A DNA stretch of 64,000 nt from an uncultured delta proteobacterium (GTDB lineage: Bacteria > Desulfobacterota > Syntrophia > Syntrophales > UBA2192), in the NCBI GenBank assembly GCA_963828305.1, contig CAWHEJ010000009.1, forward strand, positions 16,984 through 80,983, given 5' to 3'. Positions within the stretch are counted from its first letter, which is position 1. Each line of letters begins with the position of its first letter. The notes beneath the pieces were generated by a model. It made no database searches. It was not told the origin of the DNA and saw only the letters and a program-made list of their open reading frames with translations. Below, piece after piece: positions 1 to 64,000 of the stretch. A program made the translations under genes and the position numbers.

Positions 1-190
1 CCTGTGCCGGCCTGACGATATACTCGTCGTCGACGGTCACGAGCTTGAGCCCGTCTTTCCGGATCGCTTCCATGTGCGCGCCCCGTGCAAAAAAAATGAC
101 TTCATGCTCGCTCCTGCCGGTATACTTCAGGGCCAGTTTCCCGCCGTAGTATCCTCCCACGCCGCCGATTCCAATAATCCCGATCCTCAT
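1..190 (-). CDS. panE: Ketopantoate reductase (PanE/ApbA), 5' part; runs off the window
   Basis: Manual translation from ATG at 190 gives MRIGIIGIGGVGGYYGGKLA...VIFFARGAHMEAIRKDGLKL, with the Rossmann GxGxxG motif and the ARG.H...I...GL pattern of ApbA/PanE. Not in the ORF track. Confidence 0.85.
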   Translation of the reverse strand, partial: MRIGIIGIGGVGGYYGGKLALKYTGRSEHEVIFFARGAHMEAIRKDGLKLVTVDDEYIVRPAQ

Positions 191-424
191 CCCGTGCCTC
201 CGTTGATGTGCAGTTTATTCTGCTTCAATCTAGCATTTTTTCATCACCATTCCAACCTTCCATTATTCCAGGATCCCGGGCTGACAATCTCCTCGAGGGG
301 AAAAGGCGACAAAACGGATACGGCACCGGGGGCCGTGACGCGGCCCCCGGTACGGTTCATGGGATATTCTGGCAGGGAGAGGATCGTGAAATAAACGGAC
401 AGCCCCGTGACGAAGGGCCCTCGC

Positions 425-829
425 CTAGCCGCCCTTGGTAAGGAAACCCAGGTTCTCGATCTCTTCGAAGAGTTTTTCCCTCCGGACCGGCTTGACGACG
501 TAGCCGTCGCATCGGGCGTTGAAGGATTCCATGATCACGTCGGCATCGTTCATGGCCGTCGTCATGATCACCTTGACGCCTTTGTCGGGAGCGATGCCCC
601 GCTTCTCCTCCATGCTTCGGACGGTCTTGAGCACGTCGATGCCGTTCACCTCGGGCATCATGATGTCGAGAAACAGCAGATCGTAAGGCTTTTCCTCCTT
701 CAGCGCCGCTTCGAAGGCATCTATGGCCTCCCTGCCGTCGAAGGCAAGGTGGCAGAAGCAATCCGCCTCGAGAAATTTCTTCATCAGGCGGCTCCCGATG
801 AGATCATCTTCTACAATCAAAACGCGCAT
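425..829 (-). CDS. Single-domain response regulator (CheY-like receiver)
   Basis: VLIVEDD, LDIMMP (phospho-Asp), T and KP motifs. Confidence 0.9.
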   Translation of the reverse strand: MRVLIVEDDLIGSRLMKKFLEADCFCHLAFDGREAIDAFEAALKEEKPYDLLFLDIMMPEVNGIDVLKTVRSMEEKRGIAPDKGVKVIMTTAMNDADVIMESFNARCDGYVVKPVRREKLFEEIENLGFLTKGG

Positions 830-893
830 CGTTCACGTTCTCCGTTCGATTTGATTTGGCAGGGGATGTAAAGCTTCCCCGGCAGATATATTA

Positions 894-910
894 TGCAGAT
901 TTCTTGCCAG
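894..910 (-). promoter_or_regulatory. Putative sigma-54 -24/-12 promoter for the CheY-like gene
   Basis: Minus strand reads CTGGCAAGAAATCTGCA (GG-N10-GC), ~65 nt upstream of the start. Confidence 0.55.
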
Positions 911-1099
911 TACGGGCATGGACCCGACTCGAATAATAATCAATCTTTTCAAGGTAATAGGATTGGCCGGCCCGATGGACTCAAGGTATTTCGGCAGGAT
1001 GCCGATTAATCTTTAGAGGGAATTTAGAGGGAACCAGCCCGTCGCTGGCAGCGAATTTGCAACTTACCTTGAACGGGTTCTCTGAGAGAGGAGCAAGAG

Positions 1100-1246
1100 A
1101 TGCAGACCGTTTATCCACGATACACCCTGGCGGAGCGGATGGTTCTCGCGGTCATCGCGATCGTCACCTGGCCTGTCGAGCATTTTCTAGGCTGGGCTCG
1201 CCGCAAGGTTGTCGTCGATCTGATCCCTTCGTCCGACCGCCGCTAG
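1100..1246 (+). CDS. Putative 48-aa small membrane protein
   Basis: GAGGAG RBS, then MQTVYPRYTLAERMVLAVIAIVTWPVEHFLGWARRKVVVDLIPSSDRR; sigma-28-like TCAAG-N15-GCCGATTA at 981-1008. Confidence 0.4.
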   Translation: MQTVYPRYTLAERMVLAVIAIVTWPVEHFLGWARRKVVVDLIPSSDRR

Positions 1247-1353
1247 CCTGCAGTCAGGCGACCCCCCAAAAATCCCATCACCTTCCACCACGAAAAGAAG
1301 GGCGCCGTAAACCGGCGCCCTCTTCATTTCAACACTCTTCCGTTGAGATTTCC

Positions 1354-1797
1354 TCAGGCCTTGAGCTCCGAGGTGCACTGGGGGCAACGGGTGGCCTTCA
1401 GGGGGACCGCCGACAGGCAGAAGGGGCACTCCTTCGTCGTCGGAGCCGGTGCTTCCTCTTTCTTCAAACGGTTGATCTGCTTGATGAGCAGGAACACGGC
1501 AAAGGCCACGATGAGGAAGGTCACAATCGAGTTGATGAACAGGCCGTAATTCATGGTCACGGCCGTTGCCGCCTTGGCCTCCGCCAGCGTCGCGTAGGGC
1601 CCGGGTACCTTGCCCGCCTTGAGCACGAGGAAGAAATTGGCGAAATCGACGTTGCCCATCAGAAGTCCGATGGCCGGCATGAGGACATCGTCAACCAGTG
1701 ATTTTACGATGGTGCCGAAGGACGCGCCGATGATGATACCCACGGCCATGTCCACGACGTTTCCGCGCATTGCGAATTCTTTGAATTCCTTGATCAT
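1354..1797 (-). CDS. mscL: Large-conductance mechanosensitive channel with C-terminal CxxC..CxxC zinc ribbon
   Basis: [24 protein letters not shown] signature; C-terminal CPFC/CPQC. Confidence 0.95.
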
Positions 1798-1924
1798 GAA
1801 ACCTCCTCCTTTCATGTAAAAAACAGGCGTGTCGGGTTACACAAACGTTTCATGCATGGTCGCGCAAACCACCTGATATGTCAAGGCACCGTTGCCGGCT
1901 GCTGAACTCCTGGGTCAGCCGCCG

Positions 1925-4324
1925 TTAAAAACGGATACCCACCCCTGCTCCCCAGCCATAGGCGGAGTGCCACTGGCCGACGAGTGACATGTTCCGGTCG
2001 ATCCGGTAGGAAAGTCCCACGCGGCCTTCCCATTCATCATGGGTGTCGTACTCGACATGACCGACCAAGCGGAGGCGCGGCAGGAGTTCCAGGTGTTTGT
2101 CGAGGGAGACGCGCCCCCCCGCGTCGGTGTCCACCCAGACCCTGCACGAAATGTCGAGCGGCAACAGGTAGCGCAGGCCAAGGACGCCGCGCGCCTTCTC
2201 CATCGTGCCCTCCACGCCCTCCAGGTCGGCCCCGGCAAAAAGGCGCAGGAAGCCGTTGATATAGCGGCTCCATGTGAGGATCCCCTCCCACTCGGTTTTA
2301 TCTACATCCTGCCAGCCTGCCTCCCATTCGGCCCGGATGATGTTGCGCGTATCCGAAAGCACGAGCGCCCCCTCCGTCATGCTGCTCATCAGCTCCGCTT
2401 CACCATGGAAATACCATGACTCCTCATAGAGCCTGCTGCGCACGGCCGCCGTGTCCGCATCCGCGGTATAGCCCTCGTAGTGGACCAGTCGGGCCATGCC
2501 GCTGTGCATGTGGTAGAGCAGGTGGCAGTGGAAGAACCAGTCGCCGAACTCGTCGGCCTCGAACTCGATGACCGTCGTGGACATGGGGGCCACATCCACG
2601 GTGTGCTTTAGCGGGGCTCTGTCACCCTGCCCATTGAGGACGCGGAAGAAGTGGCCGTGCAGATGCATTGGGTGGTGCATCATCGTGCGGTTGATGAGGA
2701 TGAAGCGGACGACTTCGCCCCGGCGCACGAGGATGCGGTCCGTCTCCGACAGGGCCTTGTTGTCGAGGAACCACACATAGCGCTCCATGTCGCCGTCGAG
2801 GGTGAGGCGGATGTCTCGGACGGGCTTTCCGCCAGAAAAGGCCGTGGAATGAACGGAGCGAAGCTTATCATAAGGGGCCCACGGGCGGGCCTCCCCGCCT
2901 TCTTCGGCAAGGCTGTCCGAGGATGACGCATCGTTTGCCAGAATACCGAAACGCGAGCCGAACCGCCTGCCGTTCCGCAGCGACTCGTTGATCCGTTCCA
3001 CCCCGTGGGTGAGCTCGTGATCCCCCATGTGCACAACCGGGCCAAGGCCCCGGCTTGAGTGATCGTGAAGCTCCCCGGAAGCGGCCGCTACCTTTCCCGC
3101 GTGGCCGTCCATTTCGTGTCTGCCGCTCATCGGTGTCGTCTCATCGTGGTGCATGTGCTTCATCATACCGGGCTTGTCGAATTTCCCGGCTTCCACGGCT
3201 CGATCGGGCATGCCCATGGCACCGGCAGGTGTTAAAGAGAAGATTTGAGCAAGGCCGAGTTGCCCCATGGCCCTGTAAATGTTCGGCCGCGGCATGGTGG
3301 TAGCAGGGTGGCGCTCCCCCGAGCCAATCCAGATGGAGGCGAAGGCCGACCCATCGTGGGCCGTGGCCCTCAGCTCGTAGGCGCCCGCAGCGGGTACGCG
3401 TACGATCACGTCGTAGGTTTCCGCCACACCGATGAGAATCCGTCTCAGTTCGACGGGTTCCACGTCCTGCCCGTCGGCCGAGACAAGCGTCATCGGGCCG
3501 CCGGCATATTCCAGGTGGAAGTAGGTCGTCGCTGAGCCATCGATGATACGCACCCTCGCCGTCTCGCCGGGCTCTGCATCGATCATCGTCTCCGTTCTGC
3601 CATTGGCCAGAAAGCGGTCGTACGCCACATCGGAGATGTCCATGGCAGGCATGCGCATGAGCATGCCCGTGACGTAGTCGCCCAGCATGCCGAGGCGAAT
3701 GGCTCCCAGCAGGCTGTGCGCACTGCCCTTCTCGACAGCGTACCATTCGCTGCCGCGCTTGAGCTCGCGCTGGACGGCGTGGGGGTCCTCATCGGTCCAG
3801 TCTGAGAGAACGACGGCATGGTCCCGATCGGCGTGAACATGCCCGTGGCCCGGGTGGTGGTGCGGCTCAATGACGATGGCCCCATAGAGGCCCCTCTGCT
3901 CCTGCAGCTCGCTGTGGGAGTGGTACCAGTAGGTTCCGGCCTGGCGGATGGGAAATTCGTAGGTGAAGGTCGTCGCCGGGGCGATGGGTGGGAAGCTGAT
4001 ATAGGGCACACCGTCCATGCCCGGAGGCACGAGGATCCCGTGCCAGTGAATGGACGTGGGAACGCTCAGCCGGTTGTGCACGTGGATCCGGGCCCAGTCT
4101 CCTTCCCGGAAACGGAGCACCGGCCCCGGGATACCCCCGTTGACGGTGACGGCCCGAGCGGGCCTGCCGCTGTAATGGACGTCCTGCTCGGCGATCGTGA
4201 GGCTGTATTCGACCGTTTCCGCGCCGGCCACGGGACCTGCCATGACGATCAAAAAGGCCAGGGCAACAGAAACCGGACAACCGGCACGTTGGATCATAAA
4301 GCGGATAAGGGAAGGAAGAAACAT
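1925..4324 (-). CDS. Multicopper oxidase (PcoA-type) with a C-terminal outer-membrane beta-barrel-like domain
   Basis: HWHG, WYHSH, HPMHLHGH, HCHLLYHM copper motifs; His/Met-rich insert; amphipathic strands ending in terminal Phe. Confidence 0.9.
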   Translation of the reverse strand: MFLPSLIRFMIQRAGCPVSVALAFLIVMAGPVAGAETVEYSLTIAEQDVHYSGRPARAVTVNGGIPGPVLRFREGDWARIHVHNRLSVPTSIHWHGILVPPGMDGVPYISFPPIAPATTFTYEFPIRQAGTYWYHSHSELQEQRGLYGAIVIEPHHHPGHGHVHADRDHAVVLSDWTDEDPHAVQRELKRGSEWYAVEKGSAHSLLGAIRLGMLGDYVTGMLMRMPAMDISDVAYDRFLANGRTETMIDAEPGETARVRIIDGSATTYFHLEYAGGPMTLVSADGQDVEPVELRRILIGVAETYDVIVRVPAAGAYELRATAHDGSAFASIWIGSGERHPATTMPRPNIYRAMGQLGLAQIFSLTPAGAMGMPDRAVEAGKFDKPGMMKHMHHDETTPMSGRHEMDGHAGKVAAASGELHDHSSRGLGPVVHMGDHELTHGVERINESLRNGRRFGSRFGILANDASSSDSLAEEGGEARPWAPYDKLRSVHSTAFSGGKPVRDIRLTLDGDMERYVWFLDNKALSETDRILVRRGEVVRFILINRTMMHHPMHLHGHFFRVLNGQGDRAPLKHTVDVAPMSTTVIEFEADEFGDWFFHCHLLYHMHSGMARLVHYEGYTADADTAAVRSRLYEESWYFHGEAELMSSMTEGALVLSDTRNIIRAEWEAGWQDVDKTEWEGILTWSRYINGFLRLFAGADLEGVEGTMEKARGVLGLRYLLPLDISCRVWVDTDAGGRVSLDKHLELLPRLRLVGHVEYDTHDEWEGRVGLSYRIDRNMSLVGQWHSAYGWGAGVGIRF

Positions 4325-4484
4325 AAGCCCTCTCTGATGAGGACATGAGCAGTTGAATTCAAGGGGAGATCGCAGACATCCATGCCTATTGCATGGAAAG
4401 AATAACATTGATGCAAGCTATGCTCAAGACCCGACAGCTGCCATGCCAGGGTACAGTCCCCCTGCGCGAGACAAGATACCCGCG

Positions 4485-6714
4485 TCAAAGCTGCGCACTC
4501 TTCAGCCTGAGCGAGTTTCCGATAACGGACACCGAGCTGAAGCTCATGGCGGCGGCCGCGATGATGGGGCTGAGCAAAAGGCCGGAGACGGGGTAAAGAA
4601 CCCCGGCTGCAATGGGAACGCCCAGCGCATTGTAAACAAATGCGAAGAAGAGGTTCTGCTTGATGTTGCGCATCGTCGCCCTGCTCAACTTCCTCGCCCG
4701 CACGATCCCCCGCAGATCGCCTTTCACCAGGGTCACTCCCGCGCTTTTCATCGCCACATCGGTGCCTGTTCCCATGGCAATGCCCACGTGAGCTTGCGCC
4801 AGTGCCGGGGCGTCATTGATGCCGTCTCCTGCCATGGCCACAATCCTTCCCTCGCCTTGCAGCCGTTTAACCATCGCCGCCTTCTGGTCCGGCAGAACCT
4901 CGGCTATCACTTCGTCGATGCCGAGCTTTTTCCCGACGGCTTCAGCGGTCGTCCTGCTGTCTCCCGTGATCATAACGACCCGGATCCCTTCCCGATGGAG
5001 ATTATCGATCGCCTCGGCCGTCGTTGATTTGATCGGATCTGCCACGGCAAGGAGCCCTGCAATGTTCCCGTCCGCGGCGACAAACATGGCAGTCTGAGCC
5101 TCCTTGCGCATGGACTCCGCCTTGTCAGGAAAATCGCCCGGCGCAATTCCGAGTTCTTCCATGAGCCTGCGGTTTCCGAGGGCGAGCTTCCGGCCCTCGA
5201 TCATACCCGTAACCCCGCGCCCGGTCAGCGACTCAAAGGACTCTACCTTGGTCGGCAAGATACCCTTTTTTTTCGCACCGGCGACGATCGCTTCGGCCAG
5301 GGGATGCTCGCTTCCCACCTCAAGGCTTGCAGCGAGGTGAAGCAGCGTCTTCTCATCGAACTGCGCCGCAGGGACCACGTTGACCAGCTTCGGCTTTCCC
5401 TCCGTGAGCGTACCGGTTTTATCCGTGACAAGCGTATCGACAGCCTTCATCACCTCGATCGCCTCGGCATTCTTGAAGAGCACGCCTCCCGTTGCCCCCT
5501 TGCCCATGGCCACCATGATCGACATCGGAGTTGCCAGGCCAAGGGCGCAGGGGCAGGCGATGATCAGCACCGCAACCGCATTCACAAGTGCGTAGGCTAT
5601 ACGGGGCTCCGGCCCGATCCAGGCCCAGACCGCAAAGGTGAGAACCGCGATACCGACTATGGTCTGGACAAAGTATCCTGCAACGACATCCACCAGTTTC
5701 TGGATCGGCGCGCGGCTTCTCTGAGCCTCTGCAACCATGTGGACGATCTGCGCCAAAAGGGTCTCGGCTCCAACCTTCTCCGCTTTCATAATCAATGTGC
5801 CTTTACCGTTCACGGTGGCGCCGATGACCCGGTCGCCAACCTGCTTCGACACGGGAATGGGTTCCCCCGTGATCATGGATTCATCCACCGCGCTTGATCC
5901 CTCGGTCACCGCGCCATCGACGGGCACCTTTTCGCCGGGCCTGATCCTCAGGAGATCTCCTGCCTTGATCTGGTCCATCGGGACGTCCTCTTCGCTGCCA
6001 TCCCTTATCCTTCGGGCTGTTTTCGGGGCAAGTCCGAGCAGGGCCTTTATGGCAGCACCGGTTCGCGACCGTGCTCTCAATTCAAGCACCTGGCCGAGCA
6101 GCACGAGGGTGACAATGACCGCCGCCGCCTCAAAATACAATCCCACTTCACCGCTTTCACCACGGAACGACTTGGGGAAGAGGCCAGGGAACAATGCAGC
6201 CACAATGCTGTATAGGTACGCAAGGCCGACACCGAGACCGATCAGGGTGAACATATTGGGGTTCCAGGTGACTACCGACTGCCAGCCCCTGACAAAGAAG
6301 GGCCAGGCTCCCCAGAGAACGACCGGTGTGGCTAGAATAAGCTCCAGCCATTTCAGAAACTCAGGGGAGAGGAGACGATCGATGAACGAGAGCCCCGGAA
6401 TATGGTGACGCATGGCAAATAATGAACAAGGGGACCGTCAGCACGGCGCTGACCCGGAATCGTCGTGTCATGTCGATGAGCTCGGGATTTTCCTCCTCTT
6501 CTGCCGCTATTGTTTTCGGCTCGAGCGCCATCCCGCAGATCGGACAGCTGCCGGGGGCATCCCGAACAATTTCCGGATGCATCGGGCAGGTCCACTCCGT
6601 TTTGGTAACGGTGACAGAAGGAGCAAGGGGTTCGAGAGCCATTCCGCATTTCGGACAGGCTCCGGGTTCAGCCTCTCTGATTTCAGGGTGCATGGGACAG
6701 GTGTACATTTCCAT
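4485..6714 (-). CDS. copA: Copper-translocating P1B-type ATPase, split by one frameshift near 6417-6419
   Basis: Two TCPMHPE..CPxCGM metal-binding domains (6361-6714 frame), then TGE, CPC, DKTGTLT, HP, GDGIND (4485-6413 frame). Removing one base of a 3-nt run fuses them. Confidence 0.9.
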
Positions 6715-6792
6715 CGCCAGCCTTTTCTGTGAAATATGCGGTGTATCTCATCCGGTTCTTGTACCGATGGATGTCGGATGCACCTGGGCAAA

Positions 6793-7083
6793 TTAAGTGC
6801 CGGAAGACCACCCCACTTCAACGATACAGTTCTCGCCCCCATACTGGTTCCGGCAGCGGGTAGTGCAGCACGGGTCATCGGTCCAGATGCCGTCGACAAC
6901 GAACCGGTACTCGTATTTACCGGGCGAAAGGTAGAAAGTGACCATCCAGCTGCCGTTCGCCTCTTCTTTCAGGGGTCGGGTCGAAGGGTCCCAGTTGTTG
7001 AATGTGCCTGCCACGGCTACCTCGCGGGCGTTGGGTGCGTGGGCGTTGAAGGTGACTCGTTTCTTGCCAGGGTTGCGTGCCAT
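6793..7083 (-). CDS. Glycogen-binding CBM48/AMPK-beta-like single-domain protein
   Basis: VAVAGTFNNW...G.YEYRFVVDGIW..DP. Confidence 0.85.
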   Translation of the reverse strand: MARNPGKKRVTFNAHAPNAREVAVAGTFNNWDPSTRPLKEEANGSWMVTFYLSPGKYEYRFVVDGIWTDDPCCTTRCRNQYGGENCIVEVGWSSGT

Positions 7084-7155
7084 CTATCACCTCTATAGAG
7101 TCCAGTTGTACCTCTTCCCTGTTCCTCTCAATCCAGGCGAGTATTCTATGATGAT

Positions 7156-7569
7156 CTACTTCGTCTCGGTCGGGAAACCGGCTTTCAGCCATTCATCCCA
7201 GCCCCCTTTGAGGGCGTAAACATTCTTATAACCGAGTGAAATCATCTCCTGTGCCACACGGGCACTGGTTGCCTCATTGTGTCAGGCGCAATAGAGGACA
7301 ATCGTCTTGTCCTTTGGATACTTATCCACCCAGGATTTCACTTCCTGCTTGGGGTCTTCCCGGACGGCGCCCTTGATCATCATGGTACTTTTAGCCAGAT
7401 CGATGGGTTGACGGACATCGATGATGATTACATCCGGCTTGCCCAGCATCGCCTTGAGCTCTTCCTTGCTCATCCTGTCGACCTGCGCCGACGCGTCGGC
7501 GCCGGAAAGCAGCAACACTACCCCCACTATCAAAGCCATCCCGAAAACTGCGATCACCTTGAATCTCAT
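7156..7569 (-). CDS. Rhodanese-like selenoprotein with signal peptide (in-frame UGA at 7282-7284)
   Basis: IVLYCA-UGA-HNEATSARVAQEMISLGYKNVYALKGGWDEWLKAGFPTETK-TAG completes a rhodanese domain in frame; SECIS-like hairpin follows the UGA. Confidence 0.85.
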
Positions 7570-7670
7570 TGTTCGATACCTCCTTTTTCGACTATTTCAA
7601 CAGCTTAAAGAAGATCGTCATACCCGTGCTTCAAGATTCGTTTGAAAGGAGCCGAATTTGCACTTCAAGA

Positions 7671-8057
7671 TTATCTTGCATCGATGGTAAATTTCGCTGA
7701 TACCGTCTTTCCTTTATGGGTAATTTTAATGGTGAGATTCCAGGAACCGGACATTGGAAAATCGAGCATTGAATGGTAGGTTTTCCCTTGCAGCTGGGCT
7801 TCGGCATTGTAGTTCATTGCAGGCATTCCGGACATGGCCGGCATAGAATAATTCGCAACAACCTTCGCATCCGTCACGTAATTGCCTCCTGCATCCTTGA
7901 CGGTTATTTCCAGATCGTTCTTTCCTTTAACTGCGCTCTTATCCATGGAAAGCTCCACAGAATAGTCCCCTGCCTTCTTCTTCACTTCATAGGCCTTTGC
8001 GAAAACAACCCCGGCTGACAACAGCACGATCAAGGTAACTATCACGAATTTTTTCAC
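7671..8057 (-). CDS. FixH/YtkA-like periplasmic Ig-fold protein (Met-rich)
   Basis: Signal peptide; SMPAMSGMPAM; M.G.W; paralog at 19958-20347. Confidence 0.75.
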   Translation of the reverse strand: MKKFVIVTLIVLLSAGVVFAKAYEVKKKAGDYSVELSMDKSAVKGKNDLEITVKDAGGNYVTDAKVVANYSMPAMSGMPAMNYNAEAQLQGKTYHSMLDFPMSGSWNLTIKITHKGKTVSAKFTIDAR

Positions 8058-8103
8058 AGTTACGTACCTCCATCCATTTTCGATATGGAGTATTTATGTT
8101 TTT

Positions 8104-9075
8104 CTAATATGCGGAACTCATGCGGCCTGTTTTTTTATCGATGAAGATCTTGTCAACGAGGGCGTTGCTCTTCGTTACGACTTCCGCCTCGAAGGCATCT
8201 CCTTTGTCCTTGATCTTTCCAAGTTTCAGGTTGGGATTCCGGGTGGACTTGACGTAATTTTCCATCATAGCCTTGGCATCTTTCATTTCCAGAGGTTTTC
8301 CCGGCGCAGCATACGGTTGGTCGTAACCGTACCCACGACCTCCCATCATGCCTCCGCCCATGCCGGAGCCCTGCCCAGAGCCCATCATGCCTCCGCCCAT
8401 CATCCCAGGCCCCATGCCGGATCCGTAGCCTCCTCCCCGCATCATTCCCGGGCCCATGGTCCCGCCCATTTTCAGAGCATGTTCGAACATGACAAGATGA
8501 TTCCGGGTCTGAAGAAGAATGTTGTTGAGAATGCCCGCCGAATCGCGGTCACCGGCATTCTGAACGAGCCACTCGTAGCGGGGGATGAGGTCTCGCTCCA
8601 TCTTCACACAAAGTTCAAAAGCCTCCGTGACCGTCTTCGTCTCGGCCACCGGTCCGTGCTTCCCGTCTGCCGGCAGAGCATAAGCGGCAAAGAGCCCTTC
8701 GATGGCCCTGACGTGATCCTCTTCCTGGGGAATGACCATGTGGTAGGGCATGTAGGTGTTGTACTTCTCAGCGTCGGTCGTGTACTGAGCAAAGGAAAGC
8801 CGTTCCAGCGCCAGAACCTCCCGAAGTTTTTGCACCCACTCCTGGTTCTTCGGTGCCGGCAGCTTTGCAGGTACGTCCGGAGCGATATTGTATCCCATCG
8901 TCCCCGGCCCCATGCCATGGCCATATCCGCGGCCTCCCATCATGCCCCCGCCCATGCCGGGTCCTTGGCCCCAGGCGTGGTCATCCTGTAAGCCTGGGCC
9001 AAACTGGACCATATCGGGTATGCCAACCAAAAGGGACAGCAACACTGCAACCGTCATTAACAGATATTTTTTCAT
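8104..9075 (-). CDS. Exported Gly/Met-rich protein with a ferritin-like (DUF2202-like) core and PepSY-like C-terminus
   Basis: Signal peptide; GPGMMGGG repeats; EEDH and E...H helical motifs. Confidence 0.65.
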   Translation of the reverse strand: MKKYLLMTVAVLLSLLVGIPDMVQFGPGLQDDHAWGQGPGMGGGMMGGRGYGHGMGPGTMGYNIAPDVPAKLPAPKNQEWVQKLREVLALERLSFAQYTTDAEKYNTYMPYHMVIPQEEDHVRAIEGLFAAYALPADGKHGPVAETKTVTEAFELCVKMERDLIPRYEWLVQNAGDRDSAGILNNILLQTRNHLVMFEHALKMGGTMGPGMMRGGGYGSGMGPGMMGGGMMGSGQGSGMGGGMMGGRGYGYDQPYAAPGKPLEMKDAKAMMENYVKSTRNPNLKLGKIKDKGDAFEAEVVTKSNALVDKIFIDKKTGRMSSAY

Positions 9076-9233
9076 GGTACCCTCCTTGTCTGCTTTTATG
9101 TTTCGCTGAATGAGGAGTTGCGAAAGAGGTTGTGTCATCCCTCCCTTCGCATCACGCTTGTCAGGATCTTCAAGGGTGTTTCTATGCAGCTTTCAGTGCG
9201 ATCAGAGCATGGATCGGGCAAGCCCGCGAGAGG

Positions 9234-9596
9234 TTATTCGATCAGCCAGGCCTTCGCCTCAGGGATGTCATCGTTTCCGAAGATTTTGACGGGGCAGGAT
9301 ATGAACAGCGAGAAGAATTGAACAGCCCTCGGTATCCAGTCCGCGTCGGTGACGACCGCTATCTTTTCGAATGAGGTTCGATGACGTATACCAAGCCTGG
9401 CATCATCGAACATGGCCTCGGCGGTGAAGCCTGAGAAATCGCGGCTCAATTGATAGAATACGCGGATCTTCCCGTGTCTTTTCAGGCTGCTCTCCACAGC
9501 CGGGATCAGGACGTCGTCGTAATCCTTCCCGGAAATCTGCCCGCTTGCCCTGACTGCAACGACGTTATCCGGCATGTCCTGCATGATTTCCAACAT
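9234..9596 (-). CDS. SpoIIAA-like (STAS/SEC14) protein
   Basis: KIAVVTD..WI and C-terminal EAKAWL. Confidence 0.85.
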   Translation of the reverse strand: MLEIMQDMPDNVVAVRASGQISGKDYDDVLIPAVESSLKRHGKIRVFYQLSRDFSGFTAEAMFDDARLGIRHRTSFEKIAVVTDADWIPRAVQFFSLFISCPVKIFGNDDIPEAKAWLIE

Positions 9597-9679
9597 GAAA
9601 GGATCCTTTCCGCGGGTGAAAAGATTATTAAGACAACTGGCGCTTCAATAAGCCCGTGAAGGAAGCGCTCCGAAAGAAG

Positions 9680-9988
9680 TCACTCGGAGAGATCCTGCTT
9701 CAACCGATCGTATTCCTCTTTTGTGATCTCGCCCTTTGCATAACGCTTTTTCAATATCTCCAGCGGTGTCTCGCTGACGCTTCCCCGCCTCTGGGTCTGC
9801 ACGATAAAATAGATTGCAATAGCGACAACAATCACAAGGATCAGCCACATGAACCATCCTCCATATCCATAGTGCATCATCGGCCAGCCGCTTCCCGGCC
9901 CATGCATGGGTCCAGATCGATCGTCTCCTGCGCAGGAAAACAGAAAAGCGACAGAGAACAAAATGGTACGGTTCATTAATGTCTTCAT
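9680..9988 (-). CDS. SHOCT-domain membrane protein
   Basis: TM helix, then PLEILKKRYAKGEITKEEY. Confidence 0.85.
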   Translation of the reverse strand: MKTLMNRTILFSVAFLFSCAGDDRSGPMHGPGSGWPMMHYGYGGWFMWLILVIVVAIAIYFIVQTQRRGSVSETPLEILKKRYAKGEITKEEYDRLKQDLSE

Positions 9989-10248
9989 CGTGGTTCCTCC
10001 TGAATCAACGCAGACGAATGGAATCGGGATTTCGCGGATGAAACTTCTTATTACTAAAGCATCCTGACTCGATGCCTTCCATCATCTTTATCCCGATATT
10101 CCCTCATCCTTTCTATTATTTCACTTCATCCTTACGCAGATGAAGATATTGGAAACGGATCCGCACATCGAAAATGAATGGGATTGCGGCAAAGAAATAT
10201 CGGGAAGCAAAAGCGAGACAGAAGCAATCAAAAACAAGTGGGCAGCGA

Positions 10249-11595
10249 TCAATCCTTTTTCTTTCTGAGCTTGTCGGCCACCTTCATTCCCGCATCGATG
10301 AGGCTCTTGTCGCGTCGCCTGTATTCCGAATGGGTATTCCCGACTTCACCGCCGATCTCCAGGTCAAAGGACGATGACTTTCTGGAGGCGATGCGCTGCG
10401 ATGGAAAGACGCTCCGATGCCCGGTCATCAGAAAGCTGATGACGCAGGAGATCGCAGCATAGGGCGCGATTGCCGGTCCGAAAAGCTCTATGGCCAGGAT
10501 GCTCATGGCAATCGGCGTATTGACGGCACCGGCGAGAACACTGACGAAGCCGATTGCGGCGAAGGTCATGCGGTCAAGCCCCAGGATCCCCCCGAAGAAA
10601 CTGCCCGCTAGGGCCCCTGCACAGATCAGGGGTGCGATGATCCCGCCGCTCCCCCCGAATGCGAACGTGACGCCCGTGAAGACGATCTTGATGAGGAAGG
10701 CGTACCATGCGATCTCGACGCCTTGAAGGGCCCGGTGGGTAAGGTCGACACCCAGCCCCAGATAATCCGTTGAAAAAAGAAACGTCATCCCGATGAGGAT
10801 CAGGCCCCCGATGATCCCATTGACAGGCCCCCAACGAAAAATCCGCTCCGCCATCTTCAAGCTCCATTGCAGCATCTCTGTGGCGAAGACGGCGCAAATG
10901 CCGAAAAAAAGACCCGCCACGATGACCACCAAGATAAACTCCTCGGATAGGTGGGGGATCGAGCCCAGGGGGACATGAAGATATGTGATGCCCAGCAGGG
11001 TGGAGACATGATAGCTCGTGATCCCGGCAATGAATGACGGCAGGAGCACCTCGTAGAGGATGCTGCCCATGAAGAGGACTTCGAGGCCGAAGATGGCACC
11101 GGCGACGGGCGCGCCCAATACCGATGCGAATCCGGCGCTGATCCCGCAGATGACAAGTTTCTTGCGATCTCCGTCGCCGAAACGAAGCAGGTCGGCCAGC
11201 AGGGAGGCCAGCGCGGCGCCGATCTGGGAGCAGGGGCCGATCTGTCCGACGGACCCGCCCGTTGAGGCCGTGATGATCGTTGCCGCCAGCTTGGCAGGAA
11301 TCACTTTAGCCCGGATTTTTCCGGACGATCGGTGGACGGCCTCGATCACCTTTTCCGTTCCGTACCCCTTGGCGTTGGGGTCCACATACCGGACGATGAG
11401 GCCGCTTACAAGCAACCCCAGGGGAAGAAGCAGGAAATAATAGGGGTAAGACGAGGCAATCCGGGTGCTCGAAGACAGGATACGGATGAACAGAGCCGTC
11501 GATACACCTACCATCGCACCAACGACTGTCGCCAGTACAACCCACTTGAGAACACTGACAAAAAGAACAGATTCTTCGATCAGTTTCCTGCGCAA
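10249..11595 (-). CDS. CLC-family chloride channel/transporter
   Basis: Multiple TM segments; AGFASVLGAPVAGAIFGLEV and NTPIA motifs; GQIGP where G(K/R)EGP is usual. Confidence 0.9.
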   Translation of the reverse strand: MRRKLIEESVLFVSVLKWVVLATVVGAMVGVSTALFIRILSSSTRIASSYPYYFLLLPLGLLVSGLIVRYVDPNAKGYGTEKVIEAVHRSSGKIRAKVIPAKLAATIITASTGGSVGQIGPCSQIGAALASLLADLLRFGDGDRKKLVICGISAGFASVLGAPVAGAIFGLEVLFMGSILYEVLLPSFIAGITSYHVSTLLGITYLHVPLGSIPHLSEEFILVVIVAGLFFGICAVFATEMLQWSLKMAERIFRWGPVNGIIGGLILIGMTFLFSTDYLGLGVDLTHRALQGVEIAWYAFLIKIVFTGVTFAFGGSGGIIAPLICAGALAGSFFGGILGLDRMTFAAIGFVSVLAGAVNTPIAMSILAIELFGPAIAPYAAISCVISFLMTGHRSVFPSQRIASRKSSSFDLEIGGEVGNTHSEYRRRDKSLIDAGMKVADKLRKKKD

Positions 11596-11716
11596 TCGTG
11601 AGATCTATCCTTTATGTGATGTTTAACGTGGTATGCTCGGAGCCCTGCCATGTCTATCTGATCCTCGCACGATCAGATCAGCGGTGAATGAAGAAGGTCT
11701 ATCGAATTTTGTCGAT

Positions 11717-12129
11717 TCACGGTGCGGCCGTCTTTCTGAGTTTGAACACTGTCGCCGTGTCTTTGCTGCTGCCCGGGACAAACAAAATTAAGCAGTTTCC
11801 CGTAGTGATCTGTCCGACGCACACATCCCCTGATCCAAGCCTGAGGTAGAGATATTCATTTTTCAGGTCTATCGCACCGGTTAATGGCACTCTGGATTCA
11901 ATCCGGTCTGCGCTGTTGATCAGGTACCCTTTGAACTGAGTTCCTTTTTGCTCCTCTATGACAAGTCTCATGCCACTGTAAAAGGAACGAATCCTTGCTG
12001 GGTAACATGGCGTATGACCCTGCCGGTCCACTTCCCTTTCAGATCGATGGTGACATCTTCGCCATATGCCACATTGCAAACAGCTATGAAGACGACGCAC
12101 GCAATGATCCTAGCTAACCATTTAATCAT
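11717..12129 (-). pseudogene. Exported hypothetical protein, probably frameshifted near 11977-11981
   Basis: Signal peptide plus DLKGKWTG in one frame; plausible beta-rich continuation (MRLVIEEQKGTQFKG...) in the adjacent frame. Confidence 0.45.
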
Positions 12130-12479
12130 ACTTAAAAAATTCACTAAGCATGCTTTAGTGCTTGATATATATAACATTTCCACTTTACTATTGCATCAAT
12201 TATTTGTACGCAATATAATAACATGCAAGAACATAAAAAGAAGGCCGCTACTGACCAGACCCAGGTAAAGATCATTTGATGATTACGGAAAGGTCATCCT
12301 TTCGATTCGAACACAAAATCCAGGACGATAGACGGATCACGGTAATCGGGTGCAGCTTTTTCCGATGGCAATGTTCACCTCCAATGCTGACTCGAGGTTT
12401 CCATCGAAGAAAAGGTTGAGGTAGAAGCAAGAGAAGCGCAGGGATACAAATAGAAGGGAGGAACCTCAAGGATAAATTT

Positions 12480-12983
12480 ATGACCTATAAAGACGGGGTG
12501 ATCGCCGAGATCGTGGATGATTTGAGACGAATCTTTCAGGCAGTCCATTCGTACACCAGGAGGGCAAAGAAGGAGTCGGGGCTGACAGGTCCTCAGCTCT
12601 GGGCGATCAAAATGATTGCAGATTCGGGATCGATCCGAGTGTCCGACCTTTCCAGGAAAATGTATCTGCATCCGGCGACCGTCATTGGCATATTGGACCG
12701 GCTAATGCGCCTCGGCCTGATCAAAAAAACGCGTTCACGCAAGGACCGTCGCGTCGTTCATGTAAGCCTGACAAAAGCAGGAAAAGAGGTGGTCGCACGG
12801 TCACCTGAAGTGGCTCAGGGCATGATCGTCTCCGGGCTGGAGTCTCTGTCTGCTCAGAGGCTCGGCAAGATTTCTGAGGGCATGAGGGAAATGGTAAGAA
12901 TTTTACAGGCACAGGAGCTGCCGCCGAAATTGCTTCTGTCACGGGAGGTAAATATCCCCGTTAATGCTCCGAGAAGGGGATAA
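12480..12983 (+). CDS. MarR-family transcriptional regulator
   Basis: GLTGPQLW, wHTH, DRRVV.V.LT..G. Confidence 0.92.
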   Translation: MTYKDGVIAEIVDDLRRIFQAVHSYTRRAKKESGLTGPQLWAIKMIADSGSIRVSDLSRKMYLHPATVIGILDRLMRLGLIKKTRSRKDRRVVHVSLTKAGKEVVARSPEVAQGMIVSGLESLSAQRLGKISEGMREMVRILQAQELPPKLLLSREVNIPVNAPRRG

Positions 12984-13171
12984 GCCACTATTCTCTCATC
13001 TTGATGCCTCCACATTCATTCCTGCTTTCGTTCTGAAACGATTCGTAATCGCTTGTGAATACTTCACAATACATCGTTCTCTTCTGATTGATCTAAGCCT
13101 TTTCCTTGGACTTGGCGGATGTAACATCTGCAGGACATTCTGACGAAACGAACCCAGAAAGGAGGTGCGTT

Positions 13172-13633
13172 ATGTATAAAAAAGTCCTTGTTCCATTGGA
13201 TGGCTCGGTACTCGCCGAATGCGCCTTGCCTGAGGTGAAACGCTTGGCGCTGTGCGGCTGTGTCGGGGAAGTGCTCCTTGTAAACGTGGTGGAAGATCCC
13301 ATGAGGGCGACATTCGAAGGAATGGAGGTTCTTAATCTCGTCGAGATTAAGAATAAATTGTACGATCACGCAAGAAAATATCTGGCGGACATTCAACCCA
13401 AGCTCATTGCGGAAAATATTAAAGTCAGCTCAGAGGTACTGAGTGGACGCGCCGCTCAATCCATCGTCGACTATGCAAAGGAAAACGGCGTTGATCTCAT
13501 CGTCATCGCTTCCCATGCTCATGCAGGCGTAAAAAAGTGGGTATTCGGCAGCGTGGCGCTCAGAGTGCTGCATGATGCTCATGTGCCTGTGCTCCTCATC
13601 AGGCCGGAATCTCATCAACTCGATGCTCATTAG
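13172..13633 (+). CDS. Universal stress protein
   Basis: MYKKVLVPLDGS...DLIVIASH...GSVA..VL. Confidence 0.92.
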   Translation: MYKKVLVPLDGSVLAECALPEVKRLALCGCVGEVLLVNVVEDPMRATFEGMEVLNLVEIKNKLYDHARKYLADIQPKLIAENIKVSSEVLSGRAAQSIVDYAKENGVDLIVIASHAHAGVKKWVFGSVALRVLHDAHVPVLLIRPESHQLDAH

Positions 13634-13644
13634 AAGACAACTTG

Positions 13645-13679
13645 GAGAGAGGCAGAGCCGCATTGATCCTGCCTCTCTC
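13645..13679. terminator. Hairpin between convergent usp and cusA
   Basis: GAGAGAGGCAG...CTGCCTCTCTC inverted repeat. Confidence 0.55.
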
Positions 13680-13950
13680 ATTTCCGAAACAGCCGTTGAC
13701 AGACGATCATGAGTCTATAATGGCTATTCGATCTTTATAACCACACTGCGAATCCGATACTCATTCAGTTAGCGCTTTCGTTGCTGACAACGACGATCTT
13801 CATCCCGTGCTGGACCTCGTGATGAGGGACCAACTCGATCATTTCGGGGTAAGGTTTCGATTGCGCGAACATAAAGCGCCGAAACCGAGCCCGGGCAAAC
13901 GGCCACATTTTTAGAAGACCACCTGGTTTAAATATTCTTCCTTCCGGGCA

Positions 13951-16900
13951 CTATGCCTTTGTATCTTCTTCAATGGTCACCGGCATTGCGGAAGGCTTTC
14001 CATCGAATTCCCGCCCGCGCCAGATCATGTAGATTGCGGGGTAGATTATGAGCTCGAGGATGGTGGAAGTGACGACGCCGCCGATCATGGGGGCGGCGAT
14101 GCGCTTCATGATATCGGCCCCCGTCCCATTGCTGAACATGATTGGGATGAGTCCCGCCAGGATGACGCTCACCGTCATTATCTTGGGCCGGATCCGCTTT
14201 ACGGCTCCGTGCATGATGCTGTCTTCGAGGTCTTTCAGGCTGCGCAGTCGCCCTTCTTTTTTCCACTGCTCATATGCCAGCTCCAGGTAAAGGAGCATGA
14301 TCACCCCCGTCTCGGCATCGAGGCCCGCCAGGGCGATGATGCCTACCCAGACGGCAATGCTCATGTTGTAATTGAGCAGGTAGAGAAACCAGAAGGACCC
14401 CACGAGGGAAAAGGGAACAGCCAGCAGTACGATCAGCGTTTTGGTTGTCGACTTTGTATTGAAATAGATGAGGACGAAGATAATGAGGAGCGTCAGCGGG
14501 ATGACGATCTTCAGTCTTTCGTGTGTGGTGATGAGATATTCGTATTCTCCGCTCCACTGCAGGCGATACCCCTCGGGTATCTTCAACGAGGCTACTTTGG
14601 CTTTGGCTTCGTCCACATAGCCCCCCACGTCGCGACCTGAAAAGTCAATGAAAACGTAGGAAACCAGAAGGCCCTCCTCGCTCTTGATGGCCGTAGGCCC
14701 CTTGACAAATTGGATATCGGCAAGCTGTCCCAAGGGGACCTGCATCATCGGCTTCACGGCCGACATCGGGGACGAAGATGCCTGGGATGGTTGCGACATG
14801 ACGGGAATCAGGACACGTTTGAGGGTCTCCACGTCGTTTCGCATCTCCCGGGGGTAACGGACGTTGACGGGAAACCGACCCCTGCCTTCGATCGTCGTGG
14901 TCAGATTCATGCCGCCGACAGCGGACTGGATCACCTCCTGGACATCATCGACAGTGAGACCGTAACGGGCCGCCTCCTGGCGGTTGATATTGAAGTCGAG
15001 AAAATACCCGGTGGTGACCCTCTCGGCATAGACGCTCCGGGTGCCGGGGACATCCTTCAAGTGATGCTCAAGCTGAAGGCCGATCTTTTCGAGTTCCTCG
15101 ATCTTCGGCCCCATGATCTTGATCCCCACTGGGGTGCGGATGCCCGTGGCCAGCATGTCGATGCGGGCCTTGATGGGCATCGTAAAGGAGTTGGCCACCC
15201 CGGGAATCGTGAGGGCGTCGTTCATCTCGTTCTTGAGCTTCTCCACCGTCATCCCCGGCCGCCACTGCGACTCGGGCTTGAGGTTGATGACAGTCTCGAA
15301 CATCTCCAGGGGGGCGGGGTCTGTCGCCGTCTCGGCACGGCCCGCCTTGCCGAAGACCTGGGCCACCTCGGGGATCTGCATCAGGAGCTTGTCCTGGAGC
15401 TGGAGGAGCTTCGACGCCTCGGAAATCGAAATGGCCGGGACCGTCACGGGCATGTAGAACAGGGTGCCTTCATAGAGGGGCGGCATGAACTCCGTGCCCA
15501 GTTTCATGAAGGGATAAACGGTAACGGCCATGATGACGAGGGCCGCAACGATGACCGTCTTCTTGAATCGCAGGGCGAAATGGGCCACCGGTTCATAAAT
15601 CCTGTGGAGGATCATGCTGACGGGATTTCGATCCTCTGGCCTGATTTCTCCACGAATGAAGAGCGTCATCAGCATGGGGGTCAGCGTCACGGCCAGCAGG
15701 GACGAGAAGAGCATGGCAAAGGTCTTCGTGTAGGCCAGGGGCTTGAAGAGCCTTCCCGCCTGGGCCTGCAGGGTAAAGACGGGAAGAAACCCCACGGTGA
15801 TGACGAGAAGCGAAAAGAAGAGCGACGGCCCCACTTCCTTTGCCGCATCGATGATGACCTCGATGCGGCTCCCGGGCCCCCCTGCCGCCTCCCACTCCTC
15901 GAGCTTCTTGTGGGCGTTTTCCACCATGATGATGGAGGCGTCCACCATGGCCCCGATGGCGATGGCGATTCCGGAAAGGCTCATGATGTTCGACGTCACG
16001 CCCAGGTAGAACATGCAGATGAAGGACATGATGATCGCCACGGGCAGCGTGCAGATGACCACGAGCGCGCTGGGCAGGTGAAAGAGAAAAACGAGGCAGA
16101 CCACGCTGACGGCGATGGTCAGTTTTAGGATCTCTTCTTTCAGTGTATCGATGGCGCGGTGGATCAGATCGGAGCGGTCGTAGGTCGTGACGATCTTCAC
16201 CCCTTTGGGAAGACTGGGCTCGATATCCCGCTTCAGCCGCTCCTTTACCCGCTCGATGACATTCAGGACATTCTCCCCGAAGCGCACGACGACGATGCCG
16301 CCCGCCACCTCGCCCCGACCGTCGAGGTCCGCCAGGCCGCGCCTGATCTCCGGGCCGATCTGCACGCGCGCCACGTCCCTCAAGAAAACCGGAGTCCCCC
16401 CGCTGCCCGGTCCCAGGGGGATATCTTCTATGTCCTTCGTTGACTGGATGTACCCCCTCCCCCTCACCATGTACTCGAAGCCCGAAAGTTCGAGCACGCG
16501 CCCTTCCACATCGCGGTTGCTCTTTTTGACGGCCTCGAGGACCTTTGTGATGGGGATGTTGAAGGCCGCAAGGCGGTTGGGGTCGACGGTCACCTGGTAC
16601 TGCTTCACGAAACCGCCGATGGAAGCCACCTGGGAAACCCCCGGGACGCTCTCCAGCGCGAGCTTGATGTTGTAATCCTGGATGGTGCGCAGTTGCGCAA
16701 GGTCGTGCTGCCCTGTCTCATCCACCACGGCATAGGAAAATCCCCAGCCGAGACTCGTCGCATCGGGCCCCAGGACCGGATTGACGTCCGCCGGTAGTTT
16801 GTTTTTCACGGCCTGCAGGTATTCCAGGATCCGGCTTCGCGCCCAGTAGATGTCCGTACCTTCTTCGAATATGACATAAATGAAGGAACTGCCCAGGAAA

Positions 16901-17157
16901 GAGTATCCGCGTACAACCTGAACCTTGGGGGCTGCGAGAAGGGTGGAAGAAATGGGATAGGTGACCTGGTCCTCGATGAGGTCCGGGCTTCGGCCGAGCC
17001 ACTCCGTGTAGATAATGACCTGCGTGTCGGAAAGATCGGGGATGGCGTCAAGCGGCGTGTTCTTCATCGCCCAGGTTCCCCAGGCAATGGCGGCCGCCAC
17101 GAAGAGGATGACGACAAACTTGTTTCGGGCGCTGTAGTCGATGATCCGGGCTATCAT
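13951..17157 (-). CDS. cusA: CusA/CzcA heavy-metal RND efflux transporter
   Basis: DAIPDLSDTQV, GAMVDASII, GKAGRAETATDPAPLEM, RIRPKIMT. Confidence 0.95.
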   Translation of the reverse strand: MIARIIDYSARNKFVVILFVAAAIAWGTWAMKNTPLDAIPDLSDTQVIIYTEWLGRSPDLIEDQVTYPISSTLLAAPKVQVVRGYSFLGSSFIYVIFEEGTDIYWARSRILEYLQAVKNKLPADVNPVLGPDATSLGWGFSYAVVDETGQHDLAQLRTIQDYNIKLALESVPGVSQVASIGGFVKQYQVTVDPNRLAAFNIPITKVLEAVKKSNRDVEGRVLELSGFEYMVRGRGYIQSTKDIEDIPLGPGSGGTPVFLRDVARVQIGPEIRRGLADLDGRGEVAGGIVVVRFGENVLNVIERVKERLKRDIEPSLPKGVKIVTTYDRSDLIHRAIDTLKEEILKLTIAVSVVCLVFLFHLPSALVVICTLPVAIIMSFICMFYLGVTSNIMSLSGIAIAIGAMVDASIIMVENAHKKLEEWEAAGGPGSRIEVIIDAAKEVGPSLFFSLLVITVGFLPVFTLQAQAGRLFKPLAYTKTFAMLFSSLLAVTLTPMLMTLFIRGEIRPEDRNPVSMILHRIYEPVAHFALRFKKTVIVAALVIMAVTVYPFMKLGTEFMPPLYEGTLFYMPVTVPAISISEASKLLQLQDKLLMQIPEVAQVFGKAGRAETATDPAPLEMFETVINLKPESQWRPGMTVEKLKNEMNDALTIPGVANSFTMPIKARIDMLATGIRTPVGIKIMGPKIEELEKIGLQLEHHLKDVPGTRSVYAERVTTGYFLDFNINRQEAARYGLTVDDVQEVIQSAVGGMNLTTTIEGRGRFPVNVRYPREMRNDVETLKRVLIPVMSQPSQASSSPMSAVKPMMQVPLGQLADIQFVKGPTAIKSEEGLLVSYVFIDFSGRDVGGYVDEAKAKVASLKIPEGYRLQWSGEYEYLITTHERLKIVIPLTLLIIFVLIYFNTKSTTKTLIVLLAVPFSLVGSFWFLYLLNYNMSIAVWVGIIALAGLDAETGVIMLLYLELAYEQWKKEGRLRSLKDLEDSIMHGAVKRIRPKIMTVSVILAGLIPIMFSNGTGADIMKRIAAPMIGGVVTSTILELIIYPAIYMIWRGREFDGKPSAMPVTIEEDTKA

Positions 17158-17164
17158 GCAGAGA

Positions 17165-17209
17165 TCCGTCTATTCCGTCTGTTCAGTCTGTCCCGTCTAT
17201 TCCGTCAAA
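17165..17209. repeat. Degenerate 9-bp tandem repeat (TCCGTCTRT x5) in the cusB-cusA spacer
   Basis: tccgtctat tccgtctgt tcagtctgt cccgtctat tccgtcaaa. Confidence 0.7.
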
Positions 17210-17227
17210 TCCCCCTGTACCCTTTTT

Positions 17228-18463
17228 TCAGTGCTTATGCCCCGCGCCTTCCAAAGGCTTGACGCCCTTGAGCTGGGCTTCGGAGTCGACCAGGAAGGCG
17301 GCTGAAGCGGCGACTTTCTCACCGGTCTTCAGGCCCATGAGCACTTCCCGATATCCTTCCGCCCTCAGCCCCAGCATGACTTCCCTCGGTTCGAAATACC
17401 CGTCGCCCTTGTCCACGTAAACGATCTGACGGGTGCCCGTGTCAATAACGGCATCATTGGGGATGGCCAGCTTGCTGCCCAGGTTAATCTTAATCTCGAC
17501 GGAGCTGTACATCTGCGGCTTGAGTCGGCCATCGGGGTTGGGGATGGTGAACCGTACCCGGGCCGTCCTCGTCTCGCCGGAGAGCGTCGGGTAAACATAA
17601 TCGATCTTCGATTTGAACTCTTTCCCGGGGACATAGCTCAGACTGATGGATGCCGTCTCGCCCACCCGGATGGAGGACAATTCATATTCATAGATATCGG
17701 CAATGACCCATACGGTGGAGAGATCGGCTACATCGAAGAGCTTTTCTCCCGGCATGACCTTCATTCCCTGCAGGACCATTTTCTGTACAATGTACCCGTT
17801 GGTGGGGCTGTAGATGGTCAGGGTCCTCCGGGCCTTTCCCGTCTGCTCCAGTTCCCGGATCTGGGCCTCCGAGATGTCGTAGCGCTGCAACCTTTTCCTG
17901 GCCGCCTCGACGAGGGCCTCGGCGTCTCTGGAGAGCATCGCCCCCGTTCCGGCATCGGCCCACTTCTGCCTGCGCCATTTCAAGATATTCAGATACTCTT
18001 CCTGGGTCGCCAGGAGTTCCGGGCTGTAGAGCTCCGCCATCGGCTCTCCCTGACGGACATAACGCCCCGTATAATCGATATAAAGCTTTTCGATCCACCC
18101 TTCGACCTTGGTGTTTACCGTTCTGAGCTTGCGCTCGTCATATTCGATCCGGCCGACCGTCCTGATCACCTTGCGAAGGGGCCGCAGGACTGCAGGGACC
18201 GTTTTCACCCCGATCATCTGCTGCTTTTCCGTCGTGATTTCAACGGTCGGGGTCTCTTCCGATGCCGATGACTCCGGCGCCGCAGTCGGGGCCGGTGCGG
18301 TCCCCCCATGGCCCTCGTGCCCGGCTGAAGAGGCGCTCTGCGCGGATGCAGAGGATGGGGGTTTCGCCTCGAGCCACATCTGCGGCTCAACACCCGCCAT
18401 GTAAAGCAGGAACCCCGCTGCAAGGAGCGCCGCACCGATGGTGAGCATGTGTTTTTTCTTCAT
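17228..18463 (-). CDS. cusB: CusB-type RND periplasmic adaptor
   Basis: GWIEKLY, LYSPELLATQEEY, LKPQMY, FLVDSEAQL. Confidence 0.92.
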   Translation of the reverse strand: MKKKHMLTIGAALLAAGFLLYMAGVEPQMWLEAKPPSSASAQSASSAGHEGHGGTAPAPTAAPESSASEETPTVEITTEKQQMIGVKTVPAVLRPLRKVIRTVGRIEYDERKLRTVNTKVEGWIEKLYIDYTGRYVRQGEPMAELYSPELLATQEEYLNILKWRRQKWADAGTGAMLSRDAEALVEAARKRLQRYDISEAQIRELEQTGKARRTLTIYSPTNGYIVQKMVLQGMKVMPGEKLFDVADLSTVWVIADIYEYELSSIRVGETASISLSYVPGKEFKSKIDYVYPTLSGETRTARVRFTIPNPDGRLKPQMYSSVEIKINLGSKLAIPNDAVIDTGTRQIVYVDKGDGYFEPREVMLGLRAEGYREVLMGLKTGEKVAASAAFLVDSEAQLKGVKPLEGAGHKH

Positions 18464-18506
18464 CTTCACCGCCCGCGGGATTTGAAGTTTATGTTCCGAA
18501 CCCGCC

Positions 18507-19784
18507 TCATGGAGCCAGATCCCCCGTATACGCCCCGATCCTCGCGATGGCCTTCTGCCGCTCCGAAAACTGGTTCCAATAGAGGATGTCAAATTCGAGC
18601 AGGGCCTTGAGACGCGTGACGACCGTGAGGGCATCGGCCTTCCCGATCGAATAGGCGGCTAGGGCCGCCTCGTAATCCTGGGACGTCTTGGGGATCAGCG
18701 CATTCCTGTAAAGCTCCATAAGCCTCTGAGCCGAGGTCGCCATCGCGAAATTCTCGCGGATGGTTGACGAAATCATGAATTTTGTCGCCTCGAGCTCGTG
18801 TTTTGCTTCCAGAAGCTGCGCGCTGGCCTCTTTCACGGCCGGCTCCTGTCTGGTGCTGAAATAAACAGGCAGATTGATGGATGCCGTGAGCTTGTACATG
18901 TTCGTGTAATCCCCGCCCCGCTGATCCGTGCCGGCATTCAGCGTCACATCGGGAATATACTCTTTTTTCGCCAATCTCACCTTCGCCTCAGTGCCTTCAA
19001 TTATCTTCTCTTTCGCCCGAATCTCCGGGGAGCGATCATAGGCCTTTTTCACCAGTTCACCGAGTGTCTCGTCCAGTCTCGCCTCGCGTCCCGTTGCGGG
19101 CCGCCCCAGGGGCAGGCTTGTGTCTCTCCCGACAAAGAGGTTCAGCATTCCCTCCAGGGTCTGGATCTTCTGCCGGAGCATCTCCTCCTTCTCCTGAAGC
19201 ATATATTTTTCCGCCTGCGCCATGATGGCGTCCTGCTGAGGCGCCATGCCGGACGCATATCTCGCGAGGGCCGCATCCTCCAGGCTCGTAAACAGAGCCT
19301 TCCTGTCCCCGATGATATCGAGGCTCTTGTAGACAAAGAACAGCTCGTAGTAATTCTCGATCACCTTCGAGATGACCCTGCGCTGGAGAGCTTCATAGGC
19401 GGCCTGCTGGCTTTCAGCATCTGCCTTTGCCATGTCCTCCTTCAGGCCCCGTTTGCCCGCGAAGGGAAATGTCTGGGACAGCTCGAACATCCATTTCGAG
19501 TCGGGCGATTTCCCGTATGTGTAACTGTTCAGGTCGTCGTTCTGATATCCGAAGCTGAACATGGGATCCGGCAGGCTCCCCGCCTGCGGAACCTTGTATG
19601 TATAAGCCCCGACCCTGTACTGGGCGGCCAGCATTTCCCGGTTATTGCGCAGCGCTTCATCGATGAGCCACCCGAGGTCCAACACCTCTGCGTTAACCGG
19701 GGACACACCGAGAAGTGCAATCACCAGGAAAGAAAGGATTTTCAGAAAGGGGCCTCTGTTCCCGGAATGGATTCGGTGCTCCAT
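18507..19784 (-). CDS. TolC-family outer-membrane efflux protein
   Basis: Signal peptide; LPDP and SQTFPF.GKR motifs; upstream of cusBA. Confidence 0.88.
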   Translation of the reverse strand: MEHRIHSGNRGPFLKILSFLVIALLGVSPVNAEVLDLGWLIDEALRNNREMLAAQYRVGAYTYKVPQAGSLPDPMFSFGYQNDDLNSYTYGKSPDSKWMFELSQTFPFAGKRGLKEDMAKADAESQQAAYEALQRRVISKVIENYYELFFVYKSLDIIGDRKALFTSLEDAALARYASGMAPQQDAIMAQAEKYMLQEKEEMLRQKIQTLEGMLNLFVGRDTSLPLGRPATGREARLDETLGELVKKAYDRSPEIRAKEKIIEGTEAKVRLAKKEYIPDVTLNAGTDQRGGDYTNMYKLTASINLPVYFSTRQEPAVKEASAQLLEAKHELEATKFMISSTIRENFAMATSAQRLMELYRNALIPKTSQDYEAALAAYSIGKADALTVVTRLKALLEFDILYWNQFSERQKAIARIGAYTGDLAP

Positions 19785-19957
19785 CGGAAATCGCTCTCCT
19801 TGCAAGGGGAAGATCCCCTGTCTCGAGAGGTTCAGGGAAAAAGGGGAGATGGTGCCCGCCGGGTGATCACCCGACGGGCACCATCTCTGTCGGAATGGCT
19901 GAAGACATCTCGCCACGGAGCAGAGTCACAGGCCCCACGACGGAATCTGCGTTTGTC

Positions 19958-20347
19958 CTAGTTCGCATCAAAGGTGAACTTTGTTGAAACCGTCTTGCCC
20001 TGGCTCGTGATCTTGATATTGACATACCAGGGCCCCTTCATGGAAATGTTGAGAACGGTGTGATACCCCTCGCCATGGCTCATGGTGTCGGCTTTATAGG
20101 CCATGGGCGGCATCCCGGGCATGGCCGACATCCCATAATCCACCATCACCTTCGCATCTTTCACGGGTTTGCCGGCCTTGTCCGTAATAACTATTTCCAT
20201 GTTGTTGATCCCCACGGACGGGGGATTTTTATCCATTGTGATACTGACGGAATAATCCCCTGCCTTCCGGGTCACCTCGTAGGACTTTGCAAAGGCAAGC
20301 CCGGCAGACAGCAACAGGATCAATGCAACGGCAATAAATTTCTTCAT
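19958..20347 (-). CDS. FixH/YtkA-like periplasmic protein (paralog of 7671-8057)
   Basis: FAK.YEV..KAGDYSV, MSAMPGMPPM, KFT.DA. Confidence 0.75.
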   Translation of the reverse strand: MKKFIAVALILLLSAGLAFAKSYEVTRKAGDYSVSITMDKNPPSVGINNMEIVITDKAGKPVKDAKVMVDYGMSAMPGMPPMAYKADTMSHGEGYHTVLNISMKGPWYVNIKITSQGKTVSTKFTFDAN

Positions 20348-20442
20348 TCCATTCTCCTTGACGGCAGGAACGACGGTTCCTGCTCCCATTTTATTTCGAT
20401 TAAAGTAATGACCATTCCCCCTGAACGTCAAGGGGGCGCCGC

Positions 20443-21642
20443 TCAGTCCGCTCTTGCCGCATCAATTCTGCAGTACTGCTCGAACTTGTCCCGTCCGAAG
20501 GGGGAATAGGATCGCAGTTCCTTGATGATGGGCGGAAGGACCTCGATGACCCGGTCAATCTCGCTCTGCGTGTTGTAGCTGCTCAGCGAGAACCGGACGG
20601 AACCGTGGACGGCCGTGTAGGGGATCCCCATGGCCCGCAGCACGTGACTCGGCTGCAGCGACCCCGAGGTGCAGGCCGACCCGGAGGAGGCACAGATCCC
20701 GAATTCGTTGAGCCGCAGCAGGATGGCCTCCCCTTCCACGTATTCGAAGCTGATGCTCGTCGTGTTGGGAAGCCGGTTTTCCCGGTCGCCGTTTACGACG
20801 GCGTCGGGACAGCTCTTGAGAAGGGCCGCCTCCAGTTTGTCCCTCAACGCGGCCAGCGGGGCCGTACCCCGGGCGAGTTCCTTCCGGGCCATCTCGCAGG
20901 CCTTGCCGAGGCCGATGATGGAGGCCACGTTTTCCGTGCCCGCCCTTCTTCCCCGTTCCTGGTGCCCGCCGATAAGGTAGGGACAGAACCGCGTGCCTTT
21001 CCTCACGTACAGCACACCGATCCCCTTGGGGGCGTGGAGCTTGTGTCCGGAAAGGGAGATCATGTCCACGGGCAGCTCCTTGAGGTTGATCGGGATTTTC
21101 CCGGCAGCCTGCACGGCGTCCACGTGAAAGAGGATGCCGCGGGCACGGAGCATCTTCCCGATCTCTTCGATGGGAAAGATCACCCCCGTCTCGTTGTTGG
21201 CGTACATGATGGAGACAACGGCCGTCTGATCGTCGATGGACTCCAGCAGGGCATCCATGTTGAGCCGGCCAAGGGTGTCCACGGGAAGATAGGTGACGCG
21301 GTAGCCCTTTCCCGCCAGGTGCTTGCAGAAATTCAGAATCGCCGAGTGCTCCACCCGCGTCGTGATCACGTGCCGCCTTGCCGGGTTGCACTCCACGGCG
21401 CTCATGAGTGCCGTGTTGTCGCTCTCGGAGCCGCAGCCGGTGAAGATGATCTCGTCGGGCTCCGCGCCTATCAGCTCCGCCACCTGGGCCCGTGCCACCT
21501 CGATGCGGCCGTGGATCTGGCCTCCGAAGGTGTGCATGCTCGATGCGTTCCCGTAGAGCTCCGTGAAATAGGGAAGCATGGCCTCCACGACTTCCGGGGC
21601 CACCTGGGTCGTCGCATTGTTGTCGAGGTAGATCGTTTTCAT
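20443..21642 (-). CDS. nifS: Cysteine desulfurase
   Basis: YLDNNATT, ANNETG, SGHKLHAPKG, SSGSACTS. Confidence 0.95.
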   Translation of the reverse strand: MKTIYLDNNATTQVAPEVVEAMLPYFTELYGNASSMHTFGGQIHGRIEVARAQVAELIGAEPDEIIFTGCGSESDNTALMSAVECNPARRHVITTRVEHSAILNFCKHLAGKGYRVTYLPVDTLGRLNMDALLESIDDQTAVVSIMYANNETGVIFPIEEIGKMLRARGILFHVDAVQAAGKIPINLKELPVDMISLSGHKLHAPKGIGVLYVRKGTRFCPYLIGGHQERGRRAGTENVASIIGLGKACEMARKELARGTAPLAALRDKLEAALLKSCPDAVVNGDRENRLPNTTSISFEYVEGEAILLRLNEFGICASSGSACTSGSLQPSHVLRAMGIPYTAVHGSVRFSLSSYNTQSEIDRVIEVLPPIIKELRSYSPFGRDKFEQYCRIDAARAD

Positions 21643-22473
21643 TCCGTCACCACTGTGATGTTCTGGCCGGTTACGTCCTTGAGCCTTTCCTCGATCCCCT
21701 TGATCGTCATGTCGCAGCTGGGGCAGTCGACGCACATCCCTCTCAGGCCGACGATGACCCTGCTGCCGTCAATGTCGATGAGGTCGAGATCGCCGCCGTC
21801 CGCCTTGAGTTTCGGCCGGATCTCGCGCTCCAGAACATCCTGAATCAGGGCCATTTTCTGGATGTTCGTCAGCTTCTTCTTTTCGACGGGCCTTTCCTTG
21901 ATCTCCGTGATGGACCACACCTCTTTCAGGATCTGCTCGATCTCGGGGATACACATGCCGCAGCCGCCGCCTGCTTTCGTGTAGTGGGTGATATCTTCGA
22001 CAGTCTTCAGGTTGTTCTCGATGGCCGTCCTCCGGATCTTTTCCTCCGAGACGTCGAAGCACTTGCAGATGATGTTCTCCTCGGGCCGCAGGACCTTCTT
22101 CTCGCCCCGGTACTTTTGAGATAGCATCCTCGAGGGCCTCCATCCCCATGACGGAGCAATGCATCTTCTCGTCGGGGAGCCCCCCGAGATACTCCGCGAT
22201 GTCCTTGTTGGTGATCTTCGAGGCCTCATCGAGGGTCTTGCCCTTGACGAGCTCCGTGAGAACCGATGAGCTGGCGATTGCCGAGGCGCAGCCGAAGGTC
22301 TGGAATTTCGCATCGACGATGCGGCTTGTGGCTTTGTCGACCTTGAGGCTCAGTTTCAGGGCATCGCCGCAGATGATGCTCCCCACCTCTCCGACGGCAT
22401 CGGGATTCTCGACCTCGCCCACATTCTTCGGCTTCAGGAAGTACTCTTTAACCTTGTCCGTGTATTCCCACAT
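21639..22473 (-). CDS. nifU: Fe-S scaffold NifU (IscU + BFD-like + Nfu domains), frameshifted at ~22114-22117
   Basis: CGD, FGC, KMHCS in one frame; CKCF, GGGCGMC, DGGD..GMCVDC in the next. One extra A in an A4 run explains the split. Confidence 0.9.
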
Positions 22474-22606
22474 ATCCCTCGCTCACTTTCTGAATGATCA
22501 AATTTCAGGTTGCCCCGTTCACACCATGCTTCTGAACGGATCCTTTTTTTAGTTTACCTATACGGCAACCATTGTCAAACGCTCTCTTCAAATTCCCGCG
22601 CCGCTC

Positions 22607-23581
22607 TCAAAGTCCTCCTGGAGGGACCTGTGCCTGGGTGATCCGGCTGTTTGGCGGTACGCTGTCGACAAGCCAGACGTTGCCCCCGATCACCGAACCG
22701 CGGCCAATCGTCACCCGGCCGAGGATCGTGGCCCCCGAATAGATGGTCACGTCATCCTCGACGATGGGGTGCCGGGGAATTCCCTTGATCGGGTTTCCCG
22801 CCTCGTCGAGCTTGAAGCTCTTCGCCCCGAGGGTCACACCCTGGTAGAGCCGGACGTTGCGGCCGATCTCGCAGGTCTCGCCGATCACGACACCGGTGCC
22901 GTGATCGATGAAGAAGTATTCGCCGATCGTCGCCCCGGGGTGAATGTCGATCCCCGTGATGCTGTGGGCGTGCTCCGTGATCATCCGCGGGATGAGGGGC
23001 ACGCCGAGGTCGTGAAGCTCATGGGCCAGGCGGAAGTTCGTGATGGCCATGACCGCCGGGTAGCAGAAGATGACCTCGTCGGAGCTCGATGCCGCCGGGT
23101 CCCCTTCGTATGCCGCTTTCACGTCCTTGGCCAGGCACTTCTGGATTGCAGGAAGCCTTTCCAGGAATGACCTCGTGATATCCCCGGCCCTGTTGTCACA
23201 CACCGGGCAGTGCGTGGATTCCTCCAGGCAGGTGAAGCAGAGGCCGCGCCGGATCTGCTCCCGGAGCGGGTACTGGATGCGGTCCAGCGTGGCGCCCACG
23301 TGATACAGGACACTGTGAACCTTGAGATCGGGGAAGCCGAAGTACCCCGGGAAGAGTACCGAGCGCAGCGCCTCCACGATCTCGACGATCACGTCCCTCG
23401 AAGGGAGCGGCTGTTCGTGGTGGGCCCGCCTCATGACCGGGGAGAGCCCATTGCTCACCGTGCTGAGATCTTTAACCAGCCGGGTGAGCCCCGCATCCTC
23501 TTTGTCCAGGATGGTCACAATCGTCTTATCCTGCTTCTTTGTCTTCATGGCCCTGTCCTTCGATTCTTCAGGCTTTTTCAC
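22607..23581 (-). CDS. cysE: Serine O-acetyltransferase
   Basis: GDPAA, GIDIHPGATIG, FIDHGTGVVIGET, RHP. Confidence 0.93.
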   Translation of the reverse strand: MKKPEESKDRAMKTKKQDKTIVTILDKEDAGLTRLVKDLSTVSNGLSPVMRRAHHEQPLPSRDVIVEIVEALRSVLFPGYFGFPDLKVHSVLYHVGATLDRIQYPLREQIRRGLCFTCLEESTHCPVCDNRAGDITRSFLERLPAIQKCLAKDVKAAYEGDPAASSSDEVIFCYPAVMAITNFRLAHELHDLGVPLIPRMITEHAHSITGIDIHPGATIGEYFFIDHGTGVVIGETCEIGRNVRLYQGVTLGAKSFKLDEAGNPIKGIPRHPIVEDDVTIYSGATILGRVTIGRGSVIGGNVWLVDSVPPNSRITQAQVPPGGL

Positions 23582-24018
23582 GTGATGATCTCTACCGGGT
23601 CATTGGTCCGGACTTCGCCCCCCTTCACTACCTTTGCGAAGACCCCCTCCTTGGGCATGATGCACTTGCCCACTTCCTTGAAGATCGCACAGCCCGTGTG
23701 GCAGGCCTTGCCGATCTGGGAGATCTCGAGAATCACATCATTGCCGACGGCAAGCCTCGTCCCCGGAAGGAGTGTGTAGAGCTCCATGCCCGTCACGGTC
23801 AGGTTTTCGGCGAAGTCGCCCGGGCCCACATTCAGTCCCATGCTTTTCATCTTCTCGATGCTGTCGACGGACAGGAGGCTCACCTGTCGCTTGATCCCTC
23901 TTTCGGCATGTGCATCGTTTTCCATGCCGTAATTCTCCAGGAACATGCCCGACGGGCATGGCGTCTTCCGTACACCTTTTGTATCGCTGATACAGACAGC
24001 GGTGATCTTGCCATTCAT
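23578..24018 (-). CDS. MOSC-domain protein
   Basis: DAHA, RQVSLL, GDFAEN, QIGKACH..C. Confidence 0.9.
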   Translation of the reverse strand: MNGKITAVCISDTKGVRKTPCPSGMFLENYGMENDAHAERGIKRQVSLLSVDSIEKMKSMGLNVGPGDFAENLTVTGMELYTLLPGTRLAVGNDVILEISQIGKACHTGCAIFKEVGKCIMPKEGVFAKVVKGGEVRTNDPVEIIT

Positions 24019-25067
24019 GGTGTCACCTCCCTGATGATTCCCCCGCCCAGGACGATGCCATTGTCATAGAGCACAACGGACTGGCCGGGAGTGACAGCCT
24101 CCTGCGGTTCGTCAAAAACGACCCGGAGCAGATCTTCGTCGAGGGCCACTGTGCACGGGGCTCCCCGGTGGGCATAACGGATCTTCGCGACGGCCCTCTC
24201 AGGCAGATCGTCCACCAGGAGATTGACCCGGTCGGCCACGAGGCCCGGAGCCATGAGATCCGCCTTCCCGCCGACGACGACGCGGTTTTTCCGGGCATCG
24301 ACGCCCAGCACATAGAGAGGATCGCCGGACCAGCCGCCCAGTCTTGCCCGCTGGCCCGTCGTGTACAGGGCGTACCCCCGGTGCTCGCCCAGGATGTTTC
24401 CCTTGCTGTCCACGAATTCGCCGGGTTTCACGTCAATCGACCGGGTCCTGAGGAATTCGCCATATCCCTGATCCGGGATGAAACAGATATCCTGACTTTC
24501 CTCTTTGTCTGAAACGGGGAGCCCGTTGTTGCGGGCGATCTGTCGCACTTCCTCCTTCGTGAGATCAGAAAGGGGAAAGCGGATGCGCGCCAACGCCTCC
24601 CGCCTGATCGCATGCAGAAAATAGGTCTGATCCTTCCGCGCTTCAATGGAACGTTTGAGGAAAGACTTTCCTTCCCTTCTCTCGATCTTTGCGTAGTGGC
24701 CCGTGGCGATATAATCGAACCCCAGGGCCGTGATCCTGTCGAGCAGTGTCCCGAATTTGATATCGCGGTTGCAGGCCACGCAGGGGTTCGGGGTCCTCCC
24801 CCTTTCGTACTCTTCGAGGAAGGGTCTCACGACGCGCTCTTCCAGGTCGGCGGAGAAATCCATGATGTCGTGAGGGATGTCGAGCAGCTTGCAGACCCTG
24901 CGGGCGTCTTCGATCTCCCGGAGCCCGCAGCATTTCGTGCCGCCTTCTCCTGCGGCCGCGCCGAGGCGCATCGTAACCCCCGCAACCTCGTGACCCTGCT
25001 GCTTCAGCAGCAATGCCGCGACGGAAGAGTCCACGCCGCCGCTGATGGCGATAACCACTTTATCCAT
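24015..25067 (-). CDS. mnmA: tRNA 2-thiouridylase
   Basis: SGGVDS, TPNPCVACN, ATGHYA, KDQTYFL, ESQDICF, TPGQ. Confidence 0.95.
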   Translation of the reverse strand: MDKVVIAISGGVDSSVAALLLKQQGHEVAGVTMRLGAAAGEGGTKCCGLREIEDARRVCKLLDIPHDIMDFSADLEERVVRPFLEEYERGRTPNPCVACNRDIKFGTLLDRITALGFDYIATGHYAKIERREGKSFLKRSIEARKDQTYFLHAIRREALARIRFPLSDLTKEEVRQIARNNGLPVSDKEESQDICFIPDQGYGEFLRTRSIDVKPGEFVDSKGNILGEHRGYALYTTGQRARLGGWSGDPLYVLGVDARKNRVVVGGKADLMAPGLVADRVNLLVDDLPERAVAKIRYAHRGAPCTVALDEDLLRVVFDEPQEAVTPGQSVVLYDNGIVLGGGIIREVTP

Positions 25068-25142
25068 TCTTCCACATCCCAGTTTGTATGGCTTGCACCC
25101 CGTGCCCTTTGGAGTAACTTCGTACAGCAGGCTGTCACATCA

Positions 25143-26069
25143 TCAGCCTTCCTTGAACAGCCACGTCGACAGGTACCTCTCCCCCGTGTCGGGCAGAATG
25201 ACGACGATCAGCTTTCCCTCGTTTTCCTTGCGTTTTGCCACCTCGAGGGCGGCCCAGAGGGCGGCCCCGCAGGAAATCCCGACGAGGATCCCTTCCTCCT
25301 TGGCCAGGCGCCGCGCCATGATCCCTGCGTTGTCATTGGAGACCTTCACGATCTCGTCAATGATGGCACGGTCGAGCACCTGGGGAACAAATCCGGCGCC
25401 GATCCCCTGGATCTTGTGGGGGCCGGGCTGCCCGCCGGAGAGGACGGGCGATGCCTCGGGCTCGACAGCGATGGCCTTGAAGGCGGGCTTGCGTTTCTTG
25501 ATCACTTCGGAAATTCCCGTGATGGTCCCGCCCGTGCCGACACCGGCCACGAGGATGTCGATCTTTCCGTCGGTGTCGTTCCAGATCTCCTCGGCCGTCG
25601 TCTTGCGGTGGATATCCGGGTTGGCCGGGTTGTTGAACTGCTGGGGCAGGAATGAATTCGGTGTCGAGGCCGCCAGTTCCTCGGCCTTGCTCACGGCCCC
25701 TTTCATCCCTTCCGCACCGGGCGTGAGAACGAGCTCGGCCCCGAAGATCTGCAGCAGCTGCCTGCGTTCCATGCTCATCGTGTCGGGCATGGTGAGGATC
25801 AGTTTGTACCCCCTGGCCGCCGCCACGAAGGCGAGCGCAATTCCCGTGTTGCCGCTGGTGGGCTCGATGATTACGGAGTCTTTATTCAGAAGGCCGCGTT
25901 TCTCCGCATCGTCGATCATGGCCACACCGATGCGATCCTTGATGCTGGACAGGGGGTTGAAGGATTCCAACTTGACGACGACCTGGGCCTTGATGCCCTC
26001 GGTAATCCGGTTCAGCCTGACCAGGGGTGTTCGTCCGATGGTCTTTGTGATGTCTTCAAAGATCTTCAT
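25143..26069 (-). CDS. cysK: Cysteine synthase A
   Basis: [36 protein letters not shown]. Confidence 0.96.
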
Positions 26070-26155
26070 AATGTCCTCTCGAAAACGATTGCCCGCGCGT
26101 TGAAGCGCCATGGCGCACAGCGGGGGTTGCGATCATCATCAGAGATCCCTCTCCC

Positions 26156-26596
26156 TCAACTGCTGTAGCCCAGGGCGCCATCGCCCCGGTTTTTGTGCCT
26201 CTCCACCATTTTTCCCAGCGTCATGGACTCCAGCGACTGCGATATGTTTTTCGACGTTTCGCTCCAGATTTCGCGGGTGATGCACGATTCGGATCGATTA
26301 CAGGCCGCAGGGTCGTCAACGCAGTCCACCAAGCAGAGAGACCCTTCCAGGATCCGCAGGATTTCACGGAGGTTGATCTCGGCGGGGTCCCTGGCCAGGA
26401 CGTACCCCCCGCGGGCGCCCCGGATCGACTTGATCAAACCCATTGATTTCAGAGGATTTATCAGCTGCCAGAGATATTTTTCCGATATGGCCTGCCTTTC
26501 GGCAATATCCTTCAGCAGCACAGGTCCTTCACCGAAGTGAAGGGCCAGTTCCAGCATGATCCTGACACCATATCTGCCACGTGTTGATAATTTCAT
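26156..26596 (-). CDS. Rrf2-family regulator (CymR/IscR-like)
   Basis: MKLSTRGRYG, RGARGGY, Cys-rich C-terminal segment. Confidence 0.92.
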   Translation of the reverse strand: MKLSTRGRYGVRIMLELALHFGEGPVLLKDIAERQAISEKYLWQLINPLKSMGLIKSIRGARGGYVLARDPAEINLREILRILEGSLCLVDCVDDPAACNRSESCITREIWSETSKNISQSLESMTLGKMVERHKNRGDGALGYSS

Positions 26597-26613
26597 CGTC
26601 TCTCGACAAAAAT

Positions 26614-26642
26614 ATAATCTCTACCTGTTTAATAGACATTAT
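26614..26642. promoter_or_regulatory. Putative Rrf2 operator
   Basis: ATAATCTCTAC-N7-ATAGACATTAT imperfect inverted repeat (9/11) just upstream of the rrf2 start. Confidence 0.6.
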
Positions 26643-26833
26643 GGCGACCATTCCCCACCTGTCAAGAAATAACATTGGATTGGAGCACGAAATGACCACA
26701 CGTTGCAGGCACTGTTGCGGAAATCAAGCACACAGGACTTTTGGCAGCGTCCGGGAGCTGCGATTGACAGACATCGCGAAAAAGTCTAAATATTGAATCC
26801 TTATAATCGAATGAAGACTCACGGTGGGGGATC

Positions 26834-27634
26834 ATGCGAAACATCGATTTGAAAGGTCTGCTGACCAGAATTCGGGAGGAAAGACCCCTGGTGCACAACA
26901 TCACCAACTATGTGGTGATGAATTTCACCGCCAATACCCTGCTGGCGATGGGGGCCTCCCCCGTCATGGCTCATGCGCCCAACGAGGTCGAAGAGATGGT
27001 GTCGCTGGCCAGGGCGCTGGTGATCAACATCGGCACCCTGTCCGACCCCTGGATCGATTCCATGCTCCTGGCCGGAAAGAGGGCCAACAGCAAGGGTGTG
27101 CCTGTCGTGTTCGACCCCGTCGGGTCGGGGGCCACTTCCCTGAGAACAGAGACGACCCGCAGGATCGTCAGGGATCTGGAATTGGCGGTTGTCCGCGGGA
27201 ACGCCTCGGAGATTCTCTCCATTGCATCTTCCGGGACTGTCACCAAAGGGGTCGATTCGCTGCACGACGTGGAACAAGTGGCGGAAATGGCCAAATCCAC
27301 GGCAAAAGAGATCAACTCGGTTGTCGCCGTTACAGGCAAGGTCGATCTGATCACCGACGGGACAAGGGTCATCCGGTGCCGAAACGGCCACCCGCTGATG
27401 GGGAAAGTCACCGGGACCGGCTGCGCGGCAACAGCCACGATCGCAGCCTTCGCCGCGGTTACGCCCGATGCGATGGAGGCTGCGGCGGCCGGGCTTGCCT
27501 TTTTCGGCCTTGCGGGCGAGATGGCCGCAGCCAGGGCGCAAGCGCCCGGGTCGTTCATGATCGCCATGATCGATGCCCTTTACACTCTGAGCCCGGAAGA
27601 TTTTCAGAAGCGGGCCTTGTTGGAGAAAGGCTGA
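26834..27634 (+). CDS. thiM: Hydroxyethylthiazole kinase
   Basis: PLVHNITNYV, INIGTL, DPVG, RGNASEI, VTGTGC. Confidence 0.96.
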   Translation: MRNIDLKGLLTRIREERPLVHNITNYVVMNFTANTLLAMGASPVMAHAPNEVEEMVSLARALVINIGTLSDPWIDSMLLAGKRANSKGVPVVFDPVGSGATSLRTETTRRIVRDLELAVVRGNASEILSIASSGTVTKGVDSLHDVEQVAEMAKSTAKEINSVVAVTGKVDLITDGTRVIRCRNGHPLMGKVTGTGCAATATIAAFAAVTPDAMEAAAAGLAFFGLAGEMAAARAQAPGSFMIAMIDALYTLSPEDFQKRALLEKG

Positions 27635-27647
27635 AAAGGTCGAGGCC

Positions 27648-28295
27648 ATGCGAGATCGCACCATAGACTACTCGCTTTACCTGGTCACGGACCGGAAGCT
27701 CTCGCTGGGCCGGTCCCTTCTCGAAGTAATCAAGCCCGCCGTAGATGGAGGCGTAACGATTGTCCAGTTGCGCGAAAAAGAGGTCGATTCCCGCGAATTC
27801 TACCGGGAAGCACTGGGGATCAAAGAATTTCTGGATAGCCGGGGTATCCCCCTGATCGTCAACGACAGGCTCGACATCGCCATTGCCGTTGATGCCGCCG
27901 GCGTTCACCTCGGGCAGGAGGACCTTCCCATTGACGTGGCGAGAAAAATCCTCGGTCCCGGCAGGATCATCGGGGCCTCCGTGTTCACGCCTGACGAAGC
28001 CATGCAGGCTGAGGCCATGGGGGCGGACTACCTGGGGCTCTCGCCCGTCTTTGTGACGGCGACAAAACCGGAGCTCATGAAACAGATCGGGGTGGAGGGG
28101 ATCGGCCCGATACGACGGGCAACACGGCTGCCCCTCATCGGAATCGGTTCCATGAATGAGACCAATGCCCGCTCGGTCATCCAGGCCGGACTGGACGGAG
28201 TCGCCGTGGTGTCGGCGATCTGCAGCAGGCCCGATGCGTGTGCGGCCGCCGAAAAGATCATGCAGGAGATCCTGCGCGCCCGGGGACAGGTTTAG
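27648..28295 (+). CDS. thiE: Thiamine-phosphate synthase
   Basis: LYLVTD, VQLREK, NDR.DIA, GVHLGQED, TATK. Confidence 0.96.
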   Translation: MRDRTIDYSLYLVTDRKLSLGRSLLEVIKPAVDGGVTIVQLREKEVDSREFYREALGIKEFLDSRGIPLIVNDRLDIAIAVDAAGVHLGQEDLPIDVARKILGPGRIIGASVFTPDEAMQAEAMGADYLGLSPVFVTATKPELMKQIGVEGIGPIRRATRLPLIGIGSMNETNARSVIQAGLDGVAVVSAICSRPDACAAAEKIMQEILRARGQV

Positions 28296-28390
28296 CCGGG
28301 CCCCTCAGGAGTGCGGAAGCAGGATGTGCCCGAAATGCGGGTGCATCCGAAATGCTGAGATCAAACAAGGATGGGGGGAAACGGTTTCAG

Positions 28391-29389
28391 ATGAAGCTCA
28401 AAGAGCTGGGGGAATTCCGGTTCATCGATCGGATCACCGCGGGCTGCCTGGTCCGCAAAGAGGGCGTGATCAAGGCCATCGGCGATGATTGCTGCGTGTT
28501 CAGGACACCGGGAAACAGGGTCACCCTGCTGACCACGGACATGCTCGTCGAAGACATCCATTTTCTCAGGCATGCCATCACGCCTTATGATCTCGGCAGG
28601 AAATCCCTGGCGGTGAACATATCCGACATCGCCGCCATGGGGGGTATTCCCGGGGAGGCGGTGATATCGATTGCCATCCCGGGGACGATCGAAGTGGAGT
28701 ACCTGGATCAGCTCTACGACGGGATGAAGTCCATGGTCCGGCAGTTCGATGTCAACCTGCTGGGGGGCGATACGACCTCGTCACCGCAGCATCTTGTGAT
28801 CAACGTCGCTCTGGTGGGATGGGCTCAGGAGGACGAGGTGCTGTACCGGTCCGGCGCAAAAGCGGGCGACGTGATTTTCCTGACCGGTGCCGTCGGCACA
28901 TCGGCTGCCGGCCTCGATCTGATCCTTTCGGGAAAGAATTTTTCTGATCGGGACGCATTGCTGGAAGCCCACCACAACCCCCTGCCCCAGATCAAGGAAG
29001 GACGGGTCATCGCAGGTCTCAGGGTTGCGAACTCCCTGATCGATGTCTCCGACGGCGTCGCCTCGGATCTGGGCCACATCTGCGATGAATCCCGCGTCGG
29101 TGCGGTGCTGGAGGAAAGCAGGATCCCCGTGACGGATGTCTTCCGGGCCTATTGCAGCGAGTTCAGCCTTGACTGTGAAAAGCTCATGCTCCACGTCGGG
29201 GAGGATTATGTGCTCCTGGGATCGGTGCCTGCCGAATCCGCCGATAAGCTGAGAAACGCCCTCGCGTCGGCCGGCTGCGAATTCCATCCGATCGGGACGA
29301 TCGTCAAAGGCTCGGGGATCACCCTCAGGCAATCCGATGGTTCCACCCGGGAAATCGCGGCAAGTGGCTTCGATCATTTCCGGAAATGA
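28391..29389 (+). CDS. thiL: Thiamine-monophosphate kinase
   Basis: GEF.FI, IGDDC, NISDIAAMGG, GGDT, IDVSDG, GEDY. Confidence 0.95.
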   Translation: MKLKELGEFRFIDRITAGCLVRKEGVIKAIGDDCCVFRTPGNRVTLLTTDMLVEDIHFLRHAITPYDLGRKSLAVNISDIAAMGGIPGEAVISIAIPGTIEVEYLDQLYDGMKSMVRQFDVNLLGGDTTSSPQHLVINVALVGWAQEDEVLYRSGAKAGDVIFLTGAVGTSAAGLDLILSGKNFSDRDALLEAHHNPLPQIKEGRVIAGLRVANSLIDVSDGVASDLGHICDESRVGAVLEESRIPVTDVFRAYCSEFSLDCEKLMLHVGEDYVLLGSVPAESADKLRNALASAGCEFHPIGTIVKGSGITLRQSDGSTREIAASGFDHFRK

Positions 29390-29474
29390 ACCCGGCATGA
29401 CGCCCCCTGGAGAACAATAAAGGCCCCGCTCGTCACGGGGCCCGGTGGGCGAATCTGCGTGCAATCCTGCCGAC

Positions 29475-30615
29475 TCAAAGATTCCGGCTGATGACGAGAC
29501 GCTGGATCTCCGAGGTCCCTTCCACGATCTGAAGAATCTTGCAGGTCTTGAAGTACCGGGATACGGCGTACTCGTTCATGAAGCCATAACCGCCGTGAAT
29601 CTGGAAGGCGTCGCTTGCGCAGCGCTCGGCCATCTCCGAGGCGAAGAGTTTCGCGTAGGCGGCCTCCAGCGTGTGCGGCAGACCGCTGTCCTTGAGCCAG
29701 GCCGCCTTCAGGTACATGTTGCGGGCCAATTCGATGTGCATGGCCATGTCGGCGATTTTGAAGGACACGGCCTGGAAACTGAAGATCGGTTTGCCGAACT
29801 GGACGCGCTCCTTCGCATACTTGAGCGACGCCTCGTAGCAGGCCCTCGCCAGTCCCACGCTCATGGCGGCAATCGAGATACGGCCCGTCTCGAGGACGGC
29901 CAGGTGCTGGGCAAATCCCTTGCCCTCTCTGCCCCAGAAAGTGATCCCGCGGGATGCGGCAGTCTTCGAAAATGCACTCATGCGTTGCGGAGTGCGTCCA
30001 CCCCATCTTGTCGTATTTTTTACCCAGCGTGAATCCGGGGGTCCCTTTCGGCACGATGAAGGTGTTGATGGCATCCCTGCCCGAATCGTCTCTTGTCCGG
30101 GCCGTGATGATGACGATGGATGCATTGTCGAGACCGATGTTCGTGATGAACTGCTTGGTGCCGTTGATGACCCATGCATCCCCTTCGAGCACCGCCGTGG
30201 TCCGGGTCGCAGCCGCATCCGAGCCCGCCCCCGGTTCGGTGAGCCCAAAGGCACCGATCTGCCTCCCCTGGGCCATCGGGACGAGCCACTTGCGTTTCTG
30301 CACCTCCGTGCCGAACACAAAGAGCTCCTGCCCGACAACGCTTGTCGTGACGTCCAGAAGCCCGCCCAGCGTGACGTCCGCCCTCGAGATCTCCTCGATG
30401 CAGAGGTGGAACCCCATCCAGTCCCCTCCGCTTCCCCCGTACTGAGGCGGGAAGGGGATCCCCATCATGCCCAGCCCGGCCATTCGCTCCATAATGTCGT
30501 AGGGGTACTCGCCCGTGGCCTCCATCTCCCCGGCCCGGGGCGCGATGACCTCATCGGCGAACTTTCGGGCCACATCCCGGATCATCTGCTGCTCTTCCGA
30601 GAGACGAAAATCCAT
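29475..30615 (-). CDS. Acyl-CoA dehydrogenase, frameshifted at ~29932-29935
   Basis: FGLTEPGAGSD and NGTKQFITN in one frame; RVQFGKPI, QIHGGYG, EGTSEIQ in the next. One extra G in a G4 run explains the split. Confidence 0.9.
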
Positions 30616-30673
30616 ACTCCCCCCCCCTTTCGGTCGGCAACCGGATCGTTTCATCGCCGCTCGCGCGCCTTCC

Positions 30674-31891
30674 TCAGACTTTCAGGATGACGGCCTCACC
30701 CTGCGCAAGCCCACCGCAGATGGAGGCCACCCCATAGCCGCCCCCCCTGCGGCGAAGCTCGTAGGCCAGGGTCATCGCGAGCCGCCCGGCGCTCGCCCCG
30801 ACGGGGTGGCCGATGGCGATGGCCCCGCCGTTCACGTTCGTCTTCTCCTGCAACGCCTTCCACTTGCCTTCATCTCCGCCCGCGAGGATCTTTGTCGAAA
30901 CCAGCGGCATGGCGGCAAAGGCCTCGTTGATCTCGATGAGATTCATGTCGCCCATCGACAGACCGGCCTTCCCCAGGGCCTTCTGGATCGTGTAGGCCGG
31001 GATCTGGGCGATCTGGCGGGGCTCCGTCGCCATGGCGACGGAGGTGACCACCGTGGCAAGCGGTTGAAGGCCGCGCTTCAGCGCCTCCGCGCGGGTCATG
31101 CAGAGAATGGCCGAGGCACCGGCGCTGATCGGGGGGGCATTGCCGGCGGTGACCGTGGGGCTTCCGTAGATGGGCTTCAGTTTCGCCAGGGCCTCCATCG
31201 TGGTTTCCCGCGGGGATTCATCCTTTTCGATGACGATCGGGTTTCCTCGCTTCTGGGGGATGACGACGGGCGTGAGTTCTTCGCCGACCCGGAACTTGCC
31301 TGCCGCATAAGCCTTCGCGTAGCGCTCCTGGCTCTGCAGGGCCCAGGCATCCTGCATCTGCCTCGTCACACCCTGCTCCAGGGCCATCTCGCCGGCATCC
31401 ACGGCCACGGGGTTGAACCCCTTGGCCGTGTAGCCCAGCTCGAAAAGACAATCGATGAGGCGGATGTGACCGATCCTGTTTCCCTTCCGAAGACCCGGCG
31501 CCAGGTGGGGGGTGCGGGGCATGTTTTCGGAACCCACGGACATGACGATTGCGGCTTCACCCGCCCGTATGGCAAGAATCCCCAGACGCAGGGTCGTCAG
31601 GGACGAGCAGCAGGCCCGGTCCAGGGAGAGAGAGATGTTCCCCGCCGGAAACCCCGCAAGCAGGGTAGCCTGCCGCGCCGGGACGTCCGTCTCCAGGGCC
31701 ACCTCGGCGGGGATGCAGCTTCCGTAATTGATCTCGTCAACCTCTTCGGGTTTGACCCCCACCCGCCTGATCACCTCCTTCATGACCATGACGCCGAGAT
31801 CGATGCTGGGGATGTCGGCCATGGCCGTGTCGAACCGGCTGAAGGGCGTCCGGACGGCGCTGACCATCACGATGTCGTCTTGTCCTGGCAT
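30674..31891 (-). CDS. Thiolase (acetyl-CoA C-acyltransferase)
   Basis: RACCSS, NEAF, GGAIAIGHPVGAS, ICGG. Confidence 0.93.
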   Translation of the reverse strand: MPGQDDIVMVSAVRTPFSRFDTAMADIPSIDLGVMVMKEVIRRVGVKPEEVDEINYGSCIPAEVALETDVPARQATLLAGFPAGNISLSLDRACCSSLTTLRLGILAIRAGEAAIVMSVGSENMPRTPHLAPGLRKGNRIGHIRLIDCLFELGYTAKGFNPVAVDAGEMALEQGVTRQMQDAWALQSQERYAKAYAAGKFRVGEELTPVVIPQKRGNPIVIEKDESPRETTMEALAKLKPIYGSPTVTAGNAPPISAGASAILCMTRAEALKRGLQPLATVVTSVAMATEPRQIAQIPAYTIQKALGKAGLSMGDMNLIEINEAFAAMPLVSTKILAGGDEGKWKALQEKTNVNGGAIAIGHPVGASAGRLAMTLAYELRRRGGGYGVASICGGLAQGEAVILKV

Positions 31892-31931
31892 TGAGCTCCC
31901 TCCCTTTGAGACAACGTCATTATTTTCTTTC

Positions 31932-32012
31932 TGTCAGTGCGAGGGGCATCAGCCTCGTGGCAATCTCACTGAAACGGGATTGCTTCATTCGCTTCGCTTC
32001 TTCGCAATGACA
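31932..32012. repeat. REP-like palindromic element
   Basis: TGTCAGTGCGAG...GCAATCTC...GGGATTGC...TTCGCAATGACA nested inverted repeats. Confidence 0.65.
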
Positions 32013-32040
32013 CTGCGAGATGGCTCCGGCTACAATGAGG

Positions 32041-32808
32041 TTATTTCGGCGCCATGCGGATGGCGCCGTCAAGGCGGATCACCTCGCCGTTGAGCATGGG
32101 GTTTTCGATGATGTGCCGGGCAAGCATGGCATATTCCCCGGGTCGTCCCAGCCGCTGGGGAAAGGGCACCATCTTTCCCAGTGCTTCCCTCACCGCTTCG
32201 GGCAGGAGCGCCAGCATGGGTGTATTGAAAAGACCCGGGGCGATCGTCATGACGCGCACCCCGTAATCGGCGCATTCCCGGGCCAGGGGCAGGGTCATCC
32301 CCGCCACACCGGCCTTCGATGCGCTGTAGGCGGGCTGGCCGACCTGGCCGTCGAAGGCCGCGGCCGAGGCGGTGTTGATGATGACGCCCCGTTCACCCTC
32401 ACCGTTGGGCGCATTCTTGACCATTTGTTCGAGGGCGAGGCGGATGACGTTGAAGGTGCCCACGAGATTGATCTGCACGACGCGGTTGAACTCGGCAAGC
32501 GGCATGGGGCCCTTCTTCGTGAGGGCCTTGCATGCGACGCCTATGCCGGCGCAGTTGATGACCACGTTGAGACCGCAGAGAGCTTCCATCGCTTTGCGGA
32601 TTGCCTCCTGGACGCTCTCATCGCTTGTCACATCGGCCTTGGCAAAAATGACATGTCCCCCCAGTTCGGCCGCCATTTTCTCACCTCTCTCGACGGCTAG
32701 GTCGAAGATGGCCACCTTTGCCCCGGCGCCCGCCAGCTCCCGGACGCAGGCCTCACCGAGACCCGATGCCCCTCCCGTGACTACGGCAATGCACTCGCTC
32801 ACCCTCAT
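32041..32808 (-). CDS. 3-hydroxyacyl-CoA dehydrogenase type II (SDR)
   Basis: TGGASGLG, NCAG, YSASK, NGEVIRLDGAIRM. Confidence 0.93.
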   Translation of the reverse strand: MRVSECIAVVTGGASGLGEACVRELAGAGAKVAIFDLAVERGEKMAAELGGHVIFAKADVTSDESVQEAIRKAMEALCGLNVVINCAGIGVACKALTKKGPMPLAEFNRVVQINLVGTFNVIRLALEQMVKNAPNGEGERGVIINTASAAAFDGQVGQPAYSASKAGVAGMTLPLARECADYGVRVMTIAPGLFNTPMLALLPEAVREALGKMVPFPQRLGRPGEYAMLARHIIENPMLNGEVIRLDGAIRMAPK

Positions 32809-32903
32809 GTCGCTCTCCTTTCCTTCCACGGCTCATCACGTCTTTTATGGGCAGGTACAAAGAAAAACCCCTCTTGGAGGGGTTGTGCACGGTTCACGGC
32901 TGC

Positions 32904-34238
32904 TTATCTCTGTTCCGAGCGCTTTTTCAACAGCCAGTCGATGACCTTGTCCGGATCCGGTTCTTCCGCAGACCGTTTCGGCGGTGCCTCCCGCGTCACC
33001 CTGCTGTCCTGACCGGCCGGCGTACCGGTACCGGCCGCCGGCCGTCTTTTTGCCCTCACCGCTTGAGGACCCGCCCCCCCGGAGGCTTTAACCTTCCCGG
33101 TCGCAGTCGACGCTTGAGGAGGGACGGTTGGTTCCGAACCGCGGATTGCCCCCTTCGATGCCGGCGGGCTCTCCGGTACCGCCGCCTCCTTCTTCGCTTC
33201 CGGTTTCGCCGGTGCCGGCTGCTCGCCGCCTTGCATCACAAAAAGCGTAAAACCGACCGCAACGGCCAGAAAAACACCCAGGGCGGCGTATGCGATCCTG
33301 TTTCCGTGCAGTTTCCATAGGGCCGTTTTTTCGATCCCGGCTCGGTCATCGTCGCCCGCCTTCTCTGGGCCCGGGCCTGCGACGGCTTTTTTACGGCCGG
33401 GCGCAGCATCAGGCGCATGTCCGGCTGTCGCCGTTCTCTCTTCCGGCATCAGTTTCAGAAAATTCCGTATCGATTCCGGCAGGACGACGCTCTGCCCCAG
33501 GAAAAAGTTGCGGGACAGGGCGACATCACAGGCCTTGTTGATCAGGGATGGGACCCCTCGGGAGTAATGGAATATCTCTTCGATCGCTCCGGGAGTGAAC
33601 AGTTCTCTCTCGCACCCGGCGATGTTGAGACGGTGCATGATGTAGTGCGCGGTTTCGTCCTTCGTCAGCGGATCCAGCGTATAGCGGGAGGTTATCTCTT
33701 GTGACAACTCCCGATTGGCTTCAGCGGATGATATGTCACTGAATCGAGTCTCCCCGAAAAACACGATCCGCAACGGCCGGGTGCCGTTCTCTTCGATCCT
33801 GGACACGTCGAGCAGTTCTCTCAGGCACAAAGAATTCAGCCGGTGGGCGTCATCGATAAGCAGCGCCACCCGTTTCCCGGAAGAGAAGGAGCGGCGCACA
33901 AATTCCGAAATCCAGGCGACAAGGGAGGCATGGTCCTGCTGCCGACCGCCGATGCCGTATGCCTTTGCGATCAATTTGAAAAAATCGACGCCTTCATACT
34001 CCGGACAGGAAACCACAGCGGCAATGACCCGATCCTCCAGTTCTTTCAATACCGCGTTAGCCAGGGTGGTCTTGCCCGAACCGGCATCCCCCGTCACGAC
34101 CTGGAAGCCTTCGCCGCCGAGGATACCGGCCGCCAGAGCGGCCAGGGCTTCCTTTTGTCTCGCCCCGAGCCACAGGTACTTAGGGTCCGGAGTTGCCTTG
34201 AAGGGTTTATCTTGTAACCCGAAATGAGTGAGATACAT
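32904..34238 (-). CDS. ExeA/GspA-like AAA ATPase with a TM helix and low-complexity tail
   Basis: Y..HFGL...PF..TPDP, Walker A GDAGSGKT, IDDAH. Confidence 0.85.
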   Translation of the reverse strand: MYLTHFGLQDKPFKATPDPKYLWLGARQKEALAALAAGILGGEGFQVVTGDAGSGKTTLANAVLKELEDRVIAAVVSCPEYEGVDFFKLIAKAYGIGGRQQDHASLVAWISEFVRRSFSSGKRVALLIDDAHRLNSLCLRELLDVSRIEENGTRPLRIVFFGETRFSDISSAEANRELSQEITSRYTLDPLTKDETAHYIMHRLNIAGCERELFTPGAIEEIFHYSRGVPSLINKACDVALSRNFFLGQSVVLPESIRNFLKLMPEERTATAGHAPDAAPGRKKAVAGPGPEKAGDDDRAGIEKTALWKLHGNRIAYAALGVFLAVAVGFTLFVMQGGEQPAPAKPEAKKEAAVPESPPASKGAIRGSEPTVPPQASTATGKVKASGGAGPQAVRAKRRPAAGTGTPAGQDSRVTREAPPKRSAEEPDPDKVIDWLLKKRSEQR

Positions 34239-34241
34239 GCC

Positions 34242-35225
34242 CTATTCCTGGAACATTTTCTTGACCGCGTCCAAGACGGGGTTTACGGTGCGGGATTTAT
34301 CCGGCGCCCGGCGCGTCGTCGGCTGAAGGGCCTTCGCGACGCAATCGTACTGCTCCCATCCCCTCAGCGTCGCGTTGAGGTCGACGGCCTTCCACTTGGG
34401 ATGGCCGTTGTCTCTCAGCCATGCGAGATTGTCATAAAGAATTCTCGAGAACTTCCCGACGTTCTCGCAATTCCCTCCGCGGAAGTCGTAGGAGATCAGA
34501 ACAGCCTTCACGGCGGCGGTATCGACCGCCTTGTCCTGCCAGTCGTAAGTCTTTGCGGGGATCTGCACGGCGGGATAGAACTCGAGGATGCTCTTGTTCG
34601 TGATGGGAATCAGCGAGAGCCCGTCGGCCGCCGTCACGTCTTCCGTAAACAGCTTGACGGGCAGGCCTGCCACATAGAACATGGCGTCGATTTTCCCCTC
34701 TTTCAGAAGGGCCAGGGCTTCCACGGGCCCCGCGGGGACCATGTCGCGCGGCTCAATGCCGGAGAGTTCAAACAGAAGGCGCGCCGTGAGATAAATGCCG
34801 CTTCCCTCGGCCCCGATCGCGACGGCCCGGTTTGCCAGATCGTCGAAGTCTTTGACATCGCTGCGCGCAAGCAGATGGACCTCTTCATTGTACAGGGGGA
34901 AGACCAGTTTCGTTTTCTCCGCGATTTTCTGCAGGGCGGGATCCGTCCCGATCTTGGCGACAAAGGCCAGAACATCCGACTGGACGATTCCAAGCTGGGT
35001 CTTGGGGGCCTTGAACACCGCGTAGACGTTCTGGATGGAGCCGGCCGAGTCGTCGACCCTCAGCTTGATTCCCTTCGGTTTCACCAGTTCCGCCAGATTC
35101 AGGCCGAACTGATAGTACGTCCCTTTCTGGCTGCCGGTGACGATACCCATGTCCTGCGCGAAAACGACAGTCGTTGTGATCACAAAGGCAAACACAAGCA
35201 GGACACCCAAGAGCTTTTTCTTCAT
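34242..35225 (-). CDS. TAXI-family TRAP solute-binding protein
   Basis: Signal peptide; TGSQKGTYY, GS.QN, QSDV, LYNEEVH, G.EGSG. Confidence 0.88.
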   Translation of the reverse strand: MKKKLLGVLLVFAFVITTTVVFAQDMGIVTGSQKGTYYQFGLNLAELVKPKGIKLRVDDSAGSIQNVYAVFKAPKTQLGIVQSDVLAFVAKIGTDPALQKIAEKTKLVFPLYNEEVHLLARSDVKDFDDLANRAVAIGAEGSGIYLTARLLFELSGIEPRDMVPAGPVEALALLKEGKIDAMFYVAGLPVKLFTEDVTAADGLSLIPITNKSILEFYPAVQIPAKTYDWQDKAVDTAAVKAVLISYDFRGGNCENVGKFSRILYDNLAWLRDNGHPKWKAVDLNATLRGWEQYDCVAKALQPTTRRAPDKSRTVNPVLDAVKKMFQE

Positions 35226-35660
35226 GACCCTCTCCTCTCTGACGTCAACATGTGCTTTTTGTGCCGAACGGGAAATAGCGGATAGAACCGTTTCTCCGTT
35301 CACCTGCCGGTCCTCGAGACGTGCTTCCTTCACTGCCATCTCGTACAAGAAGACGCGTATTGCATGTCGATGTATATGAAAAGGGACCCACGACGGATCC
35401 ACGAACGGCAGTCGTAAATCACGCTCTTGCGCAGATTCGGACAGGGTTATGAAATGAAGTTAAGAAACGAACATGGTTGCAGATCTTCGCCGTTCTTTTT
35501 GGTAGCCGAATAACGATGGAATGTCAAGGATTTATGATGGCAAGGCGTCACGACAAATAGACCGGAAGACGAATCCCGGCCGGAACCCCGAAAACGGTCA
35601 GAAGCCGGAATGAAAAAGCCCCGCCTTTTTCGCCGGGCCGTGGGGATGGAATTCATTTTC

Positions 35661-35685
35661 TGGCGGAGGTGGCGGGATGGATCCC
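35661..35685 (-). repeat. Degenerate copy of the tmRNA 3' end (possible outermost att relic)
   Basis: tggcggaggtggcggga-tggatccc vs tggtggaggcggcgggagtcgaaccc; flank resembles 38494-38545; composition becomes more AT-rich to the right. Confidence 0.5.
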
Positions 35686-35997
35686 AGAGCAGCGGCGCGC
35701 ATCATGCCGGAGTTGAGGCCGTCGCCTGATTACATGGAAAGAAGGCCTCTGAGCCGCCGCAAAGTGCAGGCGGAATCTAAGGTATTTCGCATCCGGATAG
35801 TAGGTTAAAGCTCATACCCATGCTGGGGAATTGGGAACAAAGTGATTATAGCACGGTACTTCGAGGAGCCGCCGCCTAAAAACCCGTGTGAGCGCGACTG
35901 GCCTGCCTCCCCCAAATATTCTGAGCGTCAAAGAGCAATACTTGTCATTCAACCCATTCAACGACCAACAAACAAAATAACACAAAACAAGGAGGCA

Positions 35998-36492
35998 ATG
36001 ATCATGAGAAGTTTGTTGTCAGCTCTGCTGATCGCGTTCACAATCCTTTTACTGTCTGGATGCGCAACCCTTCCAGGCCCGGGATCAAGCCCGAGCAGGC
36101 CCGATCTCGTAGTGACAAAGTTTGAAACTACGGGCCCTGCAACTGTGAATGCACAAAACAGCGTCGTGGTGCCCGTTCGTGTGGTCGTAAAGAATCAAGG
36201 TCCCGTTGTTACGTATATTTTCAGAACCGCAATTGAGTACACCGGGCCGTGGGGTACAAACATAGTTCCGTTTACCGTCCCCGTACAGAGTGATATGTCG
36301 TATCCGTGGACACCGTTATCTGCCGGTGGGGAAATGGAGTACAACGGAAAGGTCACGTTTCATCCTTCACTGCGTAACGTGACTCTGTCTTTGGTTGCGC
36401 TAGCGGACAGCTGCAGCGGCACCCCATGCCGTGTTGATGAAAGCAACGGAGGCAATAACAGATCTGCTCCCATTTCCGTTACTCTGCCATAG
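35998..36492 (+). CDS. Lipoprotein with a CARDB/Ig-like domain
   Basis: GGAGG RBS; lipobox LSGC; PDLVV..., VKNQG, VDES...NN. Confidence 0.7.
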   Translation: MIMRSLLSALLIAFTILLLSGCATLPGPGSSPSRPDLVVTKFETTGPATVNAQNSVVVPVRVVVKNQGPVVTYIFRTAIEYTGPWGTNIVPFTVPVQSDMSYPWTPLSAGGEMEYNGKVTFHPSLRNVTLSLVALADSCSGTPCRVDESNGGNNRSAPISVTLP

Positions 36493-36760
36493 AGCTTTAG
36501 TCTCAGTTCACGCTGGAGGGGATGCGTCGTCATCGTCGCACCCCACAGCGTGGGCGTCCTATTTCGATCGTAATCATGAACTTCCCGACCTTTATGGAAC
36601 GAGCATGGGCAGGTGTAGTAAATAAAGCTTGTTTTATCCGTGTCTGTAAAGTTGAATAGGAGTTACGATTCATGAACTTTTAGTACCTTCCCTTTTTTAC
36701 CCATAACCGTATTATCCTGCGTATCATTTTTACCGCTGCGGGAAGGAAGAGACATCTGCC

Positions 36761-38473
36761 ATGGGGTCACTTGAGCTCGGCGGGAAGCCGCTTGAAAAGA
36801 TGCTTGAAAGCACTCCAGAACACATGAAAAAGCTCTTCATCATGCCCGACTCATCGGACAGGTTTGTAGAGTTCGGCATTCATCTGCTCGACATTATTCA
36901 CGATTTTTTTAAAGAGAAGGGCAGTATCCATTCTTCCATATCCATGGAAGATCTGGCAGCAATTTTCAACAACGTCGAGATGCCCAGCCAACCCCATCTC
37001 ATCAAAGATGTCCTGGACGAGATCAAGTATCATATCGTCAAGCATTCGGTAAAAGTGGCCAACCCTTATTATATCGGCCACATGACAAGCGCTGTTCCCT
37101 ATTTCATGATTCTGCTTGAAATGATTGCCGTAAGCCTTAACCAAAACCAGGTGAAGATAGAGAGCGCCAAGGCATCCTCCTTCGTAGAGAGGGAGTTTTT
37201 GTGCTGGATGCACCGGCTCATCTATGACAACACGCCTGATTTTTATAAAAAACATATCCAGAACCCGAAAATCGCGCTGGGCAATATTACATCAGACGGG
37301 ACAATCGCCAATCTGACAGCCCTGACTCTTGCCATGGCCAAGGCGTTTCCGCCTGACAAAAGGGGCTTCAGCGGGATCCGGGCTGAAGGGCTCGCCAGGG
37401 CGCTTGATCACTACGGATACAGGCAGGCACTCTTCATCGTTTCCAGGCGCGGGCATTACTCCATCGGCAAGGCAGGGACCATACTCGGTATCGGCGATCA
37501 CGGGGTCATCCTTGTTCCTGTCCAACCCTGCATCAATAAAATCGATGTCCATAAACTTCAACGCGCTGTGGAAAAGATCAGAAAAGAAGACAGGATTGTC
37601 GGGAAACCGACAAAATTCGTTGCCATCATTGGCATCGCCGGAACAACAGAGACGGGCAACGTGGATGACCTCGATTCCCTGGCTGCAATCGCGCAGCAGC
37701 TTGGCGCCCATTTCCACGTGGACGCAGCATGGGGTGGCGGTGCTCTGCTCATGGACGGAGCACGAGAGATGATGCGGGGAATCGAGAAGGCCGACTCTGT
37801 GACCATGGACGGCCATAAGCTGCTTTATGTGCCCAACAGCATGGGGATATGCGTATTCAAGAATGTGGATGATTCCAGACTCCTCTACCATACATCAAAC
37901 TACATCATCCGCAAAGGTTCCGTGGACCAGGGCAGGTTTACCATTGAAGGTTCACGGCCTTTTTCCTGTCTCAAACCATGGGCAGCCATAAAGATCTTCG
38001 GCAGAGCCGGCTACAAGCATCTCTTTGACCATGCCAGCGATCTGCAAAACACCTTCGTGGGACTCATCGAACGGGATCCTCTTTTCGAGCTGATGAACAA
38101 GCCTGAGCTCTTTATCATCAATTACCGGTTTATTCCTGACGAGTTAAGATCCCTGATGAACGAGTTGATGAAGAATCCCGGAAAGAACTCGGAACGAATC
38201 ACCACCATCAACAAGTGGATAAACAATCTCAACATCGAGTTGCACAAGACCATCCGTGATCATGATATGTCTTTCGTATCCCGCACCCGGTTAGAGTCTA
38301 CGAAATACGCCCCAAGAAACATCGTAGTCCTGAGGGCCATAACCATCAACCCCAACACGGAACGGAATATGCTCAAGCAAATACTGAATGAGCACAGAAG
38401 CATAGGAATCAAGTTATGGCGGGACATGAAGAAGGTCTGTCTTGACTCCAACGGACGCTTCAAGACTGCATAA
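36761..38473 (+). CDS. panP: Group II PLP-dependent decarboxylase, PanP-like (putative aspartate 1-decarboxylase)
   Basis: IGHMTSA, LNQN.VKIE, GTTETG.VD, HVDAAWGG, DGHK, EGSRP, SFVSRTRL. Confidence 0.7.
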   Translation: MGSLELGGKPLEKMLESTPEHMKKLFIMPDSSDRFVEFGIHLLDIIHDFFKEKGSIHSSISMEDLAAIFNNVEMPSQPHLIKDVLDEIKYHIVKHSVKVANPYYIGHMTSAVPYFMILLEMIAVSLNQNQVKIESAKASSFVEREFLCWMHRLIYDNTPDFYKKHIQNPKIALGNITSDGTIANLTALTLAMAKAFPPDKRGFSGIRAEGLARALDHYGYRQALFIVSRRGHYSIGKAGTILGIGDHGVILVPVQPCINKIDVHKLQRAVEKIRKEDRIVGKPTKFVAIIGIAGTTETGNVDDLDSLAAIAQQLGAHFHVDAAWGGGALLMDGAREMMRGIEKADSVTMDGHKLLYVPNSMGICVFKNVDDSRLLYHTSNYIIRKGSVDQGRFTIEGSRPFSCLKPWAAIKIFGRAGYKHLFDHASDLQNTFVGLIERDPLFELMNKPELFIINYRFIPDELRSLMNELMKNPGKNSERITTINKWINNLNIELHKTIRDHDMSFVSRTRLESTKYAPRNIVVLRAITINPNTERNMLKQILNEHRSIGIKLWRDMKKVCLDSNGRFKTA

Positions 38474-38545
38474 CAATCCCTTGAAACATCCGCAAAAAAG
38501 GCCCCGTTCATCACGAGGCCTTGGGGATGGGTAACAAGTTCATTG

Positions 38546-38643
38546 GGCGGCGGGAGTCGAACCCTACCTATAAAATTCTATCTATTTACAATCATTACTG
38601 CTTTGTTGATGCATCTCCCCCTGGGGACGGCCCGGGGACGGTC
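38546..38643. repeat. att junction: 19-bp tmRNA-3' core plus arm with tandem GGGGACGG sites
   Basis: ggcggcgggagtcgaaccc followed by an arm homologous to 48459-48537. Confidence 0.85.
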
Positions 38644-38816
38644 GACATCTGCTCTACTCAGACACGCACATCAAATGAATCAAAGATCCCGCCTCGACTC
38701 TCGACTCTTTCCTGTAGTCTTGAGGTCTCACTTTTTATCATCAGTGCTACATTTCAAGTTGAGCTTTCCCCATATTGATGGACAGCCATGAAGATTAGTA
38801 AGATGTCACAGGAGGC

Positions 38817-39125
38817 ATGGCTATGGGGAAAGAGGATAAGCATCGTCATTTTACGCGTGAGTTCAAGGTGAATGCGGTCCAACTGGTCACTGAGAAGGGG
38901 ATGCCGGTGGGCAAAGTCGCTCAGGAGCTGGACATCCATCCCAATTTGCTTCATCTGTGGAGAAGGAGGTTGCGGGAAGAGGGAGATAAGGCCTTTGTCG
39001 GCAGGGGCCGAGTCAAGCCGGAGAACGCAGAGGTCAGGCAGCTGCGAAAGGCCTTGAAAAAGATGAAGGAAGAGAGGGACATTTTAAAAAAAGCTTTGGC
39101 CGCATTCTCCAAACAAAGCAGATGA
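38817..39125 (+). CDS. IS3 OrfA
   Basis: FTREFK..AV HTH and ERDILKKA. Confidence 0.92.
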   Translation: MAMGKEDKHRHFTREFKVNAVQLVTEKGMPVGKVAQELDIHPNLLHLWRRRLREEGDKAFVGRGRVKPENAEVRQLRKALKKMKEERDILKKALAAFSKQSR

Positions 39126-39979
39126 AGTATGGGTTTATTGAAGAGCACAGAGAGATGTACAGGATAGGAAGCATGTGTGCAGTACTCAAGACATCCAGAA
39201 GCGGCTATTATGCCTGGCGCAATCGTCAGCCGAGCAGACGACGGATAGACAATCAGGAACTGCTGGGGCATATACGGCAGATCCACACCCGAAGCAGAAA
39301 GCTTTATGGGAGTCCGCGGATCACCGTGGAGCTCAATGAACAGGGGTTCAAATGCGGCAAGAACCGGGTTGCCAGGATCATGAAGGACCACTCCATATGT
39401 GCCGAAGTGAAAAAGAGGAGATTCCGGCGGACTACCGATTCGCGGCATGATTACGCCCTGGCTGCAAACTTGCTGATTGACCAGGGACAGACAGAGGGGG
39501 TATGGGCATCCGATATTACGTTTGTCTCCACTTCGGAGGGGTGGCTCTATGTGGCAGCAGTGATGAATGTGAAAAGCAGAAGGGTCATTGGGCTGTCCAT
39601 GAGTGATACGCTCTCTCAGGAGCTGGCTTCTGCTGCACTCAGAGATGCAGCGGGCAGGCAAAGCCCTCCTGAAGGGTTGATCCACCATTCTGATCGGGGC
39701 CGGCAGTACGCAAGCTATGCCTACCAGGAGCTTCTGAGAGAACACGGCATTACCCCGAGCATGAGCAGAAGTGGCAATTGCTATGATAATGCCTATGTGG
39801 AATCGTTTTGGGGTACGCTCAAGACAGAATTGGTTTATGGTGAGCGGTACCGTTCAAGGCTTGAGGCCAGGCTCAGTATTTTTGAGTACGTGGAAGTGTT
39901 TTATAATCGTCAGCGAAGGCATTCGTCATTAGGGTACAGGAGCCCAGAACAATATGAAAAGCTCCTTCGTGAAACTTAA
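39122..39979 (+). CDS. IS3 OrfB (DDE transposase)
   Basis: YGSPR, WASDIT, HHSDRG.QY, GNCYDNA.VES. Confidence 0.95.
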   Translation: MKYGFIEEHREMYRIGSMCAVLKTSRSGYYAWRNRQPSRRRIDNQELLGHIRQIHTRSRKLYGSPRITVELNEQGFKCGKNRVARIMKDHSICAEVKKRRFRRTTDSRHDYALAANLLIDQGQTEGVWASDITFVSTSEGWLYVAAVMNVKSRRVIGLSMSDTLSQELASAALRDAAGRQSPPEGLIHHSDRGRQYASYAYQELLREHGITPSMSRSGNCYDNAYVESFWGTLKTELVYGERYRSRLEARLSIFEYVEVFYNRQRRHSSLGYRSPEQYEKLLRET

Positions 39980-40037
39980 CCACGTGTCCACTTTATCAGG
40001 GAAAGGTCAAGCAGTAATCCTTGGGAAACGAGCCATC

Positions 40038-40425
40038 ATGCAGATTCTGAAAGCTGGCGTACTCTATTTTGCGCTTGTGTTCGATGCGGGGTTTGCGCTT
40101 GGAACCATTTGTGTCTTGTGGATCGTACCGGAACTCGGCACGAGATTGCCGAGCTGATGGAAGCGCCTTTCATGCTCATCGTAACCATTGCCCCAGCCAA
40201 GTGGGTTGTTCGGCGTCTTGGTGTACCCCCCCCGAAACATGCAGCACACTAGGTATGAGTATTAGCGCGCTCGGTCTTTTACTGACCTAGGAAAGTACGC
40301 TTGTTTTATGACTTCAGGGTTTGACGAAAAGGGAATTCTTTGCGAACCGGGATCCCATGTCGCGAACGATCTACTAAAAATGCTTGGATTGTTTGCCGTC
40401 ATGCCACTTTTCTTTGCGAGGTAGT
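40038..40425 (+). pseudogene. Decayed small membrane-protein gene
   Basis: MQILKAGVLYFALVF.AGF.LGTI... hydrophobic start, continued in other frames with stops; end coordinate approximate. Confidence 0.45.
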
Positions 40426-40647
40426 CAGGGACACATCTTTAGGGAACGCATGAGGCTTACATACTGGAAGTCCGCTGCCAAGGGTCGCAGATAAAATCAG
40501 CATCGTCCGCCCTGATCGGATAAATTAGCCTAAGAGTGATGGTCAGTTACGATCAGATGTGGCCATTTGGTATCCTTGGCTATTGACATCGAATGCCCAC
40601 GGATGGTAAGCATACGCACGAATTAATCCAATGAATCGCGCTCACAC

Positions 40648-40965
40648 ATGAAGATATCATTAACAAGGAATCTCCTATTCATCGCAATCGCCGCATTCTT
40701 TATCAGCTCTCTGGCGATTGCACTCCATCATCACGATGTTCCGCTGCAAGGGCAGACCTGCTCGATCTGCAAGGTGAAGGGTTCAGCCTCGGGCAGTTAT
40801 CATAAAGCGAAAATCAATATTGACCTTGCAATTTCAGTTTGTTCTGCGCTTCTTATTGCCCCCTTTTTCTCGCTTTCGTTGTTGGTTGCAATCCCTCAGG
40901 ATACTCCCCAATCGTCGCCTTGCCTTCTTACGTTTAAGAACAAGGCACCACCCATCCTGTACTAG
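40648..40965 (+). CDS. DUF2946/CruR-like small exported protein (HHHD..CxxC...KAPP)
   Basis: Signal/TM segment, CSIC, terminal NKAPPILY; paralog at 43539. Confidence 0.65.
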   Translation: MKISLTRNLLFIAIAAFFISSLAIALHHHDVPLQGQTCSICKVKGSASGSYHKAKINIDLAISVCSALLIAPFFSLSLLVAIPQDTPQSSPCLLTFKNKAPPILY

Positions 40966-41095
40966 AACCCTATCCGTTGAAAAAGTGCATTTTATTGCAG
41001 GCCGCTGGCGACATGGCTAATGGTCTGAAATCTCAGTGTACTCTAAATCAATTTGTTCTTGATCTGAAAAATACCATTCGTTATGGAGGTAAGTC

Positions 41096-41371
41096 ATGAA
41101 TTGTCCAGTCTGTAATGTATCGTTGGTGATGTCCGAGAGACAGGGTGTCGAAATTGACTATTGCCCGAAGTGCAGAGGCGTTTGGCTCGATAGAGGTGAG
41201 CTCGACAAGATTATCGAACGGTCAACTTCCACAACTGCGCCGGAACAGCGTCCGGCAGTGTCAGCATCCCGGCAGGAAGACCCCTATGATAAGCATCGTG
41301 AGAAAGACCACAAGGATCATGGGAGTTATCATCACAAGAAGAAGGGATTTCTCCAGGATTTGTTCGACTAA
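41096..41371 (+). CDS. zf-TFIIB zinc-ribbon protein with His-rich tail
   Basis: CPVC...IDYCPKCRGVWLDRGEL...LFD. Confidence 0.9.
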   Translation: MNCPVCNVSLVMSERQGVEIDYCPKCRGVWLDRGELDKIIERSTSTTAPEQRPAVSASRQEDPYDKHREKDHKDHGSYHHKKKGFLQDLFD

Positions 41372-41392
41372 CGAGGAGTAAGAAGCAAACGC

Positions 41393-42385
41393 ATGGATGT
41401 GCAAGAACGAAAAACCAGGGTTGCGCTTCTGTCTGTGATTTCCAACACGGCTCTCGTCCTGATGAAGCTCGTTGTGGGCATCATGATCAACTCGGTATCC
41501 GTCATCTCCGAGGCCATTCACTCCGGGATGGATCTGGTGGCGGCGATCATCGCCTGGTTCTCCGTCAGGACATCCAGCAAGCCCGCCGATGACGATCACC
41601 CCTTCGGCCACGGGAAGATCGAAAATGTCTCGGGCACCGTTGAGGCGCTTTTGATCTTTCTCGCCGCTGGGTGGATCATCTATGAAGCCATCAAGAAGTT
41701 TATCTATCCGGAGCCCATCGAGACGGCCTTTTGGGGTGTCGGGGTCATGCTGATCTCGGCCGTCACGAACGTCATCGTTTCCCAAAAGCTGTTCAAAGTG
41801 GGCAGGGAAACAGACTCCGTAGCTCTCCTGGCCGATGCATGGCATTTGAGAACGGATGTCTATACCTCGGTGGGTGTCATGGCGGGGCTCGCGCTGATCT
41901 GGCTCGGGCAATGGATTCTGCCGGGTTATGACCTCAACGGGCTGGACCCGGTCTGCGCCATTGCCGTGGCACTGCTGATCATCAAGGCGGCATATGACCT
42001 GACGGTGCAGTCAGCTCGGGACCTATTGGATGCAAACTTGCCCGAGGAAGAGCAAGCCTGGATTCGGAATCTTCTGGAAACGCAGCGCGGTACCCTTCAC
42101 GGATATCACTATCTCCGTACAAGGAAAGCCGGTCACTTCCGCTTCGTCGAATTCCACGTTCAGGTTGATCGCGAGATGACAGTGGAGGAAGCACATCGTC
42201 TGACTCAGAAGCTGTCGCGGGCCATAAAGGATCACTTGCCACACTCTACGGTGACGATTCATGTCGAGCCCTGTACGGGAGATTGCGTCGACAAATGCCT
42301 GGCCGGGTGTTTGCTCACGGAACCCGAGCGAGTAGAGATTGTCAAAAATTCTGTGAGACCAATTAGATCAACAATACAGCAATGA
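41393..42385 (+). CDS. Cation diffusion facilitator (FieF-like)
   Basis: HSGMD, HPFGHGKIE, HLRTD, EAH, IHVEP, Cys-rich tail. Confidence 0.93.
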   Translation: MDVQERKTRVALLSVISNTALVLMKLVVGIMINSVSVISEAIHSGMDLVAAIIAWFSVRTSSKPADDDHPFGHGKIENVSGTVEALLIFLAAGWIIYEAIKKFIYPEPIETAFWGVGVMLISAVTNVIVSQKLFKVGRETDSVALLADAWHLRTDVYTSVGVMAGLALIWLGQWILPGYDLNGLDPVCAIAVALLIIKAAYDLTVQSARDLLDANLPEEEQAWIRNLLETQRGTLHGYHYLRTRKAGHFRFVEFHVQVDREMTVEEAHRLTQKLSRAIKDHLPHSTVTIHVEPCTGDCVDKCLAGCLLTEPERVEIVKNSVRPIRSTIQQ

Positions 42386-42396
42386 TAGGAGAGGCC

Positions 42397-42798
42397 ATGA
42401 AAAGATGGTTGTTTATCGTACCGATAGTGATGTTCATCCTCTTGGGCTGCGGAGACACTTTCAAGGGGATGGAGTCAGATTTGAAAATCAGTGTCACGGG
42501 AACACCTGGGCTCAAGGTCAGCGGTCATTATGCATTTGTGTCAACCGGGGACGTGCCCAAGCCAATGAATGTGGAAGGCTCCCTACCAGTTGAATACAAA
42601 GGGAAGGGGCTAACGGCGCTCTGTCTATTTAGGAAGACAACGGCTGAAGGCACCTTGAAAGTGGAGATCACCAGGGGCGAAAAGGTAATTGCCTCATCTG
42701 AGACACAGGCGCCCATGGGTTTCGTGTCTCTCACAACACCGCCACCCGAGGCTGAATCCTTCATCGGTCAGATTCTGAGCCGGTTTCTGGGTAAATAG
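42397..42798 (+). CDS. Hypothetical lipoprotein
   Basis: MKRW...LLGC lipobox; start chosen at the second Met. Confidence 0.6.
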   Translation: MKRWLFIVPIVMFILLGCGDTFKGMESDLKISVTGTPGLKVSGHYAFVSTGDVPKPMNVEGSLPVEYKGKGLTALCLFRKTTAEGTLKVEITRGEKVIASSETQAPMGFVSLTTPPPEAESFIGQILSRFLGK

Positions 42799-43009
42799 AT
42801 AGCGGTCTTTCTGTCATCAAGAAATGTATTTTATGCAAAATAATGGTAACTAAGTAGCCCTGATACGAATTGTCTTTTCTTGTTCCATCAAATATACGTG
42901 TGGGTAGTTATCGCAGCTTTCAATTTAAGAATGTCAAACAAGCGTGGATTCTGGATCGGGCATTGCATTTATCACAAAGTTCATGATTGAAAACGATAAG
43001 GGGGTGAAG

Positions 43010-43444
43010 ATGTTTCGCAAAGTCCTATATCCAACTGATTTTTCCGATGTTGCGGGAAAAGCTGTGAGGTATTTGAAACAGCTAAAGGATGCTGGACTGG
43101 AGGAAGTGGTGGTTCTTCATGTGATAGACATACGGCATCTCCATATTCCAGTGATTTATGCTATTAAAGAATTGTCAGCGTTTGAAGAAAGATACACACG
43201 TCAAGCAAAAGAGGGCGCTGACGCAGTGGCTCAAACATTGCAGGAAGTAGGCATCAAAGCGAGAGTCCGGATCGAAAAAGGGATCCCCTTTACAGAGATT
43301 CTTCGGGTAGAAGACGAAGAGGACGTCTCATTAATCATCATTGGATCCCATGGCAAGAGTAATGTTGCAGAAATGCTCCTGGGGTCCGTTTCGGAAAAAG
43401 TGATCCGAAAGGCCAAAAGACCCGTTCTCGTCGTGAAGAGATGA
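43010..43444 (+). CDS. Universal stress protein
   Basis: MFRKVLYPTDFS...GSHG...LLGSVSEKV. Confidence 0.92.
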   Translation: MFRKVLYPTDFSDVAGKAVRYLKQLKDAGLEEVVVLHVIDIRHLHIPVIYAIKELSAFEERYTRQAKEGADAVAQTLQEVGIKARVRIEKGIPFTEILRVEDEEDVSLIIIGSHGKSNVAEMLLGSVSEKVIRKAKRPVLVVKR

Positions 43445-43538
43445 CATCAAGCATCGATTGTGGGTCTGCAAGACAATATGATTTGGTCTGTTTTTCTCGG
43501 TGTGGTATGGGTCCGACCTCGTAAATGAGGATTTGGTT

Positions 43539-43853
43539 GTGTTCAATCGAGCTCGAAAACATGTTCTCTTCTTCTCGGCAGTCGCATTTATAGCAGCGAC
43601 CATAACACTCGCATATCATCTCAACGATTCCCCCTTCAAATATTCAACGTGTTCCATCTGCAAAATCAAGAATTCCTTTTCAGCATCGGTCAAAACAAAA
43701 ACAGACAAATTCGACGTTGCCATTCACAACAGTCCCCTTAAGATCGCATCGAATCTTACTATCAGTGTTCCGCCTCTCCATGAGAAGACAATAATACATA
43801 TCAATTGCACATCTCATCCACTCTCGAACAAAGCTCCCCCACTATATTCCTAA
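43539..43853 (+). CDS. DUF2946/CruR-like small exported protein (CxxC...KAPP), paralog 2
   Basis: GTG start after GAGG; TM segment, CSIC, terminal NKAPPLYS. Confidence 0.6.
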   Translation: MFNRARKHVLFFSAVAFIAATITLAYHLNDSPFKYSTCSICKIKNSFSASVKTKTDKFDVAIHNSPLKIASNLTISVPPLHEKTIIHINCTSHPLSNKAPPLYS

Positions 43854-43957
43854 GAAGTCCCTAAGAATCATCATTTTTTGAGCATAGTTGCTTTCATGCG
43901 AGTATTGGCCGTAACGCCTGACCGCCAAACACACCCTTACCTACGGGAGGAAATACA

Positions 43958-44227
43958 ATGAATTGCCCTACATGCCGCGATACGATACTGGTTATGGCCG
44001 AAAGACAGGGAATAGAAATCGACTATTGTCCGAAATGCAGAGGCGTCTGGCTGGATAAGGGAAAGCTCGACAGGATCATAGAGCGATCAGCACCGGAACG
44101 CCAGACGACCCCGGCACCGACTCGGGAGGTATACCCCGAGAAACACCATGACAGGCATTACGACGAACACAACCGCCATGTCGACAATCACCACAAAAAG
44201 AAAAGTATCTTTGATTTGTTCGATTAG
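43958..44227 (+). CDS. zf-TFIIB zinc-ribbon protein, paralog 2
   Basis: CPTC...IDYCPKCRGVWLD...His-rich...LFD. Confidence 0.9.
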   Translation: MNCPTCRDTILVMAERQGIEIDYCPKCRGVWLDKGKLDRIIERSAPERQTTPAPTREVYPEKHHDRHYDEHNRHVDNHHKKKSIFDLFD

Positions 44228-44300
44228 AGGAGTCCTCAAACATTTGAAATCACATAAGTACATCGCAACAGAGCGTTCAAACCACGGGGAGAGACCGAAC

Positions 44301-44603
44301 ATGATTGATGATGTCTACAAGGCTTATAAGTCCGAGCGATATCATGACGGCTACCATAGCAAAAGTCACAAACATCACAATATCCTGCTCTATATTGCAG
44401 CACGGTTATTTCGCAGCAAAGCCCTGATTGCCGCTGCCGTCCTGATATTTCTAACCCTCGGCGCGATCGGAATATGGCTGTTAGTCACGTTACTGCCTTT
44501 CGTAGGGCAGTTACTGTCCATTCTGGAAAAGCAGGGAATAAAGGGCATCCTGGATGCAATAGCCCCGTTCCTCAAGACATTATGGGAAGGTTCGGGGAAA
44601 TGA
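44301..44603 (+). CDS. Small membrane protein with His-rich N-terminus
   Basis: GGGGAG RBS; YHSKSHKHH then a hydrophobic helix. Confidence 0.6.
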   Translation: MIDDVYKAYKSERYHDGYHSKSHKHHNILLYIAARLFRSKALIAAAVLIFLTLGAIGIWLLVTLLPFVGQLLSILEKQGIKGILDAIAPFLKTLWEGSGK

Positions 44604-44678
44604 TGGGATAAACAATACCATCTGGACCGCGATTATAGGTCAGTCACTTGCACAGACTGCCGCGAAAGGATATGAGTC

Positions 44679-44981
44679 ATGCACGATCTTCGCATAGTTA
44701 ATAATTCAGTCCCGCATACTGCGTCTGCGGGGAAATCCCAGGGAGAAGCAAAAAGCAGCGACAAAACATTCGGTTCCATTCTTGTAGACAATTTGAAGGA
44801 GGTCCACAAACTCCAAACCGGTGCAGACAAGGCTATCGCCAACGTCATGCTAAACAATACTGGAAGCATTCACGAAGCCATGATCGCAATGGAAAAAGCC
44901 GGAATCGCGTTTCAGGCCACGATAACCATTCGAAATAAGATGCTGGAAGCATATCAGGAAGTGATGAAGATGCAGGTCTAG
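44679..44981 (+). CDS. fliE: Flagellar hook-basal body protein FliE (orphan)
   Basis: IHEAMIAMEKA...IRNKMLEAYQEVMKMQV. Confidence 0.9.
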   Translation: MHDLRIVNNSVPHTASAGKSQGEAKSSDKTFGSILVDNLKEVHKLQTGADKAIANVMLNNTGSIHEAMIAMEKAGIAFQATITIRNKMLEAYQEVMKMQV

Positions 44982-45155
44982 CGCTATGTCGTTCTGCATC
45001 AGGGTTATGCAGGGGAGACCAGAAGATACGGGAATCACTACTATTATCCTTCGTCTTCTGCGCAAAATTGAAAATTACGCTGAAATAGAAACGCATGTAT
45101 ATCAAAAGTAACATTTGACATTTAATGCACCGGGACTGAGATAGCCGTCAACTTT

Positions 45156-45503
45156 ATGGCCTCGAAGATTGTCGTCTCTAACCAGGACCGCTATGACGAA
45201 TACGTGGTGCTTATCGATGGCACGGAAAAGGCGGGCGTGTTCCCCTTGACCTCGGTCACAGTGGAAGTCCCGCCCGGATCGTATGTTCTGTCGTTCCGGA
45301 GCAAGGCGGAAGCAGAGCTTCCAGTCACATGCAAGTCGATCCGTGTCACACTGAAGGACATCTCAACACTGTCCCTTTACGTCAAGAGACGGAATCTTTC
45401 GATCGGAATCTATGATGAACAGCAATGCCAGTTGAACGCCAGGTATGGTTTCCTCTGCGGGCGGGTAGCGGAAGGTGTTCATATCGAGAACCCGATTGAG
45501 TAA
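45156..45503 (+). CDS. Hypothetical beta-rich protein
   Basis: Open frame with a PEGA-like V.PG.Y segment. Confidence 0.55.
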   Translation: MASKIVVSNQDRYDEYVVLIDGTEKAGVFPLTSVTVEVPPGSYVLSFRSKAEAELPVTCKSIRVTLKDISTLSLYVKRRNLSIGIYDEQQCQLNARYGFLCGRVAEGVHIENPIE

Positions 45504-46179
45504 CCTGCGCGACCCGGCCTGGACGGAACCGTATCATAACCCTCAGCTTCTCCGTGAGCGGCTCCTGTAACGACTCATGAGCCGACGGTCTGTTTTCGTA
45601 TTCTTATGGTCAAGAGGAAGTGCTCAAGGCTCTGGGCCATACGTACCTTGTCGTCTTCCCGGCACTGGCCACAGCATTCAGAATTGTTGTCAGTTCCTAC
45701 GCCTATCGTGGATTATCAAGTAGGGGATGCCGAGATCATCAGGCATTTTAGCCTTCCTTCTTTTCATTGTGATTGCTCATTCGCACGTGTAAGGAACTCC
45801 TGCATTCACTAATTGATTTATTTTGAATAGGTGAATAGCAATTGGAAATACTACAAGTGTGGGTGAGGTTTATTTAACCTTCTATTTCCCGTTTATCTTT
45901 CAAGAATGCATATAAGACGGGGGACACTCTACACCCGTCTTATGCATTCAATAAATATGAATTCCAACAAAACGTTGAAACGGCAATCGTGTCTACCACT
46001 CCTTGTGTATTTCAGATGGAGAAGACTGATGGGCATCCTGAATATTGAAACAACATCACAGTGTTGTTATCTATTTTTACCTTTTCATCTTTCTTCGAAT
46101 AAGTTAATCTCCCATCGAATTTCCACACGAATTATTGTCATAGTGTTTCTCCGGCACAACCAGACCGAAAAGGGTAGCG

Positions 46180-47007
46180 ATGACCATCAATAACCGACAC
46201 CGTCTTCTGCTGCGAGTTAGCGCAATCGTTGTTGTGATCGTAAGCGCGAAACTCCTCGTTCATTTCCTCGGGTGGGAGATTATCTCCATCAACCCGCTGT
46301 TTTCGGGGATTGTGGCTGCAAACGTCTTCCTGATGGGGTTTCTTCTGAGCGGTGTCCTGTCGGATTTCAAGGAAAGTGAACGTCTTCCGGGCGAGTTGAG
46401 CGCATGCCTGGAGAATCTGGCGCAGGAAGTGTCCGGTATCAGAATCGCAAAACCTGAAGCCAAAGTAGGTCCCTGCCTGATTCTTCTATCGCAATTGAGT
46501 CAGGACATTCTGACTTGGTTCTATAAGAAACACCACTCGGCAGGGCTGCTCGGTCACGTGAATGGTCTAACCCCTCAGTTCGCAGCGATGGAACAATGGA
46601 CTCAAGCGACCCTGGTGGCTCGATTGAAGCAGGAACAGGGTAATCTCCGGCGCACCCTTGTACGCATTCGCACGATTCGAGAAACTTCCTTTGTTCCCTC
46701 GGGTTATATACTCGCCGATCTCGTCACGATTCTTCTTTGCGTAGGTCTCATATTGGCAAAGATCGAACCCTTTTACGAGTCGTTGTTCTTCGTAACGGTT
46801 ATCTCGTATCTGATGATTTTCCTCCTCATGCTAATCCGGGATCTTGACAATCCGTTCGGTTACTATGACCGCTATTCCGGCGAAGACGTATCCCTCAAGC
46901 CGCTAGTGGAGACAGTCGGTCGGCTCGCGCAGCTCGCTAGCGTCGAAACCGATGCACCCGTGGACACTGCTAAACAGAGCGATCCACAGAATGGCCATTT
47001 GCGATAG
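46180..47007 (+). CDS. Bestrophin-like (DUF4239-type) membrane protein
   Basis: Four TM segments; DFKESE and DLDNPF. Confidence 0.7.
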   Translation: MTINNRHRLLLRVSAIVVVIVSAKLLVHFLGWEIISINPLFSGIVAANVFLMGFLLSGVLSDFKESERLPGELSACLENLAQEVSGIRIAKPEAKVGPCLILLSQLSQDILTWFYKKHHSAGLLGHVNGLTPQFAAMEQWTQATLVARLKQEQGNLRRTLVRIRTIRETSFVPSGYILADLVTILLCVGLILAKIEPFYESLFFVTVISYLMIFLLMLIRDLDNPFGYYDRYSGEDVSLKPLVETVGRLAQLASVETDAPVDTAKQSDPQNGHLR

Positions 47008-47179
47008 GATAGAACTCGACGAACCGGAAACTTTAAAAAATGAGTGAGCCGGACAACGCATTTCAACCGACAATCTCCACTTCCGATAGTGCTTTTTCAC
47101 CTTGAAGACTAGATGAACGTTTCAACAGTATGCCAAAGTTGTCACATCCGATTTTGATTTAAAGGCATAGGGGGTACTG

Positions 47180-48187
47180 ATGTCGGAATCTCAGTTTTAC
47201 CATATCACTCGGGAGGGAAAACTCATTCTCTTAACGACCATGGCTGAGGCTCTCGCCGCAGCAAAGATAAGAGGGTTTGTCTGGCTGGATTACTCCCAGC
47301 CGACAAAGGAGGAACTGTCATTTCTCATCGATCCCCTTGGACTCCATCCACTTTCTATCGAGGACTGTGTCGACGAAAATCAGATTCCCAAAATCGATGA
47401 TTATCCTCGATATACCTTCATCGTCTTCAATGCCTTTAACTACTGTCAGGGAGTGCTTTCGATCGATGAGGTGGATATGTTTATTGGCGCGGACTTTCTG
47501 ATTACCATCAACAGCAGTGGCTCAGAGAATCGGTAGCTTTTGAGGAGTATTGAACGCAGTGCGGAACTCGATCCCGAAAGCGTTCGACAAGGACCTGCTT
47601 TCGTTCTGCATGTCATCCTGGACCATATCGTCGATCAAAAACTTGTTGCGGTCGAAGCACTCGAGGATGAGTTGGACAAAGCTGAGGAGGTGATCCTTTC
47701 TGATCTGGCGAATTTCAATCCCGCTACTCTGCTCAACCTGCGCAGGAATCTGTTTGCGCTCCGAAAGAGCCTTTTCCACGAGAGGGAGATCCTCGTGAAG
47801 ATATGCCGTAAGGATTGCCCTTTCATCCCGGAAAAAGCCCTCTTCCTTTATCGAGACATTTACGATCATCTCGCCATATTCTTCGAATTCACCGAGACCT
47901 CACGTGACACCGCCACCAGCCTCATGGAGATGTACCTGACCATGTTAAACAACCAGATGGCCAATACTGCCAATCAGACGAACATGACGGTCAGGCGCTT
48001 AACCTTAATCACTACGATCTTCATGCCGCTCACGCTCTTGGCCGTGATTGGCGGCATGTCGGAGTGGTCCATGATGACCGGGCCGGGAAATTGGAGAATC
48101 TCTTATCCGGTCTTTCTGCTGGCGATGTTCATCATCGGCATTGTCAATTACTATCTATTGAAACGGTTGGAGAAAAAAGAACGATAG
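47180..48187 (+). pseudogene. corA: CorA-family Mg/Co transporter interrupted by an in-frame TAG at 47534-47536
   Basis: WLD..P, LHPLSIED, PKID before the stop; RDIYDH, IFMPLT, GGMSEW in the same frame after it. Confidence 0.85.
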
Positions 48188-48342
48188 ACAGATCAACCGG
48201 CAATCAGGCGGCAATAGGTCGACCGGCTTGCAGGTGACGAGGGGCATAGCGCCTTGGCAGAGAGGTGCTCATACTATCTATCCGTAATCCTCAATTGTGA
48301 CAGCTACCCCCAAGTGAAAGCGTTATTTTCAACAGAAATAAT

Positions 48343-48537
48343 AAACCCCTCTTCCGAGGGGTCTGGGGACGGCCGAAATACTGGCTTTCAACATTGGCAA
48401 AATTGTAAGTATATGATATAATTAAATATTTTTGGTGGAGGCGGCGGGAGTCGAACCCTACCTGTAAAATCCTATCCATATACAATCATTACATATTTGA
48501 CGATGTATCTCCCCTTGGGGACGGTCCGGGGACGGTC
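48343..48537. repeat. Complete attP-like junction between tandem elements (arm + 26-bp core + arm)
   Basis: 48343-48458 nearly identical to 55926-56042; 48440-48537 similar to 38546-38643; core tggtggaggcggcgggagtcgaaccc at 48433-48458. Confidence 0.9.
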
Positions 48538-49169
48538 GTCTTTCTAACAAAATACTGACAATCACTATCCGTGCTCAGAACAGAATTTAGGAACTGTCTG
48601 CGCTATCGACTCCTTCCTGCTTAAAATTAGACTCTGGTAAAAGATAGAAGATTACATTCGTTAATCGCCAGACATGAATGAGGCAGAGACAATCGATGCT
48701 GCCTCACCTGCTTCCGGCAAAGAACTCATCATAAACAGCATGAATTTGACAAGCGGCAGCGTTGCTTATATCAAGATCAGCTGCCATACGATGCAGCCTT
48801 GCTGCCATAAACCTACTTCCAACATCTCCTGATTCCTCCAAATCCGGCAATTCCAAAGTCAAAAAGCAGTAAGATCATGGGTTCCATTACCTGGACTATG
48901 CCTGCGGCATGAATCACCGTGTGATGTATTTGCATGCAATAAGCCGACTCAACAACTCCCCTATCCGATGAACCAAATTCTTATAGGAATCTCAGGATAA
49001 ACGAACAACGAAATCTGCTATGGCCGGATGTGCCGACTCCAAATAAGAAAGTACAATTCCTAAGAACATTTTGGCACCATATCGTACAGGTAGGAGTTCG
49101 TCATTTGTATGACTTGTGAAGTATAGGTATCTATACGGATAAAGAAGAAGAGAACTGGAGAGAAGCGAG

Positions 49170-49826
49170 ATGTCTACCATACGGGTTTTGCTTGCCGATG
49201 ACCAAAAGATCATCCGGGACGGACTCAAGACATTAATCGAAAAAGAGGCCGGCATGGAGGTGATCGCCGAGGCGGAAAACGGCCGCGAGACAGTCCGGCT
49301 AGCCCATGAACTTCGTCCCAACGTAGTCATCATAGACGTGACCATGCCGGACATGAACGGGATTGACGCAACCCGGATGATCATGGAAGAAACCCCAGGG
49401 GTCCGGGTCATCGCCCTTTCCATGCACTCCGACCAGAGTTACGTCCTGGGTATGCTCGAGGCAGGGGCGTCTGGCTACCTCCTCAAGGCTTGCGCCTTCG
49501 AGGAATTGGCCACAGCCATCCGAAATGTGGCGGAGGGAAACATGTACCTCAGCCCGAGGATCGCCGAGGTGGTGGTCAAGGGGTATCTCGGCAAGGGGCC
49601 CGGAACCTTCCAAGCATTGGGATGCGCACTCACACCCCGCGAGCGTGAGATCATCCAGCTTCTGGCCGAGGGGATGGCAACCAAGGAGATTGCCGTTCAC
49701 CTCAAGATAGCCATAAAAACCGTCGAGACACACCGTCGAAACACAATGGTGAAGCTTAACATGCGAGGCATTGCCGAGTTGACGAAATATGCCGTCCGGG
49801 AGGGATTGGTGAGCATCGAGGGGTAG
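49170..49826 (+). CDS. NarL/LuxR-family response regulator
   Basis: Receiver domain plus LTPRE.EI...KTVETHR HTH. Confidence 0.95.
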   Translation: MSTIRVLLADDQKIIRDGLKTLIEKEAGMEVIAEAENGRETVRLAHELRPNVVIIDVTMPDMNGIDATRMIMEETPGVRVIALSMHSDQSYVLGMLEAGASGYLLKACAFEELATAIRNVAEGNMYLSPRIAEVVVKGYLGKGPGTFQALGCALTPREREIIQLLAEGMATKEIAVHLKIAIKTVETHRRNTMVKLNMRGIAELTKYAVREGLVSIEG

Positions 49827-49902
49827 TAGGGAGGCTCACGACGCACGAAGCCGGTTAATGTCCTCTTCTCCTACATTTCTATTTGAATGAGGAAAGGGAA
49901 GG

Positions 49903-50511
49903 ATGAAGGCTATGAATAAGAAAGTCATAATATTCATGCTCATTTGGCTTTTCATCGTGGGTTCAGTTTATGCCCAGTTGCCAATTCCGCCTCCGGTTGT
50001 CAAACCATTTGCGGACAGCCGAGATTGGATGCTAGTCGAAACTGTTGAATATTCTATTGGGAATTCGGGCGTCACGATTATCGTCCCGAAGGGCTTTGTC
50101 ACGGATTTCGCTAGTATTCCGCAACCTCTGTGGTCGTTTGGTTTGTCACCATATGGCCGCTTCAGCAAAGCAGCAATTGTTCATGATTATCTCTACTGGA
50201 AACAAGACTGTACACGTGAGCAGGCCGACAACCTGTTGCTTATCGCCATGAAGGAGAGCGGTGTAAGCAGGTCACAACAAAGTGAAATCTATGTCGGCGT
50301 TCGCGCCGGCGGCGAGACCGCATGGGAGTCAAACAGAAAAGATCGTGCTGCAGGACTTATCAAGATTATTCCAGATGATCGTCTGAATTTCCCTTATGAA
50401 ATCAATTGGCGTGATTATAGAAAACAATTGTTCGATCTTGGTGTGAAAGAACCTCAGTCGACTGAACCGTCGGCATATTGTTCTTTCGGTAACTCGACAG
50501 ATGTACCGTAA
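49903..50511 (+). CDS. DUF1353-family exported protein
   Basis: Signal peptide; VPKGFVTDFASIP, AAIVHDYLY, VRAGG. Confidence 0.85.
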   Translation: MKAMNKKVIIFMLIWLFIVGSVYAQLPIPPPVVKPFADSRDWMLVETVEYSIGNSGVTIIVPKGFVTDFASIPQPLWSFGLSPYGRFSKAAIVHDYLYWKQDCTREQADNLLLIAMKESGVSRSQQSEIYVGVRAGGETAWESNRKDRAAGLIKIIPDDRLNFPYEINWRDYRKQLFDLGVKEPQSTEPSAYCSFGNSTDVP

Positions 50512-50802
50512 TCAAAGGCATGGATGATAGCCCGTACTCCCCTGAACTCGCTTACTCTGCCTGTTGACTTCCTTCCGCTCTAAGGCCCCCGCACTCGTTC
50601 ACTCATCCATTTACTGAGGATGAAATCATATTTTTCGAATGCACAATTGCGCATCTCCCCGATAGAATTAAGCGTCTTAATATTTAAGATTAATTACGGT
50701 TGCAATCGTTGCATACTGAATAGAGTAGTATTGGCACAGAACACAAGCACTGTTCGTTTGCTGACAACAGGCGGCGTTACAGACGAAATAGGAGGTGACA
50801 AT

Positions 50803-51126
50803 ATGCCTGAAAAAGCAGCCCCCCCCAAATGGGGTCCCATCTTCGATCCTGCTCCCTGGCCAGGTGGCAACTGGCCGCCGATCTGGCAGAACCCGCACTG
50901 GCCGCCCGTGGTGGACCCGATTCCATGGCCATGGAAACGTGTACCTTTCCCCCACGGAGACCCGATCCCCTTCCCTGACAAGTTCTGGGATAAGGTGCGG
51001 ATTGAGGACCTGATTGCTTTGCGGCTGGCAAACCTGGAGGCCCAGCACGAGGTATTCAGGGCGCAACTCGAAGCCGAAAAAACCCTTCTCGAAAAACAAA
51101 GACAGATTCTTTCCAGGTACAAGTAA
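50803..51126 (+). CDS. Pro/Trp-rich repeat protein (107 aa), candidate radical-SAM substrate/precursor
   Basis: GGAGGT RBS at 50791; three PxxDPxP[WF]P motifs and a C-terminal helical segment. Confidence 0.8.
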   Translation: MPEKAAPPKWGPIFDPAPWPGGNWPPIWQNPHWPPVVDPIPWPWKRVPFPHGDPIPFPDKFWDKVRIEDLIALRLANLEAQHEVFRAQLEAEKTLLEKQRQILSRYK

Positions 51127-51221
51127 ATGTAGTCCGTGCATATCCTCTTGCACAAAAGCACACTTTGCCGCCTGTTGTCCCAACTTTTTTACTTGTCCAA
51201 AGTCCCCCGTGGAGGTACGTC

Positions 51222-52814
51222 ATGTCCGCACGCAATGTGGCTTTCGTGGCCTATCAAGATCAGCCAAACCTCGGTATTGGTTACCTCGCGAGTGTCCTCG
51301 TCAATGATGGTTTCCAAGTGGAGGTACTCGATTACCGGAAAGGTTTCGAGTCCATCCTGGAGCGCATCCGGGAGCTTGACCCGCTTTTCATCGGGCTCTC
51401 CGTCATCTTCCAGCACTATACACCGGACTTTGCCAATCTGGTGGCCTACCTGCGCGACAACGGAATTAAGCACCCCATCTGCGCCGGGGGACATTACCCA
51501 AGCCTAGAAAATAAAGCCTGTCTCAAGGAGATGCCCGGACTGGACTTCATCGTCCGCTTCGAGGGCGAGCAGACCCTGCTCGAGGTAGCCCGACAATTGC
51601 GCAACGGACGGAATTGGCGCAGCGTCCACGGCATTGCATACCTGAATGATGAGGCCGTTGTTGACATGCCGTTGCGGCCCTTGACACCGGATCTGGACAG
51701 CCTTCCGTTTCCGAAGCGCTGGAATTTCGACTTGCACTGCCTGGGAATCCGCGCCACAAGCATCCTGGCCAGCCGTGGGTGCCCCCGCAATTGCTCGTTT
51801 TGCAGCATCCGGATGTTTTACTCGATCCCGCCGGGCCCCGTGCGTCGATCGCGAACCCCGGAGAACGTGATCGAAGAGATGCGGCAGCTCTACCGGGATC
51901 AGGGTGTTCGCATCTTTCTCTTCCAGGACGATGATTTCTCCCTGATGAGCAAGCGTGATCGCGACTGGACGTGGCACTTTCTCGACTGTCTGAACCAGTC
52001 TGAAATGAAGGGGGCCATTTCGTGGAAAATCAGTTGTCGCTCCGACGAGGTCGAACCGAAAATATTCGCCGCTATGCGCGACGCGGGACTGATGTTTACC
52101 TATCTGGGAATTGAATCGGGCCACGAGGCAGGCCTGCGCGTCCTCAATAAGCATCTCACCGTGGCACAGAACGTACAGGCCGTTAAGACTCTAAAAAGCT
52201 TGGGGATTAGCTTTGATTTCGGGTTCATGCTGTTCGATCCGTCCAGCACCATCGATCGGGTATTGAAGAACATTCATTTCGTAAAACGGATTTGCGGCGA
52301 CGGCAGTGCGCCGGTGTCCTTCGCAAAAACCCTGCCCTACGCGGGAACGGACCTTGAACGTCAGATGAGCAAGGCGGGCCGACTTCGTGGCGATGTCGCC
52401 ACTCCTGATTACAGCTTCTTGGACCACCAAACCGAAGAGTGGTTCGGCTATCTTTGCGAGGTCTTCTACCCGTGGGTCTATGGCGGCCAGTCGCTTCAGG
52501 CCCAGCTCAGATGGGCTGCCTTCGAATTGGATGTGCTTGACCGGTTCTATAACAAAGCACCTGGCCTGGAAGAGCACAGAAAGAGGGTCCGCTTTCTCAC
52601 CCACTGGTACAATGAAATCTACTGCAGGATTGTCGAGGATTCCTCCGGGTATTTCCGCACGCCGCACGCTGAAAACTCCCATGCCCTGGCAGCTATTCGT
52701 TCAGCCTCAGAGCAACAGCGGAACTGGATTGAAGACCAGCTCGCTCTGCAACGCCGGGAGTTCTTCACCTCCGCCGAATTTCCTCTGGAACTTGTACTGG
52801 GCAACGTCGCGTAA
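51222..52814 (+). CDS. Cobalamin-binding radical SAM enzyme (class B methyltransferase-like)
   Basis: GGAGGT RBS; N-terminal B12 domain (LGIGYLASVL, GGHYPS, FEGE); SRGCPRNCSFC; DDDF; GIESG. Confidence 0.92.
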   Translation: MSARNVAFVAYQDQPNLGIGYLASVLVNDGFQVEVLDYRKGFESILERIRELDPLFIGLSVIFQHYTPDFANLVAYLRDNGIKHPICAGGHYPSLENKACLKEMPGLDFIVRFEGEQTLLEVARQLRNGRNWRSVHGIAYLNDEAVVDMPLRPLTPDLDSLPFPKRWNFDLHCLGIRATSILASRGCPRNCSFCSIRMFYSIPPGPVRRSRTPENVIEEMRQLYRDQGVRIFLFQDDDFSLMSKRDRDWTWHFLDCLNQSEMKGAISWKISCRSDEVEPKIFAAMRDAGLMFTYLGIESGHEAGLRVLNKHLTVAQNVQAVKTLKSLGISFDFGFMLFDPSSTIDRVLKNIHFVKRICGDGSAPVSFAKTLPYAGTDLERQMSKAGRLRGDVATPDYSFLDHQTEEWFGYLCEVFYPWVYGGQSLQAQLRWAAFELDVLDRFYNKAPGLEEHRKRVRFLTHWYNEIYCRIVEDSSGYFRTPHAENSHALAAIRSASEQQRNWIEDQLALQRREFFTSAEFPLELVLGNVA

Positions 52815-52989
52815 TTTTTATCTTGAAGGGCTGCGACGCAGAAGAATTGTTCAATATCATTCGCAGAACTACTGTCTTCCAAAAGACGTAACCGGTTGCT
52901 GTATCTACCGCTCCATTTCAATCGCAAATCTTCAGTACATGCTGGAATACAATGCCTGAGAAGTAGGTGAAATGAGTTTCCTCACAAAG

Positions 52990-53030
52990 AATCACCTCAT
53001 CCGGCATTCAGGGTACCGGATGAGGTGATT
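52990..53030. terminator. 15-bp inverted repeat downstream of the radical SAM gene
   Basis: AATCACCTCATCCGG...CCGGATGAGGTGATT. Confidence 0.65.
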
Positions 53031-53080
53031 ATGGGGAAAGAGGAGGGGGTATCTCTGCTCGAGCCCTGAAATTTACAGGC

Positions 53081-53275
53081 TCACGCAATTCTTTTAGGTG
53101 GCGGTTCCTCGAAGTACCGCCTGACTGATGCCATGATCGAAAGCTCCAAGTCTCCCATTTTCCCTCTGTCGTCCCTGAAATAGCGCTGCATGGTATCTAC
53201 AATGCTTGATTCCATGCTCGACCGTTTATATGTATCGCTCTCCGTTGTTTTACCGGGCGTCAGCATCTCTTTCAT
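53081..53275 (-). CDS. Small hypothetical protein (64 aa)
   Basis: AGAGGT RBS; C-terminus RYFEEPPPK also occurs as a DNA relic at ~35854. Confidence 0.5.
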   Translation of the reverse strand: MKEMLTPGKTTESDTYKRSSMESSIVDTMQRYFRDDRGKMGDLELSIMASVRRYFEEPPPKRIA

Positions 53276-53649
53276 ATGCTTACCTCTACTGGATTCGTTT
53301 TGAAGAGATTGAGCACGTTCGTTCTTAGTGTTTGCTTCCTGAAGTTGCTTGACGATGAGCGGTCATCATGATCGCTTCTTTGTACCTAATATCCTGCTGA
53401 TCGGCATGAAGGGTTTCATTTGCGTATTCCGCGGACGATCCAGAATATAGCGCCGATAATGATGACAACAAACAGAATGTAAAGTAGTAAATCCACGGAT
53501 GGCTCCTTATCGAATCGTATTGATGAAGTTTCGATATCGAACCCTGAGGACATCGAGTGCATGGTCATTGTCGGGGAGTTCAAACAACACACTGAAACCC
53601 GCACGAAGCGCTCGCACTTCACTGGCCAGAAACTTTCCGCGAAGGCATC

Positions 53650-54245
53650 TCGGTCGATCCCGATGATTTGCGGCCCCGGGGTTCCCGCTCGCCGCAGTTG
53701 CACCTCAAGGTACTGCTTCTCCAGCGCCTTGATCGTCTTCCAGTCCAGATGGGTCTCCCGGGCCACATCCCGGATTGTCGAAACACGGCACCGTCGTCCC
53801 ACCCAGAAGGAAAAGCGCTTCGTGTAGAACGGGTTGTCGGCCAGCCACTTCAGGCTCTCCTGCTTCACTTTCCCGCAACTCCGGCAAAATACGCGTCGGA
53901 TCTCCACATCCAGCCAGACGCGACGGTCGCCGCAGGAAAGATCCCGAACCCGACGCACCTTGCGGTCGTAAAACGTCCGGCATGTCTGTCCGCAGGCCCC
54001 GCAAATCGTTTTTTTCCCCGGCGGCGCAGCTTGATGACCAGGGCCTTCGGATCACCGAAGATCCCCGATACCCCGGGCTCCGGTGTAAACTCCGGAAACC
54101 GATACGCGTCCCACAATCGTTTCGTTTTTCGCATCTGGAGTTCATATCATATTTTGTCGGCGTCAAAAAGAGTGCAGACCCTTGCAGGTCAAGATTTTGC
54201 AGCTTAAAAACCCGTTAGTTTACCCACTCGATTGGGAGAAGATCC
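53650..54245 (-). mobile_element. Truncated ISL3-family element
   Basis: End GGATCTTCTCCC; short ORF ending at an A7 slippery run (54009-54015), then zinc finger/RRVRDL..., TKRF, and IGID where it breaks off. Confidence 0.85.
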
Positions 54246-54777
54246 CTATTTTTTAAAACATGATTTGCAAGCCTTCTGCAATCGGGCCCAGGATGAATGA
54301 CATGATCCAAATGCCTTAACGCGGTTTCATAAAAAGGATGAGAAATGAGCGAGCACCCGAACAGGAACACGATTTTCTTTACGCTGAAACCGGCTGCTCA
54401 GTTTCGCCTCGATTACATCGTCTGGGCCCTCAGGATGCGCAATGGATAAAAAAGATAACATCCTGATTTTATGGAACAATCATTTACGTGTTGCCAATAT
54501 CCGTTTTTTCGTTTCCATGCCTTGATCCCCTCGTAAAACCTCCTCTGCATTACCGATTGAAAGTCTGAGGCGCTGCACCAAGGAAGGCCGTTCAGACGGC
54601 AGAAACGGCTTCAGCAGCTTGAAGATTACGGATAGTAAGGTGGTTATTTTGAGGTCTACAAAAGGGCTCTTCAGGTGGCGTCGGGAGGGCTCATTTGGAT
54701 CAGCTCTGCGTATAGCTTGAAGTTGTTGAAATCGGATTTCGGCTGATTGTGTATATTGCAATCGATAATCGTTAGAA

Positions 54778-54815
54778 CGTAAGAAGGCAGAGCCAATCGA
54801 CTCTGCCTTCTTACG
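54778..54815. terminator. 15-bp inverted repeat
   Basis: CGTAAGAAGGCAGAG...CTCTGCCTTCTTACG downstream of the receiver gene. Confidence 0.65.
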
Positions 54816-54841
54816 CTCATCGTCACGAATGGGCCTGCCTA

Positions 54842-55246
54842 TTACCTTTTTACTGCTAAGGGCTTCCTTGAGCGTGCTACCCTGTGGATGGTTTTTGACA
54901 TTTCTTCGAAATTATCACCCTTCACAATGTATCCCAGTGCACCGGCACGCATCATTTCCGCATAGAAGATGGTATCGGAATATACGGAAAGAGCCAGAAT
55001 CTTCATCCCGGGCCTATTGGCAACAATCCGTCGCGTTGCTTCGATTCCGTCCATGACTGGCATCTTGATGTCCATGATGATGACATCGGGTTGAAGGTCA
55101 TCGGCTAATGTGATCGCTCTCTGACCGTTTTCCGCCTCACCGACCACCTCCATGTCGGCCTCACGGTTGATCAGCATCTTGAGCCCGTCGCGGCACAACT
55201 CGTGATCGTCAACAATCAGGATGCTTGTCTTCGCAATATCTCCCAT
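54842..55246 (-). CDS. NarL-type receiver domain without HTH
   Basis: ILIVDDH, MDIKMP, GALGYIVK; ends after the receiver. Confidence 0.88.
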   Translation of the reverse strand: MGDIAKTSILIVDDHELCRDGLKMLINREADMEVVGEAENGQRAITLADDLQPDVIIMDIKMPVMDGIEATRRIVANRPGMKILALSVYSDTIFYAEMMRAGALGYIVKGDNFEEMSKTIHRVARSRKPLAVKR

Positions 55247-55492
55247 GATTAATTATCAAATGCCAGACAAGAATACTATGTAGTCAATACCTTAGGTTTC
55301 TAATGATTTGGAGTATCTGGATTCCGACCCCCGCCGTCTATTTTGTCTGCTCAATAATCAACAGATGTTCCAGCATTCCGTCACATTTTGCCAGATTTAG
55401 CTTGACTTGCATCCCCCTGATAGTATTGAGTTGTGCAAATTTATCAGGCAATCATCAGTTATTCGGCACCATCGACTGGTAAGGGGGCTTAT

Positions 55493-55792
55493 ATGTCAAG
55501 GGAAGTCGATATAAAGCTTGATATGATAAGGGTTTATTTCAAACATCGCATTGCCGATTGTTCATCCGAAGACTCTTATGATGATAAACTGGGATTGCAT
55601 ATTTTCCAGCTCCACTGCAAAGGAGATCCCACCAGCGTTCACGTATCGCGTGAGTTCATCGATGCGCATTCACCAGCCGAAATTCTCACGACTCTTATGC
55701 GGCTCCAACCGGAGAATTATATCCGAGGGATAAATACAGGCCACATCAAAATTACAATTGATGGCGTTAAGGTGGAGTCAAATAAGATTTAG
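55493..55792 (+). CDS. Hypothetical protein
   Basis: AAGGGGG RBS, open frame of 99 aa. Confidence 0.55.
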   Translation: MSREVDIKLDMIRVYFKHRIADCSSEDSYDDKLGLHIFQLHCKGDPTSVHVSREFIDAHSPAEILTTLMRLQPENYIRGINTGHIKITIDGVKVESNKI

Positions 55793-55917
55793 CCCCTCTG
55801 CACTTCTGAACTTGTAGTAATTAGTTTCTACCTGCATTTCATCCGGAAATCTTCAACATACTCGTCTTACTGACTCGTGTACTCGGAGGTGTAAGCGTTT
55901 TTCTCTGGATTCACTTG

Positions 55918-55946
55918 AAAAAAGAAAACCCCTCTTCCGAGGGGTC
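55918..55946 (-). terminator. Rho-independent terminator downstream of tmRNA, within the element arm
   Basis: Minus strand ACCCCTC-GGAA-GAGGGGT followed by a T-rich tract; hairpin copy at 48345-48362. Confidence 0.7.
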
Positions 55947-56016
55947 TGGGGACGGCCGTAAATACTGGCTTTCAAAATTGGCAAAACTGTAAGTACATGA
56001 TATAATTAAACATTTT

Positions 56017-56373
56017 TGGTGGAGGCGGCGGGAGTCGAACCCGCGTCCGGAAACCTTCAGCTGCAGCTTCTACACGCTTAGTCCCCGATTTAAGGTTCGC
56101 CTCGGAGGCCTCCCGGGGACGGGATCCCTCGTCGGCTATCCTGTGTTTGGTTTCGCCTCACCCGCCACAGGAGATCAGGGTCGGCTATCCTGGCTGATTT
56201 TACGCCCTGTTCGAGCCGTCAGGAAAACCCGGCAGGACGAGGCTACTTAAGCAGCCTGTGCGTAAACGTAGTCGTTGGCGTTTACAGTTTTTCTACCTGT
56301 TTAAGGAGCCCGGTAGAAACCTCCGCGTGCGACTGTCAGCATCAATTATCCCCGTCGAAACCGTGGCGCCCCC
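56017..56373 (-). ncRNA. ssrA: tmRNA; encoded tag ANDYVYAQAA* (56247-56279)
   Basis: 5' GGGGGCGCCACGGTTTCGACGGGG; 3' GGGTTCGACTCCCGCCGCCTCCACCA; tag frame present; smpB nearby. Confidence 0.96.
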
Positions 56374-56406
56374 ACTTGTACATCGGCAAGGAACAATTTC
56401 AGCTTT

Positions 56407-56435
56407 AATCTAGCTTGCCTGCAGCGGGAAGTCAA
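56407..56435 (-). promoter_or_regulatory. Sigma-70 promoter of ssrA
   Basis: TTGACT-N17-TAGATT. Confidence 0.7.
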
Positions 56436-56448
56436 GCAGGGATACAGG

Positions 56449-56757
56449 CTACCGGTCGGGGATCTCCATCTCGAGGATGGCCGAGCTGAGGGACTTGCCG
56501 TGAGGGTCCAGCGCCAGCGACCGGGTGACCCCTCCGCCGAGGGCCTCCTGGAGGACAAAGTTGAGCGCTTCGATGTTCGGCATCTCGTATCGGGCGACCC
56601 CCCCTCTGACAAGCCCCGCGAAATGGGCCTTCACGCGCTCCACCGTGACATGGCGCACCAGGTGCGGGTAATCCTCGGCGCGAAAAGCGATGACCGAGAT
56701 GTTGGCCGTGTTCCCTTTGTCGCCGGCCCGGGCGTGGGCGATGTCCCTCAGTTTCAT
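56449..56757 (-). CDS. AtuA-related small ferredoxin-fold protein
   Basis: AHARAGDKG, LGGGVTRSL.LDPHGK. Confidence 0.85.
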   Translation of the reverse strand: MKLRDIAHARAGDKGNTANISVIAFRAEDYPHLVRHVTVERVKAHFAGLVRGGVARYEMPNIEALNFVLQEALGGGVTRSLALDPHGKSLSSAILEMEIPDR

Positions 56758-56758
56758 G

Positions 56759-58099
56759 TCAGATCTCCTCGATATGGAGGGTTGTCTTGATGAGGGAGCG
56801 CGGGATCAGCGCGGAGAGCATGGCGATGACCTCCCGGGCGGCTTTCGCCGCTCCTCCCCCCCCGGCAGGCCCGTTGGTGTAGAGTGTCTCCACCTCGTTG
56901 CCGATCCGGAGGGCTTCGTCCAGGGTGCGGGTCCTGCCCGCCACCCGCAGGCGAACTTCGTAAGGCTCCCCCCTGTCGCGGGGGATATTTTGCCCGTGAA
57001 GCGAATCGACACCGATGAGGTCCGTGCGGATCTCGTCATGACGGATACCCGCGAGTTTCAGGCGCTCGAGGACAATGTCCCTCGCGAGTTTCGCCCGGGC
57101 GACTGCCCCGGCTCCGCCGTAGCTGATCTGCCCCTCCCCGATGTAGCCGTCCAGGCAGCTTATGCAGACCTTGAGGGAGTCTGTCCGAGGGCATCCCCTG
57201 CCACCACGGACCGTTACGGCATCTTCTCCTGACGCTTCAATCGTGACCCCCGTGAAGTCCGCCACCACGTCCGGCGTGATGTACTGCGAGGGGTCGTGGA
57301 TTTCGTAGAGGAGTTGCTCCTTGCAGGTGGCCGGAGTCACGCGGCCGCCGGAGCCCTTCACCTTGGTGATGACGGCCACGCCTTCTTCCGACACCTCGGC
57401 GAAGGGAAAACCGAGCCGGGCCAGATCAGGCACCTCCTTGAGGCCCGGGTCGGCAAAATACCCCCCCGTCACCTGGCCTGCGCACTCCAGGAGATGGCCC
57501 ACAACGGTGCCCTGCCCCAGACGATTCCAGTCGTCCGAGCGCCAGCCGAATTCGAACATCAGCGGCGCGAGAAACAGGGAGGGATCGGCAACACGGCCCG
57601 TGATGACGACATCGGCGCCCTTCTGCAGGGCCTCGCTGAGGGGCTCTGCGCCCAGGTAGGCATTGGCCGAGACGAGCCGGTCCTTGAGCCCCGAGACCCG
57701 CTCTCCGGTTTCGACGATGATGGGATTTTCCCGCAGGATCAGATCGAAGACGTCGTCACCGGTAACGGCCGCCAGCTTCAATCCCCTGATACCGAGCTGC
57801 ATTGCCTTCCTGCGGGTGGCCTCGAGGGCGCCCAGGGGGTTTGCCGCGCCCATGTTGGTGATGATTTTGATTCCCCGCTCCCGGCAGGCCGGAAGGACAG
57901 CTTCCATTCGTCTCCCGAGAAGCTCGTCGAAACCTTTCGCGGGATCGCGCCGGCGGGCCTGCAGGGCCAGCGCGATGGTCCGCTCCGCCAGGCACTCGAA
58001 GACGAGGTAACGGATCTCCCCCTTTTCGGCCAGCTCCATGGCCGGCTCGATCCGGTCCCCGGCGTAACCCGCCCCGCAGCCGATTCGTATTGTTTTCAT
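56759..58099 (-). CDS. Acyclic terpene utilization AtuA-family protein (DUF1446)
   Basis: GAGYAGDR, ECLAERT, TGRVADPS, GHLLECAGQ, EQLLYEIHDP. Confidence 0.9.
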   Translation of the reverse strand: MKTIRIGCGAGYAGDRIEPAMELAEKGEIRYLVFECLAERTIALALQARRRDPAKGFDELLGRRMEAVLPACRERGIKIITNMGAANPLGALEATRRKAMQLGIRGLKLAAVTGDDVFDLILRENPIIVETGERVSGLKDRLVSANAYLGAEPLSEALQKGADVVITGRVADPSLFLAPLMFEFGWRSDDWNRLGQGTVVGHLLECAGQVTGGYFADPGLKEVPDLARLGFPFAEVSEEGVAVITKVKGSGGRVTPATCKEQLLYEIHDPSQYITPDVVADFTGVTIEASGEDAVTVRGGRGCPRTDSLKVCISCLDGYIGEGQISYGGAGAVARAKLARDIVLERLKLAGIRHDEIRTDLIGVDSLHGQNIPRDRGEPYEVRLRVAGRTRTLDEALRIGNEVETLYTNGPAGGGGAAKAAREVIAMLSALIPRSLIKTTLHIEEI

Positions 58100-58176
58100 C
58101 CCTGCGCCTCAAAAAAAGGCCGGAGGCGATGGCCTCCAGCTTCCTGTTCCTTGACGAATCCCGGGCCTCCGGCCGA

Positions 58177-58647
58177 TCAGCGGCTTCTTCCCCGGATGGC
58201 CCGTTCCATCTCCCGCTTGTCCGTCCGTTTCTTCAGGTCTTGGCGCCGGTCATGAGTCTTCTTGCCGCGGCCCACGCCGAGCAGGATCTTCACCTTGCCG
58301 CTTTTGAAGTAGGCCTTGAGCGGGATCACCGACTGCCCCCTTTCCTGGGTCCTGCTGTAGAGTTTCCGGATCTCCTGCTTGTGCAGGAGGAGTTTGCGGA
58401 CCCGCAGGGGGTCGTGGTTCATGATGTTGCCGAAGGTATAGGGGCTGATGTTCATTTCGTAGAGGTAGACCTCGCCGTTTTTCACGCGGGCGAAGCTGTC
58501 CGTCAGGTTCCCCTTCCCTTCCCGGAGGGCCTTGACCTCGGTGCCCACCAGCGCGATCCCCGCCTCGTAGGTTTCCTCGATCTCGAAGTTCAGCCCGGCC
58601 GTCTTGTTCCGGCAGATCGGTTTTTCGCCTGATTCCTTCTTAGCCAC
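58177..58647 (-). CDS. smpB: SsrA-binding protein
   Basis: [30 protein letters not shown]. Confidence 0.96.
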
Positions 58648-59413
58648 TTTGTTTCCCTCGAGGCATGTAATCCTTCTTCACGTTCTTCATGGCACGAAAG
58701 AGGTTGTCCCGGATGAGATGGTTGTCTTTCTCCAGCATGTTGAGCAGCTCCTTGACGTAGCGCCTCCGGGAATTCCCGCTCGTGGGGCACCGGTTTGAGG
58801 CGACGGGAAACTGCCGCTCCCGGGCGAACTTCTTGACCAGCTCCTCGCGGACATAGGCCAGGGGCCGGATGATGTGAAGCGCCCCCCCGAAGATCTGCTG
58901 CTTCGGCATCATGGTGCTGATCTCGCGGCTGTAGAACATGTTCAGCAGCAGCGTCTCGATCATGTCGTCGCGGTGATGGGCCAGGGCGATCTTGTTGCAG
59001 CCCCGCTCACCGGCGATCTCGAAGATGCGTTTCCGTCTCAGCCTCGAACACAGAAAGCAGGGGTTCTTCTTGTTGTAATCGCTGTGAGACAGGGGACCGA
59101 TGTCCGTCCGGTCGATCACGCAGTCGACTTGCGTTTCCGTGAGGTAGGATTCAAGCCGGGCGCTGTCCTCGCCGCTCCCGTCGAATCCCAGATCGATATG
59201 CACCGCCAGGATGGAGTACTCCCCGGGGGTTGAGTACTTCGGGGTCCGCAGCAGATCGAGGAGGGCCATGCTGTCCGTCCCTCCCGAGACCCCAACGAGG
59301 ATGCGGTCGCCCGGCTCGATCATGCCGTAGTCCCTTGAGGCGGTCTCGAACCACTTGTTGAGGTGATTGTGAAGCCTGCTCCGTTTCTCCCCGTTCGGTT
59401 GCCTGTCGTTCAC
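58640..59413 (-). CDS. ttcA: TtcA-family tRNA thiolase (PP-loop)
   Basis: [24 protein letters not shown]. Confidence 0.88.
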
Positions 59414-59570
59414 CGGATCGTTCCTTGCCCTGAGTCCGCATTTCCCAATAATTTATACCACATCGACAGGGCGAATCAAACACCAATCGGATGAGTGTCG
59501 GCAGCACTTCGGCTTGCAAAATGGCGGCGGATGCGCTAATCAGGGTTTGCTGAAGAGGAAAGAGACTTGT

Positions 59571-61044
<1,474 letters not shown>

Positions 61045-61078
61045 GGCTTCAGGCATCAGGCTACAGGCTACAGGAACT

Positions 61079-61117
61079 AAAAGAGGCCGATTCAGGTTGT
61101 CTGAATCGGCCTCTTTT
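61079..61117. terminator. Bidirectional terminator between eno and plsB
   Basis: AAAAGAGGCCGATTCAG-gttgt-CTGAATCGGCCTCTTTT, flanked by 7-bp tandem repeats. Confidence 0.85.
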
Positions 61118-61158
61118 CTATTTCCCTACACGCTACGCGCTACACGCGACACGCTGGT

Positions 61159-63747
61159 TTATAAGAATCTGAATATCCTCTGCCTCAATGCTTCAATTCG
61201 CCCCTTTTTCTCCGTGAGGGAGTAGAAGGTCCTGGTCTTCGTCTCCTTCTTTTCCTTCCGCTCCATGGCCTTGAGGATCTCCTCGTCGAGGAGCGCCTTC
61301 ATGGCGTTCTGGTAATTGGAAACACTCTGGGCCTCGTTTCGGAGGATCTCGCCTTTCTTGTACATCCGGGTGCCCAGCTTCTGCACCAGCTTGAGGAACT
61401 CCTTGTCGGTGCGCATGTCCTTCTTCAGATAGGACGAGCCTCTCGTGACGACCCAGTAGGATTCGATGTAGTTCTGGATGAGACCGGCATAGGGCCGCAG
61501 ATTCGTCCGCCCTTTCCCTTTCACCTCGATCCAGGCCTCATCCCCTTTCTCCAGTCCGGAGATCATCCCCCGGTCCAAAAGGTATGCCAGGGCCTCGTGG
61601 ACCTCCTCGGCATCGCCCTTGCGGTGGTCGAAGATGAATTCGTGCCGGAAGAGCCGCTTGAAGAACTTGTAATCCTCCATGAGCGTAACGAGCGGGATTG
61701 CATCTTCGCTCTTCGAGAGGATGGAAGCCGCCACGAAGGAAAGCGGCACGAAGAAGTGCAGGATGTTGTTCTTGTAGTACTCGAGGTGAAGGCGCTTCTC
61801 CTCGTCGAGCGAAAAGACGACCTCGGCAAACTCGTCCTCCTCGCCCTCCTCGGCGCCCATCTCGGAGATGATCCCCATGGACTTGAACTGATCGAGGGCG
61901 TCCTGGATGGCGCGCTCGGGGTTGGCAAAGGTAGACGCGATGGACACACCGCGGGCGGCCAGGTAGTGAAACAGCTCGTGGATGATCTCCAGCAGGTCGT
62001 TCCGGGTCAGGCCCCGCTTGTAGTGGCACAGCAGTGCCGCCGCCACGAGGGCAAAGGGCGTCACGACGGAAACGCGGCTGATCTCGCTCACGACCTCGTA
62101 GCTCATTTTCCGGTAGAGGCTGCGGCGCTCGTCCGTATCCATGGACTCAAGCGGTTTCTCCTGAGCCTGCAGGTAGGGGCGCACGTAGATCGGCTCGCCC
62201 ACGTTCACGTAGACGCGCCCGTAGCGTTTGTCGAGAAGCTTGCGGCTCTTGATGACGGAGGTGGCCTTCTCCTTCTCCTTCGCAGCGCCTCCCAGCTCCT
62301 GCAGGTAAGATTTCTCCTCCATGACGCGGTCGTAGCCTATGAAGACGGGAATGATGGCAAGATCCTGGTGCAGGTTCATGTTCGCCTGGATGACCATGGA
62401 GAGCATCCCGTACTTCGGCATGACCATTTTTCCCGTCCTGCTCCGCCCCCCCTCGATGAAAAACTCGAGGGGATACCCGAATCCCAGCAGTGTCTTGATG
62501 TAGGTCTCCATCACCTGCCGGTAAAGGAAGTTGCCGCCAAAAGTCCTGCGAATAAAAAAAGCCCCCGCCTTGCGGAAAATATGGCCCAGCGGCCAGAACA
62601 TGAGATTCGTACCCGCCGCGACAAAGGGCAGCGGGATGTTGTGCTTGTAGAAGACGTAGGACAAAAGCAGGTAATCGATGTGGCTGCGGTGGCACGGAAT
62701 GATGAGACAGGGCATGCGCCGGGAAATTTCGCGGACCCGGGTGAGCCCCTCCCGGTCGACGACGACCCCGTCATAGACATTGTTCCAGAGCCAGCTGAGG
62801 GCCTTCTCCCAGAGCTCGATGTAAAAATCGCTGTATTCGGCGGCGATCTCTTCCAGATACCGCCTCGCCTGCTTCCGGATCGAGGGAAGGTCTTTTTTCG
62901 TCGCCGCGGCGTGTTGTTCCATGAAGCGAACGAGTTCGTCGTCCCGAAGCGCCCTGTCCATGATCTCCTCGCGGGCCTTGACGCGGGGACCCAGGGCCGC
63001 ACGCGTCTCGCGGTCGATCCGTCCGATGAGATCGCCTCTCAGCGCCCCGGCAAGCTCCAACGGGTTGCCGCCGGCCGCCTCTTTGAGCAGGAGGGAAAGG
63101 TCGACCGCCTCCGCTGCGACGACGGAAGTGCGGTTTTTGTAACGGACGAAGGCGATGAGCCGCCTCAGCCAGCCGGGATGTTCCTGGTCGCCGAAGAAGA
63201 TTTCCACCAGGGGGCGTTCCTTTTTCTCCCGGCGCGGACCGTAGGCGACGGCCACGGGGACGATGCTGACGGGAACGTCGAGGGCCCTCTGGGCGCTCAG
63301 GAGCTGTGCGAGAGGGTCCGCCTCATCATCGCGCTCCGAGCCGCGAAGATAGATCACGGAGCTCACACGGAGGCGGGTGAGGCGGTCGAGGTCCCCCGTG
63401 GACCCCGGATCGGCAGGACGGCTTCCCAGCAGGGAGCGGACGAGCTTCGTCGCCTTTCTCCAAAGCGGCGATTTCGTTCCGTGAAAATAAAGGGGTTGGG
63501 GGATGTTTTTCCGCAGGCCGAGTTCGTGAAGGATGAGGCCGTTGAGGCGGCTGCGGTATTTCAGCGCGTAAACGACAACCCCTTTTTCGGAGAGCCCATT
63601 CAGGGCCTGCTCGCACTCGGGGGCCAGTTCCACTTTGGAGAGATATCTCGAGAAAAACCAGTAAAACGGAGGGGTGATTTTCTCCCCGGCGTTCCCGCCG
63701 GGAGGCTCCTCGACGCCGGCAGGCATACTGTGGGGGTCCTGACTCAT
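61159..63747 (-). CDS. plsB: Glycerol-3-phosphate acyltransferase
   Basis: HRSHIDY, GAFFIRR, FFIEGGRSRTGK. Confidence 0.9.
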   Translation of the reverse strand: MSQDPHSMPAGVEEPPGGNAGEKITPPFYWFFSRYLSKVELAPECEQALNGLSEKGVVVYALKYRSRLNGLILHELGLRKNIPQPLYFHGTKSPLWRKATKLVRSLLGSRPADPGSTGDLDRLTRLRVSSVIYLRGSERDDEADPLAQLLSAQRALDVPVSIVPVAVAYGPRREKKERPLVEIFFGDQEHPGWLRRLIAFVRYKNRTSVVAAEAVDLSLLLKEAAGGNPLELAGALRGDLIGRIDRETRAALGPRVKAREEIMDRALRDDELVRFMEQHAAATKKDLPSIRKQARRYLEEIAAEYSDFYIELWEKALSWLWNNVYDGVVVDREGLTRVREISRRMPCLIIPCHRSHIDYLLLSYVFYKHNIPLPFVAAGTNLMFWPLGHIFRKAGAFFIRRTFGGNFLYRQVMETYIKTLLGFGYPLEFFIEGGRSRTGKMVMPKYGMLSMVIQANMNLHQDLAIIPVFIGYDRVMEEKSYLQELGGAAKEKEKATSVIKSRKLLDKRYGRVYVNVGEPIYVRPYLQAQEKPLESMDTDERRSLYRKMSYEVVSEISRVSVVTPFALVAAALLCHYKRGLTRNDLLEIIHELFHYLAARGVSIASTFANPERAIQDALDQFKSMGIISEMGAEEGEEDEFAEVVFSLDEEKRLHLEYYKNNILHFFVPLSFVAASILSKSEDAIPLVTLMEDYKFFKRLFRHEFIFDHRKGDAEEVHEALAYLLDRGMISGLEKGDEAWIEVKGKGRTNLRPYAGLIQNYIESYWVVTRGSSYLKKDMRTDKEFLKLVQKLGTRMYKKGEILRNEAQSVSNYQNAMKALLDEEILKAMERKEKKETKTRTFYSLTEKKGRIEALRQRIFRFL

Positions 63748-63760
63748 GGCGCCTCCGGTG

Positions 63761-64000
63761 TCAATGGGCTACTTCGAAGTCATCCGTAAACTTCCGCCGC
63801 ATGGTCTCCCTGACAAAAAACTCGATCTCGGAGGCCATGTTGAAGGACATGATCTGGTCGACCAGCTTCCTGCACTCCTTCACCGTGACGGCCCGGATGA
63901 CCTTCTTGATCCGGGGGATCACCAGCGCGTTCATGCTCAACTCGTCGAGACCGAGACCGAGCAGGACCATGGTGTAGACGGGCTCGCCCGCCATCTCCCC
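63761..64000 (-). CDS. ptsI: PEP-protein phosphotransferase (enzyme I), 3' end only
   Basis: GEMAGEP...LLGLGLDELSM....IP.IK. Confidence 0.85.
   Translation of the reverse strand, partial: GEMAGEPVYTMVLLGLGLDELSMNALVIPRIKKVIRAVTVKECRKLVDQIMSFNMASEIEFFVRETMRRKFTDDFEVAH

Follow-up and report, generated by a model that had tools for sequence, protein, structure and literature searches.

How do islands that carry no integrase come to be stacked at the 3' end of a tmRNA gene, between arms that hardly differ from one island to the next? The question is raised by a window of 64,000 nucleotides (the whole stretch of DNA analyzed), which belongs to a metagenome-assembled genome of 38 contigs and 87% completeness (G000). 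The locus is probably a tandem array of three islands at the ssrA 3' end, CIME-like and mobilizable in cis or in trans, which would need an integrase that the assembly does not encode.

Organization of the Array at the tmRNA Gene

The genes bordering the array encode AtuA, SmpB, a PP-loop ATPase, and enolase at one end and, at the opposite end, an NMT1-like protein and an AAA ATPase. Its features in window coordinates, starting from the tmRNA gene, are as follows.

56017-56373, minus strand: intact tmRNA gene (ssrA), tag ANDYVYAQAA (ARAGORN; Rfam RF00023, 177.6 bits)
56017-56042, within the tmRNA gene: core copy 1, the last 26 nt of tmRNA
55834-56016: armL of island 1, the tmRNA-proximal arm
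55990-56002, minus strand: IHF-like site of this armL
55978-56006, plus strand: sigma-70-like TTGGCA-17-TATAAT of this armL
55948-55955: single GGGGACGG site of this armL
55928-55945, minus strand: terminator hairpin of this armL
55888-55899: GGTGTAAGCGTT block of this armL
55834-55857: outer block of this armL
48459-55833: island 1, including its armR
48459 to about 48660: armR of island 1; tandem GGGGACGG sites at 48517 and 48528, outer block at 48647-48658
48433-48458: core copy 2, exact 26-mer of the tmRNA 3' end, center of the attP-like middle junction
48275-48432: armL of island 2
48406-48418: IHF-like site of this armL
48394-48422: sigma-70-like promoter of this armL
48365-48372: single GGGGACGG site of this armL
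48343-48364, minus strand: terminator hairpin of this armL
48314-48324: GTGAAAGCGTT block of this armL
38565-48274: island 2, including its armR
38565 to about 38785: armR of island 2, with tandem GGGGACGG sites at 38623 and 38634
38546-38564: core copy 3, matching the tmRNA 3' end over 19 bp
38496-38545: copy, at 79%, of the native flank downstream of tmRNA (terminator hairpin and GGGGATGGGTAAC...CATTG)
35686-38495: island 3, low G+C
35661-35685: core copy 4, decayed; the displaced native tmRNA 3' end, abutting the syntenic native flank

The initial annotation had described a stack of two cassettes ending at 38546. The stacking was borne out, and the array was found to extend further left through a third island bounded by core copy 4. 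The flank copy at 38496-38545 is the tmRNA-proximal end of this third island, from which an armR of the GGGGACGG type is absent. Core copy 3 is 5 bp shorter than its counterpart in the congener G009.

A repeat search recovered the copies of the tmRNA 3' end and the near-identity of both pairs of arms. The direct repeats 48376-48458/55960-56042 (95% identity, including the exact 26-mer) and 48336-48378/55919-55961 (91%) cover armL, and 38546-38644/48440-48538 (88%, including the 19-bp core) covers armR. No direct repeat of ≥18 nt beyond these three arm and core families was present in 36000-58000, and the 7.6- and 9.9-kb cargoes of islands 1 and 2 are therefore unrelated at the DNA level, as had been proposed. 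The arms had been estimated at 80-90 bp; they exist, but conserved blocks reach approximately 185 nt left and 200 nt right of the core, giving arms of about 0.2 kb each, and extend up to approximately 215 and 245 nt, respectively, in relatives. In the whole source assembly the junction occurs at just three places.

The predicted layout of GGGGACGG, single in armL and paired with an 11-bp period in armR, was recovered at the expected positions. Six of the 8 matches in the window fall within arms, whereas the total of 8 is not above chance (shuffle mean 4.2; 8 of 100 shuffles reach 8). The presence of the tmRNA terminator in the arm was likewise supported by the two minus-strand hairpins. With these elements the middle junction forms a complete attP-like module of arm, core, and arm, in line with its earlier description as an intact attP. 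The core matches the target 3' end, and within it the inverted-repeat T-stem flanks a 7-nt loop. Decay of the leftmost core copies is confined to the acceptor side. The 7-nt T-loop of the shared 26-mer is probably the crossover overlap. No conserved RNA structure was found in armR, where the consensus fold of 15 sequences contained 7 pairs, 0 of them with a compensatory change.

Cargo and Recombinase Content

Island 1 encodes a LuxR-type response regulator, a DUF1353 protein, a B12-binding radical SAM enzyme, and a single-domain response regulator. Island 2 encodes a CDF cation efflux protein, a Usp, two zinc-ribbon proteins, FliE, and a CorA gene that is split into two ORFs. The remaining features are as follows.

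53416-53958, minus strand: ISL3 transposase fragment in island 1
38817-39979: IS3-family IS in island 2 (orfA 38817-39125, orfB 39122-39979)
36761-38473: PLP-dependent decarboxylase of island 3
35842-36492: ORF of 216 aa in island 3

The claim that no recombinase ORF is visible thus holds for tyrosine and serine recombinases and fails for the IS3-family transposase and the ISL3 fragment. Islands 1 and 2 contain no integrase. The tyrosine recombinase family PF00589 gave 0 matches on the contig of the window, compared with 18 elsewhere in G000, and 0 matches on the array contig of G009; the serine recombinase family PF00239 gave 0 matches in G000, G009, and G011. Pfam scans of the larger ORFs of islands 1 and 2 detected no relaxase or type IV secretion genes. 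Integrase remnants had been named as a possible sign of ordinary decayed islands. A purpose-built tyrosine-recombinase HMM, which recovered 10 of 10 control loci, gave no match in the window; over the 219,530 bases of the window and the cassette loci it detected a single pseudogene remnant of ~90 aa from an integrase C terminus. The Pfam scan of 62 cassette ORFs covered the commonest 25 of 100 families, so a lone recombinase could escape it. Three ORFs without a Pfam match (384-429 aa) were considered as integrases and rejected, as their translations contained no integrase motifs. Two of these three sit within ~0.25-0.6 kb of a junction; two of the three look secreted, and the other offered no hint of its function.

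Search for a Cognate Integrase and Excised Forms

A cognate integrase was not found in G000 (87% complete), G009 (90%), or G011 (88%), which have no accessory integrase in common apart from Xer-like genes. The RIT-type recombinase trios of G000 were discarded as helper because they are absent from G009. The lineage does contain a tyrosine integrase for the same site: in the congener G013, an integrase gene and a Xis-like gene abut the tmRNA 3' end. The repeats of that island, GGACCCC, are not the same as GGGGACGG, and we therefore regard this integrase as a lead to the family and not as the helper.

Integrases next to tmRNA in G039 and G048 carry the arm DNA-binding domain PF12167. In G045, an autonomous tmRNA island is organized like the islands of the window with another repeat, TGACA[AG]T. 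On the plus strand of this 9.3-kb locus, 6 of 7 matches fall in the two arms, and the seventh lies in the flank, ~40 nt outside the distal core. Its armL contains two TGACA[AG]T sites with an 11-bp period adjoining an IHF-like motif, and conservation of this motif extends to integrase-bearing tmRNA islands. The putative attP-type motifs of the window islands, direct repeats in the arms and an IHF-like site, are present, conserved, and ordered as in the G045 island.

Public data were searched for excised forms. None of the sequencing runs contained more than 0.21 of the words. Public contigs (X1-X4) compared with 37500-57000 yielded short pieces from relatives, none of which joined across an island, and no excision joint or circle was seen among them. 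A 6.1-kb skip from 48672 to 54784 was not counted as a deletion form, having a side of 28 nt and 7 foreign letters. One public contig carries a short-armL allele (48362 to 48431). Viral contigs gave 0 matches to the core-plus-armR pattern; two that matched the tandem motif alone were unrelated and of high G+C.

Recurrence of the Arms around Different Cargoes

An arm search, proposed earlier as a way to find other cargo, located the same arms in two congeners and 18 metagenome loci. In total, 23 sequences contained 26 armR-bearing junctions, and 47 cargo-edge segments fell into 32 clusters. Because the retrieval pattern required both the core and the tandem sites of armR, the conservation of these two elements is partly circular. 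Outside the search pattern, 11 of the 14 distinct sequences of armL contained its GGGGACGG site, and the GTGAAAGCGTT block formed an identical outer boundary of armL in 14 junctions with differing cargo. The IHF-like motif noted earlier, with ≤1 mismatch to the consensus, was present at comparable offsets in 15 of the 17 armL sequences of the island type, compared with 401 of 8400 shuffles. The junction also recurs in G009, with a 2-kb single-gene cassette and a 20.7-kb cassette. The empty site, which had been a further object of the search, was found in the congener G010; both flanks of its attB can be aligned to G009, at 92.6 and 95.4%, and to the window, at 88.4 and 92.3%.

The islands originated by site-specific integration at ssrA, they lack an integrase, and their arms recur around many cargoes. 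All three probably entered the ssrA 3' end by recombination of the tyrosine-integrase type, and the T-loop portion of the common 26-mer is the likely place of the crossover. Islands 1 and 2 would represent a family of integrase-less elements in one Syntrophales genus, with 2-21 kb of cargo between two standardized arms. ArmL would contribute, besides a terminator that serves the regenerated tmRNA, a single GGGGACGG site and one IHF-like site, and armR would provide two GGGGACGG sites one helical turn apart. We read GGGGACGG as putative arm-type sites that the N-terminal domain of an integrase encoded elsewhere would recognize; as the elements lack an integrase of their own, they would depend on one supplied in trans or on a functional neighbor in cis (CIME/accretion route).

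More tentatively, these elements may form a genus-wide pool of integrase-less cassettes (2-21 kb, mostly multi-gene, one single-gene), each with an attP-type junction module of ~0.4-0.5 kb. A tyrosine integrase from an unbinned element or from other cells would insert and swap them at the ssrA end, with new cassettes turning over mainly in the tmRNA-proximal position; in function the locus would then resemble an integron, although one assembled from lambda-type att sites. It is possible, with similar reserve, that the module of such a pool combines the tmRNA terminator, the IHF-like site, and the GGGGACGG arm sites, often with an outward-facing consensus promoter.

A somewhat less probable reading is that the islands are fossils: integrase-bearing islands were integrated serially, lost their integrases, and became fixed, so that arm likeness reflects common descent and nothing moves. 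The ~90-aa pseudogene in one cassette, the decayed leftmost core copies, and the mutated sites of the L043 junction at ~7600 are consistent with this, as are the short armL alleles of G009, L051, and L061, which lack GGGGACGG and the IHF-like segment and may be recombination-dead. The lack of a helper in three genomes and of an excision joint in the public contigs for 37500-57000 also fits. Independent deletions, however, are an unlikely source of an identical GTGAAAGCGTT boundary in 14 junctions, and cassettes down to a single gene keep full arms. Moreover, armL types combine freely with armR types, and the proximal cassettes of close relatives are not the same: in G009, L051, and L061 one distal cassette (93.6-94.2% identity) is followed by three different proximal cassettes.

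Turnover of cassettes could instead be driven by homologous recombination, in which DNA acquired from relatives would find portable homology in the tmRNA gene and in the junction modules of ~0.4-0.5 kb, in which case no dedicated recombinase would be needed now. We consider this unlikely as the main process. Junctions are 75-95% identical across hundreds of bases, the similarity of G009 to L061 and L051 stops 100-190 nt inside armR and not exactly at the core, and island 3 terminates in a duplicate of the native flank and includes a gene that congeners have at other chromosomal loci; all of this would be expected of such exchange. It leaves unexplained the attP-like layout of sites held in common with the autonomous island and the exact duplication of the tmRNA end at every junction.

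It is very improbable that host XerC/XerD or another non-element enzyme performs the exchange, as in IMEX or pdif modules. A Xer-like pair is the sole kind of recombinase common to G000, G009, and G011, but the target is the T-loop/acceptor end of tmRNA with long arms and not a 28-bp dif-like site, and a fuzzy search of G000 with a dif-like consensus gave nothing usable. An artefact of assembly or binning is hardly a credible source of the repeated junction, even for a metagenome-assembled genome in 38 contigs, because a junction with 94% identity to the middle junction and different left cargo is present in G011, further counterparts occur in independent metagenome contigs, the architecture recurs in diverged copies in two further assemblies and 18 metagenome loci, and the arm copies of the window themselves differ by 5-12%.

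Relation to Known Systems

McMurdie et al. 2011 (PMC3146451) describe ssrA islands of Dehalococcoides that lie in tandem downstream of ssrA, are bounded by direct repeats of the tmRNA 3' end with conserved sequence around them, and are inserted in the T-loop region. Fifteen of these lack an integration module and were proposed to be cis-mobilizable elements, and 16 carry a module with the large serine recombinase DsiB. The present array resembles them in its tandem integrase-less islands, tmRNA-end repeats, and T-loop target. It differs from the islands as described there in host phylum, in the lack of an intact integrase in the cassettes examined, and in its tyrosine-type arm layout, with no PF00239 match in G000, G009, or G011. 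As tandem integrase-less ssrA islands are already published, what the array chiefly adds is another example, different in mechanism and with tyrosine-type arms.

A second comparison is offered by CIMEs and site-specific accretion (Pavlovic 2004; Bellanger 2011; both cited in PMC5704250), where CIMEs are presented as decay products of a particular ICE or IME beside a functional relative. Similar to these, the islands have attL and attR, lack integration and transfer genes, and stand in tandem at the 3' end of a target gene; in contrast to that description, the array contains no functional relative, and at least 20 unrelated cargoes in different species lie between arms of a single set. As in Islander-type tyrosine-integrase islands at tRNA and tmRNA genes (PMC4383910; here, for example, those of G045 and G013), the target 3' end is duplicated and the gene restored, and an IHF-like site and arm repeats flank the core. 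In G045 and G013 the integrase lies directly at the tmRNA end, whereas the islands of the window have none.

No published description of this Syntrophales arm family was found in the literature searched, and a 2026 comparative paper on Smithellaceae makes no mention of tmRNA, ssrA, or integrase. If the cassettes are still exchanged, syntrophic anaerobes would trade sensory, transport, and radical-SAM gene sets without the cost of an integrase per element. The arm set would define the DNA sites of the predicted integrase, and the standardized arms could serve as an HMM or PCR probe for the accessory gene pool of the genus in metagenomes.

The stacking had originally been called integron-like. 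This does not extend to the machinery: the site has neither an integrase nor an attI-Pc platform next to it, the junctions are attP-like modules of ~0.4-0.5 kb and not attC hairpins, and the cassettes of the window are multi-gene with regulators of their own (2-21 kb in the family). A tandem array of cis-mobilizable elements is the closer known category. The likeness that stands is that of integrase-less units with unrelated cargo at one chromosomal site, with genes mostly co-oriented (79 of 108 cassette ORFs).

Islands Stacked at the tmRNA 3′ End

The window belongs to contig C9 of the source assembly (G000), which comprises 3.1 Mb in 38 contigs and is 87% complete. A single tmRNA gene was located with ARAGORN and Rfam, and a search for repeats of at least 18 nt between 36000 and 58000 yielded exactly three direct-repeat families. 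Below, core denotes the tmRNA 3′ 26-mer, and armL and armR denote the tmRNA-proximal and distal arms of an island.

Features of the tmRNA site
56017-56373, minus strand: tmRNA gene
48376-48458 and 55960-56042: repeat 1, 95% identity, core plus about 57 nt leftward
48336-48378 and 55919-55961: repeat 2, 91% identity, the adjoining 43 nt
38546-38644 and 48440-48538: repeat 3, 88% identity, 19 nt of the core plus an 80-nt right arm
48459-55833: island 1, with a LuxR-type response regulator, a DUF1353 protein, a B12-binding radical SAM enzyme, an ISL3 transposase fragment and a second response regulator
38565-48274: island 2, with an IS3-family IS, a CDF efflux protein, Usp, two zinc-ribbon proteins, FliE and CorA split in two
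35686-38495: island 3, with a 216-aa ORF and a PLP-dependent decarboxylase

No further repeat of at least 18 nt is common to islands 1 and 2, and their cargoes are therefore unrelated. The G+C content is 0.45-0.56 across 35-56 kb compared with 0.59-0.65 in the flanks. The array arose by integration into the 3′ end of the tmRNA gene; this end was duplicated and the islands were stacked. The repeat coordinates, GGGGACGG sites and tmRNA terminator described in the initial annotation were all recovered by the repeat, motif and terminator searches.

An uninterrupted tmRNA site was found by alignment of a 3-kb locus of the congener G010. The left part of this locus matches 34171-35677 at 88.4% and the right part 56016-57536 at 92.3%; against the flanks of the congener G009 the values were 92.6% and 95.4%. 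Because the left alignment extends into 35661-35685, a decayed tmRNA-end copy, the displaced native tmRNA fragment lies there, and 35686-38495 constitutes a third island. The array proposed initially is real, but its start at 38546 had been set too far right. On its tmRNA side, island 3 ends (38496-38545) in a 79% copy of the flank found natively downstream, and an arm HMM search detected no GGGGACGG-type arm in this island. Its decarboxylase gene alone recurs in two related genomes, G007 (94%) and G009 (88%), at other chromosomal loci, so island 3 appears to be captured chromosomal DNA rather than a member of the cassette family. The G007-type decarboxylase locus is occupied by other DNA in G000. 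The one gene thus stands in three different contexts (the window, G007 and G009).

The Same Arms around Other Cargoes

Among 61 genomes of the order, most have only the tmRNA core in common with the window, and the arms match in two congeners, G009 and G011. The whole junction is present in G011 at 94%, with an MFS transporter and two CoA-transferases on its left side versus CorA in the window. G009 shows the same arm architecture beside its tmRNA gene, with one cassette of 2 kb (a single DUF1254/DUF1214 gene) and one of 20.7 kb (P-type ATPase, oxidoreductases and a PEP-utilising enzyme). In all species genomes, scanning for an exact pattern (core, 50-66 nt, tandem motif) returned only these two congeners plus two apparent chance matches. 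The pattern had no match in viral contigs and 19 in metagenome contigs, 18 of them in tmRNA-type context; since it demanded both core and tandem sites, the invariance of these elements in the set is partly built in. Looking for the arms in relatives, as the initial annotation had proposed, revealed them around other cargo in G009, G011 and 18 metagenome stretches.

With arm HMMs, 26 armR-bearing junctions were located in 23 sequences, and the 47 cargo edges beside such junctions fell into 32 clusters. A long, a short and two further armL types are paired with differing armR types. The distal cassette of G009 recurs in the metagenomic loci L061 (93.6%) and L051 (94.2%), and in all three a different tmRNA-proximal cassette follows it. 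One arm set is reused around many cargoes, and the same cassette occurs with different neighbours. A high-G+C viral contig, L069, carries iteron-like GGGGACGG-type words with an 11-bp period at about 4600-4760 on the reverse strand; this run is probably unrelated to the cassettes.

Anatomy of the Arms

Arm elements, armL from the outside inwards and armR outwards from the core
armL, outermost: block of the form CATTTCA...AAATCTTCAA
armL, second: GTGAAAGCGTT, constant in position in 14 junctions with different cargo
armL, third: minus-strand terminator serving the regenerated tmRNA
armL, fourth: GGGGACGG, in 11 of 14 distinct armL sequences and outside the search pattern
armL, innermost: 60-nt AT-rich segment adjoining the core
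armR: tandem GGGGACGG pair, 58 nt from the core
armR: further blocks, then an outer GAAGATTNCAAT-like block

The AT-rich segment was scored against the IHF consensus. Of 17 island-type armL sequences, 15 have a match with at most one mismatch, offset by 6-21 nt, and 401 of 8400 shuffles reached this score. Among these matching sequences are integrase-bearing islands from G013 and G039, and the consensus is also matched perfectly in the native flank of G010. On the plus strand, the same segment contains a strong, near-consensus predicted sigma-70-type promoter, TTGGCA-17-TATAAT (11/12 score), which has a TG extension at 48394-48422 and 55978-56006 and overlaps the IHF-like motif. Eight of the 14 armL sequences have a predicted promoter of at least 9/12 in this position, with 12/12 in the locus L046. 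As it points across the core, the tmRNA-proximal copy would read antisense into ssrA. The AT-rich segment is a candidate IHF site or a candidate promoter. A short armL allele (G009, L051, L061) without a 68-nt segment has no GGGGACGG, IHF-like site or promoter; it is also found at 5760-5800 and 7790-7830 of the locus L036 and in one contig of the public run X4. In armR, the GAAGATTNCAAT-like block is present with at most two mismatches in 8 of 16 sequences, versus 110 of 3200 shuffles, and a consensus fold test gave no conserved RNA fold.

Search for an Integrase

A six-frame search of the whole of G000 with PF00589 gave 18 matches, none of them on C9, and PF00239 had no match in G000, G009 or G011. 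G009 has three PF00589 matches in total and none on the array contig. The flanks encode AtuA, SmpB, a PP-loop ATPase and enolase at one end of the array and, at the opposite end, an NMT1-like protein and an AAA ATPase; no integrase adjoins the tmRNA site in the window. No match was obtained in C9 or any cassette locus by tblastn with the tmRNA- or tRNA-adjacent integrases of four relatives. Our own HMM, built from 12 tyrosine recombinases, detected 10 of 10 control loci, fragments included. Over 219,530 bases in the 23 target sequences, the best match of this HMM reached only E = 0.031. This match is a C-terminal integrase remnant of about 90 aa with an in-frame stop (L053:3296-3568, minus strand), about 3 kb from the junction; no other trace of an integrase was seen in the 219.5 kb of cassette DNA. 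Junction-near ORFs without Pfam matches look secreted or otherwise unrelated. The initial claim that no recombinase is visible is upheld for tyrosine and serine recombinases, in that PF00589, PF00239, tblastn and our HMM revealed no integrase encoded in the array. Of the integrase remnants considered there, tblastn found none in C9 or the cassette loci, and the HMM added the one in L053.

A truncated membrane-protein ORF adjoins the L053 remnant. Another metagenomic cassette contains an IS110-family (DEDD) transposase (L058:2847-4046, minus strand). Outside the window, contigs C21, C33 and C34 of G000 carry multi-copy sets of adjacent tyrosine recombinase genes (about 400, 298 and 301 aa), which are absent from G009 and resemble recombinase-in-trio elements.

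Autonomous Islands and a Possible Mechanism

In four genomes of the order (G039, G048, G034 and G045), an integrase gene abuts the tmRNA end and reads towards it; the integrases of G039 and G048 have an arm DNA-binding domain. G045 contains a complete 5.5-kb island with the 8-mer TGACA[AG]T. On the plus strand of 9.3 kb of G045, six of seven copies lie within the two arms and the seventh in the flank, about 40 nt beyond the distal core. Its armL has two copies 11 bp apart, 37-48 nt from the core and adjoining an IHF-like motif, and its armR has four, 55-110 nt from the core. The site plan of this autonomous island is that of the window cassettes, although the word differs from GGGGACGG. Because an integrase-bearing island has the same plan, GGGGACGG may be read as arm-type integrase sites.

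In the congener G013, the tmRNA end is abutted by an integrase gene (383 aa) together with a gene for an HTH (Xis-like) protein of 93 aa. The G013 arm shares a GTAAGT...TGA.AT motif with the cassettes and carries GGACCCC twice, 11 bp apart. At E ≤ 1e-30, G013-type integrases were found in 5 of 22 genomes (G013, G016, G017, G020 and, at tRNA-Leu, G009) and were absent from G000 and G011.

Crossover would occur in the T-loop of the tmRNA end; we infer this because the leftmost core copies decay on the acceptor side only and the T-stem is an inverted repeat. IHF may bend the DNA, and the integrase would be supplied in trans or by a neighbouring element. That the cassettes depend on an integrase in trans or in cis is, in our estimate, somewhat probable. 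The main rival, in which the islands are fossils fixed in place, appears rather unlikely.

Relation to Known Systems

PMC3146451 describes tandem ssrA islands in Dehalococcoides bounded by tmRNA-end repeats, 16 with a serine-recombinase module and 15 without it, the latter proposed as cis-mobilisable elements. The concept of CIMEs and accretion is defined in PMC5704250. Relative to the Dehalococcoides islands as described there, the window family has long and standardised arms of the tyrosine-integrase type, and no intact integrase is present in any of its cassettes seen. Given these published precedents, the window family is a new family of a known kind: the phenomenon of tandem integrase-less ssrA islands is already known. 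No description of this cassette family was found in the literature searched, supplements apart. The earlier interpretation is supported in part: integrase-less islands and shared arms around unrelated cargoes are retained, whereas the likeness to integrons does not extend to the features that define an integron, which a membership test found lacking.

Cargo of the Islands

The CorA gene of island 2 (47180-48187) is probably broken; it is divided between one ORF of 118 aa, covering profile positions 3-86, and the next, of 215 aa, covering positions 106-292. The two zinc-ribbon proteins (PF13453; 41096-41371 and 43958-44227) are paralogous, and the FliE gene (44679-44981) stands alone. Across all cassette loci, 79 of 108 non-redundant ORFs of at least 110 aa run in the armR-to-armL direction, converging with ssrA; when just G000 and G009 are counted, 30 of 35 do so.

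Follow-up and report, generated by a model that had tools for sequence, protein, structure and literature searches.

What might a cobalamin-dependent radical SAM enzyme do with a small, proline- and tryptophan-rich protein whose gene lies immediately upstream of its own? The question is raised by two adjacent genes in the window, by which is meant the whole stretch of 64,000 nucleotides analysed here, from an uncultured delta proteobacterium of the Syntrophales (contig CAWHEJ010000009.1). Cobalamin-dependent radical SAM enzymes catalyse reactions that rank among the hardest in biology and, to our knowledge, protein or peptide substrates are known for only a handful of them. The initial annotation, made from the letters of the DNA, saw in the two genes a candidate modification system belonging to no characterised class. 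Indeed, apart from the generic B12-binding and radical SAM domains, neither protein could be placed in a curated Pfam or NCBIfam family, and full-text searches (which had subscription journals outside their scope) turned up no account of a small Asp-Pro/Trp-rich protein together with a B12 radical SAM enzyme. The pair is conserved and undescribed and occurs in scattered anaerobic microbes; the most likely answer is that the enzyme chemically modifies the small protein at an invariant Asp-Pro.

The two genes and their products

The first gene (50803-51126, + strand), supported by its translation, its homologues, and its dN/dS values, encodes P0001, a protein of 107 aa. It is preceded by the Shine-Dalgarno sequence AGGAGG (50790-50795, + strand), 7 nt 5' of the ATG, which agrees with the strong ribosome-binding site first ascribed to it. 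Residues 1-62 contain 20 Pro and 8 Trp, as originally claimed (counted on the translation, with the whole-protein counts confirmed by script), and the three proposed PxxDPxP[W/F]P motifs are found on the + strand: PIFDPAPWP (residues 12-20; 50836-50862) and PVVDPIPWP (residues 35-43; 50905-50931), both read from the translation, and PHGDPIPFP (residues 50-58; 50950-50976), which holds Asp53-Pro54 (50959-50964). D15 and P16 of the first motif are nearly invariant within the close clade, and a GPIFDP version of this motif immediately precedes the helix in the L018 homologue, while the DPIPWP of the second motif is invariant in the 18 sequences aligned. The Pro-free helical tail also holds: both Pro and Trp are absent from residues 63-107, where AlphaFold2, using a 57-row alignment, predicts a single amphipathic helix (residues 67-105; 51001-51117, + strand) with a pLDDT of 93-95, the helix being present in all aligned homologues; residues 1-66 are modelled without regular structure (pLDDT 50-60). 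It is proposed that this helix is a docking (follower) or oligomerisation element. A look-up of the small protein in the ESM Atlas gave no usable match.

The second gene (51222-52814, + strand) begins 95 nt downstream on the same strand and encodes P0002, of 530 aa, in which Pfam detects the domains of the cobalamin-binding radical SAM enzyme that had been recognised by its CPRNCSFC sequence. PF02310, the B12-binding domain, covers residues 6-122 (51237-51587, + strand; E 3.8e-20, 72.4 bits versus a cut-off of 32.1), and Radical_SAM PF04055 covers residues 183-336 (E 1.2e-16, 61.8 bits versus 29.5). CPRNCSFC corresponds to residues 187-194 and provides the CxxxCxxC [4Fe-4S]/SAM motif (C187, C191, and C194; 51780-51803, + strand), which is invariant in 61 sequences, as are G89, G90, and H91 of the B12-binding domain. 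The Shine-Dalgarno sequence of this gene is GGAGG (51211-51215, + strand), and GGAGGT is invariant in 7/7 aligned loci. The AlphaFold2 model of P0002 (pLDDT 94) has OxsB, TsrM, AprD4, MgmA, TokK, and CysS as fold neighbours, with a sequence identity to any solved structure of at most 19%. Given both domains, P0002 is assigned by sequence to the class B (B12-binding) radical SAM superfamily. Its C-terminal domain (residues 402-517; 52425-52772, + strand) has no Pfam match and is modelled as four helices (402-419, 425-442, 449-478, and 486-517), without winged-helix strands; this domain is a candidate docking site for the helix of the partner. Predictions of the complex between the enzyme and the small protein, both given as alignments, returned an ipSAE of 0.00 in two runs made without controls, a result that counts neither for nor against binding.

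Three other searches concerned the enzyme. A PADLOC match to the candidate model PDC-M51A (41.5 bits) was treated as generic radical SAM similarity, PADLOC giving nothing for the small protein; a tblastn search of plasmids yielded one record, 31.7% identical over residues 17-401, which is a generic class B enzyme; and in an IMG/VR scan with the enzyme alignment, 0/56 pattern matches encode a relative.

An alignment of seven intergenic regions revealed a conserved block, GCCGCCTGTTGTCCC (51167-51181, + strand), followed by a T-run. The intergenic region has no stable hairpin and folds no better than shuffles (z = -0.04), and a terminator scan found nothing between the genes or directly after the enzyme gene. 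The hairpin reported to follow the pair does exist, its two 15-bp arms (52990-53004/53016-53030, unstranded) being perfect inverted copies around an 11-nt loop, but it lies 175 nt past the enzyme stop, lacks a + strand T-run, and was missed by the terminator scan, so it is not an evident terminator of the pair. Assembled contigs in RNA libraries, derived from close relatives and 95-96% identical, contain the sequence of the small gene, which is present alone in three runs; in one run, part of the enzyme gene is covered. In two runs the contigs stop at 51180-51182, which are contig ends. Such contigs, from relatives at 90-96% identity and with shares of 0.05-0.08 of the sampled words, reveal the presence of sequences, neither transcript ends nor levels, and may include DNA carry-over.

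Linkage and conservation of the pair

The enzyme is present in 2 of 400 other genomes in a sample of the phylum (threshold E<=1e-90) and in 3 of 338 others of the class (E<=1e-70). All five enzyme-anchored loci have, directly upstream and on the same strand, a small ORF with the Asp-Pro and the helix, at a distance of 18-143 nt insofar as the starts of the ORFs can be placed. Since it is anchored on the enzyme, this linkage is unbiased for the small ORF, and the orphan enzymes that the initial annotation had named as its own refutation did not appear at these loci. With the small protein as the anchor, the enzyme is directly downstream in 9 of 11 loci, the exceptions being a locus cut by a contig end and L011, a degenerate fragment without the enzyme. 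Both counts agree with the arrangement expected of RiPPs, namely, a short gene-encoded precursor beside a modifying enzyme. A small-protein profile run over the 400 genomes of the phylum gave matches in the two enzyme-positive genomes and in one more; the latter match, inside a 566-aa ATPase-like ORF, was judged to be a false positive. Moreover, database entries for the small protein and for the enzyme include three contigs of the same sizes (7186, 2805, and 2850), which hints that the two lie on the same contigs. In the single control, a B12 radical SAM paralogue from the same genome, 29% identical, has no such upstream ORF. The evidence from context covers one phylum plus metagenome contigs.

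No third neighbouring gene is common to the loci with enzymes 41-46% or about 68-89% identical. A protease or exporter, already noted as missing beside the pair, is conserved in none of the flanks inspected. The DUF1353 gene that precedes the pair in the window (49903-50511) was rejected as a member of the system because no other inspected locus has it in its flanks, and the ORFs that flank the pair in the window (47180-50511 and 53081-55792) belong to other Pfam families or to none. In its gene order, the pair is a conserved, self-contained two-gene cassette.

Homologues of the small protein numbered 18 in a first search, then 41 library representatives and 57 database proteins. In the alignment of 57 sequences, Asp53 and Pro54 are the sole invariant columns; at this anchor, 36 of 37 further homologues have DP and the other one has DS. 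The Trp/Phe and the second Pro of the motif are not invariant across the family, a typical member of which has 65-90 aa and one [W/G]DP[I/V]P[W/F] motif ahead of the helix. The number of copies varies from 1 to 5, with a single one in the distant small proteins (those with partner enzymes 41-46% identical). Hence, the DPxP[WF] repeats of the initial annotation, although present three times in the protein of the window, do not define the family; the triple repeat is a lineage-specific expansion, and the family, judged by these alignments, is wider than was assumed. The whole-gene dN/dS of the small ORF is 0.02-0.16 versus five relatives of distinct sequence (L005 duplicates L004) and, for four relatives that are ~80% identical, 0.06-0.10 in the N-terminal part versus 0.17-0.28 in the helix. 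These ratios show purifying selection on the small ORF and a stronger constraint on its N-terminal part than on its helix.

The pair lies within a 40-56 kb stretch of 45-56% GC that adjoins DNA of 57-65% GC. Two transposase genes, one of the IS3 type (39122-39979) and a truncated one of ISL3 (53416-53958), lie in this low-GC stretch, as does a split CorA gene, so the mobile element first proposed is better described as an IS-littered, low-GC island than as a delimited element. Relatives of the enzyme comprise more than 120 database proteins at E<=1e-140. These show 43-99% identity over the greater part of their length (3 are fragments covering about 60%) and span several bacterial phyla and an archaeon; many of those at 43-50% identity are named from Acidobacteriota, Chloroflexota, Omnitrophica, and the archaeal source. 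The relatives of the enzyme far outnumber the detectable homologues of the small protein, of which there are dozens. Of 17 other genomes in the genus, 2 carry the pair, in two different subfamilies. Such a patchy, island-borne distribution indicates an accessory, horizontally moving trait.

The small protein as substrate, partner, or precursor

How, then, could the two proteins work together? The explanation favoured here, with slightly better than even chances, is that the enzyme has the small protein as its substrate and modifies it at the Asp-Pro site, probably by C-methylation. Read from the gene context, the substrate relationship, the binding, the site, the chemistry, and the fate of the product could be as follows. 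The cobalamin-dependent radical SAM enzyme would bind the small protein, in which the unstructured Pro/Trp-rich segment ends in the invariant Asp-Pro and then gives way to the amphipathic helix of ~40 residues. This helix would dock on the C-terminal four-helix domain of the enzyme, which would modify the small protein at or beside the Asp-Pro. The most likely chemistry would be the transfer of the methyl group of methylcobalamin to an unactivated carbon of the Asp (C-beta) or of the following Pro, as other class B radical SAM enzymes do on peptides and proteins. Since the lineage of the window has acquired three copies of the site, up to three modifications would be expected there, and since the pair is accompanied by no protease or exporter, the product would most likely be the modified small protein left whole. 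The variable number of motifs would be reminiscent of multi-core substrates, and the presence of the protein/peptide C-methylases MgmA and TsrM among the modelled fold neighbours is consistent with a polypeptide substrate. Several observations argue against it. No RiPP recognition element or other known peptide-binding domain was detected in P0002, the context comes from one phylum plus metagenome contigs, and enzyme homologues are far more numerous than those of the small protein. In typical RiPP precursors, the recognition segment is more conserved than the core, unlike the helix here, which is less conserved than the N-terminal part; moreover, the best curated-family scores of P0002 go to enzymes that act on substrates other than peptides.

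The latter observation would fit a different role for the small protein, that of an obligate partner (adaptor, scaffold, activator, or regulatory subunit) of an enzyme that acts on a lipid, a tetrapyrrole, a small molecule, or another protein. The nearest curated families of P0002, all far below cut-off, are indeed the small-molecule enzymes BchE, HpnJ (103.1 bits), HpnR, and PhpK. BchE, the anaerobic Mg-protoporphyrin IX monomethyl ester cyclase, is the best NCBIfam match (E 4.9e-36, residues 13-330), and many homologues of P0002 are labelled BchE by JGI; however, P0002 scores 124.6 bits versus a cut-off of 481.35 for TIGR02026 and has no match over its C-terminal 200 residues, and this label is regarded as a generic transfer. 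A partner role would also fit with the unlinked protease and exporter, with a long helix that could suit a structural interaction, and with the fact that Pfam, NCBIfam, and the structural model, searched for general models only, gave no RiPP recognition element (RRE) or other known peptide-binding domain in P0002. However, an interface helix should be conserved, whereas it is the Asp-Pro in the unstructured segment that alone is invariant and the helix that evolves faster; 1 to 5 copies of a motif would be odd in a subunit, and no pathway genes for another substrate are linked to the pair. A partner role therefore appears unlikely, and the small protein is taken below to be the substrate.

The closest analogues of such an enzyme are the class B methylases MgmA, TsrM, the PoyB/PoyC-type 'rSAM_ocin_1', and ApyD, which share with P0002 a B12-binding domain and a CxxxCxxC core and which act on a gene-encoded polypeptide, as presumed here. 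In Foldseek comparisons, P0002 matches MgmA (the MCR glutamine C-methylase, PDB 9ccb) with E 5.7e-18 and TsrM with 7e-21. It nevertheless falls short of the cut-off of each family: 87.2 of 360 for the MCR Gln methylase (TIGR04014), 106.6 of 750 for ApyD (NF050148), 61.8 of 281.85 for the rSAM_ocin_1 RiPP C-methyltransferase (TIGR03975), and 21.8 of 500 for TsrM (TIGR04428). Unlike in these systems, the partner belongs to a new family of small proteins marked by an invariant Asp-Pro. ApyD methylates the C-beta of Tyr and carries an RRE (PMC10635010), of which none was found in P0002.

The same substrate might, however, undergo a reaction other than methylation, such as a C-C or C-N crosslink of Trp, Pro, or Asp, an epimerisation, or a rearrangement, with a mass shift of -2 or 0 Da instead of +14 Da. 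Methylation is not the only reaction of class B radical SAM enzymes, the non-methylases OxsB and AprD4 are among the closest folds, and aromatic residues flank the Asp-Pro site in most subfamilies. In two subfamilies, of the ...MEIADP... and ...WAVDPAV... types, the Trp/Phe beside the Asp-Pro is not conserved, which rules out an aromatic crosslink as the reaction shared by the family. Moreover, among B12 radical SAM enzymes with peptide substrates, most of those characterised are methylases. The enzyme of clavusporin biosynthesis is one too (PMC10849626). A chemistry other than methylation is, on balance, also unlikely.

Another explanation is that P0001 is a classical RiPP precursor: once modified, its Pro/Trp-rich core would be released from the helical follower by a protease encoded elsewhere and would leave the cell as a bioactive peptide. 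The layout, a precursor gene followed by a radical SAM gene, each with a strong ribosome-binding site, would fit this, as would the varying number of cores and the three RNA-library runs with the small gene alone, which are compatible with an excess of precursor mRNA. The clavusporin system, Mpc, offers a parallel: it has MpcA with an acidic C-terminal follower after the modified region, Pro-containing cores that are C-methylated, the B12 radical SAM enzyme MpcB, the DUF5825 protein MpcC, an S9 peptidase, and a transporter (PMC10849626). The likeness lies in a B12 radical SAM enzyme beside a short precursor. Mpc needs DUF5825, is restricted to Actinobacteria, and has a Cx7Cx2C motif in MpcB (PMC10849626), whereas the present pair occurs in Desulfobacterota and other anaerobe-rich groups, has Cx3Cx2C in P0002, and consists of two genes only, with a helical tail in the place of the acidic follower and no third gene shared among the inspected flanks. 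In addition, a protease, a transporter, or an immunity gene is not conserved in any inspected flank, the small protein has no evident signal or cleavage motif, and its N-terminal part starts at residue 1, without a leader. An excised and exported peptide is thus quite improbable.

Significance of the pair

The substrate of a radical SAM enzyme need not be destined for antibiotic export: PqqA/PqqE and MftA/MftC have a small peptide, with one or two invariant residues, beside a radical SAM enzyme. PqqE and MftC differ in being SPASM-domain enzymes that do not bind B12 and in having further processing genes, none of which is linked here. The present pair would be a minimal system, with two genes, a putative, soluble-looking substrate of 65-107 aa, and a single invariant Asp-Pro as the target; the three copies of the site in the variant of the window should make mass shifts easy to see. 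The clade of the enzyme is mislabelled BchE or YgiQ, and the assignment of its substrate would correct many annotations. If the site proves to be the Asp or the Pro, class B enzymes would gain a residue specificity or a reaction that is new to them. It is possible, although we hold this only tentatively and well short of probable, that a previously undescribed modification on the Asp (or the next Pro) of a small coiled-coil protein that is never excised constitutes a new form of B12/radical-SAM protein maturation in anaerobes and not an antibiotic pathway. If so, the product of this maturation might be, for example, a cofactor carried on a peptide, or a structural or regulatory protein in modified form.

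Two adjacent genes and their surroundings

The gene for the small protein (50803-51126, plus strand) encodes 107 aa and has a Shine-Dalgarno-like AGGAGG 7 nt before its ATG. Residues 1-62 contain 20 Pro and 8 Trp and carry three DPxP[W/F]P motifs (residues 12-20, 35-43 and 50-58), while residues 63-107 contain neither Pro nor Trp. The AlphaFold2 model based on a 57-row alignment shows no regular structure for residues 1-66 and a single helix for residues 67-105 (pLDDT 93-95). The enzyme gene (51222-52814, plus strand) starts 95 nt after the small gene with its own GGAGG, and its 530-aa product has, according to Pfam, a B12-binding domain (residues 6-122) and a Radical_SAM domain (residues 183-336) with the cluster motif C187-x3-C191-x2-C194. 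The initial annotation had described both ORFs accurately, including the three motifs, the B12 radical SAM assignment and the 95-nt gap.

At E ≤ 0.01, 18 homologues of the small ORF were found in the database; in their alignment the frame is kept across a 9-residue indel and the DPIPWP and DPIPxP motifs are invariant. Over the whole gene, dN/dS is 0.02-0.16 against five relatives with distinct sequences (locus L005 being a duplicate of L004); with four relatives of about 80% identity, the Pro/Trp-rich part gives 0.06-0.10 and the helix 0.17-0.28.

Metatranscriptome-library contigs 95-96% identical to the window cover little more than the small gene (50768-51182, 50812-51180 and 50730-51106), and another, about 90% identical, spans 51312-51996 of the enzyme gene; these contigs are those of relatives and are no proof that the window's copy is transcribed. 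Between the two genes, ahead of a T-run, a 15-nt block, GCCGCCTGTTGTCCC (51167-51181), is more conserved than its surroundings among close relatives, and in two runs of a single study RNA-library contigs stop at 51180-51182. The block, for which no stable hairpin is predicted, may be a site of processing or attenuation.

The 15-bp hairpin that had been reported after the pair is real as a perfect inverted repeat (52990-53030), but it lies 175 nt after the enzyme's stop, has no T-run and was not called by a terminator scan. On its far side from the cassette is a 64-aa minus-strand ORF (53081-53275). Instead of being the terminator of the cassette, the inverted repeat may act for this ORF or may be a repeat element.

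A class B radical SAM enzyme outside the defined families

The enzyme reached no NCBIfam cut-off, its best scores being those for BchE (124.6 bits; cut-off 481), ApyD (106.6; 750) and HpnJ (103.1; 578). Among 8000 candidates scored, 3450 proteins were related to it at E ≤ 1e-20. The best 120 of these have 43-99% identity and nearly all cover at least 89% of the query (three are fragments covering about 60%); their source names include Omnitrophica, Methanomicrobiales, Thermoanaerobaculaceae, Chloroflexota and Bryobacteraceae, and BchE or YgiQ are frequent labels. Across 61 aligned relatives drawn from these 120, mean column identity is 55%, and the cluster cysteines and the GGH motif of the B12 domain are among the invariant residues. 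The AlphaFold2 model of the enzyme (pLDDT 94) ends in four long helices (residues 402-517), and its Foldseek neighbours are OxsB, TsrM, AprD4, MgmA, TokK and CysS, at 14-19% identity; a PDB sequence search found only OxsB, AprD4 and 9ccb (MgmA, the MCR glutamine C-methylase). The enzyme belongs to an uncharacterised clade of class B radical SAM enzymes.

The pair would work in the manner of the known B12 radical SAM systems that modify peptides or proteins. It belongs to none of the defined families, since every curated cut-off was missed and since it differs from two known systems: the clavusporin Mpc clusters have another motif and, judging by the flanks inspected, another gene content, as well as another taxonomic range according to PMC10849626, and ApyD has an RRE and targets the Tyr C-beta (PMC10635010). 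Full-text literature searches turned up no description of such a pair.

Linkage of the genes and the proposed function

Cassette loci were collected by two independent routes. The small-protein route gave one genome locus, in a Syntrophales MAG, and ten metagenome loci; in 9 of the 11, tblastn placed the enzyme directly downstream of the small gene. In another (L010), the contig ends inside the small ORF. At metagenome locus L011, the small gene survives in part and with a broken frame (6001-6213; 53% identity over residues 3-88), no radical SAM gene lies within 6 kb, and the cassette seems to have decayed.

The enzyme route presupposes no small ORF. Of the 400 other genomes in the phylum sample, two matched (E ≤ 1e-90); of the 338 others in the class, three did (E ≤ 1e-70). 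The neighbouring small ORF expected from the initial annotation was present in all five enzyme-anchored genomes, just upstream and on the same strand. Only the one with an 86%-identical enzyme has the triple-motif form; in the other four (enzymes 41-46% identical), the partner has 65-89 aa and a single motif ahead of the helix (ADPIPDWF, WDPIPWW, GPIFDPKF or WAVDPAV). In the reverse test, the small-protein profile recovered both enzyme-positive genomes among the same 400 and nothing else but one weak match (E 8e-5) inside a 566-aa ATPase-like ORF, which is regarded as false. The genome of the window also encodes a B12 radical SAM paralogue, 29% identical to the enzyme, beside which no such small ORF lies. 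The flanking genes differ in every locus inspected, close or distant, so the unit is the two genes alone; no protease, transporter or third enzyme accompanies the cassette across these flanks.

Searched with the small-protein profile, 1.84 billion representatives yielded 41 matches at E ≤ 1e-3, from which two long Pro-rich proteins and a 47-aa fragment were set aside, and a word-indexed profile search gave 57 proteins. None of 11 members tested matched a Pfam or NCBIfam model. The homologues sort into recognisable subfamilies of one architecture: a short variable N-terminus, then Asp-Pro, usually within [W/G]DP[I/V]P[W/F][W/P], then an amphipathic helix of about 40 residues. In the 57-sequence alignment, D53 and P54 are the only invariant columns; in further homologues, the corresponding anchor is DP in 36 of 37 and DS in one. 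Members have one to five DP dipeptides, and all multi-motif forms share an N-terminal PPxWGPxxDPxPW start and therefore make up one lineage with a multiplied site.

The strict adjacency over deep divergence, the varying copy number of the Asp-Pro segment and the fact that no more than two residues, both in an unstructured region, are invariant all fit a putative dedicated substrate of the enzyme with Asp-Pro as its modification site. The helix would act as a follower and dock on the enzyme, at a site that we infer to be its C-terminal helical domain. The class B enzymes that act on peptides most often methylate sp3 carbons, as PMC10849626 and PMC10635010 support; the latter also lists non-methylating reactions of the class. 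C-methylation of Asp or Pro is therefore favoured as the putative chemistry. Two subfamilies lack the aromatic residues flanking Asp-Pro, which makes an aromatic crosslink less likely as the reaction common to the family. Weak points of the substrate reading are that no recognisable peptide-binding domain was found in the enzyme, that conservation is lower in the helix than in the "core", and that the gene context was seen in a single phylum and in contigs of metagenomes only.

Genomic setting of the cassette

The stretch from 40000 to 56000, which holds the pair, has a GC content of 45-56%, versus 57-65% in the adjoining 56000-62000, which carries housekeeping genes (AtuA-like, PP-loop, enolase). 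This contrast suggests that the former is an acquired island. On its other side lies an IS3-type transposase ORF (39122-39979, plus strand; rve integrase core and HTH_21), and at 53416-53958 (minus strand) is a truncated ISL3-family transposase, whose match is confined to the N-terminal zinc-ribbon and HTH domains, the end of the ORF being unrelated sequence. The proposed location on a mobile element is partly borne out by the low GC and the transposase genes, which mark an IS-rich island rather than a delimited element. The stretch also contains response-regulator genes and a CorA-type magnesium transporter gene in two adjacent plus-strand ORFs (47180-47536 and 47540-48187; Pfam CorA profile positions 3-86 and 106-292), probably a frameshifted pseudogene. 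Just upstream of the pair is a DUF1353 protein gene (49903-50511, plus strand) with an N-terminal signal-like hydrophobic stretch, which was not found beside the cassette in any other locus inspected.

Of the 17 other genomes in the window's genus, just two have the enzyme, and these differ: one has the 86%-identical form and the other (G610, loci L019 and L023) a 42%-identical form whose partner has a single WDPIPWW motif. Such different subfamilies within one genus point to what may be independent acquisitions, and this sparse distribution in two forms indicates that the cassette is an accessory, horizontally acquired module.
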